Positions 1 to 64,000 of a stretch of DNA of 64,000 nt are shown piece by piece. The position numbers were made by a program, and so were the translations under genes. The notes below the pieces were generated by a model that had not been told where the DNA came from, searched no databases, and saw nothing but the letters and a program-made list of their open reading frames with translations. The stretch covers positions 128,001 through 192,000 of the IMG/VR virus record IMGVR_UViG_3300037467_003067. One strand, given 5' to 3'. The DNA comes from a virus (lineage: Duplodnaviria > Caudoviricetes). How positions within the stretch are numbered: position 1 is the first letter of the stretch; every line of letters begins with the position of its first letter.

Positions 1-111
1 CACAGGAAAAATATCATGAACCCCGACTTCGCCGAGGTCGGATTTGGCAAAGGAGTTGCTTCAAATGGAATGATATATTGGTGTGCTGATTTCGGACGCC
101 CAATGATATGA
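1..111 (+). CDS. CAP/SCP (YkwD-like) domain protein, 3' end only
   Basis: Frame 1 reads HRKNIMNPDFAEVGFG...IYWCADFG*, the typical C-terminal CAP-domain signature. Not in the ORF track. Confidence 0.8.
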   Translation, partial: HRKNIMNPDFAEVGFGKGVASNGMIYWCADFGRPMI

Positions 112-121
112 AACAATCATG

Positions 122-152
122 AAAAAAGCCCGGTAATTTACCGGGCTTTTTT
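122..152. terminator. Bidirectional intrinsic terminator
   Basis: AAAAAAGCCCGGTAA-T-TTACCGGGCTTTTTT between convergent genes. Confidence 0.85.
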
Positions 153-424
153 CACTTATTGATCCATCCTGTTTTAGTGGCTTGGTCGACCTCTTCCTGA
201 GTGACTCTTCGATTCATGAACTCCGAGAGGCTTTCTAGGAAGTGTCTGGCGACATCTGCTTGGATTATACGGTGATATTCCGGACCCATCGCCATGGCTT
301 CTCGGTAAGAACCTTCGTCGATTCCCCAATCGAAAAGTTTGCCATCCACGAAGATTCCTTTAGAGAATAGGTTTTGGTCGTCGCGATAATACTTGACTTC
401 AAATGTTACTTGTTCTTTTGCCAT
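152..424 (-). CDS. Hypothetical protein, 90 aa
   Basis: Clean ORF downstream of the helicase, ending at the terminator. Confidence 0.7.
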   Translation of the reverse strand: MAKEQVTFEVKYYRDDQNLFSKGIFVDGKLFDWGIDEGSYREAMAMGPEYHRIIQADVARHFLESLSEFMNRRVTQEEVDQATKTGWINK

Positions 425-453
425 GCCTTAATGGAGTATCCGTTCGAGAACTT

Positions 454-1524
454 TCAAGCCGCGCACCAGAAAAGACGTTCCTTGGCGCGTGATGCAGCGG
501 TGTACGCCCATCGTTGATGATCCCAACCCTTACAAATTTGTTCCATGACCAAAACGTCATCGAACTGGTCGCCCTGGCTCTTATGTGCCGTGATGGCGTA
601 GGCGTAGTCGAAGGGGAGAGGACCGTCCTTGCTGTAATCGGTGAGGACTTTTTCTTGGTCGAATTGCTTCGGATCATATCGGATGCGGGAGTAGAGCATG
701 TCGTAGGATTCGAAGTCCAGGTAACTCTTCTTCTTTTCCTTGTAGAAATCAACAACTCTTCCTTGCATGCCATTGAACACGCCAGCGAGTCTGTTATTTC
801 TCAGGCACATGACCTTCTCGTCCTTATGGAGAAGGTTTTTATGTCCTAAAACTTCACGAACCTTGGTGTTGATTTCAATTCGGGTCTTGTTGAAAGCACA
901 GATATTCTGGTCGACTTGTGCGAGCAATTTAGGGGTGACTTCCCACCTCCTCAACAGTCTTACTTTGTCGCTGGTATTGAATCGGGATGGAAATGCCTTA
1001 GGTGAGCGACCATTGCGTATCCATTCACAGAATCGAGCAATTGGACCAGCATTTCGGTGAATCTTTTCGAGGCGATACATGGGGTCAGCCATGAGATTAA
1101 AATCATTACCTACAGGCGGTAACTGTCCGTGGTCGCCGACATAGATAACGGGTACGCCGAAGGACCTAAGGTCTTCGTCAATTTCCTGAGTGACCATGCT
1201 GGCTTCGTCAACGATGATCCCATCACACATCAGATCATTGGTTAATTGAAAGACAACTGACCCGTCGGGTTGTGTGAATGGCTTGTAGATGAGACTGTGA
1301 ATTGTACTTGCCGGAACGCCTCTGCGTCGGAGGACTTGGGCGGCTTTACCGGTGTAGGCGCACACGGCATAATTTTTCAAGATTTGGAGCAGATAGGAGA
1401 CACAGACCGATTTGCCCGTACCGGCGAATCCGCCCAATGTTTGGGTCGGTAGCGATTTCTTCTTTATACCTTCGACTATGGAGAAAATGACGGATTGCTG
1501 TTCGGCGGTTAAATCAAAAGACAT
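454..1524 (-). CDS. SF1B Dda/RecD-like DNA helicase
   Basis: Motifs GFAGTGKS, VDEASMV, VGDHGQLPPV, YAITAHKSQG, YTAASRA. Confidence 0.92.
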   Translation of the reverse strand: MSFDLTAEQQSVIFSIVEGIKKKSLPTQTLGGFAGTGKSVCVSYLLQILKNYAVCAYTGKAAQVLRRRGVPASTIHSLIYKPFTQPDGSVVFQLTNDLMCDGIIVDEASMVTQEIDEDLRSFGVPVIYVGDHGQLPPVGNDFNLMADPMYRLEKIHRNAGPIARFCEWIRNGRSPKAFPSRFNTSDKVRLLRRWEVTPKLLAQVDQNICAFNKTRIEINTKVREVLGHKNLLHKDEKVMCLRNNRLAGVFNGMQGRVVDFYKEKKKSYLDFESYDMLYSRIRYDPKQFDQEKVLTDYSKDGPLPFDYAYAITAHKSQGDQFDDVLVMEQICKGWDHQRWAYTAASRAKERLFWCAA

Positions 1525-1581
1525 TAGTCTTCCTCATATCATTTGTAGTTTATCTGTATTAGATTAAGTATTTGAACGGAT

Positions 1582-1610
1582 ATTGTAACAGGTTTGTTTG
1601 GGTCGATCAA
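1582..1610 (-). promoter_or_regulatory. Host sigma70-type promoter for the helicase
   Basis: TTGATC-N17-TACAAT with TG extension on the minus strand. Confidence 0.6.
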
Positions 1611-1622
1611 GAGATTTAATAA

Positions 1623-2177
1623 CTAAAGATTCGGTTCCAGGCGATAGAGCATGAAGTCGGGCAGGCAATGGGCGATCGTCCCGAGGAATCTCATAGTTCC
1701 TTCGCGGTCGAAGACGATACGGGTTGCGCCGTGACTGTCGATTTTCATATCACATGGCATGCCGACTTCGTTAAAGTAGCTCCAGATAACATGATTATTT
1801 TCTTGGAAGGCTGTGGTTCTCAAGCCGATCCGCCGATTGGAGTACCAAAATCCCTTGTCGCCGAACCAGACTGCCAGGGCGATATCCCTCAATTGGTCCA
1901 ACACATCCATATCGACTTTTTTCCTGTTATCATTATAAAACTTGGCACTGTATAAGTTCCAGGCGGAATCGCTTTTCGACCGCCACTTCAGAACTTTACC
2001 GCAGGGCGATGTCGGGGTTCTGGCTTCTAGGCTTTCCAATTCCATTCCCTTGTAAAACAACCAATTATGGTCATGGCTCTCGGAGATGCCCAGATAGATC
2101 GGCGATGACCTAGAGATGTAGCCATTTCCCAAAAGTGTTCCGTAAATTATTTGATTTTGGCGATTTGTAATTTCCAT
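1623..2177 (-). CDS. LAGLIDADG_2-family homing endonuclease-like protein, catalytic acids degenerate
   Basis: IIYGTLLGNGY and LAVWFGDKG versus canonical LLGDG / WxxDDG. Confidence 0.75.
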   Translation of the reverse strand: MEITNRQNQIIYGTLLGNGYISRSSPIYLGISESHDHNWLFYKGMELESLEARTPTSPCGKVLKWRSKSDSAWNLYSAKFYNDNRKKVDMDVLDQLRDIALAVWFGDKGFWYSNRRIGLRTTAFQENNHVIWSYFNEVGMPCDMKIDSHGATRIVFDREGTMRFLGTIAHCLPDFMLYRLEPNL

Positions 2178-2290
2178 AATAACTGCTGTTTCCTCTCTAT
2201 CTGGTATATATCCAAATCACAAATATAAAAGGTCAAAGTCTATTGTTGAATCCTATATACCATTGTCTTTAACCTTTTGGAGGACTATAA

Positions 2291-2638
2291 ATGGGTGCTA
2301 CTTCTGTCACGGGCGTAGGGCATGGAAGCGCCGAAGGCGCTAATAAGGGTAACGAACACACTTCTCTTGGTGTTGGTCGTTTGATTGGTCCGCGAATTGT
2401 GGCTGCTGGGCGAGCCACCTTGGCTACGAACGTTGCTTCGGTCGAGGTGCCTGTTCCTACCGCCACCGCTACCGATTACATTGTCTTGGCGACTTCGGTC
2501 AATGCCTCGACTGCCAATGCTGTTGCCGTCACGAGCTTCGCCGTCAATGCCACCACCAAGGTCGCCACGATCGGTCTCAAGGGTGCTGGTGCTAGCGACG
2601 TTGTGAATTGGGCGATTGTCAAGACCGGGCTTGCCTAA
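2291..2638 (+). CDS. Small Ala/Thr/Val-rich probable virion protein
   Basis: GGAGG RBS, upstream TATATA motif, beta-rich composition. Confidence 0.6.
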   Translation: MGATSVTGVGHGSAEGANKGNEHTSLGVGRLIGPRIVAAGRATLATNVASVEVPVPTATATDYIVLATSVNASTANAVAVTSFAVNATTKVATIGLKGAGASDVVNWAIVKTGLA

Positions 2639-2651
2639 TCGTTAAAATAAT

Positions 2652-2691
2652 CAAAAATCAACGAACAAAATATTTTGTTCGTTGATTTTTG
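2652..2691. repeat. Perfect 40-bp palindrome (terminator or cruciform)
   Basis: CAAAAATCAACGAACAAAAT|ATTTTGTTCGTTGATTTTTG. Confidence 0.9.
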
Positions 2692-2722
2692 CATTTAATA
2701 CTATATTAAGGCATCTGGATAA

Positions 2723-2782
2723 ATCGCAATATCGGGCGTTGATACACTGAGAGGGGGTGAAAACCTTTTTGCTCGATGCGAT
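2723..2782 (+). ncRNA. Candidate small structured RNA
   Basis: Nested stems ATCGCA/TGCGAT, TCGGGC/GCTCGA and GGGGT-GAAA-ACCTT, flanked by a palindrome and a terminator. Confidence 0.35.
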
Positions 2783-2784
2783 AC

Positions 2785-2820
2785 AAAAGCCATTACCTAA
2801 GATTTAGGTAATGGCTTTTT
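2785..2820. terminator. Bidirectional intrinsic terminator
   Basis: AAAAGCCATTACCTAA-GAT-TTAGGTAATGGCTTTTT. Confidence 0.85.
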
Positions 2821-2854
2821 ATTTTTCGAATCATTTTGGTTTTATTTGATTGGA

Positions 2855-3328
2855 TCAAATGGGTGGGCGAGTAGCACGACCATCCTGTGCCAATTTGTTA
2901 AGGTGGCGGATGATGCCACTCAATGACTTAGCGGCAGCACCACCGTTGAGACCGGTGATGACCGGATCTTGCATGGCACGTTGAATGAGCGAGGCGGCTT
3001 TTTCTAGTTTGCGTTCGCCGCTGTTAAAATTACGCCACCAGCCCTGAACACCTCTGCCCATGGGGCTGTTCTTGAACGCAGTTCCGGCTTGCTGACCGGC
3101 GTTCCAGGCACCGGCAACGGCTCCCTTGCCCAAGTTACCCATGCCAGCCATGCCCTGAGTGACGGCGTTTGAGGCGTGACCCATCGCCTGTGCGGCTTGC
3201 TGCGATCCGAGTGCCCAGTTTTCAAAATAATCAACGGGGTCGATATCAAGATCAACGAAAAGTTGCGCGGCTTCCCAGATCATCGGCTCTAGGGTTTGAT
3301 TTTCAACGAATTGTTCGAATGTTTTCAT
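2855..3328 (-). CDS. Putative internal head protein with capsid-targeting-like N-terminus
   Basis: Probable start MKTFEQFVE after AAGGTG RBS; TATATA at 3365-3370. Confidence 0.6.
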   Translation of the reverse strand: MKTFEQFVENQTLEPMIWEAAQLFVDLDIDPVDYFENWALGSQQAAQAMGHASNAVTQGMAGMGNLGKGAVAGAWNAGQQAGTAFKNSPMGRGVQGWWRNFNSGERKLEKAASLIQRAMQDPVITGLNGGAAAKSLSGIIRHLNKLAQDGRATRPPI

Positions 3329-3417
3329 ATTTTGCACCTTAATTCTATTAACCGAGCGATAAAATATATATGCCAAGACTATCTTAATACATATAATCCT
3401 TTTCAAGGAAAATCAAA

Positions 3418-4680
3418 ATGATTAGTACGGCTCAGCAGCAACTCGCCGATGCCTACCCTTATGCTAACATTGATCCGGAAAGCTGGGAGCGACTTCAGTA
3501 TCCTCAGAGCCTTCTCCAGGTTTCCCTCCCCATAAGACACGACGATGGTACTCTGAAAGTCTATAAAGCCTATCGATGCCAGTATGATTCTACTCTAGGT
3601 CCTACCAAAGGCGGTATTCGGTTTCACCCAAGCGTAAGTCGTGATTTGGTCACGGCACTGGCGTTTTGGATGACCTTTAAATGTGCTTGTGTCAAGATTC
3701 CTTATGGTGGTGCCAAGGGCGGTGTCTGTATCGATGCGACCAAACTCTCGCACCGAGAATTGGAGCGACTCAGCAAGGCATATGTTGAAGCGTATGCTGA
3801 TTACATCGGTCCCGACACAGACATTCCGGCTCCCGACATGTACACTGACGAGCGGGTCATGGGGTGGATGTATCAGCAATATCGCAAGATACATGGCGGG
3901 CATCCTCGCGACGTTGTGACGGGCAAACCAGCCGCCCTCGGCGGCATTGAGGGAAGAAGCTCTGCAACAGGATATGGAGGATTTTATGTGCTACAGTATA
4001 TCCTGGATAATCACGCGGCGGATTTCGGTTTGGGGACTTCCGGCACGACTGGAAAATCAATCGCGATCCAGGGATTTGGCAAGGTAGGTTATTGGCTTGC
4101 CGAGAAATGCTTCAAAGAAGGCATGCGAGTTGTTGCGATCAGCAATGAATTCGGCGCTACCTATGACCCCAATGGACTTGATCCAATCATCTGCAAGACT
4201 TCCATGTATGAGTCGCAAGGCAAGGACTGGGGAACGGGAACTCCGATTTCCAATGAGGAACTCTTGGGTCTCAAGGTGGATGTCCTGGCACCAGCGGCAG
4301 TCGAGAATGTGATCACAAGTAAGGTAGCGTCGAACATTCAGGCTAAATTGGTCTTGGAACTTGCGAATGGACCCACGACATTGGAAGGTGACAAAATCTT
4401 GCGAGATAGAAATATTTCTGTAGTTCCCGACATTCTCGCCAATGCCGGTGGCGTGATCGTTAGTTATTTCGAGTGGCTCCAGAATCGCCATGCCGAAGAA
4501 TGGACTGAAGCCATGGTCGATACCGGACTTCGAGATAAGATTGTCAATGCCACATCGAAGACCATCAAGCGAACTCTCCAGCATAATATTTCCATTCGTA
4601 CGGCAGCTTATGCCTTGGCACTCAAGCGAATTGGCGAGGCAAATGAGAGCCTGGGAACCAAAGACTATTTTGCTCACTGA
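3418..4680 (+). CDS. gdhA: Glu/Leu/Phe/Val dehydrogenase (glutamate dehydrogenase)
   Basis: GPTKGGIRF, PYGGAKGG, DIPAPD, TGKP, ATGYG, QGFGKVG, ELANGP, PDILANAGGV. Confidence 0.93.
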   Translation: MISTAQQQLADAYPYANIDPESWERLQYPQSLLQVSLPIRHDDGTLKVYKAYRCQYDSTLGPTKGGIRFHPSVSRDLVTALAFWMTFKCACVKIPYGGAKGGVCIDATKLSHRELERLSKAYVEAYADYIGPDTDIPAPDMYTDERVMGWMYQQYRKIHGGHPRDVVTGKPAALGGIEGRSSATGYGGFYVLQYILDNHAADFGLGTSGTTGKSIAIQGFGKVGYWLAEKCFKEGMRVVAISNEFGATYDPNGLDPIICKTSMYESQGKDWGTGTPISNEELLGLKVDVLAPAAVENVITSKVASNIQAKLVLELANGPTTLEGDKILRDRNISVVPDILANAGGVIVSYFEWLQNRHAEEWTEAMVDTGLRDKIVNATSKTIKRTLQHNISIRTAAYALALKRIGEANESLGTKDYFAH

Positions 4681-4687
4681 GGTTTAT

Positions 4688-4891
4688 GTGGAAGACTGTT
4701 ATTTCTATACCAAGCAAATTGATAGCAAGACATTTGTTGTTCCCATGTGTTTGGAGTGCGGTGATAAATATCCAAATTTGGGATGGTTCTGGGAAGGGTC
4801 GCAGAGAGGATACGGACCCTTCCTCTTCAAATGTGAAAAGTGCGATAAAATCATTTACGAACATAAAGAAGATCTAGATGAAACGAAGTAA
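4688..4891 (+). CDS. Small zinc-ribbon protein
   Basis: GTG start after GAGG; CLEC...CEKC; overlaps the methyltransferase start. Confidence 0.55.
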   Translation: MEDCYFYTKQIDSKTFVVPMCLECGDKYPNLGWFWEGSQRGYGPFLFKCEKCDKIIYEHKEDLDETK

Positions 4892-5681
4892 GATTCGACC
4901 GGTCGTCAAGACACACGGGGGGAAAAAATATCTAAGCCCCTGGCTGATTGACCTGTTTCCACAAGAAGAATACAGCCTATATGTCGAAGCGTTTGCGGGC
5001 GGTGGCAGTGTCCTTCTCAATAAGCAACCCACCGAGCGAGAGGTGTTGAATGACATCGATTCCGATCTCATCGCGATCTGGATGGTCTTGAAGGAACGAT
5101 CATCGGCTTTCATCGAGGAACTCCGAACCTGGAGCTATACTGAAGAGAGCTTCCAGAAAGCCAAGGATATGACCCCTTCGAATCAGATGGAGAAAGCGGT
5201 CAAGGAATATGTACTTCGTCGCATGAGTCGGGGAGGGATGAAGAAGGCATTCGCATGGTCAAAGCGATTGCGTGGTGGCAAGCCTGGTGACGTCAATGCT
5301 TGGGAAACGATGCTTGACCTGTTGCCGACCATTCACCAGAGGCTTCAGAATGTCGAGATCAGGAATGAAAGTTGGGAGAAGGTATTTGAAGATTATTCAT
5401 CCTCGGAGGCGTTCTTTTATCTCGACCCTCCTTATGTCAAAAGCACAAGGCACAAATCGGCGACCAATGTTTATGATCACGAAATGACTGACAAGCAACA
5501 CGAGAAATTGTTGGATGCATGCCTGAACAGTTCAGCTAAAATCATGATCTCCGGATATCAATCTCCTCTTTATACAAGTAAACTAAAAAAGTGGCAATTT
5601 AATTACAAGACAATTGCCAATCACTCCTCGCAGACGGATCGGAAGGCAGTCAAGCTCGAATGTGTGTGGCGGAACTATTAA
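4878..5681 (+). CDS. dam: D12-class DNA adenine methyltransferase
   Basis: GGKK, VEAFAGGGSV, LNDID, YLDPPY. Confidence 0.88.
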   Translation: MKRSKIRPVVKTHGGKKYLSPWLIDLFPQEEYSLYVEAFAGGGSVLLNKQPTEREVLNDIDSDLIAIWMVLKERSSAFIEELRTWSYTEESFQKAKDMTPSNQMEKAVKEYVLRRMSRGGMKKAFAWSKRLRGGKPGDVNAWETMLDLLPTIHQRLQNVEIRNESWEKVFEDYSSSEAFFYLDPPYVKSTRHKSATNVYDHEMTDKQHEKLLDACLNSSAKIMISGYQSPLYTSKLKKWQFNYKTIANHSSQTDRKAVKLECVWRNY

Positions 5682-5723
5682 TGTCGCATTGGTTGTGAAA
5701 TACGACTAATCTCTCTAAATAAA

Positions 5724-6056
5724 GTGGTACATTTTATGGAGAATAATCGAATGGCACAGATTAATGACAGCCAACCCACTCATCCCGTCATCACTTTCCA
5801 AGTTGATTTGTCCGCGCTAAATCAATATAGCCATCTTACTCCAGGACAGTATCAGGATAGCCCTGACCGGGGTAGGACCTATACCGAGAATCAAGCAACC
5901 ACTCGTGTTACCTGGTTTCCTGGATTGTTGGTAGGTGAAAACAGAGAACTCAAGCATGGTGACACGTTTATTCTTTATGGAGCCAAGGCTCAATACTACC
6001 GGGCTGAGATTGCCAAGGGAAACTTTCCCGAATTGAAAATCGTTAGCGCGAGCTAA
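5724..6056 (+). CDS. Hypothetical protein (late)
   Basis: ORF with CTAAATA at 5715-5721 upstream; true start may be a downstream ATG. Confidence 0.6.
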   Translation: MVHFMENNRMAQINDSQPTHPVITFQVDLSALNQYSHLTPGQYQDSPDRGRTYTENQATTRVTWFPGLLVGENRELKHGDTFILYGAKAQYYRAEIAKGNFPELKIVSAS

Positions 6057-6068
6057 AGAAAGGTTGAA

Positions 6069-6422
6069 ATGTTGACTTTTTTGAAACTTTGGGAATTGAT
6101 GCAGTCTCAGGATGATTCGCCGCTTAATTCGAGCGGCGAATCATCGAATGCGATGCATGCGATCCGCGCCGGGATGAACTTGCAAGGTGAAAATTCGAAT
6201 CGGTCTTTCTGGGATGATTTCCTCAAGCTTTGCAACAATACTGAGGGGATGTCTGAATTGCTTGATGTTCGTCCCGACCAAATTGCTAAATGGACCACAA
6301 AGATCAGAAATATGGTTCAGCAAGTCGAGAATGATGATCGCAATGACATCGATAAGAAGCAGGTATTGCCTACTGGCGATGGCTCCTTCGATAACACCAA
6401 TCAACCAGTAAAACCGTTTTGA
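6069..6422 (+). CDS. Hypothetical protein with weak targeting-like N-terminus (MLTFLKLWE)
   Basis: AAGG RBS; overlaps the next gene. Confidence 0.6.
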   Translation: MLTFLKLWELMQSQDDSPLNSSGESSNAMHAIRAGMNLQGENSNRSFWDDFLKLCNNTEGMSELLDVRPDQIAKWTTKIRNMVQQVENDDRNDIDKKQVLPTGDGSFDNTNQPVKPF

Positions 6423-7369
6423 CTATGGGACAGATCATCAGAAACCATCAGGTTCGCCATCACTCAACCGGGATTGTCAAGGCTATTGATCGCGCCAGAC
6501 CGAATAGATATCCATCGACGCCTGGCGTTTCGGGAGTCAAAAGAGTTGTGGAGCCACCGAAATATAAACCAGTGGTTGGACCCAATGTATTGTTCACGGG
6601 TGGCATCGGCGACTTTTTCGCCATCGAAAGTTTCATGACTAATGCCCAAAGGAATGCCATTAAGCATGTCTTCTTGGCGACACGCGCTCAAAAAGCAATT
6701 CAATCAATTCTGGAAGCATCGCCGATTTTCCCTAAATTACAAAGGGTCACAGTCCTACATCACGATTGGTCTAAGATATTCTGTGTTGTTTCTTACGAGC
6801 ATCTCAGATCGTTGTCAAAGAGCGAGAAGTGGAATATTGATTTTTCTATCGTTCCAAATGACCTCATCGACAACAGCATCTATTATGTGTTTAATGAGAT
6901 AACTTCCGGCAAACGGGTCTATAACCCTTCGGCGATTTTCGATCATTGTTTTGCCGACATTTCTCGTTTTAATTTACCCGAAACTTATACATTTATCCAG
7001 CCTTATTCTCCCAACGATCGCCAAGGTGGTCGTCGGGATTTCACGGATGAAGACTGGAAGATTACTTTGAAAAAACTGGAGTCTGCCGAGAAGAAGGGGG
7101 TTGTCGTGGTGAATTCAGATGATGAGGTGCCGACGAGTCCCTATCTGATCAATCTATCCAACCAGACCTCGGTTATTGAGGCGATCGAAATTGCCAAAAA
7201 ATGTGACAGCTTTATCGGCGTTGATAGTTGTTTTGCGGGATTGGTGAGCAAGTTCCTTCCAGCATCTAGCATGATCATCAAAACAGTTAATCAGCATTAC
7301 TTGAATTATTTAAAAGTCTATTGCTCACCTCACACCACTTTTGATTTTGTTCACTCCAATATTGTTTAA
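6419..7369 (+). CDS. GT9-like (heptosyltransferase-fold) glycosyltransferase
   Basis: GGIGDF, IQPYS, INLSNQTS, FIGVDS. Confidence 0.72.
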   Translation: MTMGQIIRNHQVRHHSTGIVKAIDRARPNRYPSTPGVSGVKRVVEPPKYKPVVGPNVLFTGGIGDFFAIESFMTNAQRNAIKHVFLATRAQKAIQSILEASPIFPKLQRVTVLHHDWSKIFCVVSYEHLRSLSKSEKWNIDFSIVPNDLIDNSIYYVFNEITSGKRVYNPSAIFDHCFADISRFNLPETYTFIQPYSPNDRQGGRRDFTDEDWKITLKKLESAEKKGVVVVNSDDEVPTSPYLINLSNQTSVIEAIEIAKKCDSFIGVDSCFAGLVSKFLPASSMIIKTVNQHYLNYLKVYCSPHTTFDFVHSNIV

Positions 7370-7371
7370 AT

Positions 7372-8283
7372 TTAGAAAAACTTGGCGAGGAATTCGGCAA
7401 TCCTGGGGCAATCGAGCGAAGAGTATTCGAAATCGGCAGGGCAATTGTTACCGTGCGTTCTGAACGACGTGATCAGGGTGTTCTCCCTGTTAACCCCTTC
7501 TTTATACATCGGGTCCAAAGATCGCCAATGATTATCCAGGAACGGCATGGGTAGTACGCATACAGTTGGTCGATGATGATGCCAAGACAACAAGACCAAA
7601 GAAGAATGGCAGCCGATGAATGCGTTACATCGTCGAATCAGGTGATATGTAAAACGAATACCAACTCGATCGATCAGGTTGACTACTGATGGATCGGATG
7701 TATCACATTTCTGAGTTCGTTCGCAGCAGACTCTAGGAGCATTGCTTCCTACGATCACCTTTTTCCCCGGCAGGTTTTTAGCCATATTGGTCAAGCTTTT
7801 CTGGTCAAAAGCGTCCCGATCCGACAATCCTGCAAAAGGCTGGATTACGATAACGGGTTCGGTGGTGTCGAAGATTTTACTGAGGTCATCCTGTTCCTTG
7901 GAGGAAAGATTGAAAACAGGCTCGGCATCGGGGAAGTTATCATGAGGAAGCGTAGAACCTGGTTTCATGTCGGCGGGGATTAGCGTTAGGTCGAAATTCT
8001 CGTATCCTTTGTGCTGGGGTAACTGGACGATCTGGACATGGCGGTTTACCACGGGATGATGCCAGAAGAGGTCTTCGATTCCGTTATTATGAACTTGGGA
8101 ATAAACATGAACCTCTATGTCTGGATTTGCTTCTTTGATGAGCGGAAGTTTACGAAAGAGGGGAGACCGAATGTAATGCATCACGGCATCTCCGAGTCCC
8201 CCGCCCAATATGAAGAAATACTTGTTATTCATTTTAGATTTAATCGACTTATATCTTCTGGTAATATTTTTGACCACGTTCAT
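7372..8283 (-). CDS. GT9-like glycosyltransferase
   Basis: GGLGDAV, VIQPFA, VNLIDR, FIGCHSS. Confidence 0.72.
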   Translation of the reverse strand: MNVVKNITRRYKSIKSKMNNKYFFILGGGLGDAVMHYIRSPLFRKLPLIKEANPDIEVHVYSQVHNNGIEDLFWHHPVVNRHVQIVQLPQHKGYENFDLTLIPADMKPGSTLPHDNFPDAEPVFNLSSKEQDDLSKIFDTTEPVIVIQPFAGLSDRDAFDQKSLTNMAKNLPGKKVIVGSNAPRVCCERTQKCDTSDPSVVNLIDRVGIRFTYHLIRRCNAFIGCHSSLVLLSWHHHRPTVCVLPMPFLDNHWRSLDPMYKEGVNRENTLITSFRTHGNNCPADFEYSSLDCPRIAEFLAKFF

Positions 8284-8848
8284 TCATGACGACAAAAGAT
8301 TCCTTCAATCCTTCGGGGTTGAAACGGTTGATCGCTTGTCCGACATCCCAAAAAGTACAATCATCCACGATCATGATTCCACCAGGATTCAGGATATTCC
8401 ATGCACCGAGCATGTCTTTCAAAGCACCTTCGACAGAGTGATTGCCATCAACATGGATCAGATCGTAGGTCTGCTTATTGACCTCTTCGGGGAAACCATT
8501 CTCCACGGTGTTGACCTTGAAAATATTGACGGAACAATCAGGAAAAAACTTGGCAAAGAATGATTTGGCTTTTTCATTTGATCCTGGAATGTAGCCTTCA
8601 TCATCGAGTCCTGTATAGCTGACATCTTTGACGCCATTCAACCCAGCGCCATAGACCAAAGCCATCCCGGAATAGCCGAATCGTACGCCGATTTCTAAAA
8701 TTGACTTAGGCTTGTATTTAAATCCGGCTTTAACATAGTCAGCGTAATAAGTATTGACACCGAAATCGGACTTGAAATTGTCCCATTGGTGAAACCCATG
8801 AGCCGCTTCGGTTTCAGTGATAAATTTCAGATAATTAGAAAAATCCAT
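8249..8848 (-). CDS. Class I SAM methyltransferase (Methyltransf_24-like)
   Basis: Start MDFSNY after AAGGAG; ILEIGVRFGYS, DLIHVDGNHS, LNPGGIMIVDD. Confidence 0.85.
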   Translation of the reverse strand: MDFSNYLKFITETEAAHGFHQWDNFKSDFGVNTYYADYVKAGFKYKPKSILEIGVRFGYSGMALVYGAGLNGVKDVSYTGLDDEGYIPGSNEKAKSFFAKFFPDCSVNIFKVNTVENGFPEEVNKQTYDLIHVDGNHSVEGALKDMLGAWNILNPGGIMIVDDCTFWDVGQAINRFNPEGLKESFVVMNERGQKYYQKI

Positions 8849-8902
8849 ATTAGTCTCCTTACTTAATATAGAAACTAAGTATCTTTTTATGGTGGAAAAA
8901 TT

Positions 8903-9502
8903 ATGCGTTATACCGGAACTTACATGCCCTGTAGTTGGGCGGCTAAGAAGCGAAGAATTGAGGAGAGATTCTTCGAAAAATATTGTCAAGGCAGAGGGAT
9001 CGACATCGGAGCCGGGTGTGATCCCGTAACCCCGACTGTGGAGACTTGGGACCAGGATCACGGGCAAGGAGATGCGACTTTCATGGAAGGAGTTCAGCCA
9101 GAATCCTATGATTTCGTTTATTCGTCCCACTGCCTGGAACACATCCCTGAAATGGAACTGGCATTGAAGAATTGGTGGAATTTGGTCAAACCGGGCGGTT
9201 ATTTGATCATCGTAGTTCCCCATCGCAATCTCTACGAGCAGAAGCGAACGTTGCCTTCGGCATTCAATGCCGGTCATGTTCGTTTCTTCCTGATTGATCG
9301 CGACGAGTCGCCGGATACTATTGGACTGGTCCCGTTGCTGGGTCGGGTCTTGGAAGATGGGGATTTGATTCATGCCAAGAAGTGCGATTCATTGGTCCAA
9401 GTAGGAGACAAGGTCGAACCTGAGTTCTCGATCGAAGTGGTTATTCGCAAGATCATGCCCAAAGATTTGATCAATTATAGATGGCATGAGCCTAAATCTT
9501 GA
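8903..9502 (+). CDS. Class I SAM methyltransferase (Methyltransf_11-like)
   Basis: GIDIGAG, YDFVYSSHCLEH, VKPGGYL. Confidence 0.85.
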   Translation: MRYTGTYMPCSWAAKKRRIEERFFEKYCQGRGIDIGAGCDPVTPTVETWDQDHGQGDATFMEGVQPESYDFVYSSHCLEHIPEMELALKNWWNLVKPGGYLIIVVPHRNLYEQKRTLPSAFNAGHVRFFLIDRDESPDTIGLVPLLGRVLEDGDLIHAKKCDSLVQVGDKVEPEFSIEVVIRKIMPKDLINYRWHEPKS

Positions 9503-9560
9503 AACAATTTATGGCACGAATATATACATTGTTCGATATAATACCCGAGGAGGTGCGGCA

Positions 9561-10487
9561 ATGATGTTGAAACGAAATCCAAAATGTTCGTTGTTGCCAT
9601 ATGAAAGAACTGATATTCTTTCAATGCAAGACGCAGAACAGAAAGCCGGATGGATGATCACGGCATTCAATTTGCCCAACGCATGGGCATCGACTCAGGG
9701 AGAAGGCGTCAAGGTTGCGGTGCTTGATACGGGGGTCCAGCTAGACCATCCGGACTTGAGAAATAACCTGTTGCCTGGAGTTAACATCGTCAATTCGACT
9801 CTTCCGCCCATTGATGATGCTTCCCATGGCACGCATTGCGCCGGGATCATTGCTGCTGAAAACAATGATATCGGAATGGTCGGTGTTGCCCCTAAGGCGC
9901 AGATCATCCCGATCAAGGTCTTGGATGGGAATGGGAATGGCACGTTAGCGGATGTGGCTAAGGGAATTACGGCGGCTCTGTCGTTGGGCGCGGATATTAT
10001 CACGATGTCGCTGGGATCTCCAACGCCGATGCCACAACTCCACAAGGTCATTCAGGTCGCCAACAGGAAAGGTGTGCCGATTTTCGTGGCTGCTGGAAAT
10101 GCGGGAAGGACACAGGATGTATTCTATCCTTCGGCTTATCCCGAGACCATTTCCGTAGGTGCTATCGACAAGGATTTCCGTCGTGCTAACTTCAGTAACA
10201 CAGGACGTAACCTAGATTTCATGGCACCTGGGGTTGACATATTCTCAACCGTTCCGACCAATTGGTATGCCATGATGTCCGGAACTTCGATGGCAACTCC
10301 GTTCGTTGCCGGGATCGCGGCATTGCTTTTGTCGGCTGCGAGAAAATACAACAAGCCCCTGACCTCCGCTGATGACTATCGGGAAAAACTGCGTGAGCAT
10401 TGCGTCCCGATTCAGGGCGAAGGTGCAGGGGATGAGTTTTTCCAAGGTCTCGGAATCATTTCCGTTAAAGACCTATTTATCAACTAA
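9561..10487 (+). CDS. Subtilisin-like S8 serine protease, no signal peptide
   Basis: Triad VLDTG, HGTHCAG, GTSMA; GGAGGT RBS before 9561. Confidence 0.93.
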   Translation: MMLKRNPKCSLLPYERTDILSMQDAEQKAGWMITAFNLPNAWASTQGEGVKVAVLDTGVQLDHPDLRNNLLPGVNIVNSTLPPIDDASHGTHCAGIIAAENNDIGMVGVAPKAQIIPIKVLDGNGNGTLADVAKGITAALSLGADIITMSLGSPTPMPQLHKVIQVANRKGVPIFVAAGNAGRTQDVFYPSAYPETISVGAIDKDFRRANFSNTGRNLDFMAPGVDIFSTVPTNWYAMMSGTSMATPFVAGIAALLLSAARKYNKPLTSADDYREKLREHCVPIQGEGAGDEFFQGLGIISVKDLFIN

Positions 10488-10494
10488 AAATTCT

Positions 10495-11061
10495 TCAAGA
10501 ACGTGGCAAGGCATCTTCGATTTGTTTAATCATATCTCGGTACTTTGCCGCGTTCTCGTAATCTTCGGCTCTGATCGCCTCTTCCATTGCCCGGTTTAGC
10601 GAGATCAATCGTTCTTGTGAAGCACGTAGCGAAACGTTCTTCAGAGAGGGCGATTTGCCGTTGTGAACATTGCCAGCCTGGTATTTGTCCAAGAGCGGCT
10701 GAAGTTCGTCTCGGAAGGTGTTGTAGCATTGGTCACATCCGAGTCGACCTGCGTTGCGAATGGCTTGATAGGTCGAGCCGCAACCGGGACACGTCTTGTC
10801 GTTGCTGGCAATTGGTGACTGTTCGACGAAACCGAAGACTTTGTTGATAAAGTCCTCGCCCGAGAGAACAACCGGGACGTAGGACGATAAGGATTTGATC
10901 GCTGCGAGATTGTTGCGTCCCTGAATGAGAAGACAGGCACAGTCACGGCAACAAGAGGTCGTCTGTGCCTTGTTGCCTTGCTGTTCTGTAATGGTGTATG
11001 TAACCGGCTTGCCACATACATTTCCAGTCACGGGACAAATACTCGACTTAGACATCGGCAA
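10495..11061 (-). CDS. mcsA: McsA-like protein (CxxC motifs plus UVR domain)
   Basis: CPGCG...GRLGCDQCYNTF...HNGKSP...EAIRAEDYENAAKYRD. Confidence 0.8.
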   Translation of the reverse strand: MPMSKSSICPVTGNVCGKPVTYTITEQQGNKAQTTSCCRDCACLLIQGRNNLAAIKSLSSYVPVVLSGEDFINKVFGFVEQSPIASNDKTCPGCGSTYQAIRNAGRLGCDQCYNTFRDELQPLLDKYQAGNVHNGKSPSLKNVSLRASQERLISLNRAMEEAIRAEDYENAAKYRDMIKQIEDALPRS

Positions 11062-11224
11062 TCTCCGATAAAAGATAGGGCTGCCTGAGAAATTAGGCTT
11101 TCCCTGAAAATCTTTTTTGGTAACTGAAATTGAGTCATAAGGATAATTACGCTCAGCCCTAGATCAGTAGACAATATCCTAATTGATTTTAATTTTTCAA
11201 GCAAGGTCAATCCTCGATTTAGAG

Positions 11225-13618
11225 TTAGTTGATGATGACTGTGTAGAATTCTTTTGCCGGGTCGGCGACTACGCCGTGGAGGTTGGTAAACTGAAAAACG
11301 ATGACGGCTCCGATGGTCGCATCATTATTAATCGTAACTCCCGTATTCCAGAACGAAGTTCCGCAATTAAATGTGAAGTGCTGTGGTTCTGTACTAGTTG
11401 TGTAGTCGCCGACAGGAGGATCGCCTTCCACGGCGGTTTGTCCTGGACCCCCCGTGATAACATCCACCGAACCGCTACAGATGGCACTGCTGTATTCGCC
11501 GTCGCGGACGATATTGAAAAAGATCGGGAAAGTGGTTCCGGGAGGAGCATAGACGCCTTTGGATTGATCCGAAGGGTCGATCTGTGTCAAAGCAGGATAT
11601 CCGGACCAGCCAACTTGGTGCCATTCGGGATGGTCAGCAGGCGGGAATGGGATGTCCTCACATGGCATACAAGCATTGGTGTACTCAGCACAACCGCTTA
11701 TCTCTATGCCCTCTACTGGATTTGGTTCGACACAATCCAATGGCGTAAGATTAATGGTCGACGGAACCGTTTCGGGATCGCAACTGGTACTTATCAGTGT
11801 GAAAGTTGTAGGATCGTTGCAGCAATTGAAGCTGTTATCATCGACCTCCCACACCGCATTAGTATCTCCTCGGTGCATGGTGACTCGCCACAGGTTTCCT
11901 ACCGAAATGTATTCCAAAGTAACGTAATTCGGCTCAGATTCAGATTGTAGGCTTGACCAAAGTGTTTCAGCGTATCGTTGTAGGTTGAAAGTGCAGTCAT
12001 TGCAGGTAACTGTACCATCGCAATTCGCAACAGTAAAGGTCGTTGTCCAATTGTAACCGGCACAGTAACAATGTCCTGTAATTGGACCATAGGCAACGCC
12101 TGTCACAGGTGAACCGGAAAATGTATCTGGGGTTAAGGTAATCGAAAAGCCGGTATCGATTTTGCAATTATCTTGGACAATAACAATATTCGTTTCGCCT
12201 GGATTGAGTTCGTCGTCCGGAGTTGTCGGGTTGACAACTTTATTAAAAGTTGTTACTCCTGTGGATTCGTCGTAGACGCCACAAAGGAATCGTCCCGATG
12301 GCCAGACTGCCGTCAACGATGTACATCCACCGGCACAACCGCTCAAGGTCCAATCGCCAGACAATCGGTCACGCTCCAGGGTCCACGATGATATCTGAGT
12401 TTTGCCGCTAAAAAAATCATCCGTAGTACCATGCCACTTACAGTCTTCTTGACTAAATGTCATGGTGGAAGAAGAGTCCAAAAATGAACATTGGCAAGTA
12501 GGATCTTGTACAGTCTGATTAGAAATTCCATTTACGCTGAGATTATAGTATTGCCAAGGAACATTATCTTCCACGCAGCAGAAGCTTGGGCATCTTACGG
12601 GAAGCTCGCCTGCGCCGCCCATGACGATTCCACCGGTCATAGTATAGAAATGATTAGTGACGGTCACTAACGCCGTGCCGCTCACGCTGATCCCACCGGT
12701 CGTGGTATAAAGATAGTTTTGAATGATTCGCTCGGCAGGGCTACTTCCCGAGACGAGGACGCCCCCTGCCATCGCATAAAAGAGAGCATTGCTTGGGGGC
12801 GGGACCGGAGGGATCGGATTGTGAGGATGTCCAGGCAATGAGGGGTATCCCTGAAGCTTGATTGAAAAGCCGTCTAATCGCACGGAATTAGCGCCTACGG
12901 GAACGGTTCGCCTGACCCATACGGGGAATCCATCCGAGGGACGTAAATCCCCAACCAAGAAGGGTTCACTTTCCGTGGGATAAGAGTATACTAGACCTGT
13001 AGGTGGAGTCGTAGGGCTGCTAATGTGGACCGTGGTAGCGTTGACGGGTGACCCGTTTTTGATCTTCTCGACAGTGATAGCTACGCCCATCGTATTCGCA
13101 GCAACAATCAGGGGGGGATAGTATTTAGCATCTGAAAACGTCAGCGAGAATGAGGACTCGGTTGCCGTAGAGGAGGCGATGGTTTCACCGAAGAAATTGT
13201 TGATTCCGACCACGATTTGGGCAGCAACGTCACTGACTGTTCCTCGCCACTCGGCGGCAAAGGTCTGATTTTCGTAACTAAAAGCCACGACCCCCCCCGT
13301 GGGTACAGATGAGAAGCTGATTAGTTGCTGGTCGTTCTGGACAAAGAAGCCCAAATCAACATTTGCGCCACCGTCTGTTTCGCTCACGATGTACAATCGG
13401 GCATCATAAAACACATGATCCAGGCTATCATTGAAGATGTAGAAACACCGCCAATCCGTCCAGCCTGTATCCAGGACAGAATCGTCCAATTTATTGAACA
13501 GGTTATGCAATGTGCCTACGATGGGGTGAACAGATGGATCTCCTCCAAGAGATAGGTCGTGATCCCTGTTGTCGGCTCCTCCCGAGAGTACAGAGGTAAT
13601 ATCAGTAATAGAAAACAA
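11225..13618 (-). CDS. Cys-rich tail or baseplate-associated fibre protein
   Basis: N-terminal SGGAxNxD..SLGG virion-type segment, three GG(V/I)x(V/M)xG repeats, Thr/Cys-rich C-terminal half. Confidence 0.55.
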   Translation of the reverse strand: MFSITDITSVLSGGADNRDHDLSLGGDPSVHPIVGTLHNLFNKLDDSVLDTGWTDWRCFYIFNDSLDHVFYDARLYIVSETDGGANVDLGFFVQNDQQLISFSSVPTGGVVAFSYENQTFAAEWRGTVSDVAAQIVVGINNFFGETIASSTATESSFSLTFSDAKYYPPLIVAANTMGVAITVEKIKNGSPVNATTVHISSPTTPPTGLVYSYPTESEPFLVGDLRPSDGFPVWVRRTVPVGANSVRLDGFSIKLQGYPSLPGHPHNPIPPVPPPSNALFYAMAGGVLVSGSSPAERIIQNYLYTTTGGISVSGTALVTVTNHFYTMTGGIVMGGAGELPVRCPSFCCVEDNVPWQYYNLSVNGISNQTVQDPTCQCSFLDSSSTMTFSQEDCKWHGTTDDFFSGKTQISSWTLERDRLSGDWTLSGCAGGCTSLTAVWPSGRFLCGVYDESTGVTTFNKVVNPTTPDDELNPGETNIVIVQDNCKIDTGFSITLTPDTFSGSPVTGVAYGPITGHCYCAGYNWTTTFTVANCDGTVTCNDCTFNLQRYAETLWSSLQSESEPNYVTLEYISVGNLWRVTMHRGDTNAVWEVDDNSFNCCNDPTTFTLISTSCDPETVPSTINLTPLDCVEPNPVEGIEISGCAEYTNACMPCEDIPFPPADHPEWHQVGWSGYPALTQIDPSDQSKGVYAPPGTTFPIFFNIVRDGEYSSAICSGSVDVITGGPGQTAVEGDPPVGDYTTSTEPQHFTFNCGTSFWNTGVTINNDATIGAVIVFQFTNLHGVVADPAKEFYTVIIN

Positions 13619-13629
13619 CTTAGCTATCC

Positions 13630-13947
13630 TTAATCATTCAGACGGTCATTCTTGGCATTTTTGGCTAGTATATATCTGACGTTTCTGGTAGTATAGCCTG
13701 TCAGTTGAGCAATGTGCGGTATCGAGTAGCCTGTTTCGGCATATCGCACAACGAGATGTTGATTGGTTTTGAGGCGGCACGGTTCAATATTGTTTCGACG
13801 AAGAATCCGGTAGAACTCGGGTAACGAGCAACCTGCTGCCTGTGCTATCTCAGCAACCTTCATTTGCGGGTTGCTGAGATAGAGATGGATGAGGTCGCCG
13901 TCATTAGAGTAGTGGGTTGTCGAGAAATACTGTTGAAATCCGTCCAT
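13630..13947 (-). CDS. Tandem helix-turn-helix protein
   Basis: KVAEIAQAAGCS..FYRIL and SIPHIAQLTGYT..NVRYIL; start trimmed to avoid the + strand gene. Confidence 0.65.
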   Translation of the reverse strand: MDGFQQYFSTTHYSNDGDLIHLYLSNPQMKVAEIAQAAGCSLPEFYRILRRNNIEPCRLKTNQHLVVRYAETGYSIPHIAQLTGYTTRNVRYILAKNAKNDRLND

Positions 13948-13986
13948 AACAGTATTTAGGACCGCAGCAGCATTTTTCAGGGAGGA

Positions 13987-14769
13987 ATGATGCGGGAACT
14001 TCATCGAAAGATCGAGTGGATGAATCACGGTGGTCATATCGCTCAAGTCTACTCCACGGGCTTGGAATATGCCTTCTGTACCCTGGATTACAAGCAGCAC
14101 CTCCCTTGGGTTTACTGCAAGGACTTCCTCCACGATGCCGTGTATTCGTTCCTTCACGGCACCAATCTCAGTATCTACGGTTATCAGTACGATCCGAAGA
14201 GCCAGCCCGCGCCCAATCTGAAGCGGATGCGGCTGCTGGTCGCTAACAAGAGCGACAACGATTTCGGTAGTAAAATCGAGAACGTCGTCGATTTCGTCAA
14301 TCAGGTCGAAAAGGACCTGAAGATTCCCTCATTCACTCGGGCATTTAAATGCGTCGATCCACCCGAGGTGTATAAGACTTGCGGTGTGTACATGTTCAGC
14401 GGCAGTCATCATTGGCTTCTCTCGCCGCCAATGATTAGTCTCTTCACCCTGTCAGTGCGGGCTGGTTTTGTTCACACCAAGGGCAATCCCTACAAGCAGA
14501 CCATCGATTCCATCATCGCTGGTCAGATCCCATCCTACCAAACCGCAGATGTCTTGCAACTCAAAACGGCGAAGGTCGGGCTTGAACGCCTGGTCCGGGA
14601 CGGCTATCAGACCGTCTTTGGAAATGACATGAAAGCGAACTATCCGCCAGGCATTGCGATTGGTACAATGCATAACAACTTCGGCATCGTGAGTTTCTCA
14701 AAAGAACTCACAAAAACCCATGTTCCGGCATGGCATGCTGTTTCCTCTGCTGAACCCGTCCAGGCGTAA
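13987..14769 (+). CDS. Hypothetical protein upstream of the COOH-NH2 ligase
   Basis: GGAGG upstream, GC3-rich codons, WVYCKDFLHD segment. Confidence 0.7.
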   Translation: MMRELHRKIEWMNHGGHIAQVYSTGLEYAFCTLDYKQHLPWVYCKDFLHDAVYSFLHGTNLSIYGYQYDPKSQPAPNLKRMRLLVANKSDNDFGSKIENVVDFVNQVEKDLKIPSFTRAFKCVDPPEVYKTCGVYMFSGSHHWLLSPPMISLFTLSVRAGFVHTKGNPYKQTIDSIIAGQIPSYQTADVLQLKTAKVGLERLVRDGYQTVFGNDMKANYPPGIAIGTMHNNFGIVSFSKELTKTHVPAWHAVSSAEPVQA

Positions 14770-14829
14770 AGAGGTAAGGGGTTTTCAGGTCGAAAACCCC
14801 TTTGCCCGTCTCAAGGAAGAGAGGCGTGA

Positions 14830-15780
14830 ATGCATCCGTTTAGCTTTGGCAGTGATCCCGAATTGATGTTAATGACCGAGCAGGGCGAGCTTCGGTCTGC
14901 AATCAAGATCGTCCACGGCAATGTTCATAACCGGATCGAGGCTGAGGGTCACGCCTTCTACCACGATAACGTCAACGTAGAGATGGCGATTCGTCCTGGA
15001 GTTGGTAAGACCGAAGTGGTCGAGAACTTCCGGCAAGCGTTCAAGCTCTGTGCCGATATGGTCGCACCATTCCGGTTGGTCGCCCGTGCCTCTGCCGATT
15101 TCCCGGAATCTGAATTGGATGACCCGGAATCCAAGGTTATCGGGTGCAACGCCGAATTCTGCGCCTATGTTCTCCAAGAGTTGGAGAAACCGGTCGCTGA
15201 ATTCGAGACCTCTACGTTTCGCACGGCAGGTGGTCATATCCACTTGGGAGCGGACGAGGGCGCTTTGTACCATGACCCGATGTCCGTCAAGCTGGACTTC
15301 CTCTTCGTGGTCCGGTGCCTCGACCTCTTCGTTGGCATTCCGGCTCTGTGGATGGACCACGATCCCACCTCTGCTCGTCGCCGGGAGATCTATGGTCTCG
15401 CAGGGAGCCATCGCTATAAGCCCTATGGGGTGGAGTACCGCTCGATATCCAATTTTTGGCTCGCCAGCCCCAAACTGGTTCGGGTGGTTCATGACCTCTG
15501 TGAGTTCACGATCGATTTCGTGGAACAGGGCAAGCACCGGCAGTTCTGGGAACTAGATCAGAAAAAACTCAATTCGGGGGTTGAAGCGAGCAAGTGTATC
15601 CAAGTAGTCAACAACTACCCTCAGGATGCCATCCGTGAGGCAATCAATACGGGTGACAAGCAACAAGGTCGTCAATTGTTGACCTTGGCTGAGTCCTACA
15701 TGCCTCGTGGACTCGTCAAGGATGTCCATGCGTGCTTCGAGCCGGTCCAGTATGACTTTTATAAGGAATGGGTGTTGTGA
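14830..15780 (+). CDS. phiEco32-like COOH-NH2 ligase type 2 (amidoligase)
   Basis: GSDPE, DNVNVEM, GCNAEF, RTAGGHIH, RREIYG.AG, KPYGVEYRSISNFW. Confidence 0.88.
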   Translation: MHPFSFGSDPELMLMTEQGELRSAIKIVHGNVHNRIEAEGHAFYHDNVNVEMAIRPGVGKTEVVENFRQAFKLCADMVAPFRLVARASADFPESELDDPESKVIGCNAEFCAYVLQELEKPVAEFETSTFRTAGGHIHLGADEGALYHDPMSVKLDFLFVVRCLDLFVGIPALWMDHDPTSARRREIYGLAGSHRYKPYGVEYRSISNFWLASPKLVRVVHDLCEFTIDFVEQGKHRQFWELDQKKLNSGVEASKCIQVVNNYPQDAIREAINTGDKQQGRQLLTLAESYMPRGLVKDVHACFEPVQYDFYKEWVL

Positions 15781-16442
15781 GCAATTACAACAATCTTTAC
15801 TGGTACTCCGAACACAAAACGACGCCACTGAAAGGTGGCATCGTTTTGTTGCCGGGACGGCATAATTTCGGGTACAACCTGCTTCGCTCTTACTCCCGGA
15901 ATCTGAACTGTTCGGAGATTGGTCTTTTTTCGATCACTCCTCCCTTGAGCCAAGGATGGTATCCGCCGCCCAATGGTCCGAATGATCAAGTACAGGCAGT
16001 CATGGGACTAGACCGTTCGGCGAAGTTGATCGAGAAGATCATCCAAACGATTCAGGAGCAACATTCCCTGCCTCGGGAAAAGATAGTCGTCGCAGGGTTT
16101 TCAATGGGGGCGGTCGCTGGAGTCCATTGGGCGATCCACACCAATGATCCTGTGGCTGCCTTGGTCTGCCACTCTGGAGCGATCTTGGAACCTTGGAAGG
16201 TTCCTCAAGCTCGGCATTCCATGCCGATCATCCTCAACCACGGACAAGACGACTATTGCTTCGAATGGGAAGAGAGGTATCTCCCCATGAAGCGGGCGTT
16301 GTCAAAGAAGGGTTATGACCTCTGGCTCGTTGAGCGACCTGAGGGCAACCATACCATTCTCAACAGCGATGTCGCATGCCTGCAGGAATTCTTGGAAGAA
16401 AAATTCAAGATGTCGCTGGCATGGAGTGCGTGGGAAAATTGA
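15768..16442 (+). CDS. Alpha/beta hydrolase (phospholipase/carboxylesterase family)
   Basis: Triad GFSMG, HGQDD, GNH. Confidence 0.85.
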   Translation: MGVVSNYNNLYWYSEHKTTPLKGGIVLLPGRHNFGYNLLRSYSRNLNCSEIGLFSITPPLSQGWYPPPNGPNDQVQAVMGLDRSAKLIEKIIQTIQEQHSLPREKIVVAGFSMGAVAGVHWAIHTNDPVAALVCHSGAILEPWKVPQARHSMPIILNHGQDDYCFEWEERYLPMKRALSKKGYDLWLVERPEGNHTILNSDVACLQEFLEEKFKMSLAWSAWEN

Positions 16443-16518
16443 ACTCAAACTGGGCGCATGACTAATTGGGAAATGCGGATAATGACCATCCGCATTTCTT
16501 ACCTCATTCAGAAGGACC

Positions 16519-17418
16519 ATGGTAATGCGATGTTTTGTAACGGGCGGCACCGGGTTTATCGGCTTTAATCTGGTCAAGAAACTAAAAGAGAATGGTCACG
16601 AAGTAGCCATCTCTACAATCACTACATCTGAAAACCCGGCATTAGCTCCCGTTCTCGGCTCCACACTGAGACTCATCAAGGACGAAGCGTTCTCCTACAA
16701 CGACGTCGTCTTCCATTATGCCGCCAATAACACCACGCAAGACAAGAACGAAAGCGAGATGATGGAGGCGAATTTCCACGCTCCCGTAGATCTTTTCAGG
16801 AAGTTTGCCGATAAGGGATGTCGCCGTTTCATCTACGCTTCCTCTGCAGCGGTCTATGGCAATTCGCCCGCACCGTTCAACGAGTCCTCAACTCCGCTGA
16901 ATCCGCTCACGCCATATGCTAAATCTAAGATAGAATTTGACCAATGGGCGATGGACTTCGCTTCAGATCGGAAAATCAGCGTTGTCGGTCTGAGGCTCGC
17001 CAACGTCTATGGACCAGGCGAGTCCCACAAGAAAAGCCGCGCCAGCATGATCTACACGATGATGTTCCGTGTAGCTCGGGGGGAACGTCCCAATTTGTTC
17101 TGGGATGGCTCTCAGCAGCGAGATTGGGTCTATATCAAAGATGTAGTCCAGGCGAATCTCGCTGCCATGAAATACAAAAATGGCAGTCTTATCGCCAACA
17201 TTGGTTCAGGTCAAAGTTGGTCGTTCAATGATATCTTGAAGAGAGTCAACAAGAACGCCAATGAACGATATCCAGCGTATTTCATCCCCAATCCCTATTT
17301 TGAGACTTACCAAGACCATACCGAATGCGACATTTCGCTGGCGGTTAAGGAATTGGACTACAAACCGGAATACGATCTGGTCGATGGGATAGCAGATTAT
17401 CTCAAGTCATGGTCGTGA
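16519..17418 (+). CDS. NAD-dependent epimerase, ADP-L-glycero-D-manno-heptose 6-epimerase-like
   Basis: TGGTGFIG, YASSAAVYG, YAKSK, NVYGPGESHKKSRASMI (HldD-type HK motif). Confidence 0.8.
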   Translation: MVMRCFVTGGTGFIGFNLVKKLKENGHEVAISTITTSENPALAPVLGSTLRLIKDEAFSYNDVVFHYAANNTTQDKNESEMMEANFHAPVDLFRKFADKGCRRFIYASSAAVYGNSPAPFNESSTPLNPLTPYAKSKIEFDQWAMDFASDRKISVVGLRLANVYGPGESHKKSRASMIYTMMFRVARGERPNLFWDGSQQRDWVYIKDVVQANLAAMKYKNGSLIANIGSGQSWSFNDILKRVNKNANERYPAYFIPNPYFETYQDHTECDISLAVKELDYKPEYDLVDGIADYLKSWS

Positions 17419-17448
17419 AAAAGCTGGCAGTCTAACTACCAGCTTTTT
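17418..17448. terminator. Bidirectional terminator
   Basis: AAAAAGCTGGCAG-TCTAA-CTACCAGCTTTTT between convergent genes. Confidence 0.75.
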
Positions 17449-17476
17449 CAATTTTTAGAACAACCCGGAACTAGGC

Positions 17477-18541
17477 TTAGCGGATTTCTCCGATGCGTCC
17501 GGTAGGAGCATAACCGACTTCGCCTGGTTTCGGAGCGACGGTCTCTTCCTCGCGAGGAGGAGCGTACAACGCATCTTCAACGACGCTGTCATGAACGCCG
17601 TCGCTGTACTTGCCGCCACGGCGACCAATCTGACCTGCCAGGCTCTTGAAGAAGGCAGAGTTCAGGCGATTCGCCGTGGGCATTGGCGCGTTGTGAATCT
17701 CACAGGCGAGGCTGCCGCAAGTGCCGCAAATGCGGTTTTCGTTCTTGACGGTCTTGGCTGGAACCTTGCCGCCAGTCTTCTCGGGGGACTTACCAGGGTC
17801 CTTCTTGCCGCCCTTAACGGTCTTGAACATTTCCTTGCCGGTTTCCTTACCGCCCTTCTTGATTTCACCCTTATCAGAGGTCTTATCGAGCCAAGGGATC
17901 GCCTTCTTGCCGCCGCAGGAAACGCCATCAGTCATGTACTTTTTCATGAATTTGTCCATGATGTTACTGCCGCACATCTTGCAGAACTTGGCATTGCTAT
18001 CCGGTTCGTGATGACCACACTTGGCACAGACGCGGCTCTTGGCGGATCTAGGAGTGCCCATGTCATCGCCAAGTCCACTCATTCCGGCATTATCGAGACC
18101 ATTGTTGTCACCGAGGTCGTCATCGCTGTCGCCCCCGTCCAGATCATCATCGTCACCATCGAAATCATCGTCATCGGAATCATCACCTTCGAGGTCATCA
18201 TCCGAATCATCATCAAGGTCATCGTCATCGTCGTCATCAGAATCGCCACTGCCGAAAGGATTGCCCTTGTTGTCGTCGCCATCAAGGTCATTGTCATCGT
18301 CATCATCAGAATCGCTACCGCCGAAAGGATTGCCCTTGCTGGGCTTCTTGGGCGATTCTTCATCATCCATGTCATCGCCGAGCATATACTTTCTCAGTTT
18401 CAACTTGGTCTCTTCTAAAGACCAATTTGAAGCACCGGTCCCTCCGACGACACCACCTACTACGGTAGGCTGTGCGAGAACCGAGCCGAATGTGTTGACG
18501 AAGTTCTCGTCCAACATCTTCCATTGCTTGTATGTGATCAT
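17477..18541 (-). CDS. Asp-rich / zinc-ribbon / Lys-rich protein with capsid-targeting-like N-terminus
   Basis: Start MITYKQW after GGAG; poly-Asp block, CAKC..CKMC, Lys-rich block; TATATA at 18574. Confidence 0.7.
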   Translation of the reverse strand: MITYKQWKMLDENFVNTFGSVLAQPTVVGGVVGGTGASNWSLEETKLKLRKYMLGDDMDDEESPKKPSKGNPFGGSDSDDDDDNDLDGDDNKGNPFGSGDSDDDDDDDLDDDSDDDLEGDDSDDDDFDGDDDDLDGGDSDDDLGDNNGLDNAGMSGLGDDMGTPRSAKSRVCAKCGHHEPDSNAKFCKMCGSNIMDKFMKKYMTDGVSCGGKKAIPWLDKTSDKGEIKKGGKETGKEMFKTVKGGKKDPGKSPEKTGGKVPAKTVKNENRICGTCGSLACEIHNAPMPTANRLNSAFFKSLAGQIGRRGGKYSDGVHDSVVEDALYAPPREEETVAPKPGEVGYAPTGRIGEIR

Positions 18542-18676
18542 TCTGAATCTCCAAAAGTGTGAGTCGTCAGGGTTATATATTAACAGCAACCTAATTTAAA
18601 ATATTCAAATTAGACTTAAACTTGCCAATTATATATGCATTGAGATTTGATATTCGATCTCATAATTCCTATATAA

Positions 18677-19111
18677 TTGGTAATGCTTAATCAATTCAGA
18701 TTCAATACATCTCGTTTCGCTCCAGGATTTTTACACATCTCCACGGATACAATGGAGTGCGAGGCTTCGTGTACGGCCGAGTTGACCTTAGTAGCGGCTG
18801 CATCTTGCTCGATGGAGTGCGTTGCCCGAGTGGTCGCAATCCCGTCCTACAGTAATATCAATTGCCGAGGAACCTGGAGATGTAGTGACGAATCCTTGTC
18901 GCTATGCGCTTCAAAGGTTCTTGCCAAAAGTGATCCTGTGCCTTGGGCAAATTCGACTTGGGCTTACGTTCCAGCCATCACCGTCTGTAACAACCGACTT
19001 TATGCCCAAGAAATCGGCTCTCAGGGACAATATGTTTCTTCTCTCAGTTACTCTACAACAAAGCCAAAATCCAAGGTAGTAGGCATCAGGAAACCAATTC
19101 GCTTGAAATGA
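18677..19111 (+). CDS. Hypothetical, probably a virion protein
   Basis: TATATA at 18670-18675 immediately upstream; Cys/Ala-rich. Confidence 0.5.
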   Translation: MVMLNQFRFNTSRFAPGFLHISTDTMECEASCTAELTLVAAASCSMECVARVVAIPSYSNINCRGTWRCSDESLSLCASKVLAKSDPVPWANSTWAYVPAITVCNNRLYAQEIGSQGQYVSSLSYSTTKPKSKVVGIRKPIRLK

Positions 19112-19133
19112 TTTCCTGATGCTTGCGGGCTTA

Positions 19134-19514
19134 TTATGCACTTTCGGGCGGCAATACGGTTGCATTAGCTAATTTGGGATGATTTAAAGCTGCCTGATAC
19201 AAGATGGTGCCTATTGTGGTATAAGCAGCCATAAAATCTGTATTAGCCATCAACTCTGCGAGCGTCGGAAAGACGATCGGATCAACTGGCGGATCTGCAT
19301 TAGGATTACCGGGTACCAGAGTTTCTCCAGCGAAAATATTAATTTGGTCAATAGGAACTCCTACCCAAGCTGCTTCGGTGGGATTGACATTAAACGTTAC
19401 ACGTCCGGAACCATTTGAAACATCGATCCCAATTCCAGAAATCCATACATAGGCTGCATCGATTGGATTTGATGGATCGTATTTGTTTGGATAATTTGTT
19501 ACTTGCAGTGCGAT
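19134..19514 (-). CDS. Unannotated 126-aa gene, probable ATC start; possible tail-fibre assembly protein
   Basis: GGGAGGT-N5-ATC GCA CTG..., open for 126 codons to TAA; directly downstream of the tail fibre gene. Confidence 0.7.
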   Translation of the reverse strand: MALQVTNYPNKYDPSNPIDAAYVWISGIGIDVSNGSGRVTFNVNPTEAAWVGVPIDQINIFAGETLVPGNPNADPPVDPIVFPTLAELMANTDFMAAYTTIGTILYQAALNHPKLANATVLPPESA

Positions 19515-19555
19515 GGTACACCTCCCTTTCTAATAAGTTAAATGTTTTAATTACT

Positions 19556-22500
19556 TTAATTGTTTGCGATGACATACCACTTGCTTGACCCATCGCTGGC
19601 GACCGTGACATATTTGTTTGCTGAGGCCAAGGGATAGGTGCCACTCCCGTCGATTGTGTCTGATACGGCAGCCGTCACTGTAGCTGTGCCTGTGGTGGTG
19701 GATTTGACCGTAAATTGGCGTCCGATTATAACACCAGATGCGGCTGGCAAAGTTACTGCAAAGTCGCCCGAACTGGTATCGGTAAGCACGATTGAATCAT
19801 TTGTCGTTATGGTATATGCCGTGGTCTTAATAGCGCTGATAGCTGTTGCGATGCCGCTAAATGTTGCCACACCTGATGATGTGATTGTTGCCAACGCGGT
19901 CCCCGTGCTGTTTTGCCACTCCTGGAGGTTAGCTGTTTGGCTTGCTGTCCCCTTAATGGTCAAGCCCTTGGTGGTTGTCGCATTGGTGGTGACTTGGAGT
20001 TGACCATCGGGGTTCACCTCATTGATGCTTACTTTTCCGCCAGAGGCGTTGTTCAACAGAATACTTGACCCGTTTATCAGAATCGATTTCGCAAACGATG
20101 AAGTAAAAATCTGTCCTTGATCGCTTGTATCAGCCTTCAGGAAGAATGCTGAACCGCTGGCGGGATTAGCGAACGAAAATGAGATCACCTTATTGTTCGC
20201 TAATTTGATTGCCTCGGAAGTATCGGTAGAGGCTGCCCCAATTCCCAATCTACCAAGCGAGTCAATCGAAGCAAAAACCGTACCCGTGGAATCTTGCCAC
20301 TCCTGGAGGTTGGCTGTCTGGCTTGCGAAACCCTGGACAATCATTCCCTTGGTCGTCGCCGCATTGGGGGCAACCAAGAGTTGGGCACCCGGCGGCGCGT
20401 TGGTCCCAAGACTCAACTGACCATTCACATACAAGGCCGCGTTGAACGTGGAATTGACACCCAGATACATGACCGATGCGTGTTCGGTATAGAGAAAGCC
20501 GAAACTGTTATTCTGACCGAGCTTTGTTGACTTGCCGGTAGTCGTATTCGAAGAAACAATCTGGTTGAAATTCTCTGCCCCGGAAGCGATGCAATTCCCC
20601 GCAAAGCTTGCCCCAGCGGCTGCAAACGCACCGCCCGAAGAGATCGAAGCGAGAGAAACTCCGGTTGAATCTTTGACTTCGAGCAAATTCCCCGTCTGGC
20701 TCGCCGCCCCCTTGACCAGCAAGGCAGTCCCGGCCGCGTCCCGATTGGTAATTTGCAGTTGGGCACCGGGAGACGGCTCATTGATACCGATAAGACCAAA
20801 ATTGTCGATACGCATCCGCTCGGCCAATGTCGCGTGCGGATAATTGGTGTAAAACGCCAAGGCCCCGGTAAGATTGGCACTCGTTGGAGCAATCGCCGCA
20901 ATCTTCGCCTGATAATAGGTCTCATCGCTAGGAGTCGAGGCACCGCTCGTCGGCACAAAGAACCTGAGATCGACACTATTATTATCGGCTTGAGCCTGCG
21001 TGCTACGCAAATCAAAAGCTTTCGCGTGCGTCCCACCCGCAATCGCGATCGACGTACCCGTTCCATTCGGACGCAATTCAATATTCTGATTAGATTGCGT
21101 ATTCATGGTAAGAGGTCCGAATTGAGACGAGGTTACTATCGTTTCATTGTTTCCTAGTACGTTGTAGCCAATCCTCAATAGATCGGGCGTAGCGTTGGCA
21201 CCGAAAGATGCGACATAGCCGGAAGTCACCTTGGTTACGGAGAAAGTGCCGCCCGCCCCGAAGTAACCGAGTACACCCCCTACGCTATCCCTCCACTCCT
21301 GAAGATTAGCGGTTTGTGAGGTAGCACATTGGACGATTGCGGGCACGGTCGTCGCGGTAGCGGCGGTTGCGACAATGCTCCCACCGTAAATATTGAGCCA
21401 CTGATTGGTGGGTGCACCCAATGAGACAGTGTTGTTGTTGTCCGGATAGATAGCTGCCTGATAGAAGGAGATATTTTGAGTGCCGCTACTCACAATAAGC
21501 CCGGCAGCGGCTGGTGCCGACACAATAATATTGTTCGCATCAATCGATATGTAACCAACATTGCCCGGTGCGAGCAATGAGAGGCTTGTAGTCCCATGGA
21601 TACTAAGTTGTCCCCCGCCAGTAATATTGGAAGCACTACCATTCAAGGCAAGGCTGCCCGAAGTCGATGTGGTTCGCCCAATCGACAGAGTGTCAAAGGC
21701 TCCAGCCCCTACCGTGGAATTGAAGAAGAACGAATCGTCGCCGTCTGTCTTCATGCGAAAGGTTATGTCTCCACTCACATCATCATGGTTGAATCCACCA
21801 ATCGGAGTCGTATCTTCCAAATTCCAATTGATTTGAGATGAGTTGAACTGTACGACCACGTCAGACGGCTTACCGACGTCAAAGGTGGTATGTAAGGTGA
21901 TGGGGCGAACCTGACCCTCTTCGGGACGATCGGGGCGAGTGCTCGCACAGATATGCCGCTCACACATCCATGAGCCGCCCTCTTGGTAATTGATTTCCCA
22001 AAAATCGTAATATGTTTTTTCGTCGGGGTTGTACGCCACACCATCCTGACCATGACAGTTATAACCAATTCGGAATGAGCTTGTCTCCGGAGCACCGGGC
22101 GGGGTCTCGGGGTCGCCATTAGGGTGGTGCGACATCGTTGTAAGGAACGGTGCGGCTAGCAAGGGGTCGGCAGAGTAATACCTTTGGAAGAATGTCGTCG
22201 TATTGATGGACGCATCCTGGACGATAACGCCATCCTTATCGATATAGGTCGGGGAGGTACCATCGCTGTATTGCCACTCAGTCATATTGGCGGTAGGTGT
22301 AGCTGCTGCCTGAACAATCAACCCCTTGGTTGTCGTCGAAGTAGCCGTTACTTGAAGTCGACCGTCAACCTGCAGTAGTTTAGTTGAGTCATTCCAGGAC
22401 AACGACGTTGATTGTCCAAGTTGACTTGAAGAGTCAACAAAGAGAACGCTGTTAGGAGTGCCGCCAGAAACCGACCCGCCAACCTTGCCACCTGCTTGAC

Positions 22501-22825
22501 CTTCGATTGTGCCAATAGCAGTGTGGATATCTAATAGATACCCAGCGGTCATGGCGATTTCGACAACATCATCTACAACCAAAGCAATATCAGATGTGCC
22601 TTCTATGACTGCAGCGATAGTCAACGTATTGCCAGTTATGCTGGTTATTTTGAAGATTGCATAAGCATCATCGCTCATTCGGCGACAAGTCACTCGGATC
22701 GGTGCCGAGGGCGAAGGCGTGCCGAAGAGGCTGCCGTTTGCGACGACCAATGTACCGGAGCTAATTTCGTGATTTGCGGTCAAAACCGATCTGACATCGT
22801 TTATTGGTGTTGTAAAAATCGACAT
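19556..22825 (-). CDS. Long tail fibre protein with internal repeats
   Basis: Gly/Ser/Thr-rich; five copies of an xQTANLQEWxxSxG-like repeat; GIG/GIN trimer-type motifs. Confidence 0.8.
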   Translation of the reverse strand: MSIFTTPINDVRSVLTANHEISSGTLVVANGSLFGTPSPSAPIRVTCRRMSDDAYAIFKITSITGNTLTIAAVIEGTSDIALVVDDVVEIAMTAGYLLDIHTAIGTIEGQAGGKVGGSVSGGTPNSVLFVDSSSQLGQSTSLSWNDSTKLLQVDGRLQVTATSTTTKGLIVQAAATPTANMTEWQYSDGTSPTYIDKDGVIVQDASINTTTFFQRYYSADPLLAAPFLTTMSHHPNGDPETPPGAPETSSFRIGYNCHGQDGVAYNPDEKTYYDFWEINYQEGGSWMCERHICASTRPDRPEEGQVRPITLHTTFDVGKPSDVVVQFNSSQINWNLEDTTPIGGFNHDDVSGDITFRMKTDGDDSFFFNSTVGAGAFDTLSIGRTTSTSGSLALNGSASNITGGGQLSIHGTTSLSLLAPGNVGYISIDANNIIVSAPAAAGLIVSSGTQNISFYQAAIYPDNNNTVSLGAPTNQWLNIYGGSIVATAATATTVPAIVQCATSQTANLQEWRDSVGGVLGYFGAGGTFSVTKVTSGYVASFGANATPDLLRIGYNVLGNNETIVTSSQFGPLTMNTQSNQNIELRPNGTGTSIAIAGGTHAKAFDLRSTQAQADNNSVDLRFFVPTSGASTPSDETYYQAKIAAIAPTSANLTGALAFYTNYPHATLAERMRIDNFGLIGINEPSPGAQLQITNRDAAGTALLVKGAASQTGNLLEVKDSTGVSLASISSGGAFAAAGASFAGNCIASGAENFNQIVSSNTTTGKSTKLGQNNSFGFLYTEHASVMYLGVNSTFNAALYVNGQLSLGTNAPPGAQLLVAPNAATTKGMIVQGFASQTANLQEWQDSTGTVFASIDSLGRLGIGAASTDTSEAIKLANNKVISFSFANPASGSAFFLKADTSDQGQIFTSSFAKSILINGSSILLNNASGGKVSINEVNPDGQLQVTTNATTTKGLTIKGTASQTANLQEWQNSTGTALATITSSGVATFSGIATAISAIKTTAYTITTNDSIVLTDTSSGDFAVTLPAASGVIIGRQFTVKSTTTGTATVTAAVSDTIDGSGTYPLASANKYVTVASDGSSKWYVIANN

Positions 22826-23271
22826 TAATTATCCAATCTTATATCTAGGCGACCTATCTCGAAACGAACACGATCGCCAACACTTATTGTTTTTGATGTA
22901 TTCAAAGAACCCCAAAATAAGACGTTGCCGGTGCCTACCGTTAACGAATCCATAATGGCAACATGTGTGATGCTTCCCCAAGTCGATGTGGCAGCAGCGA
23001 ATTCGACAGCAACCGCATTCTCAGTTGTTCCGTTTGTTCCAGAAGAAGGACCACTGATATTGCCATGGGTTCCTGTCCAAAGAGACGCATCCGGTCCCAT
23101 TTCTATCCGCTCATATTCAGGGGCATCAACTTCAATGATCGTTCCGCCCGTGCTTGTGTCGTCAGGAGCGGCTTTGAGCAGGGCAATAGCGATCGTCGAA
23201 GGAGTATAAGAAATCCCACGGAAGATATGATCGATTAGCTTATTTTCCAAATAATTAGACATCGCAGCCAT
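22825..23271 (-). CDS. Phage tail fibre-associated structural protein
   Basis: MSNYLENKLIDH..., FAAATSTWGSITH, GNVLFWG pattern. Confidence 0.75.
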   Translation of the reverse strand: MAAMSNYLENKLIDHIFRGISYTPSTIAIALLKAAPDDTSTGGTIIEVDAPEYERIEMGPDASLWTGTHGNISGPSSGTNGTTENAVAVEFAAATSTWGSITHVAIMDSLTVGTGNVLFWGSLNTSKTISVGDRVRFEIGRLDIRLDN

Positions 23272-23317
23272 GAAACAGTACCTTTCTTAGTGTTTATCTA
23301 TCTACTTAAAATACAAG

Positions 23318-23623
23318 TTATCTATTTAATTTCTCGCGAATAGCCGCCCGGCGCATTCTTTCGATGCTGCGACGTGCCGCATCCATCCCAGCCGGACTCA
23401 AGTTCTGCGTGCTAGGATGACTGATCTCCTGCTTCTGAACTACAGGAACAAGTTGATTTGACTGAACATGAGCCTCGGGGTGAGACTGTGCCGCGACAAT
23501 GGTCGGATTTGGTCTGGGTGTTTGATTCGCCCTCAATTGCTGAATATTCTGAGAAGCAATGGTTTGATTGCGGGGAGAAAAATTATTGACTTTAGGCTTA
23601 TTCTTCGAACATCCACAACCCAT
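23318..23623 (-). CDS. Small MGCGC-start protein
   Basis: ORF with TATATA upstream at about 23650. Confidence 0.6.
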   Translation of the reverse strand: MGCGCSKNKPKVNNFSPRNQTIASQNIQQLRANQTPRPNPTIVAAQSHPEAHVQSNQLVPVVQKQEISHPSTQNLSPAGMDAARRSIERMRRAAIREKLNR

Positions 23624-23676
23624 GTTGCCCCCTATGTTAAATAACCTTTTATATATACTATTTTAATTGCAACTAT

Positions 23677-25194
23677 TTGGAGAAGAAAATGGTTGCTTTA
23701 GATCCAAAGAAAATGCTTAAAGAAGCGGTCCAAAAAGCACAAGATTGTTTCAAAGTCGGAGAACTGGAATACGGTCAGGAAATTCTAGTTCAAGTCCTCC
23801 GGTGTGATCCTGATAACCAAGCCGCAATCCAACTTCTCGGAATCTTCCACCACAAGTGCCGAAGATATAGGGAGGCAATCCCTTTCTTTGAAAAAGCAAT
23901 CAGCCTAGACCCATCAAATCCAGATAATTACAACAATTTGGCTCTGTGTCAAACATCGGTTGGTCATACGGAAATTGCGATTGCCAATCTCGAAAAAGCC
24001 ATTTCCATCAATCCTAATGATGTCAAATACCACAACAATTTAGCACTTCAATACAGACGCCAGAAAAATTATGACAAAGCACTTGAAGCTCTCAATAAGG
24101 CTGTGGAGATTGATCCGAATGATACGCAAGTTTGGTCTAATCTAGGAGGTATATATGGAGAAACCCGAGATTTAGATAAAGCCATCGAATGTTATAAGAC
24201 TGCTTTGAGCCTAGATCCCAATATGGCATCAGCCCACGTCGACCTTGCTTACACGTACCACATGGTAGGTAACTATAAGGAAGCCTGGAAAGAGTACGAG
24301 TATCGTTTCGACTTCTTCGACCACCTTTGGTTTTACAACAATCGGTATAATCCCGCTCTAAGGTGGAAGACTCACGACCTAGATTTGACTAATAAGACTA
24401 TCATTCTTTATTGCGAGCAAGGCTTGGGTGATACGCTCAACTTTGTCCGCTACATCCCCATTCTCAAAGACCGATTTGACTGCAAAGTCATTCTCCATTG
24501 TTCTGATAATCTCCAATCGCTCCTTAGGGCTTCCGAACTCGGGATCAACGAGTTCTTCACGGTCCCGATCGTGATCATGAAGCCCGAGCATATCCCGCCG
24601 CACGACCACCACGCCTCGCTGATGAGTCTGCCCTACTTGCTCGACCTCAACTTCATCCCGAGGAGCCCATACCTCAAACCAACGGTCCAGGAGAAGGTCG
24701 ATCTGGGATACGAAGGTTACAAGAAAATCGGTATCTGCTGGGCGGGTAGCCCGCAACACCCGAACGATTCGATTAGGTCGTGCTATTTGAACATGTTCAG
24801 GGATATCCACGATCTCCCCGGAGTCAAGCTCTACAGCCTCCAGGAGAATTACAGCGCCAGGATATACCCCAACGGCATGACGCCCGTGGACTACACGGAG
24901 AAATCCCACGGCATGAAGATAGTCGACCTCAGAGACCACATGAGTAGTTTCGAGAATACAGCTAATTTGCTCACCGGACTCGATTTGGTCATCACCGTCG
25001 ATACGGCGTTGCTTCATCTTTGCGGGGCGTTGGGAATCCCCACGATTGGGCTGATTTCTTATTTGCCGGATTGGAGATGGGGGACCGAGGGTGAGACCAC
25101 GCCGTGGTACGATAGCGTGACATTGGCGCGGCAGCAGGAATTGGGCGACTGGAAGGGGTTGTTTGAAACCGTTCTGAAGAAGGTGTCTGGATGA
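23677..25194 (+). CDS. TPR-repeat glycosyltransferase (GT9-like C-terminus)
   Basis: About 5 TPRs, then EQGLGDTLNF, IGICWAG, DLVITVDTALLHL, DWRW. Confidence 0.88.
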   Translation: MEKKMVALDPKKMLKEAVQKAQDCFKVGELEYGQEILVQVLRCDPDNQAAIQLLGIFHHKCRRYREAIPFFEKAISLDPSNPDNYNNLALCQTSVGHTEIAIANLEKAISINPNDVKYHNNLALQYRRQKNYDKALEALNKAVEIDPNDTQVWSNLGGIYGETRDLDKAIECYKTALSLDPNMASAHVDLAYTYHMVGNYKEAWKEYEYRFDFFDHLWFYNNRYNPALRWKTHDLDLTNKTIILYCEQGLGDTLNFVRYIPILKDRFDCKVILHCSDNLQSLLRASELGINEFFTVPIVIMKPEHIPPHDHHASLMSLPYLLDLNFIPRSPYLKPTVQEKVDLGYEGYKKIGICWAGSPQHPNDSIRSCYLNMFRDIHDLPGVKLYSLQENYSARIYPNGMTPVDYTEKSHGMKIVDLRDHMSSFENTANLLTGLDLVITVDTALLHLCGALGIPTIGLISYLPDWRWGTEGETTPWYDSVTLARQQELGDWKGLFETVLKKVSG

Positions 25195-25994
25195 TCTACT
25201 ACCGAATCAGCGACCAGAGCTATCCCAAAGTCAAACTGCCCGGCGCTACCAAACAAGTGTGCTTTAATAACTTCAAGTATTCTATTGGAAAACATCCATA
25301 TGAAGTTATATTTGATAATTGCAAAAAAGAAACGGTTGAGTCCCTAGTCAATCAAGGGATCAACCGTTTCCACGAGACTCAATTGGGCAACGCTGGATCA
25401 TTCCGATTTGCGATGGACCTGGCGAAGGTAGAGCACAGACCCGAGTACGAGGCAATCTACTTCGTAGAGGACGATTACCTGCATCTTCCCACAGCCACCA
25501 TCGAGTTGATCGAAGAAGGCTTGGAAATAGCCGATTACGTGACGCTCTACGACCATCCCGACAAGTACAGCAAGGATTACGACTTCGGCGAAGTTTCCAA
25601 GGTGATGAGGACTAAGTCCTCATACTGGCGGCACACGATCAGCACGTGTATGACGTTCGCCACCACCGTGAGGAAGTTGGTCGAGGACGAGGATATCTGG
25701 ACCAAGTATCTGGGAGGGCAGCACCCCCATGATCACCTGATCTTCACGGAGTTGCACCAGAAGGGAAGGAAGTTGGCGGTCAGCATTCCGGGGCATGCCT
25801 GCCATTGTGATCCAACATGGGGAGGGATGGAGGCGATTGAGGATTGGGCTGTTGACATGATGTGGAATGAATATTCAAAGGATGCTATCTCTAACCCGCA
25901 GTTCTTTAATTACATAAAACTTATTTTTGAAATGAATACAAGCAAGGTGGATAAGCTGAAAATGATGATCGGCTTGCTCCACGGTCAAAACTGA
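25191..25994 (+). CDS. GT-A fold glycosyltransferase-like protein
   Basis: GNAGSF, YFVEDDYLH, TCMTFA. Confidence 0.65.
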   Translation: MIYYRISDQSYPKVKLPGATKQVCFNNFKYSIGKHPYEVIFDNCKKETVESLVNQGINRFHETQLGNAGSFRFAMDLAKVEHRPEYEAIYFVEDDYLHLPTATIELIEEGLEIADYVTLYDHPDKYSKDYDFGEVSKVMRTKSSYWRHTISTCMTFATTVRKLVEDEDIWTKYLGGQHPHDHLIFTELHQKGRKLAVSIPGHACHCDPTWGGMEAIEDWAVDMMWNEYSKDAISNPQFFNYIKLIFEMNTSKVDKLKMMIGLLHGQN

Positions 25995-26016
25995 AACCGT
26001 GGAGCAAGCCGAAAGG

Positions 26017-27627
26017 TTAATTCTTCGCCAGGCTCGCGCCCATCTGAGCCATGTACGCCTCTTGCATCCGTCGAATACGTGGGTCGAAAGTATCACAGCC
26101 CGGCACAGGGGTCAACTCCCGCCACGACCCCCACGCCCTGCCCCTGGTCTCGGAGAAGAGCTCCCAATTGGGCGTGCGATTCTTAACTCCGGGGCGACCG
26201 TCGAAGACGATCTGGAGATTGCCCGAATTGCCATCAATCAGATCTTTGACCGAGATCGGATACACCCGATCTTTCTTTCGGTCGCATCGGACTCCAACCG
26301 GGCAGGGGATGGATCGCTTCCAGAGGTTCTCCGACCCCTTCATGACTTGGGCATATCCCTGCTCGTACAGTCGCGAGCCATAGAGCAGGTCGCCTGCACC
26401 AATGAGACAGGTCTTATATCCTTCTTCGGTGTCGGACCGTACTGCGCGGTGATTGTACTCGCCCATGCCAATGGCAAGGTTGATTGGGCTATACCCAGCG
26501 GAGATCACGGCAGGAAAGAGTTTGCTGAAAAGAATGGTGTCGCTGACACCATCCCCCTGGAGGATACCGCACAGGTTCAATACTCGCAAGCCGCCAGCCT
26601 CGGCGGTCGCCTTCTCGTTGATACCGAAACCTTGTTCATCGAAGATCCTCATCCCTTGGATGACGGTTTCGACCACATCCCCAGAATCAGGACGACCGAC
26701 GAGAAAGCCGCCTTTGACCTTGATGACCTGGGCATACGAAGCGAGTTTCCACATGCCGTCGAGGTAGTTATAGGAATCGGCGACGAAGGCAAGAAACCCG
26801 TCGCCGAATCGCTCGATGGCATTCCGGATCGAATCATCTTCGGTCGGCCAAGTGGTTACCGTACGGTGGGCAGCAGCCATGATCGAGGATGCACCGAATG
26901 GTTCCTCGGCGTTGTAATCCATCTGGGCGAGGAATGCAGCATCGCACGTATCGGTCCCGAGCCAGTTGATCAGGTGAGCGATGCCGGTGATCAAGGTCGA
27001 TGCGCCGCCACGGCGACCGAAGTCATGGAATTTATAAGCGCACATGGCAGCCAGTTCTTCATCGCTCTTGTCGCGATAGACTTTGCGATAGACGTCAATG
27101 TAGGCGTCTTTGCGAATCCGACCACGAGTCGCGACGACCGAGGATGTCCAGAGATAGGGCAGCATAGATGATTCAATCCAGCCCACAAGTTCGCCCATCC
27201 CTGGTTCATCACAAAAAACCTGGACGTGTGGTTCGCCGACATAGTGGGCTTGTCCGTCCGGCAAAGCTGCGATCACAATGGGAGGAATGCCGCCGTATTC
27301 CTTGACCAAACGCAGGAACATCTCTTCCGGGAATGGGTAAGGCTTGGAATACGGCGGTTGTGACGATGCGTGAAAGGTCGAATAGAATTTATTCGACCGA
27401 GTCACGTCCCGCATCGTCACGGCATCGAGGAGGTTGGTTTCGACGTAGGGACGAATCCCCGCCGATAGTAACCTCTGATCGGCACGTTCGTCGCCCCCGT
27501 ATCGCAAGGGTTTTCGAAACACGCCCTGAGAACACTGGAAGTCCAGCATGCCAGGCGGGACCAATTCAAAATGTCCAGCTTGATAAGCGTCCACGTTCAC
27601 CGGCATCGGCGTGCGGTAGGTTCTCAT
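26017..27627 (-). CDS. nadV: Nicotinamide phosphoribosyltransferase (NAMPT)
   Basis: DAYQAGH, HDFGRRG, AAAHRT, VADSY, RPDSGD, QGDGV. Confidence 0.85.
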   Translation of the reverse strand: MRTYRTPMPVNVDAYQAGHFELVPPGMLDFQCSQGVFRKPLRYGGDERADQRLLSAGIRPYVETNLLDAVTMRDVTRSNKFYSTFHASSQPPYSKPYPFPEEMFLRLVKEYGGIPPIVIAALPDGQAHYVGEPHVQVFCDEPGMGELVGWIESSMLPYLWTSSVVATRGRIRKDAYIDVYRKVYRDKSDEELAAMCAYKFHDFGRRGGASTLITGIAHLINWLGTDTCDAAFLAQMDYNAEEPFGASSIMAAAHRTVTTWPTEDDSIRNAIERFGDGFLAFVADSYNYLDGMWKLASYAQVIKVKGGFLVGRPDSGDVVETVIQGMRIFDEQGFGINEKATAEAGGLRVLNLCGILQGDGVSDTILFSKLFPAVISAGYSPINLAIGMGEYNHRAVRSDTEEGYKTCLIGAGDLLYGSRLYEQGYAQVMKGSENLWKRSIPCPVGVRCDRKKDRVYPISVKDLIDGNSGNLQIVFDGRPGVKNRTPNWELFSETRGRAWGSWRELTPVPGCDTFDPRIRRMQEAYMAQMGASLAKN

Positions 27628-27661
27628 CTAGACTCTCATCATGAGAAGAAAGGAAGTTCGT

Positions 27662-29068
27662 TCACTTTCGGCGACGGTGCGGAGTGTCGAACTTCCCGTT
27701 GCGGAAGGCTTCCATCGATTGCTCAAATTGTCCGTTGGACGACGATCTACGAGCAATTTCTTCGTCGCTGGGATAGAAGTCATCGTCGATCTTGACGCCG
27801 TGGTCGCGCTGCTGGCGACGGTACATACTCTTGAGATCATTGTAGGCGCTCTGGTCGGTATCGACCAGAGCCGGACCGTAGTCAAGCCAACTCTTCACCT
27901 CGCGGGGATCGTCGGTATCGAACTCCTTCATCAAGGAGAGACACACCTCAACCCAGCTATTGTTGCCACCAATCTCTCTGACGCGATCTTGTAAGACCAA
28001 TCGCATCTCGTCGGTGTTGGGGCGAGGCACGTAGATCTGGTGTCCGAACCGTGATCCCAGCGAACCCTTGTGGACGGTGTTCAGTAAGTTTCGGTCATTG
28101 CATGTAGCAATGCAAAGGAAATTTACCTTCACCTTGTCTTGCTTGAAGTGCGTGAATTTCGAAACTTCGGCACGCTCATCCAACATTGCCAGCCAAACTG
28201 TCAGGATATCGGGCGGCACTTTCTCGATTTCTTCCACGAAGACGAGCGGCGGGCAAGCATCGCGGAACGTGGTGCGGAAGAGACGGATGATCCCTGCCTT
28301 GGTCGCATTCGGCGCGTCAAGCGTGAAATGGGAACCTTTCGGAAACAGCCGCTTGAAACCGCGAAGGATGCGATATTTGGCAGCAGCAGGCGGTCCCCAA
28401 TAAAGAACATGGTTGCGAGAGAGGTCGACCAGCTTGTCTTTCCCGCCTTGTTTCTGAATCTCGGCGCTGCGTTGGAAGGCATCGATAGCACGAAGACCAC
28501 GCCGAATATGGGCTGCACGCCCATAGATGCCGCGAAACGCTTCGTGATCGTTGATCGCGGAATCGCCGCCCGTCAACAACTCCTGAGGTATCTTGAGTTC
28601 ATAGGGTGGGATGATGAGCGACGTGTCCATGTCTTCAATGTGGGAAATATCGTCATCTTCCGAAGCACATTCGGGATTATCGTTCGGCTTTTGCTTCCAC
28701 CGGTTGGCGCGGTCCTTCAGCACGGATTCGATCTCTTCGGCAGTTGGCGCTTCATCCCAAGTATAAGGGTGTTCACGGAACTTCTGGGGATGGTGCAGCA
28801 ATTGGTCTAGAACCACGCGCACCTCCAGTAGCGAAGTTGCTTCCTCAGTGACTTGGCGGATCGTGATGTCAGCACGATATTGCCATCGTTTGGTTGGAAA
28901 TTCCTTGAGGATCGGGTCCACCAATCGCTTCCGAGTGATCTCCCAGCCGCGAGTCTGCTTGTTGAATTGATCGAAGAGGAACCGTAAATGTTTCTTGACC
29001 ATTTCATCAGGAACCCGAGAACTAGTGAACCGCCACAGTGTCGTCTTGATGACTTCCAACTTGTCCAT
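27662..29068 (-). CDS. AAA+ ATPase with divergent Walker motifs
   Basis: YWGPPAAAKY, VFVEEIEK, IATCN, SRF; TTTACA-N17-TACAAT promoter at 29124-29152 favours the 29068 start. Confidence 0.7.
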   Translation of the reverse strand: MDKLEVIKTTLWRFTSSRVPDEMVKKHLRFLFDQFNKQTRGWEITRKRLVDPILKEFPTKRWQYRADITIRQVTEEATSLLEVRVVLDQLLHHPQKFREHPYTWDEAPTAEEIESVLKDRANRWKQKPNDNPECASEDDDISHIEDMDTSLIIPPYELKIPQELLTGGDSAINDHEAFRGIYGRAAHIRRGLRAIDAFQRSAEIQKQGGKDKLVDLSRNHVLYWGPPAAAKYRILRGFKRLFPKGSHFTLDAPNATKAGIIRLFRTTFRDACPPLVFVEEIEKVPPDILTVWLAMLDERAEVSKFTHFKQDKVKVNFLCIATCNDRNLLNTVHKGSLGSRFGHQIYVPRPNTDEMRLVLQDRVREIGGNNSWVEVCLSLMKEFDTDDPREVKSWLDYGPALVDTDQSAYNDLKSMYRRQQRDHGVKIDDDFYPSDEEIARRSSSNGQFEQSMEAFRNGKFDTPHRRRK

Positions 29069-29151
29069 TGGACTTATCCCCTTTAGAGTGGCGGCGGGTT
29101 CGATATCGTCGATGTTCCTTTTTATTGTATCCAAGGTAACTGAAACTGTAA

Positions 29152-29187
29152 ACACGAAAACCGACTTGTGTTAGTCGGTTTTCGTGT
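29152..29187. terminator. Hairpin downstream of 29222..29695
   Basis: ACACGAAAACCGACT-TGTGTT-AGTCGGTTTTCGTGT. Confidence 0.65.
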
Positions 29188-29221
29188 CAAAATCGTCAAA
29201 GTTGGTTTTTAGGTGGTAAAT

Positions 29222-29695
29222 TTAGTCGATCAAGATGTCCACGCCTTCAAGGGGGTCTTCTACCAGAAGGGTATCGGCGGGCTGGGGCGTTGAAACGGGG
29301 ACGATCGCAGTGGCATCGTGAATCGGGCGAACCGACTGATCGGTCTTGGGCTTGAGGTGATGCTCGACGGCTCCCTCATTAGTGATGATCTCGGGTTGAT
29401 CTAAGATAAGTTTGTCAGTCATGCTATCATTCACTCCTTTTCCTGTTGGTGATTCTAACTCCTTGATTACTCGCAATTCGTGAGAACGAACCATCGCCAT
29501 GAAATAATTGTCACCCTCAAACAGCCCCCGAGGTCCAACCGCGCGGCTCCCTTTCGAATCCGGCTTTGGCAAGGTGAGAGTGGCATCCGAATTATTCTGG
29601 TAGACGTAGAGTCCGCTACCCGCGAGATCACGCTTTAGCTTGGCTCTCATAAACTCGCTACGCTCGTAGCGATTCATCTTCTTCTGGTATCGCAT
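29222..29695 (-). CDS. Hypothetical late protein
   Basis: AAGG RBS; TATATA at 29723. Confidence 0.65.
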   Translation of the reverse strand: MRYQKKMNRYERSEFMRAKLKRDLAGSGLYVYQNNSDATLTLPKPDSKGSRAVGPRGLFEGDNYFMAMVRSHELRVIKELESPTGKGVNDSMTDKLILDQPEIITNEGAVEHHLKPKTDQSVRPIHDATAIVPVSTPQPADTLLVEDPLEGVDILID

Positions 29696-29920
29696 TTTAA
29701 CCTTTACAAAATCAGCATTATCTATATAATAGTGTGTCTAAATTTAGCTTTGACCTAAGAATTTGTCTTAGGCGAATAATTTTGGGCATTTTTTCATTGC
29801 CTAAAATCGCAAACCCTGGTACAGTAGTACCGATCGATCGCGGGAACCAGAAGAAAACGACCTCTGCTAATTCGACCCGTCCCACACGAATTGAACCCAA
29901 GTGATTACGGAGAATCCAAG

Positions 29921-30307
29921 ATGAACGAGCCCCAAAAATGGTATCGGGCGTACCCTCAAGGCACCAAGCAAGGCGACGAAGAGCAGAAGTTCTTTAAGGC
30001 AATCGCGCGGCATCCCAAGTTCGACTGGCGAAGCGTTGCCTCGCTCTCAGCCGAGACCGGTCTGCCCAAGAAGCGGATCGAGGAGATCATCGCGAAGTAT
30101 TTCAAGGTCGGTATGGTCTTCCAGAACCCCAAGAACGAGGATCAGTGGGGCTATTGGGAAAATCATAAGAATCTCCTTCCCAAAGCCGCCCTGAGTATCT
30201 CCGACAAGGATACGAAGAATCGCCTTGACAAAGTGATCGGCAAGTCAAGCACGGCGACTGCGACCCCGGTCAAAAAGAAAAAGAAAGTCGTTGCCAGTAA
30301 TCCCTAA
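29921..30307 (+). CDS. Hypothetical winged-helix-like basic protein
   Basis: RSVASLSAETGLPKKRIEEII; GGAG RBS; TTGCCT-N17-TACAGT upstream. Confidence 0.6.
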   Translation: MNEPQKWYRAYPQGTKQGDEEQKFFKAIARHPKFDWRSVASLSAETGLPKKRIEEIIAKYFKVGMVFQNPKNEDQWGYWENHKNLLPKAALSISDKDTKNRLDKVIGKSSTATATPVKKKKKVVASNP

Positions 30308-30311
30308 CAAA

Positions 30312-30356
30312 AATAGACCGGCACAGAACTTATCTCACATTCCGTGCCGGTCTATT
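30312..30356. terminator. Hairpin between convergent genes
   Basis: AATAGACCGGCAC...GTGCCGGTCTATT. Confidence 0.7.
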
Positions 30357-30378
30357 CCTATTGCTTGTCCAATCCTCA

Positions 30379-30642
30379 TTAAAGAGGGGTGTTTCCAGCG
30401 TCCTTCTTGACCTTGTCGCCATACTTCTTGGCATTATCGAGATCAAGCTTCCAGGTCGCCTTGCGTCCGGCAAAACCAGCCTCAGGCAACTGATTTCGTC
30501 CGTAGCCAATCGGCAATAGCGGGTTTAAAGCAGTGCGGCGTCCGTTCTCGGATTGCTGTGCCCCGGTATTGGGATCGATGTCTACTAAAACCGAAGCCAG
30601 ATCGTACTGCTTCTCTTCAGCCCATTGTGTAAAAGTCTTCAT
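30379..30642 (-). CDS. Putative internal head protein (MKTFTQWAEE)
   Basis: Targeting-like N-terminus; ACTATATA upstream on the minus strand. Confidence 0.65.
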   Translation of the reverse strand: MKTFTQWAEEKQYDLASVLVDIDPNTGAQQSENGRRTALNPLLPIGYGRNQLPEAGFAGRKATWKLDLDNAKKYGDKVKKDAGNTPL

Positions 30643-30763
30643 AATTTTACTCTTCCCCTTTATTCGATGCTTAATAGCACAATATTAAAACCGGAACTGT
30701 CTTGAGATTATATAGTTTTGTGCAATCAATTCTTATCAATTTTCCCAAGATAGGGACCAACCA

Positions 30764-31444
30764 ATGCCCGTGAAAGTTCAGCAAGTCAAAGTGTCGGCTG
30801 TCCATAACGACCTCCAAGATGCTTTCAATGACCGATCTTTGGTCATTTGTTCTTTTTGCGGCAAAAGTACGACGATGTCCAGTATATCTAGGGGTCTATG
30901 TGAGAAATTGTCCAAGCCAGACGAGCTTTTTTGTCGGTTCTGCCTGAGGAATAACCTGACCAGCAGGAACAACAAACACACCCTGATCCTCTCGTTCCGC
31001 AGCATCTTGGGCTATTACTACTACGCCTACTATAAGCCCAAGAGACGGCAAATGTACTTCTGCGAGATCAAGGATTTCATCCGGGTTCATCGAGCCGCTG
31101 GTTTGTCCAATCCCGTGTTCAACTACGACCCCGAATCTTTCCTTTGGTTCATCGATTTTGAGAAGGTGGGAACTATGGGAAGAAAGATCCCCATCGAAGA
31201 GGTCCATAAAACAATTGCGAACATCCTCTCTTGTTTCAATCTTTACGAAACCGTCCCCGGATTCCAGATGTACAAGTTCTTTGACAAGTACAAGGAAGCC
31301 ATTGACGTTTTTTATTCCCAGAGATCAAGACCGGAAGGTCACAAAATTCTCTGCCCCACCTTCAAGGCATGCGGCGTCTTCGAGACCAAAGATTTGCCGT
31401 TCGAGAAGACACGAGAATTCACGCCCAAGGATATGGTCGACTAA
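30764..31444 (+). CDS. Hypothetical protein with CxxC pairs
   Basis: CSFC...CRFC; ends at a terminator. Confidence 0.7.
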   Translation: MPVKVQQVKVSAVHNDLQDAFNDRSLVICSFCGKSTTMSSISRGLCEKLSKPDELFCRFCLRNNLTSRNNKHTLILSFRSILGYYYYAYYKPKRRQMYFCEIKDFIRVHRAAGLSNPVFNYDPESFLWFIDFEKVGTMGRKIPIEEVHKTIANILSCFNLYETVPGFQMYKFFDKYKEAIDVFYSQRSRPEGHKILCPTFKACGVFETKDLPFEKTREFTPKDMVD

Positions 31445-31474
31445 AAAAGCCCCGGTTTTAAAGCCGGGGCTTTT
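31443..31474. terminator. Bidirectional terminator
   Basis: AAAAAAGCCCCGG-TTTTAAAG-CCGGGGCTTTT. Confidence 0.85.
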
Positions 31475-31477
31475 CGT

Positions 31478-31717
31478 TTATGCCGATTGAAACAACCGAC
31501 TAGGCATGGGCAAGGGAATCTGTGATCTTTCATAGATCATTCGCTTCCAAGTGAATTGGACACAGCCAGAAATTTGGCAGCCACCACCGTGGCAATCCAA
31601 GACCATTTCTCTCCCATCTCGCATTTCAACGAGATGATCGTGATCAGATCGCAACAACCCACAGTGACAGAGCTCATCGATCACTTGGAGGCGGGAAGAA
31701 GCATTTGATGGCATCAA
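31478..31717 (-). CDS. Small Cys/His-rich protein
   Basis: GGAG RBS; CHCG..H..H..CH...C...C. Confidence 0.5.
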   Translation of the reverse strand: MMPSNASSRLQVIDELCHCGLLRSDHDHLVEMRDGREMVLDCHGGGCQISGCVQFTWKRMIYERSQIPLPMPSRLFQSA

Positions 31718-31835
31718 TCTGGACTCCTAAAGCAAGTTGCATGATTTTCCTCCTCAAGGTCGGCGAGTCCTGTGGGGCGTCGTCGTCCCCACAGGACTCA
31801 TCATAACAAAGTCCTTCCGCGTTTACTACGTAAAA

Positions 31836-32594
31836 TCAGCGAAGAGAATGAGCCGTCCAAAAATCACCCGCCAAGTTGCCATCGGTGAGGTAGGCGTAAG
31901 GCATGTAGCAATAGCCACCAAGTCCCCAATTCGCTCCCCACGAATTCCTTACCAGAAACGCCTGCTTGCTGTCATCGTATCCCACCGCACACATCGCATG
32001 CCCGCCCAATACACCCTCATGCTGTTTCGGCATCGGCACCATCCCACTCACGCTCACGTCGTAACTCTCAAATGAATCGTAAGCCGTAAAGCCGAACACG
32101 AAGGGATAGCCTTCAACCAAGCAAGACTTCAATTCGTACAGATTGGTATTGTCCAGCAACAAGGGATCGGAAATCCGACAATTTAGACCATCCGCGTAAA
32201 CTCGGAGATTGGGCTTCACCTTGTATTTGACGATGTTGTACCACCAGACCGCCTCATTAGGCGACCCAAGGTTAGTCGCAACATTCATTGTATCAGTCAA
32301 AGAGGCCCCGGAATCTTCCGAGACCAAATTTTCCAAGACCCTAGAATTGTAATAAACAAATAACCTAGATGGCGTAAAAACCTTGCGATTGGCTTTCTTT
32401 TGGAGTACCTGGACTAATCCTCCAAGAGCATTTGCCGTACATGCCCCCAAATCACCTTGGTCATAAACCGCAGGACAGAAATTTCTAAGGTCAACGACCG
32501 AAGGCAAAATAGATGCACTACGAATCGATGAATATCGTAAACAAAAAGGGTCTGGTTTTCCAGGATACCAACCATATTTTCGACTAATCTTCAT
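31836..32594 (-). CDS. Papain-like C1A cysteine protease
   Basis: DQGDLGACTANA, GGHAM, RNSWG. Confidence 0.92.
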   Translation of the reverse strand: MKISRKYGWYPGKPDPFCLRYSSIRSASILPSVVDLRNFCPAVYDQGDLGACTANALGGLVQVLQKKANRKVFTPSRLFVYYNSRVLENLVSEDSGASLTDTMNVATNLGSPNEAVWWYNIVKYKVKPNLRVYADGLNCRISDPLLLDNTNLYELKSCLVEGYPFVFGFTAYDSFESYDVSVSGMVPMPKQHEGVLGGHAMCAVGYDDSKQAFLVRNSWGANWGLGGYCYMPYAYLTDGNLAGDFWTAHSLR

Positions 32595-32605
32595 TCAACC
32601 TCCTT

Positions 32606-33103
32606 TTATCTAATCTTTGGTCCTCGCTTCATCGGAACCGGTTTCATCTTATCAATATGTCGATCTGGGAGATTCTTGACTTCATTCATTAACGTGCGAA
32701 TCTCTTTAACAATCTCGCTCGCCTCCGTCCCTTTCGCCTGATGGCTGGACTGGATCGCTACCGTCTTGCGGTCCTTGTTGAAGAAGCCCTTGGACAGCAC
32801 GAAACAATGCTTGCCCGAATGCCATGAGACCACACCGATCCACTCGCCATCATCCCAATTGCGAGTCGATATCAAAATCCTGAAAGGTCTCTGCTCGTAA
32901 ACGTGTCTGATGTGAAAGCCAAGGTTCTTCATCGCTGCCGAGACGAAACCAAGGCATATCTTGGCGAAATTATCCAAGACCTCCTCTGTCGAGGTGCGAT
33001 AATTGACCTCAACGCTGTACCGCCCCGCTGACGACACCTCGTTGAGGTTCTTCATGCCCTCGGAAGCCTTGTTCTCTTCACGATATTCTGAAAAGTTTTT
33101 CAT
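32606..33103 (-). CDS. Putative internal head protein (MKNFSEYREE)
   Basis: Targeting-like N-terminus; follows the neck gene. Confidence 0.65.
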   Translation of the reverse strand: MKNFSEYREENKASEGMKNLNEVSSAGRYSVEVNYRTSTEEVLDNFAKICLGFVSAAMKNLGFHIRHVYEQRPFRILISTRNWDDGEWIGVVSWHSGKHCFVLSKGFFNKDRKTVAIQSSHQAKGTEASEIVKEIRTLMNEVKNLPDRHIDKMKPVPMKRGPKIR

Positions 33104-33135
33104 ACTTGCCTTTTCTCAATAACCATTAAATAGCA

Positions 33136-34029
33136 TCAGTATAGGGTGATGGGAAGCAAATCGCCGTACCTATAGATCAAATCTTCTTGCCATTGCTTCA
33201 ATTCGTCGTTGCCTTCCTGGAGCAGAACCGTCCCGTCAAGCTGCATGCCGCTGTTCGCCGGACCGTAACTTCCCTGGTATTTCGACCTGATTCTGCCCAA
33301 CATGATCTTGGCATAAGCCAATGCCCCCGCCCTCATCGCCTGGGTCGACTTGTTCCAGTCCTTGCACTTCTGAAGATAATGAACCACGACAGCCTGTCCG
33401 CTGAACGGAGTCGGATACAATTTGATCGTGCCTTGGTCGCCGAGCCACTCCCAGCCACCGGTCTGGGACGAGATGTTGGCGAACATCTGCTCGTACTGCT
33501 TGTACAATACCCACTCGCCCATGTGACCCCAGATCGGCTGGAGTGGGTCAATCATGCCACCGCCTCCGACCGAGCCGTAACCACCACCAGGATAGAAGTA
33601 TTCCAGGGGCAATGCTCCATCCAGGTCCCTGGCACTGAAGGCGATTTGAGGAGTCTCCTTATAGAAGACATTGCGGACAATGCCCACATCGGGTGGCATC
33701 TTGTAGACGCTACGACCAGGGGTGGCATTGAAGACGTAATATTGGAAGTATTCCCTCGGTGCGTAATCCTCGAAAACATCCAATGCCAAATCAACAGCGT
33801 GATCGAGTTGCTGCTGGTCTAGCTCGATACGAACCGTCGGAGCGCCCAACATGAAAAGAATGTGGTCCTTAATTTGCTCCCGCGTCCTCTCACGGTTACG
33901 GCGAGGACCGATGTTGGACGGACAAGGGAACCCGCCGTCGGCTCCCCCGTTACATGATGAAGTCGGGCAATTCGCCTGTCCCTGGCTCGGGCGTCCCATG
34001 ATAAACGTATTGTTCCCACAATTCGCCAT
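33136..34029 (-). CDS. Neck protein, T4 gp13-like
   Basis: IKDHILFMLGAP.V.IELDQQQL; LGRIRSKY...MQLDG..L..EG. Confidence 0.8.
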   Translation of the reverse strand: MANCGNNTFIMGRPSQGQANCPTSSCNGGADGGFPCPSNIGPRRNRERTREQIKDHILFMLGAPTVRIELDQQQLDHAVDLALDVFEDYAPREYFQYYVFNATPGRSVYKMPPDVGIVRNVFYKETPQIAFSARDLDGALPLEYFYPGGGYGSVGGGGMIDPLQPIWGHMGEWVLYKQYEQMFANISSQTGGWEWLGDQGTIKLYPTPFSGQAVVVHYLQKCKDWNKSTQAMRAGALAYAKIMLGRIRSKYQGSYGPANSGMQLDGTVLLQEGNDELKQWQEDLIYRYGDLLPITLY

Positions 34030-34111
34030 AATTCCCCCCTTTAATTAACTGTCGCTACCTCATATATACCCTCTAGACTTGAAATAGCTATATCAGTTGG
34101 GATAGATCACA

Positions 34112-37100
34112 ATGATTAAGATTGAAGATTATATTATGGAACCGGACACCCTGGAAATCTACGGGGAATGTGCTGTGTATACTCCAACAGAGTTTCAGGA
34201 ATACATGAAATACCTTGAACTACTTGAGGAGATTTACTCAACTGCCGGGCGTCTATTGCCGGGCATCTACAACAAATTCGATGCTTTTTTCGGCTTGTCG
34301 GAAAATGACCAGCCCACGCAAGACGCACCTCAAGATGATCTGAATGCTGACTGGAATCCCCAAGGTACTATCAAGAAGTACCAGATGCAGCCGATCAGCC
34401 GCGAGAACATCCTCTTCAGCCGAAGGCTAATCAAGTCGCTCAACCAGGTTCCATTCGAAGCAATGCCCGGCTTGCTAGGAAGGACCCTGATGAGTAGCGA
34501 CCCGGTGGCACAGCGATATATCGGCGACGGGTTCCAGGGTGCCCTGAGGTATCGCAAGAAAACCGGCAATCAACTGAGCAATTATGCCGTGGAAATGCGA
34601 TTCCTCAAACGAGGAAAACCGAGACCAAATATTATCGACCCAAAAACGATGACGACGATCCCACTGCTTCAGGCAATCGTGGCTCCTAGTCGCGTAGAAG
34701 CGATTAAAAAATCAAATGGTGGCGATGTTGTCATGTATGACAGTAAAACCATTTCCAAAGTCATGCCGACACCTAACCCGCATCCGGGATACCTCTACGA
34801 CGGCAAGGACGACCAAGGCAATACCCTCTTCAATGGCAAGGGCGGCACTCGTCCCGAATTGCAAGGATACTCACAAGGTGTTTTCTTGCCCTATAGAGAC
34901 CTTGCCAGTCAAATTGAAACCCCGGTTGGAGCGCCACGTGGTTATTGGACCGACCCCGAGACAGGCAAAAAGTATCCTTTAAGGAAGCAAGGAACCGTAG
35001 GCACGAGCCTGGAACCACCCGAACCGAATGACCCGGATTCATATCTCGGCAAAGTTCCCGCTGCCCTCGGCTACAAGCCCATGGCTACCGTTGCTGGAAG
35101 CCGCAAACAACACGCTGATGCCGACGAGGAGCCATTGGAGCCGGGAGAAGGCGAACAAGGTCTTTACTACGACAGAAACAAAAGAACCGGAGGCGCTGGG
35201 ACATTTGATAAGGCATTCAGAAGAACCATCCAATATCACGGAGAAACTCCCGGATCTTTTAATCAAAGAACATTCCGATATCTGCTTCACAGGTTAAGAG
35301 GAGGCAGCACAACTACTGGTCTGGTGCCAGACAAGAATCCACGCCCACATATGACTCGCGCCCCCAACGCCGACGAGCAAGGCAACGCACGTAAACGAGC
35401 CAAGAGACAATTGGTCCCCGGCGAAACCTCACGATACAGGACGGAGCCAGCGCATGTGGTCCAGGCATCGCCCGAAAGGACCAGTGCCTTGACTTCGTTC
35501 CTGGCGAAAGACCCGGATTACTATCAGAAGCAAATTGATTACTACAATTCCATCGGACGACAGGACATTGCACAGAAATTCCAGGCTGAATTGCAGAATT
35601 CCCAACAGGTCCCCATGGCAGTCGGTCGGATGCGACAGAACTTCGCTAATCCAGGATCTCAGCCTATCGGGGCTCAGTATGGCGATTTCGGCAAAGGACT
35701 GGAAAAAGTAGGAACCGGAGAATTCTACACCAGTGGTCGCAACAAGGGCAAGGAAATCCTTAAGGCAAAGCGAGAAAAAGGGATCGACAGCAAGGGCAAA
35801 GAGACTAGCTCCCAAGTAAAGCGAACCCACGAGATTCCTATGATCAGGAAGGTAATTTCCAACCTGTTCACTTTGGTTCCTGTTGCCGATGAACAAAACC
35901 CGATCACCATCTCGGCAGCATTGGCTCAAGAAATAAACGCCATCCAAGAAAAGTCCAAAGGAAAAGGAATCAAAAATGTGAAGCTTACCCAAGGTGACAA
36001 TAGCCCTTCCGATCAGGCTATTCGAGCCAATTACGGCAAGCAAAACAAGGATGAGGGGGGAGTAGTCCTCTACCTCGTCGGACAAGCTGCCAGTGGAGAA
36101 GGCGAAAATGCGAGGTATTTTGTTCATCCTAACGACAAGACCTACCGCAAGAAGCGATGTTATTTCGCCAAGCTCGACGAGAATGGTGAGGTCTTGTTCG
36201 CCTATACTAAGACCAAAAAAGATATAGAAGAAAAAGACCAGCCCATCCTTTCACCAGGCGTACTCAACCAACACATGGGCGGCGCGATTGCTGCTGCCTA
36301 TGGTGGCATCAATGCGGCTCCAGCGGGCGAAGAAACTAAAATGCCGCACCAGGACTATGACAAGCATATGACCGCTTTGTATGGTCCACCCGATGAAAAC
36401 GGCAACTACAATACGAACCAACCATTGAACACCAAAACCCCCACCGGCTTGAGTGTTTCTATCTACAACAACCTCGTCAGTGGTGTAGACCATTATCTGG
36501 AAAGCAAGATCGATAAAAAACTCACGCCAGACCTCTATCGTCGGATGAAAGGACGAAGGGATGATATCATACAAGCTGCGTACAAGTTAGCATTGTTGAA
36601 CCTGAATAACGGGCAAATGCTGGACACCAGGGCTGGAGACAAGTCGAACTTCAACCTGAGATATATGCAGCATCAATTCCCCCACCTTTACGCAACCATC
36701 AGGCAACTCGACAATGCCGTAAAGAAGGGGATGGTCCCAGCCAAGATTCTCCCGTCCATGATGACGCTCAAGGAATTCGGACGGTTCATGAAGAATCCCG
36801 ATGTTCAGGAATTCCTCAATGCCAGAGATGAAAATGGCAAGGGCAATATCAATGTTAAAATCAAAACCAGAAACATCATAAGACGAGATGGCAAGGAACG
36901 AGCTTACAGGAAAGCCTGGTCGCCCGAAGATATGCAGTACCAGACCGATGCTTCCGGTCATGTGCTTTCGCCCGATGAAATGCACGATCCGGATGTGATC
37001 CACAGGGGATATACGAAAAGCGCTGTTGGCTCGAAGCAGCTTGAAGACATGGTCAATAACGCCCGACGAATGTATATTCGATGGATGGGCAAGGACATGG

Positions 37101-38041
37101 TCCGCAAGGTCATGCAGTCCGAAGAGTTGGCTAAAAAGTCGAACAAACTCAATAGAGGTGGAGCCTATGCCGATGGTGTCGACCTCGGGATGGAAGCGGC
37201 AACCAAAGACCACAGATTGGCTGTTGCCGCTGCCGCTGCAAAGGAATCCGGAGTGGGATACAGTCGCTACCGTGGGAAAATGGCGCAACTCATCGAGCAA
37301 AAAAGAATCGCCGCTGCTATGATCAAGAGGGAGTATGATAAGGCTAAGGCAGAAAGCGAGATGAAGCCCAATAGCCAAGCTCTAGCAGCACTCGCCATTC
37401 GTATGGGTATGAAATTAGACGCCGCTCTGATCGATTTCCAAGCGTACATCGACCTCAAGAAAGATGCCTTGGAAAACGTAAAAGTTGATCCGGAAACGGG
37501 GGAACCTTTGACCTTGGACAATCCCGATGCCTTGAACATGTACATTCTAAGGCACATGCCGTCCGAGGTCGCCGAAGTAGAACACCAGGTCGATATGGGA
37601 ATGCAATTGGATGCTGCGAAGAAGATCAAAAAGGTCCGTCCGCTCAGCCCCGACCAAATTAAAGAGGAAATCAAAAACCGTGTGGTGTCGAGCGGCGGAA
37701 ATCTTAAAGACCCCGAAGGCGAAGCCCTTGGGTATAATTTGATCGAGGGAGAACCCAGAGAAAGACAAGACGCCTACAGTGCCTTGGTCGCCCTTTCACG
37801 AGGACAAAAATACGACGACCATGGAGACCTTGTCGATATCGACAAGGATGAAGCATATGCCCTTGAAAGCGTTGCCGAATACCACGCTCTCGATACCCTG
37901 CAAACGGGAGAATATAATGACAAAACAATTGATCAAATTGTCAAACTTATCAATGCTTTGGACAGCCAAGGAATTATGCCCCATTTCGTACACGCAGCCA
38001 GAATGATCATAAGCGATCATAATCATGGAGGTGGCAAATGA
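34112..38041 (+). CDS. Very large hypothetical protein (1309 aa)
   Basis: Uninterrupted ORF, TATATA at 34063; no recognisable catalytic motif. Confidence 0.8.
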   Translation: MIKIEDYIMEPDTLEIYGECAVYTPTEFQEYMKYLELLEEIYSTAGRLLPGIYNKFDAFFGLSENDQPTQDAPQDDLNADWNPQGTIKKYQMQPISRENILFSRRLIKSLNQVPFEAMPGLLGRTLMSSDPVAQRYIGDGFQGALRYRKKTGNQLSNYAVEMRFLKRGKPRPNIIDPKTMTTIPLLQAIVAPSRVEAIKKSNGGDVVMYDSKTISKVMPTPNPHPGYLYDGKDDQGNTLFNGKGGTRPELQGYSQGVFLPYRDLASQIETPVGAPRGYWTDPETGKKYPLRKQGTVGTSLEPPEPNDPDSYLGKVPAALGYKPMATVAGSRKQHADADEEPLEPGEGEQGLYYDRNKRTGGAGTFDKAFRRTIQYHGETPGSFNQRTFRYLLHRLRGGSTTTGLVPDKNPRPHMTRAPNADEQGNARKRAKRQLVPGETSRYRTEPAHVVQASPERTSALTSFLAKDPDYYQKQIDYYNSIGRQDIAQKFQAELQNSQQVPMAVGRMRQNFANPGSQPIGAQYGDFGKGLEKVGTGEFYTSGRNKGKEILKAKREKGIDSKGKETSSQVKRTHEIPMIRKVISNLFTLVPVADEQNPITISAALAQEINAIQEKSKGKGIKNVKLTQGDNSPSDQAIRANYGKQNKDEGGVVLYLVGQAASGEGENARYFVHPNDKTYRKKRCYFAKLDENGEVLFAYTKTKKDIEEKDQPILSPGVLNQHMGGAIAAAYGGINAAPAGEETKMPHQDYDKHMTALYGPPDENGNYNTNQPLNTKTPTGLSVSIYNNLVSGVDHYLESKIDKKLTPDLYRRMKGRRDDIIQAAYKLALLNLNNGQMLDTRAGDKSNFNLRYMQHQFPHLYATIRQLDNAVKKGMVPAKILPSMMTLKEFGRFMKNPDVQEFLNARDENGKGNINVKIKTRNIIRRDGKERAYRKAWSPEDMQYQTDASGHVLSPDEMHDPDVIHRGYTKSAVGSKQLEDMVNNARRMYIRWMGKDMVRKVMQSEELAKKSNKLNRGGAYADGVDLGMEAATKDHRLAVAAAAAKESGVGYSRYRGKMAQLIEQKRIAAAMIKREYDKAKAESEMKPNSQALAALAIRMGMKLDAALIDFQAYIDLKKDALENVKVDPETGEPLTLDNPDALNMYILRHMPSEVAEVEHQVDMGMQLDAAKKIKKVRPLSPDQIKEEIKNRVVSSGGNLKDPEGEALGYNLIEGEPRERQDAYSALVALSRGQKYDDHGDLVDIDKDEAYALESVAEYHALDTLQTGEYNDKTIDQIVKLINALDSQGIMPHFVHAARMIISDHNHGGGK

Positions 38042-38190
38042 AAACATTCAGGCAATGGCTAAGTGAGATGGTCGGAACTGGTGCTATCTGGGACGGGACC
38101 AAGAGTCCCGATTTCCAGTGGTGGGGAGACCCGAGTTCCGCCATCAACCCCAAACCAAAGAAGAAAAAAAGAAAAGGCAAAAGTAAATGA
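38038..38190 (+). CDS. Unannotated 50-aa basic peptide with targeting-like N-terminus
   Basis: GGAGGT RBS; MKTFRQWLSE...KPKKKKRKGKSK*; ATGA overlaps at both ends. Confidence 0.8.
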   Translation: MKTFRQWLSEMVGTGAIWDGTKSPDFQWWGDPSSAINPKPKKKKRKGKSK

Positions 38191-38450
38191 ATCTCATGGA
38201 TAAAATGGTAAACCCCCGTGGGGCTGCCGCTAAAAAATGGCTCTCTGAACTCCTCAAAGACCGCTATCCAAATCATGACCAAATTGTCGAACGAATCAGC
38301 AACGTCATCGTAACCGACCAAGATATGCAGAACTTCGGCAAACTAGCCGTGGATCTCTACGAGGTCGGTTATATCAAATGCATGAATGATTACAAACGCA
38401 AACTCGATGAATTGGGCATCAAGGTCTCGATCGTCCCCGAGAAAAAATGA
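38187..38450 (+). CDS. Hypothetical protein, 87 aa
   Basis: Translationally coupled ORF. Confidence 0.7.
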   Translation: MNLMDKMVNPRGAAAKKWLSELLKDRYPNHDQIVERISNVIVTDQDMQNFGKLAVDLYEVGYIKCMNDYKRKLDELGIKVSIVPEKK

Positions 38451-38452
38451 CC

Positions 38453-39058
38453 TTAGAAACTAGGTTGTTCGTTGGAGGGAATGCACAATACCTTGAGACC
38501 GATGCCGGACGTTTCCGTGGCGTCGACCCGCCACCAGCGGGCATGTCCCGTCTGAGGATAGATGATCGAGCCGGGAGTGATCTTCTTGTTGGTCGTCCAC
38601 AACGCCAACACCAAATCAGTTCGATCCACTATGTTGGCGTCGAATTCAATTTTATTGCCGTAGCTGATAGTCCTGTGTTCCTCATCGTACAATTCGTCTC
38701 GATAGACCTTGATGGTTCCAGGCAGGCAATGAATCCTCGCCATTCTCTTGGTCGCCGGAACAGGGGCAGGAGTAGGCTCCGGGGGGTTCTCAGGGACCAG
38801 GACAGGTTCAGGGAGAGGGAGGACCGACTTGGGTTCCGAAATCACCATGGGTTGCTCGACAACGACCTTGGGAGCGGGCGTCGGCTCCGGGGGAGAAGGT
38901 AGAGGTGCAACTTGGTTTTTTGGGTCAGGAATAACGATATCTTTCCAGGAGAAATTATGGAAGACGATTTTGTTGATGTCCCATCGAACCTGGTCCTTCA
39001 TCAACGGATTTGGACCTCTTAACCTGTAGACCGTGCCGTCTTTATTCATAATAGGCAT
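38453..39058 (-). CDS. Head-closure/neck-like protein with Pro-rich linker
   Basis: N-terminus NKDGTVY similar to 40966 NPDGTPY; D.LY.E and G..W motifs. Confidence 0.5.
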   Translation of the reverse strand: MPIMNKDGTVYRLRGPNPLMKDQVRWDINKIVFHNFSWKDIVIPDPKNQVAPLPSPPEPTPAPKVVVEQPMVISEPKSVLPLPEPVLVPENPPEPTPAPVPATKRMARIHCLPGTIKVYRDELYDEEHRTISYGNKIEFDANIVDRTDLVLALWTTNKKITPGSIIYPQTGHARWWRVDATETSGIGLKVLCIPSNEQPSF

Positions 39059-39198
39059 GAAAGACACCAAGACAAAAAACTATTTCAAGCATATATATTA
39101 CATCTAACAATGATACTTTGTCCAGGGCAAGAACTTAAAACTCTGCGCATTTCTCGACTAATATAAATTGTACCCCCATTAATGGAGCAATATAAAAT

Positions 39199-39630
39199 AT
39201 GGCACTCACAGTTCCTCTCGTAAGCGGCGAGTTCTTGATGTTGCAGTACATCTTGGGCATGAAGTCGATCAACACCTCGATGACCGCTTCTTCTACCCAA
39301 GGTCCCGTCCTGCACCTCTACTCGAATGATGTCACAATTGACAACAGCACCGTGATCGCATCGCTGACCCAATGTACGTCTTCGGGCTATGCCCCAATCA
39401 CTTTGGTCTCAACCAACTGGACCACAACCCAGACCAACCCCGCTGGCATCACCACAGGTATCTATAGCCAGCAAACCTTCACATTTAACACCAACGCAAT
39501 CGCTTATGGATATTACGTGACCGATACCTTGAATAACCTGCTCTTTCTTGAAAGGTTCTCGGGCGCTCCATTCTCTCTGCCCGACGGCGGGGGCACGGTG
39601 GCAATCTCGCCCAAGATTACTTTAGCTTAA
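39199..39630 (+). CDS. Virion structural protein
   Basis: LHLYSND, GYAPITL, YGYYV; Thr-rich. Confidence 0.65.
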   Translation: MALTVPLVSGEFLMLQYILGMKSINTSMTASSTQGPVLHLYSNDVTIDNSTVIASLTQCTSSGYAPITLVSTNWTTTQTNPAGITTGIYSQQTFTFNTNAIAYGYYVTDTLNNLLFLERFSGAPFSLPDGGGTVAISPKITLA

Positions 39631-39656
39631 ATTTAATCACCATAAAACATAAGGAA

Positions 39657-40898
39657 TCATTGTGATTCCTTATGTTTTATTTTATATCTCAAACATTTGA
39701 TGGGTTTCAGGAATGGCGAGACGCCATCGATAAAGTCTTGGTAACTTTGAGTTGGGATACGGATGCACCAATTGTCGTTTTTTCTACGATTTAGGGAAGA
39801 TTTTATCGAGAAATTCTCTAACATTTCTTGTAATTTTTCATTATCATCTTTTGTAAAGCTTTGAGAAAATAAATAAATTGCTTTATTTTGACGAGAATTA
39901 CAACCGTCATCGGCATACCAATAAGCGATAGTTTGCCAAGTTAGAGTCAAATCATCGGGGATGATTTTCTGAGAATTGATCTCATTAGGGAACAGATACC
40001 ATTTTTCTCTTAGCTCGGTGAAAAGAGGATGTGTAGATGTTCTAAACATCCAGCTAGGAAATTCCTTTCCATTCATCACTTTAGTGGTTCTTCTCATTCC
40101 GGTGGAAAACGGAGATAGGATTTCATAAGCCAATTCTACATACTCTTTATTTATTTCTTTTTGTCCAAAAGAAAAGCGGTTATTTCTGACATTATCTGAA
40201 TCTTTATTTTTGCAAGGAATTGAACCATCTCCTAGCATAAATCCATTTAGAACTTCTTTTTGGTCTTGAGTTAAAGATGCTGGTAGATGTCCATACAAAG
40301 CGAAATCAGTAGGGCATTTTCTTTCATAATCTATTTCAAATCTTTCGATTGCGTTTAAGACAGCGGTTTTAGAAACGCCGAGTTGATCCGCTATCTCTTG
40401 TTGATTGAAATTAGTTGCCAAGGACGATATCAACTCAGGGGACTGAATCGTATATTGATACTTTGGTATTGGTTGGATTTCAATATTCCAATCCTTGATC
40501 AATCTTTCTATTCTTGCCTTAGAGACATTGTATTGTAAAGCAATTTCCTGAATTGAAAAATCATTCCTTAGCTTTTCAAGGGTTTCCCTGTCGATAAAAG
40601 AATGCTTGCACTCATATTCTGTGAGGTCATAAGAGACCATCAATTTCTGAATTGTTTTTAAGGCAAAACCAAAATGAGACGCACATTCTGTGTAGGTGTG
40701 GTCAAACAAGAACGATTTTAATTCTTCCCGACTTGGTTTTTCTTTTGTAGAATTTCCATAGTATTCTCGTTTGGTTAATCCATATTTTTGAATTAGTTTT
40801 TCGACCCAATTTGCCGATTTTCCGTAGTGCTGAGCGATTTGCTTGATTGTGTGCTTAGATCGAAGTTCGGCAAGTTCTTCTTTTGTAGGTGTATTCAT
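39657..40898 (-). mobile_element. Free-standing LAGLIDADG homing endonuclease with N-terminal HTH repeats
   Basis: GFMLGDG and IAYWYADDG intact; four HTH-like repeats; AT-rich; own TTGACT-N17-TAAAAT promoter at 40909-40937. Confidence 0.85.
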
Positions 40899-40952
40899 AG
40901 TGATGGTTATTTTACCACTTAAAAATTACCAAGTCAATCCTATCTTTTGAAT

Positions 40953-40960
40953 TATAAATA
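40953..40960 (+). promoter_or_regulatory. T4-type late promoter TATAAATA
   Basis: Exact T4 late consensus 5 nt before the ATG of the neck gene. Confidence 0.7.
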
Positions 40961-40965
40961 CTTCC

Positions 40966-41499
40966 ATGATAACCAACCCAGATGGAACGCCATATCAAGT
41001 CACCGGAAGTCTGCAAGTCTTTAGTCCTAATCAAGAGGAAAAAGAGTTGCTCAACGAATTCGATGCCGAGATCATCAAGATCAACGGTACTCCGATTCTG
41101 TACTACGAATATCTTGCCGATGCCAATACCATCGACCCGCTCTATTGGGAAGCCAGGGGAGCCATCTTCTCTCAGGTCCCCGTAGTCCTCTACGCGGCTT
41201 ACGACCCGATTACTTCGCAGAATTACCAGAACATGTTCGGTATCGACGCACCGGACAACATCACCTTCGAGTTGAACTACCAGGCGACGGTCGAGGCGAT
41301 TGGTCACATGCCGCAGGTGGGATCGCGGTTGTTCACCCCGCACCGGGGCGAGAATTGGGAGATTATCCAGAGGAGTGCTGGCGACTGGAAGTTGTGGGGG
41401 CAGATCCGCATGATCCTGGAGTGTGTTCGATTCCAGGAGAGCAAGACCAGGGGCGAGGGGAAGATCACGCAAACGCCCAATCCCTACAAGGTGAATTAA
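40966..41499 (+). CDS. Neck/head-closure protein, T4 gp14-like
   Basis: EIIKING..I.Y, DPLYWE, MFGID..D.I.F, P.VGS...P, WEI. Confidence 0.65.
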   Translation: MITNPDGTPYQVTGSLQVFSPNQEEKELLNEFDAEIIKINGTPILYYEYLADANTIDPLYWEARGAIFSQVPVVLYAAYDPITSQNYQNMFGIDAPDNITFELNYQATVEAIGHMPQVGSRLFTPHRGENWEIIQRSAGDWKLWGQIRMILECVRFQESKTRGEGKITQTPNPYKVN

Positions 41500-41672
41500 C
41501 TCCGGTAGACGAATTCGATGGGGTTGCCTTGCGGCTCGACCTTAGTGATGAGCTTCAGGGGGACGTGAGGCTTGGGGAATTTGGTCACGATGAGGACCGG
41601 GGGTTTCTGTCCGGTCCAGAACTGCATGTAGCCGCCTGGATTGGCGTTCTTGTTGAGCTTGAATGGTTTCAT
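41496..41672 (-). CDS. Small hypothetical protein
   Basis: Start overlaps the stop of the upstream gene. Confidence 0.5.
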   Translation of the reverse strand: MKPFKLNKNANPGGYMQFWTGQKPPVLIVTKFPKPHVPLKLITKVEPQGNPIEFVYRS

Positions 41673-42577
41673 AGTAATTGACCGTGCTTTCTGAAGACCC
41701 AATCGGCGAATGGGAATTTCTTGTTCCGGTAATAAGGATGCATCAACTGGAGGTCTTGATCTTTTTGGTGATTGTTGGAAGCCCCGATTTCCTTATCCAT
41801 GCTCCCGTGGAATCGGTCTCGGGCGAGTTGCTTGATCCGTTGGATGGGATCTTGGGGAGGCTCGGGTTGTTGTCGCTGTACTTGTGCGGGTTGCTGTGGT
41901 TGTTGCTGAGCCTGATGTTGCGGCTGAGGCGATATAGTTGGTCGCTGTCCTGCCATCCGATCTAATTCTGCCAGGGTGAGGTCGTAGGATTTCTTGTTTG
42001 AATAGACGTATATGTAAAGTTCAAGTTGTTCGGCTTCCTCTTCGTCCTGAATATGGTTAGCGATTTCGCTCATGCCCTGGCTAATGGCATAGATGTCATT
42101 TTGGTTAAGGGTCCAAGTTTCTATGTTATGGTCATCGACTCGCTTCCAGCCCCAATGCTCCATAGCGTATTCTCTAGGATCACCTTGACCGTTGGCGATT
42201 TGGAATTCCTCGTCGCTGATTTTTGCCCTGGAGAGTGCTTCGTGCAGGAACGAGTCATAGTCTTCATCTTCCCAAGCAAAATCCAGTTCTTCCACTTCTT
42301 TCTGATTACCTTGCTCTTCGGCTTCTTGGCGTTTTTCTTCGTAGATTCCTTCGGCGGCTGATTTCTTGACCTCATCCCAATCAACATAATCATCGACCTG
42401 AACATCTAATCTATCGGCGATCATCCTCTGCATATGATCAATCACATAACCTTCGTGGTTCATGTCGCCAATGTCTCCATCGGCATACAAGGTGCCGCCA
42501 TCTTCTGTGATCCAGTATTCGCCGTTGATTTCCGGAGCATCGTCCCAATTCTCAAGCCAAGCCACGAATGTTTTCAT
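41669..42577 (-). CDS. Acidic putative internal head protein (MKTFVAWLE)
   Basis: Targeting-like N-terminus; D/E-rich body; Gln/Pro linker. Confidence 0.7.
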   Translation of the reverse strand: MKTFVAWLENWDDAPEINGEYWITEDGGTLYADGDIGDMNHEGYVIDHMQRMIADRLDVQVDDYVDWDEVKKSAAEGIYEEKRQEAEEQGNQKEVEELDFAWEDEDYDSFLHEALSRAKISDEEFQIANGQGDPREYAMEHWGWKRVDDHNIETWTLNQNDIYAISQGMSEIANHIQDEEEAEQLELYIYVYSNKKSYDLTLAELDRMAGQRPTISPQPQHQAQQQPQQPAQVQRQQPEPPQDPIQRIKQLARDRFHGSMDKEIGASNNHQKDQDLQLMHPYYRNKKFPFADWVFRKHGQLL

Positions 42578-42582
42578 AGAAT

Positions 42583-43395
42583 CTATTTACACTTCAGCTT
42601 ATAACCTTTGATTTTCTTAGGCTCTTTGATTTTACTTGCCAATGTCTTTGATATATACTGATCCACACCTTGTTCGCCATCCTTATCGTTGATTTTGCTC
42701 ATCGTTTTGTATTTATTGTCGAATTTATGACCAAGATGGTCTGTGTAATGACGGGTGCAGAGTAGGCTTCCATGCTTGCCAAGTTGCTCGTCTCGCATCT
42801 GTCTGGTCGCGATCTCTTCTGGGGTCATGTGTTCGACCTTGTAATCGACTTCCTTGGGGAGGAAGAGGAGTTGGGCGTAGGGTTGGTTGGGCTTGAAGAC
42901 GTGGCATTGACCGGGCAAAGGTGCCTTGAATGCGATGAAGAAGATTCTGGACCACCATTCTGATTCGATATGACCGGCGACGGGGATGGGTACGGTTCCG
43001 GTTCGGTCGGTATAGAAGCTAGGGTGTGGCTCGATGCGGGTGACGATTCCCGGAGTGGTCTTGAGGTCGAGGGACGAGGTGAATCCGTAGTGATGCGGTG
43101 CGAATGACATGAACGGCGGCATTTTGATGCCGGTGATTTGTTCTTCGGCGGAGAAATCGCCTTCGAAGGTGGTGATATCGTTGTGGTCGGTACGGACGAC
43201 GCATTCATTCTTGAAGGGGTAAATGAGTTCGAGACCGTAGGTAGAGGCATCGACGAATGGTTTACAGTGCCACGGTTGTGGTTTTGAGTTATTGGAGTAT
43301 CCTTTTTCTCCTGCCCATCCTGGGATTTGGAGTTTGATTCGTTGGGGTGGCGTCCCCTTGAACCAGGTGCGGAATTTAATCTCGATCAATTCCAT
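42583..43395 (-). CDS. DUF6065-like / dUTPase-fold protein
   Basis: WHCKPFVDASTYGLELIYP, GHIESEWW, PYAQL. Confidence 0.5.
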   Translation of the reverse strand: MELIEIKFRTWFKGTPPQRIKLQIPGWAGEKGYSNNSKPQPWHCKPFVDASTYGLELIYPFKNECVVRTDHNDITTFEGDFSAEEQITGIKMPPFMSFAPHHYGFTSSLDLKTTPGIVTRIEPHPSFYTDRTGTVPIPVAGHIESEWWSRIFFIAFKAPLPGQCHVFKPNQPYAQLLFLPKEVDYKVEHMTPEEIATRQMRDEQLGKHGSLLCTRHYTDHLGHKFDNKYKTMSKINDKDGEQGVDQYISKTLASKIKEPKKIKGYKLKCK

Positions 43396-43447
43396 AGAAT
43401 TTCTCTATTAAGGTTATATCTATAAGTAATGGAGTCATAAAATTTAA

Positions 43448-44404
43448 ATGAGTCAAAACAACTTAGATCCTTGTTCAGTACCTCAACAACATCTTTATAT
43501 TGAAGACCCGGCACCTGCTAATTGCCCTGAATCGTGCGCCGATCCTAGTTTGCGTACGGTCCAGGGTTTTGATTTAGGTTGGGACAGTGGTGAGTGTGAT
43601 GTTCGGGATGGTGCTGCGGCGTTATGCGATCCGATGCAGACGGGTCATATTATCAATGACTTGGAGAATCCGAGGCATGATGTCATTTACCGGTATTCGA
43701 AGGGACTTCGCGGCTGCGACACGGCGATGCAGGATTTATTCCGAGACATTGTGGTGTTGGACAATGATGGGAAGGCGCATCGTGTGCCGATCATCATAGC
43801 GACACAGGAGCGAGCGGTCGCGGCGATTTTGCAGGAGAATGTCCATCAGGACAGTACGGTTGTGGATCGCATTAAGTTACCATTGATGTCGATATATGCG
43901 AATGGTTATAATTACAATCAAAGTAGGTACATATATCATCGGGCATTAGAATATATACGAGAAGTACGACCGCAGGGGACTCCTGGTTGGTTAGCGGATC
44001 AAGGGAAGGTTCCGACTGATGTTTACGGTGTTGCTCGGGGCATCCCGATAGATATTAGTTATACGCTTTATGTATGGACGATGTTTGTTGAGGACATGAA
44101 TCAAATCCTGGAGCAGGTGCTAACAAAATTTTCCCCCATTGCATATATACGAATACGCGGTGTCCAGTGGGAAACCAGGGTCAAACTAGACTCAATTGCT
44201 TCTAACATTGATGTTGAACCTGGGGACAAGAATAAAAGAGTGGTCAAGTTCGAATTCGGAATGACTGCTGAGACATTTATTCCTCAACCCATTGTTCGCA
44301 AGAAGGCGGTGCTCCGGACTAGGACTGAAATCTTAGACGGGCTAAGTGTAGAGGATACGACGAGGGTAATCGCCCGCATAGAGGAATCAGTTAAGGAAGA
44401 GTAA
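43448..44404 (+). CDS. Tail terminator / sheath stabiliser, T4 gp15-like
   Basis: VPII...ER, LPLMS, P.DISYTL, DMNQILEQ...F.P; located before the sheath gene. Confidence 0.78.
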   Translation: MSQNNLDPCSVPQQHLYIEDPAPANCPESCADPSLRTVQGFDLGWDSGECDVRDGAAALCDPMQTGHIINDLENPRHDVIYRYSKGLRGCDTAMQDLFRDIVVLDNDGKAHRVPIIIATQERAVAAILQENVHQDSTVVDRIKLPLMSIYANGYNYNQSRYIYHRALEYIREVRPQGTPGWLADQGKVPTDVYGVARGIPIDISYTLYVWTMFVEDMNQILEQVLTKFSPIAYIRIRGVQWETRVKLDSIASNIDVEPGDKNKRVVKFEFGMTAETFIPQPIVRKKAVLRTRTEILDGLSVEDTTRVIARIEESVKEE

Positions 44405-44643
44405 TGTATAAGATTACGAATAAGATAAAGAGTCCGGTGCAGGTACTTGTCAGGTCATATACAGAGGTGCCTGGCAGTGGAACTCGTGCCTTTACAACGT
44501 TGAACATTCCTGGTGTTGGGGCAGGCAATAATGTGTATATGCTTGAGGATGAACGTCATCTTCCCGAATATACAGAGAGGCTTAAGAAAGCCAAAATGAT
44601 TGATGTCCAGCACGTACCAAATAAAATTCGAAAGGAAAGCTAA
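44404..44643 (+). CDS. Small tail-associated protein
   Basis: Coupled between the gp15-like and sheath genes. Confidence 0.7.
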   Translation: MYKITNKIKSPVQVLVRSYTEVPGSGTRAFTTLNIPGVGAGNNVYMLEDERHLPEYTERLKKAKMIDVQHVPNKIRKES

Positions 44644-44646
44644 GCA

Positions 44647-47022
44647 ATGGCGATATTAACAGGATTTCCGCCTTCGAACACGATCAGCCCTAGCGTGCGG
44701 ATTGCGGAAACAGACCTTACATTTGTCGCCCCGGAACAATCGTTTCACCGGGCGGGGCTGGTAGGTTTTGCTAGCAAAGGACCCATCAATATTCCCACCA
44801 AGGTCACGACCATTCGGGAGTTGACTCAGAAGTTTGGATATCCGCATCCTGATAGCGGTGATCCTTACATGTTGTATGCAGGTCGATCATATTTGTTGGT
44901 GGCTTCGGAGCTTTACGTAGTCCGAGTAGCCCAGACCGAGAACGTGAATTACGAGCAGGCTTCGACGGCATCCGTGGATGTTCCTGCGGCTGGAGGGCAG
45001 ATCGAGATCATCTCGAACGTCGCCGGACCTTATGTGTTCGATGTAGACAGTTTCTTCCGTTTCCGCCTGAACGGCGTTCTTTCGGTCAAGACTTTGGTCG
45101 TATTGTCGGGCAGTTACACGGCACAGGCTTTGACTGATAGTTTGAATGAGCAGCTTGACCCGCAGGTTGACGGGATTGAGTTCTTTGTCAGCACGTCGTC
45201 TCCCAGCACCTTCATCGGCGTGAGGACGACCTTTGCTTTCGGACCTTCGAGTTCTTTGGAATTGGTCTCGGTTCAGGATAGCATCTACGGTGGCGCTCCG
45301 GTGAGCATGTCTGGTACGAACATCACTGGTTTGGGTCAGAGCATGACTCAGGCTGTTTTGATCGGGACCGCCGATCGTTATCCGTTCGCCTATAACACTG
45401 CTGGATTCTATGATTTCACCGACATTGATACCGGTGCTAATCTCTTGATCGTGGTTGACGGGACCGACAACGTTCTCGTGGACAACATCGTCCAGACGGT
45501 TGACCTTGATTCTTTGGTTGGTTCGATCCATGCGGCGGCTGATGTGGTTGATGCGATCAACGACCAGAAGATAGAGAATGGCGGCACGTTGCCTGGCGGC
45601 TGGGAAGCTTATTTGGTTGGTTCGAACGTCGCCCTCAAGACCTTGACTTATGGTCAGGACGCTCGCCTTCGCGTGAAGGGTGACAGCACGGTTGCCGACG
45701 TATTCGGTTTCCCTGATTTCACCTACACGGGGTCTTCGCCGACGGGTACGAGCGGTGGTTCGACCTATGCTTACGGCATTGTTAATGGCGACACAAACGC
45801 ATCGAACACCACGACTTTCACGCTCACGGCGGATTCTCCGGGGCAAGACGGCAATGCGACCGACGTGGTGATCCACAACGACATCAGGACCGGCACCTTC
45901 GAGATTGACATCTACAACAATGGTGTTCAGGTTGAGTCGTGGGGCGGCTTGGTCAAGGACCAGAGCAGCAGTTACTACGTCGCTACCTATCTGTCGCAGG
46001 TTTCCGAGTGGATTCGTATTCAGGATGTGACTTCCGTCCCGGCACCTCCGAAGGATGGCACGTACAACCTGCTGGGCGGTTCGGACGGTATTCCTTCCGA
46101 CCCGGATGTCCAGGACAGCCTCTTGGTTGGCAATGCGATCGGCTACACGGGGCTTTACTCCTTGTCGGAGCCTGAACAGATTGATATCGACTTGATTGCG
46201 ATTCCTGGTCATTCTTCGACGACGGTTGTCTTGGGCTTGCTTGATTTCTGCCAGAATGTCCGCAAGGACTGTATGGCGATTATCGACCCGCCATTTGGCT
46301 TGACGGTCAGTGAGATTGTGGCTTGGCAGAATGGTAGCCACCCGCTGAACTCGACCCGATTTGATTCGGACTTCGCGGCGTTGTACTGGCCGTGGGTGAA
46401 GATCCGCGACACGTTCAATCAGCTTGACATTTGGGCTCCGCCGAGCGGAAGCGTGATGGCGACCTATGCGTATTCGGATCGCATCTCGGCTCCTTGGTTC
46501 GCTCCTGCGGGCATGACTCGTGGTATCGTGCCGGGCATCACCGACGTTTTCAGCCGACCGACCTTGGAAGAACGCGATTTGATGTATGGCAATGCCAATG
46601 CGATCAATCCTATCGTCCAGTTTGTGGATGTTGATGGCTTCTTGATCTGGGGGCAGAAGACGCTTCAGCGTCGTCCGACCGCCCTGAACCGCGTCAATGT
46701 TCGCCGAATGTTGTTCGTCGCCGAGAAGCAGATTCGGGCGGCAGCACGAACGCTGCTTTTCGAGCCACACGATGATGAGCTACAGCAGAAATTTGTTCGA
46801 ATTGCGACCGGCATCTTGAACAACATGAAGGTGGGGCGTGGCATAACCGACTTCATGGTGATTTGTGATTCTACACTGAATACACCGGCTGTCATTCAGA
46901 GAAACGAACTCCGCGCTCAGATCGGTATCAAGCCGATGTACGCGGTTGAGTTCATCTTCATCGAATTTGCCCTCTTCCCGCTCGATAGTTTCACCGAATC
47001 TGGCACCGGACAAGTATTCTAA
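44647..47022 (+). CDS. Contractile tail sheath protein (gp18-like)
   Basis: SPSVRIAETDL, KGPIN, WFAPAG..RG, INPI, WGQKTL, RVNVRR. Confidence 0.96.
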   Translation: MAILTGFPPSNTISPSVRIAETDLTFVAPEQSFHRAGLVGFASKGPINIPTKVTTIRELTQKFGYPHPDSGDPYMLYAGRSYLLVASELYVVRVAQTENVNYEQASTASVDVPAAGGQIEIISNVAGPYVFDVDSFFRFRLNGVLSVKTLVVLSGSYTAQALTDSLNEQLDPQVDGIEFFVSTSSPSTFIGVRTTFAFGPSSSLELVSVQDSIYGGAPVSMSGTNITGLGQSMTQAVLIGTADRYPFAYNTAGFYDFTDIDTGANLLIVVDGTDNVLVDNIVQTVDLDSLVGSIHAAADVVDAINDQKIENGGTLPGGWEAYLVGSNVALKTLTYGQDARLRVKGDSTVADVFGFPDFTYTGSSPTGTSGGSTYAYGIVNGDTNASNTTTFTLTADSPGQDGNATDVVIHNDIRTGTFEIDIYNNGVQVESWGGLVKDQSSSYYVATYLSQVSEWIRIQDVTSVPAPPKDGTYNLLGGSDGIPSDPDVQDSLLVGNAIGYTGLYSLSEPEQIDIDLIAIPGHSSTTVVLGLLDFCQNVRKDCMAIIDPPFGLTVSEIVAWQNGSHPLNSTRFDSDFAALYWPWVKIRDTFNQLDIWAPPSGSVMATYAYSDRISAPWFAPAGMTRGIVPGITDVFSRPTLEERDLMYGNANAINPIVQFVDVDGFLIWGQKTLQRRPTALNRVNVRRMLFVAEKQIRAAARTLLFEPHDDELQQKFVRIATGILNNMKVGRGITDFMVICDSTLNTPAVIQRNELRAQIGIKPMYAVEFIFIEFALFPLDSFTESGTGQVF

Positions 47023-47030
47023 CATGCGAA

Positions 47031-47061
47031 ATTACCGGGGAGTATCCTACTCCCCGGTAAT
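47031..47061 (+). terminator. Hairpin between sheath and tube genes
   Basis: ATTACCGGGGAGTA-TCC-TACTCCCCGGTAAT. Confidence 0.65.
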
Positions 47062-47096
47062 GCCCTTTGAATGACCTCACGATTAAGGAGACGAAT

Positions 47097-47687
47097 ATGG
47101 CACAGCCTATGGGTTTAGGACTACTTGGAGATCCAAATATCATCTTCAAGACTAAGTTCCGTTGGACCTTCGAAGTCGAAAATATTTGTGGGCTCGGAGC
47201 GGATATTCCGTCGAGCTTCGTTAAGGTAGCGGCGCGTCCGAACCTAGACATTGAAGAAATCCAAATTGATTATTTGAACGCCAGGACGTGGATTCCTGGC
47301 AAGGGTTCTTGGAATGAGATCCAAGTTACTTATTATGATGTTTCATTGGCTTCTGGAGTTGCGGTTCCAGCGGGAGCCGACCCGCTCTTGCTCTTCACCT
47401 GGATTCGATCGGTCTACGATTACGGCGACCCGATCCAGTTGAACAATGGTGCTCGTCGCAGTGCCTATGCGGCAACCGGAGTCTTGACCCTTTATGATGG
47501 TTGCGGATCTCCGTTGGAACAGTGGATTCTTCAGCACATGTGGCCCAAGACAATTGACTTCGGCGACTTGGACATGGGAAGCACGGAGACCTGCGATGTT
47601 TCGCTGACTCTTCGTTATTCCGACGTTCAGTTCACGAATCTTTGCGGTCGCCAGCCTCAGCCTCCTTGCTGCAAGCCTTGTAGTTAA
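47097..47687 (+). CDS. Tail tube protein 1 (gp19-like)
   Basis: KFRW, AARPN, PGKGSW..I..T.YD, WP..IDFGDLD, LTLRY. Confidence 0.88.
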   Translation: MAQPMGLGLLGDPNIIFKTKFRWTFEVENICGLGADIPSSFVKVAARPNLDIEEIQIDYLNARTWIPGKGSWNEIQVTYYDVSLASGVAVPAGADPLLLFTWIRSVYDYGDPIQLNNGARRSAYAATGVLTLYDGCGSPLEQWILQHMWPKTIDFGDLDMGSTETCDVSLTLRYSDVQFTNLCGRQPQPPCCKPCS

Positions 47688-47695
47688 GGTTACTC

Positions 47696-47734
47696 ATATA
47701 CTGGTAGGGTATACACCCTACCAGTATATTTTTT
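47696..47734 (+). terminator. Hairpin plus T-run between the two tube genes
   Basis: ATATACTGGTAGGGT-ATAC-ACCCTACCAGTATATTTTTT. Confidence 0.7.
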
Positions 47735-47743
47735 GGAGGTATT

Positions 47744-48256
47744 ATGGCACGCACAATGGGACTTGGAGGCGGCTTACAGGGAGACGCCTGTCTCAAGCAA
47801 AGACATCGATGGCTAATGTTTATCCCCAACGTATCATCGGAAGGGACCAATGTTCTCCCGCCCCAGAAGGCTGCACGTCCTAACATCGCGTTCAAGGAAA
47901 TGTCAGTCGAGCACCTCACGGAGACCCTCTGGTTTCCCAGCAAGCCCGAATACAAGCCGATTCAGATCACTCTCTACGATATCAAGGTAGGCAGCTTCAG
48001 CACTCATCCAGTCTTGGATTGGTTTAAGAAGTGTTATGACGCGAGAAGTGGTCAATGGACACTTCCGGGTCAAGGGTTGATGGAGAATGTCCGACTGGAA
48101 TTGTATGATGGATGTGGGACAACGATCGAGGCGTGGGTATTCGAAAATGCATGGCCGCAACAGATCGACTTTGGGGATTTAGATATGGGAAGTAGCGAGT
48201 TAATCACATGCGATATAACTTTGCGATATGCTCGCAGCTATCTCTCAAGTGATTAA
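47744..48256 (+). CDS. Tail tube protein 2 (paralogue)
   Basis: Shares AARPN, LYDGCG, WP..IDFGDLDMGS, CD..LRY with tube 1. Confidence 0.85.
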   Translation: MARTMGLGGGLQGDACLKQRHRWLMFIPNVSSEGTNVLPPQKAARPNIAFKEMSVEHLTETLWFPSKPEYKPIQITLYDIKVGSFSTHPVLDWFKKCYDARSGQWTLPGQGLMENVRLELYDGCGTTIEAWVFENAWPQQIDFGDLDMGSSELITCDITLRYARSYLSSD

Positions 48257-48270
48257 CTCACTTCGGAGGA

Positions 48271-48522
48271 TCAGTCGTTTTCTTCGACATCGTCGCTGAG
48301 ATCGTTCCTCAGGATTTCCCTGCATTCCTGCAAGGCGTCTTCCAATTGTTTGGTCTTCCAGGAGAGGACTCGGCAAGCGCCGCTTTTGTTGAGCCTTCCC
48401 TTCTTCGTGTACACCTTGTTCTCGTTCGTCAGCAGCGCCTCAACCAAAGGACCGTAACCCTTCGCTGTCAGCTTCTCGATGAGTTCTTGACGTTCGATGA
48501 TTTCAATAAGATTATTAGCCAT
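48271..48522 (-). CDS. Hypothetical protein
   Basis: TTGACA-N17-TAGAAT promoter at 48531-48559 directly upstream. Confidence 0.7.
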   Translation of the reverse strand: MANNLIEIIERQELIEKLTAKGYGPLVEALLTNENKVYTKKGRLNKSGACRVLSWKTKQLEDALQECREILRNDLSDDVEEND

Positions 48523-48572
48523 ATGTGTATATTCTATCACAAATTAAATTAAATGTCAAATAAATTTAAAAT

Positions 48573-49127
48573 TTATTTATAATCATACTCAGAGTTGAGG
48601 TTTCTAATTTTAGTGAAGTTCTTGGTTTTAAGGCTATTTGTAATAGACTGGTTAACTTGTGAGTAAAGAAAATCCTGATATTTCTTTTTCAATTCATTGT
48701 AATTACGCGCAGTTCGATATTGTTGCCTTAAGTGATTTAAAGTAACAGTGGTCATGTAATTAAATGCTTTGCCCATTTCAGGATTGAACTGGTCCAGTTT
48801 GGCAAAACAAATCATAACCCCTTCTTGAATAGCATCATCTAAATCAATATGATTGAATTTCTTATATCTCGCTAGGTTATCGGCTAATGTAAGAAAGGCA
48901 ATCGCCAACAGGCTTTGTAATTCTTCGTATTCTACGACTATGTTTTTATAGTTTTCTTGGTATTCTTCGAGTAGACCATCTTCCAGAACGAATCCTTCCA
49001 CGGATTCGTCAAGGGGATTTTCAAGCACACCAATCATCAACTCGTGCTTGACTTTTTCTTTCTTACACTTCTGGAATCGTACTATGACTTTTTCCAGATA
49101 CTTGTTGTTAAGATACTCGTTGCTCAT
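48573..49127 (-). CDS. Late-transcription sigma factor, T4 gp55-like
   Basis: YLNNKYL, DDAIQEG...FNPE..KAFNYMT; no region 4. Confidence 0.78.
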   Translation of the reverse strand: MSNEYLNNKYLEKVIVRFQKCKKEKVKHELMIGVLENPLDESVEGFVLEDGLLEEYQENYKNIVVEYEELQSLLAIAFLTLADNLARYKKFNHIDLDDAIQEGVMICFAKLDQFNPEMGKAFNYMTTVTLNHLRQQYRTARNYNELKKKYQDFLYSQVNQSITNSLKTKNFTKIRNLNSEYDYK

Positions 49128-49234
49128 AATGGTTTAAACACTTGCCGAAAAATGGGTTCATTATCTATGCCTTTCTTCCTAAAAATCAAAATTAGGACTT
49201 TCTTTCATTCATTCGGATACTAAACTAAATTAGT

Positions 49235-49447
49235 ATGTCTATATCTAATATAATTTGGGGTCTACTAGACAGCCCCGCCGCTCCCGGTCCGTATAGGGAA
49301 CTACATAGGTTTTACAAGAAGCAACGTATGCCTCATGAGGCTTCCGCAATAGCTCACTTGATCAAGGTGAAATTCGGCGAAAATGTTGACGATACAAGTT
49401 CTGGTGGATCAGGCGACTCAGTCAGAAACCCTCAAGCAATGCCTTGA
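49235..49447 (+). CDS. Small hypothetical protein
   Basis: ORF overlapping the start of the next gene. Confidence 0.45.
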   Translation: MSISNIIWGLLDSPAAPGPYRELHRFYKKQRMPHEASAIAHLIKVKFGENVDDTSSGGSGDSVRNPQAMP

Positions 49448-50369
49448 ATCCGTATTTGCCTTGATCCCTTCCAAATTTTGCGAGACCATGATCGGCAACA
49501 TTGGATGCTCTCAAGAAGTATTTCAATTATTGAAATATTATGACGCAACTATAATTCCAGTCTCTATCAAGAATGGCATGCATCTCTGCCGTAATTCACT
49601 CCTGGATCGTTCCCGATACGACTGGCAATTGTTATTGGACCCATGGGAAATGCTGGTCCAGGGGGACATACTGGACCGGCTTCGCACCGACGGCAAAGCC
49701 GCCAAATTCTCTGTCATACAAGGCGACCATTTGTCCTATCAGACTCGATTCTGGCGAAAGTCTAAGGCTCGGTTCGTCAATCCGGTATTCGAACGAGTCG
49801 ACCTAGACGGGGAACCCTCGGGCGGGATGATCATTTCCGGGCACGGCGACACGTTGGCAAGAGACCTAGCTCTCGCCAACGATTGGGTGAATAATGCCCC
49901 GACCAATCCCGACCCGTATTACTATCGCGCCTGTCTCCATCTATTCTCGATGGAGAATTACGATAGCTTTCTCCAAGATGCTGAATCCTACTTCTTCATG
50001 GAATCCCAGACCGATTCCCCCTCGGCGATCATGATGCGATATTACCTCGCCGGGGTTTATTGCTTCGCCAGGAAAGATGTCCCCAAGGCAATTCAGAATC
50101 TCGCTTCTTGCCTCGCAATGCGACCAACGATGGCGGAATTCTGGTGTCTCTTGGGCGACATCTATTACCACCTTATGAGGCAATATGGGAAAGCGGCAGT
50201 ATTCTATGAGAACGCCATGATCTTGGGATCACGGAGGCTGAATATAGACGCCTTCCCTATGGAAATATCCAAATACGAAGAATACCCCAAGAAGATGTTG
50301 ACCAATTGTAATGAGATTATTGCCGCTTCTGTTCGTGTGGGGGAAATTCGTAATCGTACGACCCATTGA
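49383..50369 (+). CDS. Degenerate GT2-like glycosyltransferase with TPR C-terminus
   Basis: LKQCLESV, RNSLL, WQLLLDPWE, F.NPVFE, helical repeats. Confidence 0.6.
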   Translation: MLTIQVLVDQATQSETLKQCLESVFALIPSKFCETMIGNIGCSQEVFQLLKYYDATIIPVSIKNGMHLCRNSLLDRSRYDWQLLLDPWEMLVQGDILDRLRTDGKAAKFSVIQGDHLSYQTRFWRKSKARFVNPVFERVDLDGEPSGGMIISGHGDTLARDLALANDWVNNAPTNPDPYYYRACLHLFSMENYDSFLQDAESYFFMESQTDSPSAIMMRYYLAGVYCFARKDVPKAIQNLASCLAMRPTMAEFWCLLGDIYYHLMRQYGKAAVFYENAMILGSRRLNIDAFPMEISKYEEYPKKMLTNCNEIIAASVRVGEIRNRTTH

Positions 50370-50721
50370 TGCAAAATTCCCTGGTCCTCACGCGGTCGAA
50401 ATCATTGTTCTCTATGGTTGACTTGAGCAATTGAAACGCTTCGTCGAAGTCATTGGGGATGTCGGCGACTTCGCGATAGTAGTTCTGGATTCCGTACATG
50501 CCGCATCCCAAATAAACATCCTTCAAAGATTCAGTTTTTTGGTCATATCCCATGATGTAGCTATTTGGCTTAAAAGATGATTTGTGAATAGAGATACCTT
50601 TGTAGATATCGCCAACTATGATCATTGCTGTTTTTTCAGAAAGAAGGGCGAAGTATTGAAGATCGCGACCGGGGAAATGATCTACAAGAGCGGCATAAAG
50701 GCGATCGATATCTAGTTTCAT
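50317..50721 (-). CDS. Hypothetical protein
   Basis: Coupled, last gene of a minus-strand operon. Confidence 0.55.
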   Translation of the reverse strand: MKLDIDRLYAALVDHFPGRDLQYFALLSEKTAMIIVGDIYKGISIHKSSFKPNSYIMGYDQKTESLKDVYLGCGMYGIQNYYREVADIPNDFDEAFQLLKSTIENNDFDRVRTREFCINGSYDYEFPPHEQKRQ

Positions 50722-51134
50722 TAAAATATATCCAGTTCATTTACGATTACGGTAACATGGTCTTCGTGTCGGGCGATGGCGAGTTGCTTGCGACCGGGTG
50801 GCAGGTTACGGAGCTTGGTCTCAAGTTCATCGACATGGCAATTGATAACGCTCCAGTAGTTCTGTGATAGCTGCTTCGCCTCTTCTTCCGGACTCTGATA
50901 CTCCTTGGACGGGAAATATTTTCTCAGTACGTCACTACAGTCCTGGAGTATCTTGCGGTAGATCGGGACGTTGCAGGCACATCCTGGATTCTTAAGGAAT
51001 TTCTGGACATCGGGGAGAACGTGGTCGGGAAGTTGGTCACGAAAACGGGCATCCAGGAGCGCCTGCTTGACATCATTCAGACGTATCGTGTTCTTGCTTG
51101 GGTTCTGGGACATTGGGTTGACTCTTCGGGACAT
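50721..51134 (-). CDS. Hypothetical protein with NPGCACN motif
   Basis: Overlapping operon ORF. Confidence 0.7.
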   Translation of the reverse strand: MSRRVNPMSQNPSKNTIRLNDVKQALLDARFRDQLPDHVLPDVQKFLKNPGCACNVPIYRKILQDCSDVLRKYFPSKEYQSPEEEAKQLSQNYWSVINCHVDELETKLRNLPPGRKQLAIARHEDHVTVIVNELDIF

Positions 51135-51354
51135 TGTATTTCTTGAGGGTGACGCCCCTGCCGCACTTGGGGCATTTGAATTTAGGCATCACCGGAATCG
51201 GGTCGAATGTTTCGGTCTTGTTGGTTTGCTTATTGAGAACCGGTATCCTGCCGGGGACATTGGATACGGTCCTCGCAACCAAATCCACGTTGAGCGGGTC
51301 TTCGACCACCTTCTTGTACCCGCACGGCTCGCAATAAATGACGTAGGTTCTCAT
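51073..51354 (-). CDS. CxxC/zinc-ribbon protein
   Basis: CEPC...CPKC. Confidence 0.7.
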   Translation of the reverse strand: MRTYVIYCEPCGYKKVVEDPLNVDLVARTVSNVPGRIPVLNKQTNKTETFDPIPVMPKFKCPKCGRGVTLKKYNVPKSQPNVPEPKQEHDTSE

Positions 51355-51716
51355 AGGCTCTCGTATGGGTACTCCTCATCATCAGGAGGACCGTCGGCAA
51401 AAGGAAAGGGGATGGCGGTATTGGCTTCGATATACTCAGCCAGCAACGCGGCGAAATGGGACAGGAAACTCCCGGCGAATCCTGCCATCAGGACAACGGG
51501 CAGACTGTGGGATAGCATGACGAATCCCGTCAAGAGTCCAGCCCAGAAGCCGGTACACTGGTAGCATTCAAGAACTTCGAACACCTTTTCGGGCAAATGA
51601 TCCCTGAGAAAATTACGGGGAACATCGAATATCTTTCCGTAGACCAAGATGTTCGTCAGACCAATCGTCGATAAAATAAACAAGACTAAATTAACCATAT
51701 TCATCTCCAAAAACAT
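51351..51716 (-). CDS. DUF1360-like membrane protein with CxxC
   Basis: Hydrophobic helices; IFDVPR...LECYQCTGFW. Confidence 0.65.
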   Translation of the reverse strand: MFLEMNMVNLVLFILSTIGLTNILVYGKIFDVPRNFLRDHLPEKVFEVLECYQCTGFWAGLLTGFVMLSHSLPVVLMAGFAGSFLSHFAALLAEYIEANTAIPFPFADGPPDDEEYPYESL

Positions 51717-52066
51717 ACTTTTACTTCTTCTTTATTTCTTGTAATACAAAAATGAGGAAATAATTCTTGACTATTGAGAGAATTTTCTACATCATCCAAG
51801 GAATAATTCAAATTTTTTACTATGTTATAATCTAGAATCTCTTTTTTAATTTCATCGCCTACATGATCGGCGATGATTTCCAAATGGTCGTCGCCGACCG
51901 TCTTGATGAAATCCAGTATTGACCTTTTGCCGAGTTGCCGCATCGCTGGCACGTGCTGTGCCAATGTCCAAGAATCAAATAAGGATTTAAACTCTGGCAA
52001 TTTCCGCTGGAGAGATTTGTCTTGGAAAACGACTTCTTGCGTGGTTGATAAATTAAGTTCAATCAT
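51701..52066 (-). CDS. Hypothetical protein
   Basis: First gene of the coupled operon. Confidence 0.65.
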   Translation of the reverse strand: MIELNLSTTQEVVFQDKSLQRKLPEFKSLFDSWTLAQHVPAMRQLGKRSILDFIKTVGDDHLEIIADHVGDEIKKEILDYNIVKNLNYSLDDVENSLNSQELFPHFCITRNKEEVKVCFWR

Positions 52067-52136
52067 ACTAATTTAAAATAATTGATTCGACTCTTCATTG
52101 CTCTCCATTTAATCTAGTTTTCAAATAGGATATTTT

Positions 52137-53240
52137 ATGTCTGATGAAACTTTTCGTCCCGAAAGGCGACGACCCACTCGCGACCTTTTCGCCGACAAGG
52201 ACCCCGGATTGGCTTGGGAAGAGCCGGAAGCTCCGACCAATGTCGATCCCGTACAGCATTCCGAAGCTGTTCAACCGGCAACCCCGGCAACCCCGGCGAC
52301 CCCGCCCGGCGTTGAAATTCGCGGCAATGTACCACCTCAATTTGCTGCCATGCTGAAGGGGGAAAACACCCGACGTGAAACTTCGCCGCAGCGACCTGCC
52401 CCGAGGCCGCAGTCCTTCGGGACGAGCGCGAGCCAGGGTGCCAACAACGAGCACATCGAGTCGCTGTTCCGTCGCCTGACTGCCAAGACTCACCACTATG
52501 ACGAGGTTCTCCTGCCCTCCAAGGGACGATTCTACAATGGCACGGACGGTCCCACGGACGGCATCATCTACATCCGACCGATGACCGGCGAAGAAGAGCA
52601 GATACTTGCTACTCCCCGCTACGTGAAGCGAGGCAAGGCGATCGACATGATCTTTGAAGATTGCATCCAGAACAAGATCACGGCGAGCAAGCTCCTGAGC
52701 GTCGACCGGACCTACCTGCTGATCTACCTTCGCGGGATCTCTTATACCCCGATCTACGAGGTTGAGGTCAAGTGCCCCGAGTGTTCACACAAGCATCCAG
52801 CACAAATTAATCTTGACGAACTTACGGTCGAGCATTGCCCCGATGACTTCGGATACGATAGCCTCGAAGGAGTCCTTCCGGTTTCCGAATTCAAGTTCTC
52901 CTACCGACTGGCATGCGGCGCGGACGATGCCGAAATCAGCCAGTATCGCGAACGTCGATCCAAGGCGTGGGGAGACCAAACCCGAGACGACACGCTCCAT
53001 TATCGAACCGCGTTGTTGCTGAATGAGGTTGAGGGCGTTACGGACAAGGGACAGATTCAGCAGCTTGCCAAGCGGCTCCCAATCAATGACGTGGCTCACA
53101 TCCGCAATTTGGTCAATAACCCCCCGTTCGGCGTGGACACGAAAATCGAGATGATCTGTCCTGCGTGTTTCGCGGAATACTCGGTTGAACTGCCGATGGA
53201 GACGGGTTTTTTCTTCCCGAGTCGGAAGACGTCGAGCTAA
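52137..53240 (+). CDS. Baseplate hub / tail assembly chaperone, T4 gp26-like
   Basis: LPSKG, RPMTGEEE.IL, DR.YLL..LR..S, CPEC, CPAC, C-terminal GFFF. Confidence 0.75.
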   Translation: MSDETFRPERRRPTRDLFADKDPGLAWEEPEAPTNVDPVQHSEAVQPATPATPATPPGVEIRGNVPPQFAAMLKGENTRRETSPQRPAPRPQSFGTSASQGANNEHIESLFRRLTAKTHHYDEVLLPSKGRFYNGTDGPTDGIIYIRPMTGEEEQILATPRYVKRGKAIDMIFEDCIQNKITASKLLSVDRTYLLIYLRGISYTPIYEVEVKCPECSHKHPAQINLDELTVEHCPDDFGYDSLEGVLPVSEFKFSYRLACGADDAEISQYRERRSKAWGDQTRDDTLHYRTALLLNEVEGVTDKGQIQQLAKRLPINDVAHIRNLVNNPPFGVDTKIEMICPACFAEYSVELPMETGFFFPSRKTSS

Positions 53241-53425
53241 ACTGTATTGATTTGTGGAAAAATCTCATGGAAGAGATTTTCCTGTTCCAGTATCATTTAA
53301 GAATGAGTAGATTTGATAGCATGACATTGCCCGTTTACGAACGTAAGTGGATCATCCAAAGGTTCATTAGTCAAAAAGAGAAGGAAAACGACGCAATGGA
53401 GAAGGCTAAGAAGAAAGCGAAGTGA
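53204..53425 (+). CDS. gp51-like / tail chaperone 'T' ORF, probably reached by -1 frameshift
   Basis: -1 frame open from G GGT TTT TTC to TGA 53425: ...EIFLFQYHLRMSRFDSMTLPVYERKWII... Confidence 0.72.
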   Translation, partial: GFFLPESEDVELNCIDLWKNLMEEIFLFQYHLRMSRFDSMTLPVYERKWIIQRFISQKEKENDAMEKAKKKAK

Positions 53426-53426
53426 A

Positions 53427-53606
53427 ATGGTCAATAATTTTTGGGTTGATAAGCGTCGAGAGCGAGAGTTGATGAAGTACCGCGAGGAAATCGCCAAGCA
53501 TTTCAAGATCACGGTCAGTGAGTTTCTGGGCATGGGGAAGATCGAGCGGTACGAACTACTGGAAGAATACCTCAGGAAATCCAATTCCAAGAAGAAGGGG
53601 AAGTAA
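53427..53606 (+). CDS. Unannotated 59-aa second gp51/T-like protein
   Basis: MVNNFW...HFKITVSEFLGMGKIERYELL; fills the gap to 53607. Confidence 0.6.
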   Translation: MVNNFWVDKRRERELMKYREEIAKHFKITVSEFLGMGKIERYELLEEYLRKSNSKKKGK

Positions 53607-54341
53607 GTGAAGGAGAGGCATCAGAACCCAACCATCGGCGATACGGTACGGCTGAGGCTGTTCGTCTACAACTCGAACAACCTCGCCGACCTCGTCAGCG
53701 TCGATTCTATCAATCTCTACGTTTGCGATCCGACCGCAGCGACCATGGAAAATCCCGAGGGAAAGACCTTGGTCGCCGAACTCGATCCAGCCAATGTTGT
53801 CCATGAAAGCACTGGAACGTATTACATTGATGTATTACTTGAGAATCCTCAATTCACTCTGGGCAAGTACACGGACGAATGGACCATCACGGTCGATTCC
53901 AACATCCCCGCTCAGGTGGTCCAGAATGAATTCAGGGTCTATCCACAGTTGTGGTATACCACACCAGTACCGGTTGTCTATGATTTTTCTTTCGACTTTC
54001 AACCGAACAAGATTCGCAAGGGGTCGAAACAATACCTGCGAATCCGCGTGACGCCCAATGTGCCTCGCGCCACCGACCTCGCCCGCTACTACGAAAACCT
54101 CGCAATCGTGGGCGACGTCAAGGTGTCGATCGAGCAGAAGTGTGGTCCGTGTGTCCCCGCCGAGCGTGACCTCAGACTCATCGTCGATGAGGAATCCGTC
54201 TGTTACAAAGAGAAGTGCTACGGTTATTTTTTGTTGGACACAGAGGATATGGACTGTGGCGTCTACGGCATCTGGTTCACCTTGTGCATCGGCGGCAATC
54301 GCTACCTCTCCGATGTGATGAACTTACAGATTTTCGAGTAA
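53607..54341 (+). CDS. Probable virion protein (Ig-like beta domains, Cys-rich)
   Basis: GDTVRLR, STGTYY, G.Y.D.W; lies in the tail module. Confidence 0.6.
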   Translation: MKERHQNPTIGDTVRLRLFVYNSNNLADLVSVDSINLYVCDPTAATMENPEGKTLVAELDPANVVHESTGTYYIDVLLENPQFTLGKYTDEWTITVDSNIPAQVVQNEFRVYPQLWYTTPVPVVYDFSFDFQPNKIRKGSKQYLRIRVTPNVPRATDLARYYENLAIVGDVKVSIEQKCGPCVPAERDLRLIVDEESVCYKEKCYGYFLLDTEDMDCGVYGIWFTLCIGGNRYLSDVMNLQIFE

Positions 54342-54351
54342 GGATGATCGA

Positions 54352-54780
54352 ATGAGCGATGGAAAATTATACGATGAGAAGCTCGCCGAATTAGCGACCA
54401 GTCAATGGCTGAGCGACACTGTCAAGACCGCGACCTCTGATAGATTCATCTTGATGTCGGGAGGTTTCGGCATCCTCAACCCTTGGGTCAAGCGAGCAAG
54501 ATATTCTTTGATGCCCAACAGGAGCATCGATATCCGATGGTATGACATCAAGAGTCCCGATGGGCGGAATCCCCTGAGGGATTACCTGGTTCACATGTTA
54601 AATAGCAACAATTCCGATTCCTTCGTATTGACCAATTACGACGACCTTGGAAGGGAATTCGGAACGATCAGTTTCTACGGGTGTAAGTTGGTCGACCATT
54701 TCGCCGAATTCGACTACTTCGTGTCCGACACACTCTCGCACAAATTGGTCTTTAATTTTGCTGATTTCAAATTTGATTGA
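54352..54780 (+). CDS. Hypothetical, tail-tube-fold-like
   Basis: RF, I.WYD, L..YD..G, F.G.K pattern recalls tube proteins. Confidence 0.45.
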   Translation: MSDGKLYDEKLAELATSQWLSDTVKTATSDRFILMSGGFGILNPWVKRARYSLMPNRSIDIRWYDIKSPDGRNPLRDYLVHMLNSNNSDSFVLTNYDDLGREFGTISFYGCKLVDHFAEFDYFVSDTLSHKLVFNFADFKFD

Positions 54781-54900
54781 AGAATTTGTTTGAATTCTTT
54801 AGACGTCTGTGATAATATATTCATGTTAGTTATTCCTCGGGAGGTATGACCAGACTCCCAAACACAAGCTCGACTGAGGATAAGAGTTTTCTTTATTTGG

Positions 54901-55827
54901 TTGCTAGGAAGTATTTCAGTGGGTTATTCTCAACGCTTCGTACTTTGTATTTTAGTTAATGGAGTTCCTCAAAAAGAACTCGCTAATGGCGAATGCCATA
55001 TCCCGTTTAATTCCCAATACAGTATCCGTCTGAGAAATCGCAACAATCGAGCCGCAGCCGTCCAGATATACATCGACGGCGAGAATGTCAGCGGCGAGGG
55101 CTACAAGGTCCCTGCAAACGACAAGGTCGACATCCATCGCTATGCCGAAAAGGACGTAACCTTCAAGTTCGTCGACCTCGAAAGCCCCGACGCCGTAGAA
55201 TACGGCAAGAATGGTCCTAACCCCGACAAGGTTAAGGGAACCATAGAAGCCAGGTTCTATCTTGAAAAAGAGAAACCGACTCCTGCCAAGGTCGAGCATC
55301 ATCACCATCATTATCCCCAACCCTATCCAGTCGACCCGTACGGTCCTTGGAAGTACCCTTATCGTCATCGCCCTTACAGTCATAGGTGTCTTAAACTATA
55401 TGATGATGCTCCTGGGGCAGAATGTAAATCACTAACATCTTTTGATGGAGTGATTAGTACCAATAGTAGCCTTCATGGTTCAAGCACTCCTGTTGAAGAG
55501 CGATGGCATCCACCAACAGCGGATGAAGATACTTGGATTCCAATTCGACCCAAGGAAAGCCACGATTTAGTTCGCGAAGGGGCTACCGTAGAGGGAACGG
55601 TTTCTGGTCAGAGATTCCACAAGGTCACGATGGACCTCGAAGACAGCTACGTCAGCGTCAAGGTCTTCCTGAAGGGTTACGATGCCAAGCCAGCCAAGGT
55701 CGAGGTCGTGGTTCCCCAAGAATCAGTAAACGTGCCGCAGACCCCAGCCAAGTTTTGTACTTCTTGCGGGACTTCAATTCAGCAAGGCAATAAATTTTGT
55801 GGTAATTGCGGCGTGAAGTTAGTATAA
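54901..55827 (+). CDS. Hypothetical protein with His tract and C-terminal zinc ribbon
   Basis: YSIRLRN...IYIDGENV, HHHHH, FCTSCG...FCGNCG; start uncertain. Confidence 0.7.
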   Translation: MLGSISVGYSQRFVLCILVNGVPQKELANGECHIPFNSQYSIRLRNRNNRAAAVQIYIDGENVSGEGYKVPANDKVDIHRYAEKDVTFKFVDLESPDAVEYGKNGPNPDKVKGTIEARFYLEKEKPTPAKVEHHHHHYPQPYPVDPYGPWKYPYRHRPYSHRCLKLYDDAPGAECKSLTSFDGVISTNSSLHGSSTPVEERWHPPTADEDTWIPIRPKESHDLVREGATVEGTVSGQRFHKVTMDLEDSYVSVKVFLKGYDAKPAKVEVVVPQESVNVPQTPAKFCTSCGTSIQQGNKFCGNCGVKLV

Positions 55828-55844
55828 TCAGGATAATGATCCCA

Positions 55845-55875
55845 GACCGCCTGTGGTGATGCAGGCGGTTTTTTC
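55845..55875 (+). terminator. Intrinsic terminator
   Basis: GACCGCCTG-TGGTGATG-CAGGCGGTTTTTT. Confidence 0.75.
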
Positions 55876-55892
55876 GGTCAAGGAGAGATCAA

Positions 55893-56510
55893 TTGAAGAC
55901 ATACCCATCTATCCCCTACTACAAAGACCATATCGGCAAATCATGTATCACCTTCGTGAAATACGACGGCTCAAACTTGCGATTCGAATGGCGCAAGAAA
56001 CGGGGCTGGCACAAGTTCGGAACCAGGAGGCACCTGTTTGATCGAGACCACGCAACCTACGGGGTGGCAGTCGAGATTTTCGAGAACACGCTCGCCGAAC
56101 CCCTGGAACGGATCTTCTGCGATCACAAGGATTACCGGAGCGTCCCCGAGGTGACGGTGTTCGCCGAATTCTTCGGTCCGAACTCCTTCGCTGGCGACCA
56201 CGTGCCTGAAGATCCCAAGGAACTGATCCTTTTCGATGTCAATCCCTTGAAGAAGGGATTCGTCTCGCCCCGAGACTTTGTCAAGCACTTCGGGGATCTT
56301 CGGTATACTGCCGAGGTGTTGTACGAGGGTGACTTGACCGAAGAATTCATTCAAGACGTGATCGACGGGAAGGTGCCAGTCCAGGAAGGCGTGGTTGCCA
56401 AGGGAAATTCTGGACACCAATTATGGAGTTGTAAAATTAAAACCGCGTCTTGGGTGGAACGAGTGAAAGATAAATTCAAGGACAACTGGCAGCAATACCA
56501 CGATCAGTGA
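55893..56510 (+). CDS. RNA ligase-like nucleotidyltransferase (Rnl2-type)
   Basis: KYDGSN, AEFFG, FDV, EGVV, KIK. Confidence 0.75.
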   Translation: MKTYPSIPYYKDHIGKSCITFVKYDGSNLRFEWRKKRGWHKFGTRRHLFDRDHATYGVAVEIFENTLAEPLERIFCDHKDYRSVPEVTVFAEFFGPNSFAGDHVPEDPKELILFDVNPLKKGFVSPRDFVKHFGDLRYTAEVLYEGDLTEEFIQDVIDGKVPVQEGVVAKGNSGHQLWSCKIKTASWVERVKDKFKDNWQQYHDQ

Positions 56511-56530
56511 AATAGATTTCAGATGCAATG

Positions 56531-56577
56531 AAAAAACCGGGGCGAAGTGTATTCAAGTACACTTCGCCTCGGTTTCA
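56531..56577. terminator. Hairpin between convergent genes
   Basis: AAACCGGGGCGAAGTGTA-TTCAAG-TACACTTCGCCTCGGTTT. Confidence 0.75.
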
Positions 56578-56582
56578 TTTGG

Positions 56583-56810
56583 TCAACGTCGAGGACCGGA
56601 GATCTTGACTTGGGTTCGGATCGTGTTTCCGTGGCGGTAAGACCGAGTTGAATAAACGCGCATCCGGCCGCCCGAGTAGACGTTAGTGTACGTGCGGGTG
56701 GTAGGACCCATCCGATATACCCGAGTGGTGGAGTGGTACTCCCTCGCCTCGCTGGCGTTGAAGGAAACCATCGCGAGCATCAGAAACGCTAACGGCAGCC
56801 ACTTCTTCAT
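56583..56810 (-). CDS. Small secreted basic protein
   Basis: AGGAG RBS; signal peptide MKKWLPLAFLMLAMVSFNASEA; R/T/Y-rich mature part. Confidence 0.7.
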   Translation of the reverse strand: MKKWLPLAFLMLAMVSFNASEAREYHSTTRVYRMGPTTRTYTNVYSGGRMRVYSTRSYRHGNTIRTQVKISGPRR

Positions 56811-56843
56811 AGAAGTCTCCTGTCAAGGTGTGTGTTGGTGCGG

Positions 56844-56992
56844 AAACGCCTTTAGGACGTGGAATGAGAATCTCTACAAGATTGGTCCTCTAACCACTCG
56901 AACCTAGTGTTAAACGCCTCTAGGGCGTAGAGTAAAAAATATTACGTCTTAGATACCAGAAAGACGGGCAATGTGAAATGCCTCAGGGACGT
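56844..56992. repeat. Three spaced 15-bp imperfect palindromes
   Basis: ACGCCTTTAGGACGT (56846), ACGCCTCTAGGGCGT (56914), ATGCCTCAGGGACGT (56978). Confidence 0.65.
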
Positions 56993-57014
56993 GAATTGCC
57001 AAAGAACTATGCTA

Positions 57015-57764
57015 TCATTGTAGACTCTGTTGATCCTGTTGTAAACTAGATTCTTCCAATAATTTTTTCGCTCTCTGTTCTCTGTCCGAGATCATCGCGA
57101 AATACTCGGGATTCTTCTCGATCCCTATGTAGTTTCGCCCGGTTCTAATCGCAGCTTCAATCGTAGTCCCTGATCCGGCAAAGGCATCAAGCACTGTGTC
57201 CCCTGGACGTGATGACGATCGCATAATTTTCTCAATCAAAGCCAAGGGCTTTTGGTCTCGGTGACCAAGTCGTTCTTTGCTGAGATGTCCAAGTAACGCC
57301 GGACATTCGATCACGTCGCGCGGTAATGCCCCCTTGGAAGTGTCGTAGGGAGTCGTCGAAGACATCCTGCCAGCAGACGGTCGCATTCGTCCATGTAGCT
57401 TCAGTGTAGATTCTAAGTAAGGTATCCTCGCTGCATCTTCGTCGAAATAAGAATCAGAAGACTTATAGCCATAAATAATAGACTGCATCGCCATCCGCCA
57501 GCGACCCTTGGGCTTAGGGCTGTTCTTGTAATGCCAGACCAAGAAATCCTTGTGCGCAATCTTCAACTTTGAATACCAATGTTCGGCGACGATGCGTTTA
57601 TCACCGAAGATATAGACGCTGCCTGTATCCTTGAGGACGCGGACGAAATGGGCAAAGTGTTCGTCGATATCAATCATCTCGTAGGGAGGATCGGTCAAGA
57701 CGAGGTCGATCGAATTGTCGGGAATAAACGGCAGGATTTCGAGGCAATCTCCATGATGGAGCAT
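57015..57764 (-). CDS. Beta-class N4-C/N6-A DNA methyltransferase
   Basis: GDCLE, LTDPPY, H..QKP, VLDAFAGSGT. Confidence 0.9.
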   Translation of the reverse strand: MLHHGDCLEILPFIPDNSIDLVLTDPPYEMIDIDEHFAHFVRVLKDTGSVYIFGDKRIVAEHWYSKLKIAHKDFLVWHYKNSPKPKGRWRMAMQSIIYGYKSSDSYFDEDAARIPYLESTLKLHGRMRPSAGRMSSTTPYDTSKGALPRDVIECPALLGHLSKERLGHRDQKPLALIEKIMRSSSRPGDTVLDAFAGSGTTIEAAIRTGRNYIGIEKNPEYFAMISDREQRAKKLLEESSLQQDQQSLQ

Positions 57765-58087
57765 TATTTTTTACTCCAATTGACGTCAACAGGATACTTA
57801 ACTCCCGTGACATCATGATTATCGATCCAAATATAATTGCCGCCTCGGGGCTTACCCATCAGGAGCGAATGATGCTTGAAACCCCATTGGTCGAGCCACG
57901 TTTTTGTAATCGCCCGCATATCCTCGGTCCGACTCGTGAAGAAGGTCACGATATGACCCGAGTCGTAGAGGTTATTGACGTAATCGACCGCACCATCAAA
58001 CGGAACCACGTGGGGCATCCGTTCCACTTCCTCATTGGGAACGTCTTCGGTCACACAGCCATCAATATCAACAAGGTAATTAGCCAC
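57764..58087 (-). CDS. Minimal HAD-superfamily phosphatase
   Basis: VDIDG, FTSR, MGKP, WIDN. Confidence 0.8.
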   Translation of the reverse strand: MANYLVDIDGCVTEDVPNEEVERMPHVVPFDGAVDYVNNLYDSGHIVTFFTSRTEDMRAITKTWLDQWGFKHHSLLMGKPRGGNYIWIDNHDVTGVKYPVDVNWSKK

Positions 58088-58660
58088 TTATTTATCTTCC
58101 TTAAAAAAATACGCATCAGGAGCCTCCAGGAGCCTCTCTAACGCTACGCCAGTCCACTCCCGGTAGATCAGTTGGTAGTCGAAGGTCATGCCCTCTGGGA
58201 GCAAACTGGTGGGTACAAACGCAAGCCATTGTCTCAGGTTACGCTTATAGACCAGCAGCGGTTTCTTGCCACTACGATTGGAATCGGCTGTGACCTGATC
58301 GAAGAATTCGTTTAGCTTGGAGTTTCCCTTCAAAAACAAAGAATGGAAGTCTACTTCTTTTTCATATCCGCACTTCGATTCGATTACAAACCCAAAATTA
58401 TCTGGTCCGACCAAATCCCCCACAAGGCAATCCTTGGCACTCTCTGTAAGTTCAATGCCACGTGCCCAGTAATTTCCTGACCCTGAAGTCCTGCTAAAAG
58501 GCAGACCGTGAAATCGAGCGGAGAGCAACTTGCATAAGTTACGTTCCGCTCGATCACCCTTGTCGCCAGAATTGACTTTCTTCTTTTTTTGCTTCGCTGC
58601 CTCGTGATTGGCGATGAGGTCTTCGATTTCTTGCTCAAATGGATTTGGTTCGTTGCTCAT
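58088..58660 (-). CDS. PD-(D/E)xK Holliday junction resolvase (Hjc / T5 D14-like)
   Basis: KGDRAER, SG, GDLV, IESK, PLLVYK. Confidence 0.8.
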   Translation of the reverse strand: MSNEPNPFEQEIEDLIANHEAAKQKKKKVNSGDKGDRAERNLCKLLSARFHGLPFSRTSGSGNYWARGIELTESAKDCLVGDLVGPDNFGFVIESKCGYEKEVDFHSLFLKGNSKLNEFFDQVTADSNRSGKKPLLVYKRNLRQWLAFVPTSLLPEGMTFDYQLIYREWTGVALERLLEAPDAYFFKEDK

Positions 58661-58717
58661 AGATTAAATGAGCATCAGCGATCCAAAAACTACAAGCATA
58701 GCGATCCGCCGTTGTAT

Positions 58718-60250
58718 TCATACGGCGTCGAGCAGGTGTTGGGTGCCTTTCAGGTCGTCGTAGATCATCCTGAGGGCATCCAGGTTGTTCTGGAAGTCCT
58801 GCGGGGTGATCGACCCTTCGCCTGCCAGGTTGGTTGCGGTGGTTTCGATGTCCGAAACCAACTGCTTGATTTGCCTCACGACGGCTTCGAGACCGACGAG
58901 GTCGAATGCGGAATTGGAGTTCTCACTGTTATCGTTACTGTAGCCCACGGCATGCCTTTCGATTGAGACCAATTGATTGTTCTTGTCGATTTTATATGAC
59001 GTCATCCCTTGATAGGGCGACTCTACCGGGGCGAGTTCAATCAACTCGCCATCCTCGTCATCCCGCAGTGTGTCATCGTGATCATGGTAATCGTCACTAT
59101 CGATGACATAATCGTCATGAGAATTCTGGTCAGTGTAACGGGCTTGATTGCCGTCCCAGGTCAGTTGAGGAGCGTAGTGATACTCCTCATCGATGTGCTC
59201 ATGCCAAGCATCATTGCCGGTCCGATGCTGCTGATGGTGCTTCTTGTTCTTCTTGTGATTATGGCGATTGTTGGGAGTATTCCAGGTCGTTCCCGTAAGC
59301 GGCTCATCGTTGTCGCCCAGACCGGAGACAACCGTGAGCTTCTTGGATGGCGGCAGGATCGGGAAGATGGGTCCTTTTTCGTCCCATGGAGTGAACTCGT
59401 TCTTTCCATCCAGGACGAAACGATAATGCCCGTGACCCTGTCCTTCGACCGTAGGATGATCGTCATCAACCGAGAAATACCACGCTTCTTCGGTAGGTAA
59501 TTCCCTGATAGTGTGCTTGCGACCGCCGAGGATGCTTAACGCTTGGGGACACTCCCTCAAGGCGGCTGCCCATATCTCGGGCGTCGATACGAAGAAGATT
59601 TGCCCCAGATGTTCGCGGGCATCGACTGCCCAGAGCGGACGCTTGCTGTTGTGGAAGAGCCAAAGGTCGCGGCGGCTCCCTTCGTGTCGCTCTCCGATGG
59701 CGACCGCCATGTGGGAATCGTTGACGTGGCTGAATATCTGCCGGATTCCGAGCAAGCTGCTGGTGATGTCTTCGGGAATGTCGATCCCTTCCAACGGGTC
59801 ATCGGGGACTGAAGCCCTCGCTGCCTCGAATATCCTCAAGAGTATCTCGGAATCGCAGTCGGACCGGACGTTGTATCGCTTCTTGAGAAGCGCATATTCC
59901 CAGATTCGACCGTTATGGATGAGACCGACGCTCTTGTCGGTGTTGGTGAAGGGATGGTTGTTCTTATTGTACTTGGCATCGCCGATCCCCACCGAAGACG
60001 CACGGACATGCATCAACAGAAGGTTCGGATTCATGTTCTTCAGGTTTTTCCAAACGTCGCTGTGGACGAATTGGGTTGCCTTGCGAGGCTCCTTGTGGTA
60101 CAAGACCACTCCATCGTCGCCTGCGGTGCAGCCCCAGAATCCCGAAGCATCCGTGCCGCGAATCTCGCTCTTCTCGAACAACTTGGTCGCAAGTTGAAAT
60201 GTGGCACGTGGGTCTTTGCTTTTGCCAATGAATCCGCTTACACCACACAT
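58718..60250 (-). CDS. Class II (Ntn) glutamine amidotransferase with C-terminal extension
   Basis: Start MCGV after AGGAG; RGTDASG, HVR, NNHPF, HNG, DSE. Confidence 0.85.
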   Translation of the reverse strand: MCGVSGFIGKSKDPRATFQLATKLFEKSEIRGTDASGFWGCTAGDDGVVLYHKEPRKATQFVHSDVWKNLKNMNPNLLLMHVRASSVGIGDAKYNKNNHPFTNTDKSVGLIHNGRIWEYALLKKRYNVRSDCDSEILLRIFEAARASVPDDPLEGIDIPEDITSSLLGIRQIFSHVNDSHMAVAIGERHEGSRRDLWLFHNSKRPLWAVDAREHLGQIFFVSTPEIWAAALRECPQALSILGGRKHTIRELPTEEAWYFSVDDDHPTVEGQGHGHYRFVLDGKNEFTPWDEKGPIFPILPPSKKLTVVSGLGDNDEPLTGTTWNTPNNRHNHKKNKKHHQQHRTGNDAWHEHIDEEYHYAPQLTWDGNQARYTDQNSHDDYVIDSDDYHDHDDTLRDDEDGELIELAPVESPYQGMTSYKIDKNNQLVSIERHAVGYSNDNSENSNSAFDLVGLEAVVRQIKQLVSDIETTATNLAGEGSITPQDFQNNLDALRMIYDDLKGTQHLLDAV

Positions 60251-60311
60251 ATTGACTTCTCCTGTCGTATTTCTGACCATAGATTCCGATTCCATGGTCT
60301 TATCTCAATTC

Positions 60312-60698
60312 TCAGTTATCGTTGCCCACCGTCAGAATGTCGAATTGGATTTCCTCAGGGCGATCACCCCACCACACAAAACTCCACTTGTTCTCGATGG
60401 TTGGAGGTCCTAAGTCTTCGTCTGTGGCTGCAAAGGCACATGCGCCTTCTTTGGGGCGACGGATGGAAAATGGGGGAAGCGATACAGTAGCCACTAAGGC
60501 GTTTTCTTCCGGGAATTCTTCGAGAGCCAGAATGACCCCCATCTTCCGACTATGGTCGACCAGCCAAGGAAAGTTTCGGAGTTCGACCTTATTCATCGGT
60601 CGGATTATAACCCGGTCGCCTATCTTCGGCTTGCGGATCGGGACCTCGGTTTTTGGCTGGAAAAACGCCAGCAACTTCTTCAGAAAGGCAGGCAACAT
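60312..60698 (-). CDS. Hypothetical protein
   Basis: ORF in the minus-strand gene run. Confidence 0.5.
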   Translation of the reverse strand: MLPAFLKKLLAFFQPKTEVPIRKPKIGDRVIIRPMNKVELRNFPWLVDHSRKMGVILALEEFPEENALVATVSLPPFSIRRPKEGACAFAATDEDLGPPTIENKWSFVWWGDRPEEIQFDILTVGNDN

Positions 60699-60782
60699 TG
60701 AGACGAGTCCAATGGGTTAAAACCCAGGAGAGGAGACCTCTCCCAGGTCGAATCAAAGGATACTTTACCACAGATTGAAGTC

Positions 60783-61145
60783 TTAATCAAGGTCTGCGCC
60801 GACTTGATTCAGGGGAGTGCCGAGCTTTTTAGAGACAACCTGGAGTTCGTAGACAACGCTGTTCAGCGTGGCTGGGAGGTCGCCCTGCTCGTCGATCGCC
60901 TTCATCAAGGCAACCCCAGCCTTCTGAATTTGTTCAAGATAGGGGCGTTGTTGCGCCGACCACCGACTCCTCAGGATTTGCCGGATCTGATTGACGACCT
61001 GTTCGACGAGGCGAGTCAGATGACGGGAACCCATGTTCTGCGAGTCCGAGGCGAGTTCCTGAACGGCGTTGAGGACATCGCCGATTTTAGCACCGAAATA
61101 CTGTGATTCCTCGTTGAGCAAAAAATTCTTGAAATGAATATCCAT
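60783..61145 (-). CDS. Hypothetical helical protein with targeting-like N-terminus (MDIHFKNFLLNE)
   Basis: AAGGA RBS directly after the pyrG stop. Confidence 0.65.
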   Translation of the reverse strand: MDIHFKNFLLNEESQYFGAKIGDVLNAVQELASDSQNMGSRHLTRLVEQVVNQIRQILRSRWSAQQRPYLEQIQKAGVALMKAIDEQGDLPATLNSVVYELQVVSKKLGTPLNQVGADLD

Positions 61146-61146
61146 C

Positions 61147-62787
61147 TTATTCCTTATTGACACTATTACTGTTGAATCTGGCGGTTGCGGCGGCAATCAA
61201 CCCGTCAAAGAGGGGAGCCGGGGTGCCAAGGCGAGACTTGAACTCGGGATGCGCCTGAGTCCCCACGAAATAAGGATGTAAATCCTTGCTCAATTCCATG
61301 ATCTCTACAAGCCCGCTTTCCGGATTTCTCCCCGAGGTATAAAGCCCGCTCTCAGCCAATTGGTTGGCATAAGTCGCATTGACCTCGTAGCGGTGGCGAT
61401 GTCTCTCGGTGATGTTCCGCTTCCTATAGACCTCATAAGCAAGCGTGTCCTTGGCGATTTCGCAGCTAAAACTCCCGAGTCGCATCGTTCCCGACTTCTT
61501 CTGCAGGTTTTCCTGTCCTTCCACGTAGTGGATCACCGGATGCGGCGTGTCGGCATTAAATTCGATACTATTCGCATTTTCAAGTCCGCATACGTTACGG
61601 GCATATTCAATGACCGCACACTGGAGACCTAGACAGATGCCCAGGAAGGGGATCTTATTCTCGCGACAATAGCGGATCGCTCGAATCTTGCCTTCGACCC
61701 CGCGAGAATCGAATCCGCCCGGCACGATAATCCCGTCGAGACCATCAAGCAACTTCCTGACCCCTCGAATGTCCTTGCAGTTCTCCAAGTCTTCCGCGTT
61801 GACCCAGCGGCGACGGACCCGGATGTTGTTCGCCAGACCTGCGTGGTAGAGCGCCTCCTTGAGACTGATATATGCCTCGTCGGCATTGGCATACTTGCCC
61901 ACGATGCCGATTTCGACCGAGTCCAACTCGTCGGCGTTGACGTACTTTTCAACCAGGTCCTTGTATTTATGGATTCGCACACCGTTCCGCTGGAAATGGA
62001 ATCGGTCACAGATCAGGTCGTCGATATTCCGCTGCCAGAACTCGATAGGGACCTGGTAGATGCTCTTGACGTCGGGAGCTTCGAACACGGCATTACTGGG
62101 CACATTAGTCATGCGGGCAATCTTCTCAAGAATCTTTGGAGGAAGAGTGGGATCGGCTGGGGTTCGACACAGGAGCATGTCAGCTTGGAGTCCAAAGCTC
62201 TGGAGTGTCTTCACGCTGTTCTGGAGTGGCTTGGTCTTGAACTCCTGGATTGTGGGAACCCAGAGAATCGGACTGATCAGGCATATAATGACATCATTAG
62301 GGTGTTCTTGTTTGAATTGCCTTACAGCTTCCAGGAAGCACGCGGATTCCATGTCTCCGACCGTGCCCCCGATCTCAACGAAAACGATGTCGTTACCCTC
62401 TCCTAGGTCATCAAGTCGCTTGATAACTTTCGATGTTAAGTGACCCATTTGGATAGTCTGTCCCAGATAAAGACCGGCTTCCTCTTCAGCAAGCAATTCT
62501 TTATAGAGAGTGCCGCCTGTGAGGATGTTCTTGGCACTAACTTCAATGCCCGTAATCCGTTCGTAGGTTCCTAGGTCTAAATCAGTCTCGCTGCCATCGT
62601 TACAAACGAAGCTTTCGCCATGTTGGTTTGGTGAAAGAGTTCCTGCATTTAGGTTCAAATAAGGATCGAGCTTAAAAACCTGGACTTTGAGTCCCCGCAT
62701 CTTCATCAGGAGTCCCATTGACGCAGAACTTACGCCTTTGCCTGTTCCGGAGAACACGCCCCCAAAGGTTACTACATACTTTGCCAT
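61147..62787 (-). CDS. pyrG: CTP synthase
   Basis: SGTGKG, KLDPYLN, QHGE, DLDLG, EIGGTVGD, KTKPLQ, GICLG, RHRHRYE, HPEF. Confidence 0.97.
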   Translation of the reverse strand: MAKYVVTFGGVFSGTGKGVSSASMGLLMKMRGLKVQVFKLDPYLNLNAGTLSPNQHGESFVCNDGSETDLDLGTYERITGIEVSAKNILTGGTLYKELLAEEEAGLYLGQTIQMGHLTSKVIKRLDDLGEGNDIVFVEIGGTVGDMESACFLEAVRQFKQEHPNDVIICLISPILWVPTIQEFKTKPLQNSVKTLQSFGLQADMLLCRTPADPTLPPKILEKIARMTNVPSNAVFEAPDVKSIYQVPIEFWQRNIDDLICDRFHFQRNGVRIHKYKDLVEKYVNADELDSVEIGIVGKYANADEAYISLKEALYHAGLANNIRVRRRWVNAEDLENCKDIRGVRKLLDGLDGIIVPGGFDSRGVEGKIRAIRYCRENKIPFLGICLGLQCAVIEYARNVCGLENANSIEFNADTPHPVIHYVEGQENLQKKSGTMRLGSFSCEIAKDTLAYEVYRKRNITERHRHRYEVNATYANQLAESGLYTSGRNPESGLVEIMELSKDLHPYFVGTQAHPEFKSRLGTPAPLFDGLIAAATARFNSNSVNKE

Positions 62788-62836
62788 CAATCTCACTCCC
62801 ATCTATTATCTTCAATATTATTTTAGTGTTATAGAA

Positions 62837-62869
62837 AAACATCCCGAAGGGTTAAGCTTCGGGATGTTT
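62837..62869 (-). terminator. Terminator after the ribonucleotide reductase gene
   Basis: AAACATCCCGAAG-N7-CTTCGGGATGTTT. Confidence 0.75.
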
Positions 62870-62887
62870 AAGATATTATACATAACG

Positions 62888-64000
62888 TCAGACCAGTTCG
62901 CAAGCGCCGCCAGCACACGCAATGGTGTCTCCAACCTTGGTGCCGTCTTCTTCCTCGTACATGGTCGAATAATCCACATCGACGTATTCCTGCTGGAGCT
63001 TGTTCCACTTACGTAGATAGTAAACATCTTTAAGTAAGTAACAAGTTTTTTTGAGGTCGCCGTTAAAGTGCCTATCGGCGAAATTGACCACTTCCTGGAC
63101 CCAATGACGCTGGCTCGCAACCTGGAAGAATTCGTCTTCATCCTTCGGTTCTTCCAGGGAATTGATCCCGAGTATCACGTCACAAGCTGTCCAGAGTGTG
63201 TGGAAATGCTTTGACAGCATCTCAATCAATTCGTCGGTCTCAGTCCAGACATTGCCGTATTCTTCGGTCAGTTCGTCCTCAAGCTTGACGGCGACCATGG
63301 GAGCCTGCGGGTAATCGCGGTCACCCGAAGACGGGAGCAGCGAGACCCCGGCGAAGTGTTCCCTGTTGTCATAGATGAACTCCGCAACCGCATCCCATTC
63401 GTCTGGTCGTACGTTGACCGTATTCGAGACGTTGTGATTCAACCAAGGCTCGACGCACCGTTCTTCAACCTTGCCGTACGTAACCCAATTCTGTTGGGTC
63501 AGCTTGACGTTTTCAAGCAAGGTGATCGCGTCGATGTCTTTCTTGGTCTTGGCGGTGGGTGGTGCCGTGATACAGAAAGCGAGAAGTTTATCAGTCTTGT
63601 TGGCACTCCATACACTGTCCTCGACAGCCATTGAATTGTGCATCGCAAAGTGCTGAAGCGGGGCTTCCAACTCATTGCCCTGCATATGACGGATATAGTT
63701 CATGGCATGGTGAGCATGGATTCCACTTGCCGTCATAAGCAGGCAAGAGGTTGTCCCAGCGGGCTTCAAGCAGGTACAACGAGCAGCCGGGTTGATTCCG
63801 ATCAACTCCGCAAGCCACGCATTGACCTCTACGACTAGAGCCGCCATTTCACGTTGGATCTCAGGATCGAGAATGATATGGGGATTGTCCATGACTCCCG
63901 TAATGCTAACGCCGAGCAACGCCTCGCGACGGAAAATCCGTTCGGTGATTTCTCCTAGATAAGGCATGTCCGTATAACCAGCCTGAAGGGTTCCAATGAT
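62888..64000 (-). CDS. nrdJ: Class II (B12-dependent) ribonucleotide reductase, C-terminal part
   Basis: LLGVSITG, CLKPAGTTS, HNVSNT, YPQAP, C-terminal ACAGGACEL; runs off the window. Confidence 0.85.
   Translation of the reverse strand: MIGTLQAGYTDMPYLGEITERIFRREALLGVSITGVMDNPHIILDPEIQREMAALVVEVNAWLAELIGINPAARCTCLKPAGTTSCLLMTASGIHAHHAMNYIRHMQGNELEAPLQHFAMHNSMAVEDSVWSANKTDKLLAFCITAPPTAKTKKDIDAITLLENVKLTQQNWVTYGKVEERCVEPWLNHNVSNTVNVRPDEWDAVAEFIYDNREHFAGVSLLPSSGDRDYPQAPMVAVKLEDELTEEYGNVWTETDELIEMLSKHFHTLWTACDVILGINSLEEPKDEDEFFQVASQRHWVQEVVNFADRHFNGDLKKTCYLLKDVYYLRKWNKLQQEYVDVDYSTMYEEEDGTKVGDTIACAGGACELV

Follow-up and report, generated by a model that had tools for sequence, protein, structure and literature searches.

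A short N-terminal peptide on many unrelated proteins of an uncultured giant phage probably represents a T4-type capsid targeting sequence

The stretch of DNA analyzed here (the window) comprises 64,000 nt, positions 128,001 to 192,000 of the IMG/VR record IMGVR_UViG_3300037467_003067, a 298.6-kb contig with 371 predicted proteins (home-made gene calls) that represents half of the genome of an uncultured giant phage (Duplodnaviria; Caudoviricetes). Nine genes of the window had been proposed to share a similar N-terminal peptide, and the start codon of each was found to yield the peptide claimed (Table 1). Six of the proteins fit the T4-type tag exactly. Three had been listed as weaker matches; the methyltransferase and the 120-aa protein were credible in shifted registers (aromatic positions 3/6 and 5/8, respectively), and the 117-aa protein was doubtful, being only a possible member on the basis of its N-terminus, which is conserved but atypical in its orthologue (MTFLEAWE) in the related phage genome LR756511 (595 kb; 1,101 proteins). 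When every start codon in the window was scanned, no additional credible member was found; one regular-expression match, at positions 51073-51354 on the minus strand (MRTYVIYCEPCG), was dropped as a false positive that starts with a CxxC Zn ribbon.

Table 1. Tagged genes and structural genes (window positions, except where marked as genome positions)
Feature	Position	Strand	Remarks
157-aa ORFan	2855..3328	-	MKTFEQFVEN; aromatics 4 and 7, Glu 9
117-aa ORFan	6069..6422	+	MLTFLKLWE; unusual F4/W8 spacing; fails regular expression
199-aa methyltransferase	8249..8848	-	MDFSNYLKFITE; aromatics 3 and 6; Methyltransf_24 at residues 51-164
354-aa protein	17477..18541	-	MITYKQWKMLDE; L-D-E site
87-aa ORFan	30379..30642	-	MKTFTQWAEE
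165-aa ORFan	32606..33103	-	MKNFSEYREE
gp13-like head-tail adaptor (late structural gene)	33136..34029	-	phrog_211; TATATA 39 nt upstream
50-aa mini-protein	38038..38190	+	MKTFRQWLSE; poly-Lys C terminus
302-aa protein	41669..42577	-	MKTFVAWLEN; conserved NGEYWI..GDxGDxNHEG core and C-terminal PFGDW
T4-type tail block (gp15 sheath stabilizer, gp18 sheath, gp19 tube)	43634..47687	+	
120-aa ORFan	60783..61145	-	MDIHFKNFLLNE; aromatics 5 and 8; L-N-E site
ADP-ribosyltransferase-fold proteins (tagged)	genome 275488-276177 and 63481-64497		H-Y-E / ART-PolyVal-like

Pfam and PHROG profile searches gave no match for eight of the nine window members, and the evidence on most of them comes from their homologues. 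The sole homologue found for the 157-aa ORFan (58% identity) starts with MKTFEQFIES, and the LR756511 orthologues of the 87-aa and 120-aa ORFans (the latter at 42% identity) start with MVKTFMQWAEE and MEFKKFLITE. The 165-aa ORFan, for which an Atlas search returned no informative neighbor, lies 32 nt downstream of the gp13-like adaptor gene in the same orientation, and its orthologue at 52% identity starts with MLNFKDYVEE. The start of the 50-aa mini-protein overlaps the stop of a 1,309-aa gene (a megablast search of the latter against phage records found nothing), and a related 78-aa protein of LR756511 starts with MNFKQWFQE. Homologues of the 354-aa protein retain [IV]-x-Y-K-Q-W-K-x-[LV]-x-E. 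For the 302-aa protein, 34 homologues were found, and the tag was kept in most of the 23 that were aligned; in an AlphaFold2 model (pLDDT 82), residues 4 to 11, within the tag, form a helix. A Foldseek search of this model against PDB and BFVD returned nothing at E<=0.001, and its best VIA-wide match, to Stay-Green (Z 5.9; rmsd 3.2 A over 95 residues), was within noise and was rejected. In the methyltransferase, the tag heads a 45-residue N-terminal extension; clade homologues align from residue 46 only and are without the tag, and the MDFS[DN][WY] start is common to two other tagged proteins.

The consensus of the original prediction, M-K-x-[FY]-x-x-[FWY]-x(1-4)-E, was used as a strict regular expression and matched 6 of the 371 N-termini of the contig compared to 0 of 88,296 internal protein positions. 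A looser expression (Met, 0 to 4 residues, aromatic-x-x-aromatic, Glu within 1 to 4) matched 30 of 371 N-termini versus 3.7 expected from the internal rate (Poisson P ~1e-17), and in non-coding ATG open reading frames of at least 50 aa it occurred in 2 of 746, i.e., about 1 expected among 371. The scan that the original prediction had proposed was thus clearly positive, with an eightfold enrichment over internal positions and a thirtyfold enrichment over non-coding frames, but the set is considerably larger than the six to nine proteins envisaged, since about 30 proteins, or roughly one gene in twelve, are tagged on the contig. Aromatic residues at both positions 4 and 7 were present in 24 proteins (3.5 expected), and a hydrophobic-x-Glu site followed 59% of N-terminal aromatic pairs versus 21% of internal pairs (P = 7e-37). 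The resulting consensus was M-K-[TS]-F-x-[EDQ]-[FWY]-[LVIF]-x(0-3)-E, with a second register one residue shorter; the conserved positions are aromatics 4 and 7 followed by the hydrophobic-x-Glu site. Moreover, the tag codons show synonymous variation, indicating selection on the peptide. The bodies behind the tag are dissimilar, as had been claimed: among 34 proteins, only one pair was related by blastp at E<1e-3. Tagged proteins were not more basic than the others (median pI, 6.9 versus 6.2; P = 0.12).

The same tag was found beyond the contig. IMG/VR holds 371 related contigs, the largest up to 533 kb. Around the capsid genes of 80 of these clade contigs, 119 of 1,234 proteins carried the tag (12.9 expected), and in LR756511 it was present on 56 of 1,101 proteins (16.9 expected). 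The same pipeline run on T4 gave 8 of 242 proteins versus 3.4 expected and recovered ipII and ipIII. Turnover of the tagged proteins is faster than that of the average protein of the genome; only 7 to 8 of the 30 had homologues in LR756511, compared to 40% of all proteins. The motif is present on nearly all of these homologues, on one of them in its looser form only, and the tag is kept in orthologues at 30 to 50% body identity. The tag also behaves as a module, being added ahead of domain cores on unrelated bodies: homologues of the tagged enzymes occur without it, and in a tagged P-loop kinase the Walker A strand begins directly after it. Across the clade, one conserved tagged gene lies within the head module, beside the portal and protease genes.

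The genome encodes the head machinery on which such a tag could act. The prohead protease scored 87 bits with Peptidase_S77, above the cut-off, is 32% identical to T4 gp21, and keeps the catalytic His (GELDHP) and Ser (GISSRG); the capsid protein matched gp23 at 277 bits. TerL and portal genes are followed by the protease, scaffold-like and major capsid protein genes in a single plus-strand block. The scaffold-like gene, located between those for the protease and the capsid protein, encodes a Glu/Lys-rich protein of 304 aa that had no sequence similarity to T4 gp22 and no PHROG match. T4-type neck and tail genes are also present in the genome. Tagged genes are spread across the whole contig, and in the window they are intermixed with late neck and tail genes; the position of the T4-type tail block (Table 1) indicated that they sit among late virion genes. 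Several tagged genes had been said to carry a late motif upstream. This was not the T4 late promoter TATAAATA, which preceded none of 33 tagged genes, but a TATATA[AT] element that preceded 9 of these 33 versus 18 of 338 other genes (P = 1.8e-4). Within the window, TATATAT lies about 35 nt upstream of the 157-aa ORFan gene and TATATAA upstream of that for the 354-aa protein, and a TATATA-type element also precedes the TerL, head and neck operons. No homologue of T4 gp55 was found on the fragment searched, which is half a genome only, so this result says little.

The T4 capsid targeting sequence is reportedly due to Mullaney and Black in 1996. Its occurrence on the internal proteins IPI, IPII and IPIII has been reviewed (PMC9026906, PMC3012670). 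Targeting of IPIII depends on residues 4 and 7 and its processing on residues 8 and 10, with gp21 cleaving after L/I-x-E (PMC9026906); these determinant positions are conserved in the tags described here. The T4 peptides were read from NC_000866, which confirmed MKTYQEFIAE for ipII and ipIII, as given in the original prediction, and yielded MKTFKEF.. for ipI. Both systems thus place a peptide of about 10 residues, which begins with MKT[FY], has aromatics at positions 4 and 7 and includes a hydrophobic-x-Glu site, on unrelated bodies that evolve fast, and in both the genome also encodes a protease of the gp21 type and a capsid protein of the gp23 type. Unlike in T4, where 3 to 4 tagged genes are grouped at one or two loci, about 30 are dispersed over half a genome here; there are two registers (4/7 and 3/6), the Glu may stand at position 9, 10 or 12, P3 is often aromatic (Trp, Phe or Tyr) rather than Leu/Ile, enzymes are among the cargo, the scaffold is not recognizably gp22, and the system is predicted from sequence. 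In T4, an Asp at position 10 prevents processing, whereas targeting still occurs. The start MKTFKEFIKE was also found on T4 gp61.1 (NC_000866), a protein without annotation as a head component; hence, the motif alone may be not fully specific.

Together, these results suggest that the shared peptide is probably a capsid targeting sequence of the T4 type, as originally proposed; the protease, the gp23 match, the likeness to the T4 tag and the hydrophobic-x-Glu site all support this reading in silico. Counting against it are the variable Glu position, the often aromatic P3, the similar start of T4 gp61.1, the unremarkable isoelectric points of the tagged proteins and, for what a half-genome can tell, the lack of a gp55 match. 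During prohead assembly, a short amphipathic N-terminal helix would dock each protein onto the scaffolding core. The gp21-type prohead protease would subsequently remove the tag after hydrophobic-x-Glu, and the mature protein would remain in the head with the DNA and exit with it at infection. This is a known kind of system, found in a new clade and greatly expanded.

The cargo appears to be mixed. It includes enzymes, namely, the methyltransferase, the P-loop kinase and ADP-ribosyltransferase-fold proteins; an AdoMet decarboxylase is also tagged. The 229-aa tagged protein was modeled (AlphaFold2 pLDDT 90) with an ADP-ribosyltransferase (ART) fold. Its VIA match to Tpt1 had Z 8.3 (rmsd 3.5 A over 91 residues), and the next rows (Z 6.4 to 7.9) were almost all ART-fold proteins, including PARP16 and pertussis toxin S1. 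In its alignment, His20, Glu105 and GQGxGFY are invariant, so that the ART fold, the conserved His (YHG[ST]), the aromatic of the GxGFY strand and the catalytic Glu of the superfamily are all matched. A 338-aa tagged protein matched PF18760 at 28 bits, under its 31.2 cut-off, and Atlas neighbors include ART-PolyVal, DUF3990 and PARP. The two proteins listed in Table 1 are placed in the ADP-ribosyltransferase superfamily as predicted enzymes of the H-Y-E/ART-PolyVal-like kind. The top Foldseek match of the ART-fold model, a pre-ejectosome chain of cyanophage A4 (E = 1.1e-4), was set aside; its TM score was 0.32 and its rmsd 11 A, and the paper on it has no mention of an ART domain. The body of the 229-aa protein (residues 17 to 222) also occurs within polyvalent proteins of 1,000 to 6,400 aa, at the end of a PhageMin_Tail protein, and stand-alone, both without the tag and with it (33 of 124 short homologues).

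The original prediction had cast the tagged proteins as injected effectors. The tagged ART-fold proteins, which are encoded elsewhere in the genome, lend support to this idea, and many of the tagged ORFans may be anti-defense or host takeover effectors; the 354-aa protein, in contrast, resembles a head protein (of the internal core or associated with DNA) more than an effector. Indeed, this acidic/basic Zn-ribbon protein is a candidate for a major internal/core head protein, and the cargo probably includes such proteins. Its poly-Asp tract of about 100 aa resembles T4 core protein gp67, and it has two CxxC Zn ribbons, a Lys-rich tail and the top coding score of the window. We considered the possibility that the tag loads the prohead but that most tagged proteins act within the head, as core, scaffold-accessory or DNA-condensing parts, and are not injected as anti-defense or takeover effectors. 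The poly-Lys end of the 50-aa protein and the clade-wide tagged gene inside the head module point the same way. The ART-fold proteins, the methyltransferase and the kinase, however, are hard to fit as structural parts, the rapid turnover is that expected of arms-race genes, and in T4 the internal proteins both associate with DNA and are injected, so a predominantly structural role is rather unlikely, though it deserves to be taken seriously.

A second alternative is that the tag is an address or interaction signal for another destination (membrane, tail or baseplate, replication compartment, or chaperone) and that its likeness to the T4 sequence is convergent. A short amphipathic helix, as modeled, could bind many surfaces. 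Two further observations count against capsid targeting and toward such an address: AdoMet decarboxylase and P-loop kinase are metabolic-type enzymes that one would not usually expect in a virion, and the scaffold-like protein does not resemble gp22, so that the docking partner is only putative. Nevertheless, the first four residues, MKTF, are those of T4 ipI, determinant positions 4 and 7 are common to both, enrichment extends to a gp21-type cleavage motif, the genome encodes a T4-type protease and capsid protein, and the cargo domain of the 229-aa protein is otherwise found in polyvalent and tail-measure-type proteins that are delivered with the virion, making another destination improbable. 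That the peptide has no address function at all and reflects N-terminal composition, translation initiation bias or artifacts of the home-made gene calls is very hard to credit, for although genes with high expression often have Lys at position 2 and A-rich early codons, the enrichment over both controls, the synonymous codon variation and the retention of the tag in diverged orthologues argue against it, as does its absence from the recognizable non-virion enzymes of the window (Glu dehydrogenase, CTP-synthase-like and RNR-like).

Capsid targeting of the T4 type can be set beside other routes into the virion. The head of T4 carries the ADP-ribosyltransferase Alt, which gp21 processes and which is injected. 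The predicted ART-fold enzymes resemble Alt in having a short N-terminal propeptide and a T4-type head assembly; they are not Alt homologues, however, being H-Y-E and ART-PolyVal-like, and they carry a tag of the internal-protein type rather than Alt's own propeptides. Compared to the ART-PolyVal polyvalent proteins (PF18760), in which the 229-aa body is a domain inside giant multidomain phage proteins, the domain here is small, stand-alone and N-terminally tagged and would take a different route to the virion. In phiKZ, 201phi2-1 and SPN3US, ejection or inner-body proteins are cleaved by a gp21-like protease (PMC5694885, PMC9026906). These giant phages likewise load about 8 to 19 head proteins, which a T4-related prohead protease trims after Glu, but their propeptides are mostly long (to >100 residues) and share no short consensus, and the cut is made at S/A/G-x-E, whereas the uniform tag of about 10 residues makes cargo predictable from sequence. 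In P1, an N-terminal signal packages DarB, an anti-restriction methyltransferase-type enzyme, into the capsid (PMC9024508). The tagged methyltransferase of the window parallels DarB; the P1 signal, in contrast, has about 30 residues, is unrelated in sequence and depends on other Dar proteins, and P1 is without a separate scaffold protein.

A full-text literature search, limited to the library searched, returned no paper in which "capsid targeting" was connected with huge phages, jumbo phages or megaphages. The clade phages have genomes of about 500 to 600 kb and capsid proteins only 26% identical to that of T4, and their tag is nearly letter-for-letter that of T4. It is tentatively conceivable, although we would not yet favor it, that the T4 capsid address code is ancient and has been expanded in this clade until it marks some 50 to 60 cargo proteins in each genome, among them ADP-ribosyltransferases, a methyltransferase and a kinase. 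In that case, everything that uncultured giant phages inject would be readable from sequence, and T4 might act as a surrogate in which to package and test their proteins. The T4 system is already in use for loading foreign proteins, and since the tag is almost identical to that of T4, packaging and cleavage are testable there. The proteins that giant phages carry in with their DNA are largely unknown, and as a rule they can be identified only when a phage is cultured and its virions are analyzed by proteomics. For an uncultured clade, the tag offers a sequence-only route to listing the proteins that are probably packaged, and the resulting list, which consists mostly of fast-turnover ORFans along with ART-fold, methyltransferase and kinase enzymes, provides focused candidates for new anti-defense and host takeover functions.

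Genes were called on the contig by a simple codon-usage and ribosome-binding-site scheme, which yielded 371 genes covering 89% of its length. The nine N-termini that the original prediction had described as sharing a capsid-targeting-like peptide (here, the tag) were all present at exactly the positions claimed. The strict pattern proposed for them, M-K-x-[FY]-x-x-[FWY]-x(1-4)-E, matched 6 N-termini and none of 88,296 internal positions. A looser pattern (Met, 0 to 4 residues, aromatic-x-x-aromatic, and Glu within 1 to 4 residues) matched 30 of the 371 N-termini, versus 3.7 expected from the internal rate, and 2 of 746 noncoding ORFs. Aromatic residues occupied both positions 4 and 7 in 24 cases (3.5 expected), and two registers were used, M-x-x-Ar-x-x-Ar and the one-residue-shorter M-x-Ar-x-x-Ar (MQFKLWLEN, MKFSLWLET). 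Codons within the tag differed synonymously, and when the first 15 residues were removed, similarity was seen in only one pair among 34 bodies. With the contig divided into 15 bins of 20 kb, tagged genes were present in 13. The observation therefore stood, but the tagged set was larger than the six to nine proteins first supposed, at about 30 N-termini contig-wide with the looser pattern. Within the window, a scan of every start codon revealed no additional credible member.

Features of the contig and of T4 discussed in the text (sequence, position, strand, and remarks)
Feature	Position	Strand	Remark
157-aa protein	window 3328 (start)		canonical tag
354-aa protein	window 18541 (start)		canonical tag
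Tagged protein	window 30642 (start)		canonical tag
165-aa protein	window 33103 (start)		canonical tag
50-aa protein	window 38038 (start)		canonical tag
302-aa protein	window 41669-42577	-	canonical tag; start 42577
Methyltransferase	window 8848 (start)		credible tag, shifted register
Tagged protein	window 61145 (start)		credible tag, shifted register
Possible tagged protein	window 6069 (start)		doubtful tag
Glutamate dehydrogenase	window 3418-4680	+	auxiliary gene; Pfam
NAMPT-like protein	window 26017-27627	-	auxiliary gene; judged by eye, N-terminus only
Papain-like Peptidase_C1 protein	window 31836-32594	-	auxiliary gene
CTP-synthase-like protein	window 61147-62787	-	auxiliary gene; judged by eye, N-terminus only
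LAGLIDADG homing endonuclease	window 39657-40898	-	between tail-module genes
TATATA core, TerL	genome 56211
TATATA core, head operon	genome 66150
TATATA core, 1309-aa gene	genome 162063
TATATA core, gp13-like gene	genome 162068
Portal homologue	genome 59602-63459		1285 aa
S-adenosylmethionine decarboxylase	genome 106232-106651		PF02675, 77 bits
Tagged 229-aa protein	genome 275,488-276,177		ADP-ribosyltransferase fold (model)
T4 gp61.1	NC_000866 18966-19130	-	54 aa; annotated hypothetical

The contig is a single IMG/VR virus record of 298,603 bp, of which the window is bases 128,001 to 192,000, and its completeness was estimated at about 59%. Because window proteins were found again, identical in sequence, on a contig of 585,064 bp, the complete genome probably measures close to 585 kb. 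In capsid protein comparisons, the closest deposited phage was LR756511.1 ("uncultured phage"; 595,163 bp, unannotated) with 74.6% identity, and cultured phages reached at most about 30 to 43%. Capsid relatives were encoded on 371 IMG/VR contigs, the best 80 of which were about 80% identical and included contigs of up to 533 kb. The head module was of the T4 type and in T4 gene order (TerL, portal, Peptidase_S77 protease, scaffold-like protein, and gp23-type capsid protein); the prohead protease retained the His and Ser motifs of T4 gp21, no likeness to T4 gp22 was found for the scaffold-like protein, and T4-type neck and tail genes (gp13-like, gp15, gp18, gp19, and baseplate hub) lay within the window. 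The portal homologue, about twice the usual length, contained an HNH-endonuclease-like stretch at residues 687 to 784, possibly an intein or a domain insertion. The LAGLIDADG endonuclease had an N-terminal DNA-binding region.

The tag was also enriched in relatives. The whole of LR756511 (595 kb) gave 56 matches versus 16.9 expected, and 80 capsid-gene neighborhoods from clade members, together 1.04 Mb, gave 119 versus 12.9. Although 40% of the contig's proteins had a blastp homologue in LR756511, only 7 to 8 of the 30 tagged proteins did; nearly all of those homologues carried the motif, one in the looser form only. Among 23 aligned homologues (of 34) of the 302-aa protein, most started M-[KR]-(T)-F-x-x-W-[LI]-E-N, homologues of the 354-aa protein kept Y-K-Q-W-K-x-[LV]-x-E, and the sole homologue of the 157-aa protein retained MKTFEQFIES. 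The identical pipeline run on 150 kb of T4 gave 8 matches in 242 genes versus 3.4 expected and recovered ipII and ipIII (MKTYQEFIAE); the ipI N-terminus is MKTFKEF, with Glu farther downstream, and 57B starts MMEFKDF.

In amber-suppressor scanning of T4 IPIII, targeting depended on residues 4 and 7 and processing on residues 8 and 10, and gp21 cleaves after Glu in L/I-x-E (PMC9026906). The clade logo was M-K-[TS]-F-x-[EDQ]-[FWY]-[LVIF] followed by Glu at 9, 10, or 12, the P3 residue of this Glu was hydrophobic about three times in four, and a hydrophobic-x-Glu site followed 59% of N-terminal aromatic pairs versus 21% of internal ones. The conserved N-terminus of the capsid protein included F-L-N-E-A and L-M-N-E, similar to the ends of tags like F-L-L-N-E, and the tag of the 302-aa protein was modeled by AlphaFold as a short helix (residues 4 to 11) before a linker. 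The IPIII determinant positions and the hydrophobic-x-Glu site support the nature originally proposed for the tag, and on sequence grounds a capsid targeting sequence (CTS) is the best reading of it; head loading, trimming, and injection of the tagged proteins would be predictions of this reading. T4 gp61.1 starts MKTFKEFIKE, a near-perfect CTS; it has no head-protein annotation and is not listed among the internal proteins, and therefore the motif alone may over-call cargo.

The tag is modular: it directly preceded the Walker A strand of a P-loop kinase, and in the window methyltransferase it headed a 45-residue extension that clade homologues lacked; P1 DarB, a methyltransferase that is packaged and has a signal at its N-terminus, is a precedent (PMC9024508). 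The S-adenosylmethionine decarboxylase, with an MKTFEEW start and then a 22-residue extension, is an unexpected candidate cargo, enzymes of this kind not being expected in virions. The clearest case of modularity was the tagged 229-aa protein, for which 158 relatives emerged from an exhaustive, profile-free search. Matches to its residues 17 to 222 were of four kinds: within polyvalent proteins 1,000 to 6,400 residues long, at the C-terminal end of a PhageMin_Tail protein, as stand-alone proteins that lack the tag and start directly with the catalytic core, and as stand-alone proteins with the tag, which was present in 33 of the 124 short homologues. The model (pLDDT 90) has an ADP-ribosyltransferase (ART) fold, with a top VIA Z score of 8.3 to Tpt1 (rmsd 3.5 Å over 91 aligned residues) and next rows (Z, 6.4 to 7.9) almost all of this fold, including PARP16, Rhs ART toxins, and pertussis toxin S1. 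A His, a Glu, and GQGxGFY were invariant in the family, and a second tagged protein, adjoining the portal gene, had an ART-PolyVal match slightly under the Pfam cutoff. T4 Alt, an ADP-ribosyltransferase that is packaged and injected, provides a precedent. Some homologues of the tagged ART-fold protein in other phages (P0093, P0101, P0114, P0117, and P0133) had a different common leader, MKL[IL]xExW[RK]x[FY][LI]xE, possibly the form that the tag takes in another clade.

No other protein in the window had a coding score as high as that of the 354-aa protein. In addition to the tag, it comprised a poly-Asp stretch about 100 residues long, a pair of Zn ribbons, and a Lys-rich tail, and it is read as more likely a major internal or core protein than an effector. 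The 302-aa protein belonged to a conserved family without an assigned fold, in which a disordered linker was followed by a conserved C-terminal MHPYYxxKKFPFGDW; by analogy with T4 Alt, which undergoes trimming at both termini, this could be a second signal. The remaining window members, apart from these two and the methyltransferase, were ORFans.

The T4 element TATAAATA was absent upstream of tagged genes. In the 100 nt preceding the gene, TATATA[AT] was present for 9 of 33 tagged genes and for 18 of the 338 others (P = 1.8e-4, Fisher test). Leading genes of virion operons likewise had a TATATA core, 35 to 52 nt upstream; this held for TerL, the head operon, the gp13-like gene, and the divergent 1309-aa gene. 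This element is a candidate late promoter differing from that of T4. Two window members are positioned for cotranscription with structural genes: the 165-aa gene was placed after the gp13-like gene, whereas the end of the 1309-aa gene was overlapped by the 50-aa gene. Late expression of tagged genes would fit these features, which are not proof of it.

Diverse internal proteins with a CTS as their sole common part are established in T-even phages (PMC3012670; PMC9026906), as are ejection proteins with long propeptides in phiKZ-like giant phages (PMC5694885). No link between a CTS and huge phages, jumbo phages, or megaphages was found in the literature searched. The tag system is a known kind of system that, in this genome, is greatly expanded.
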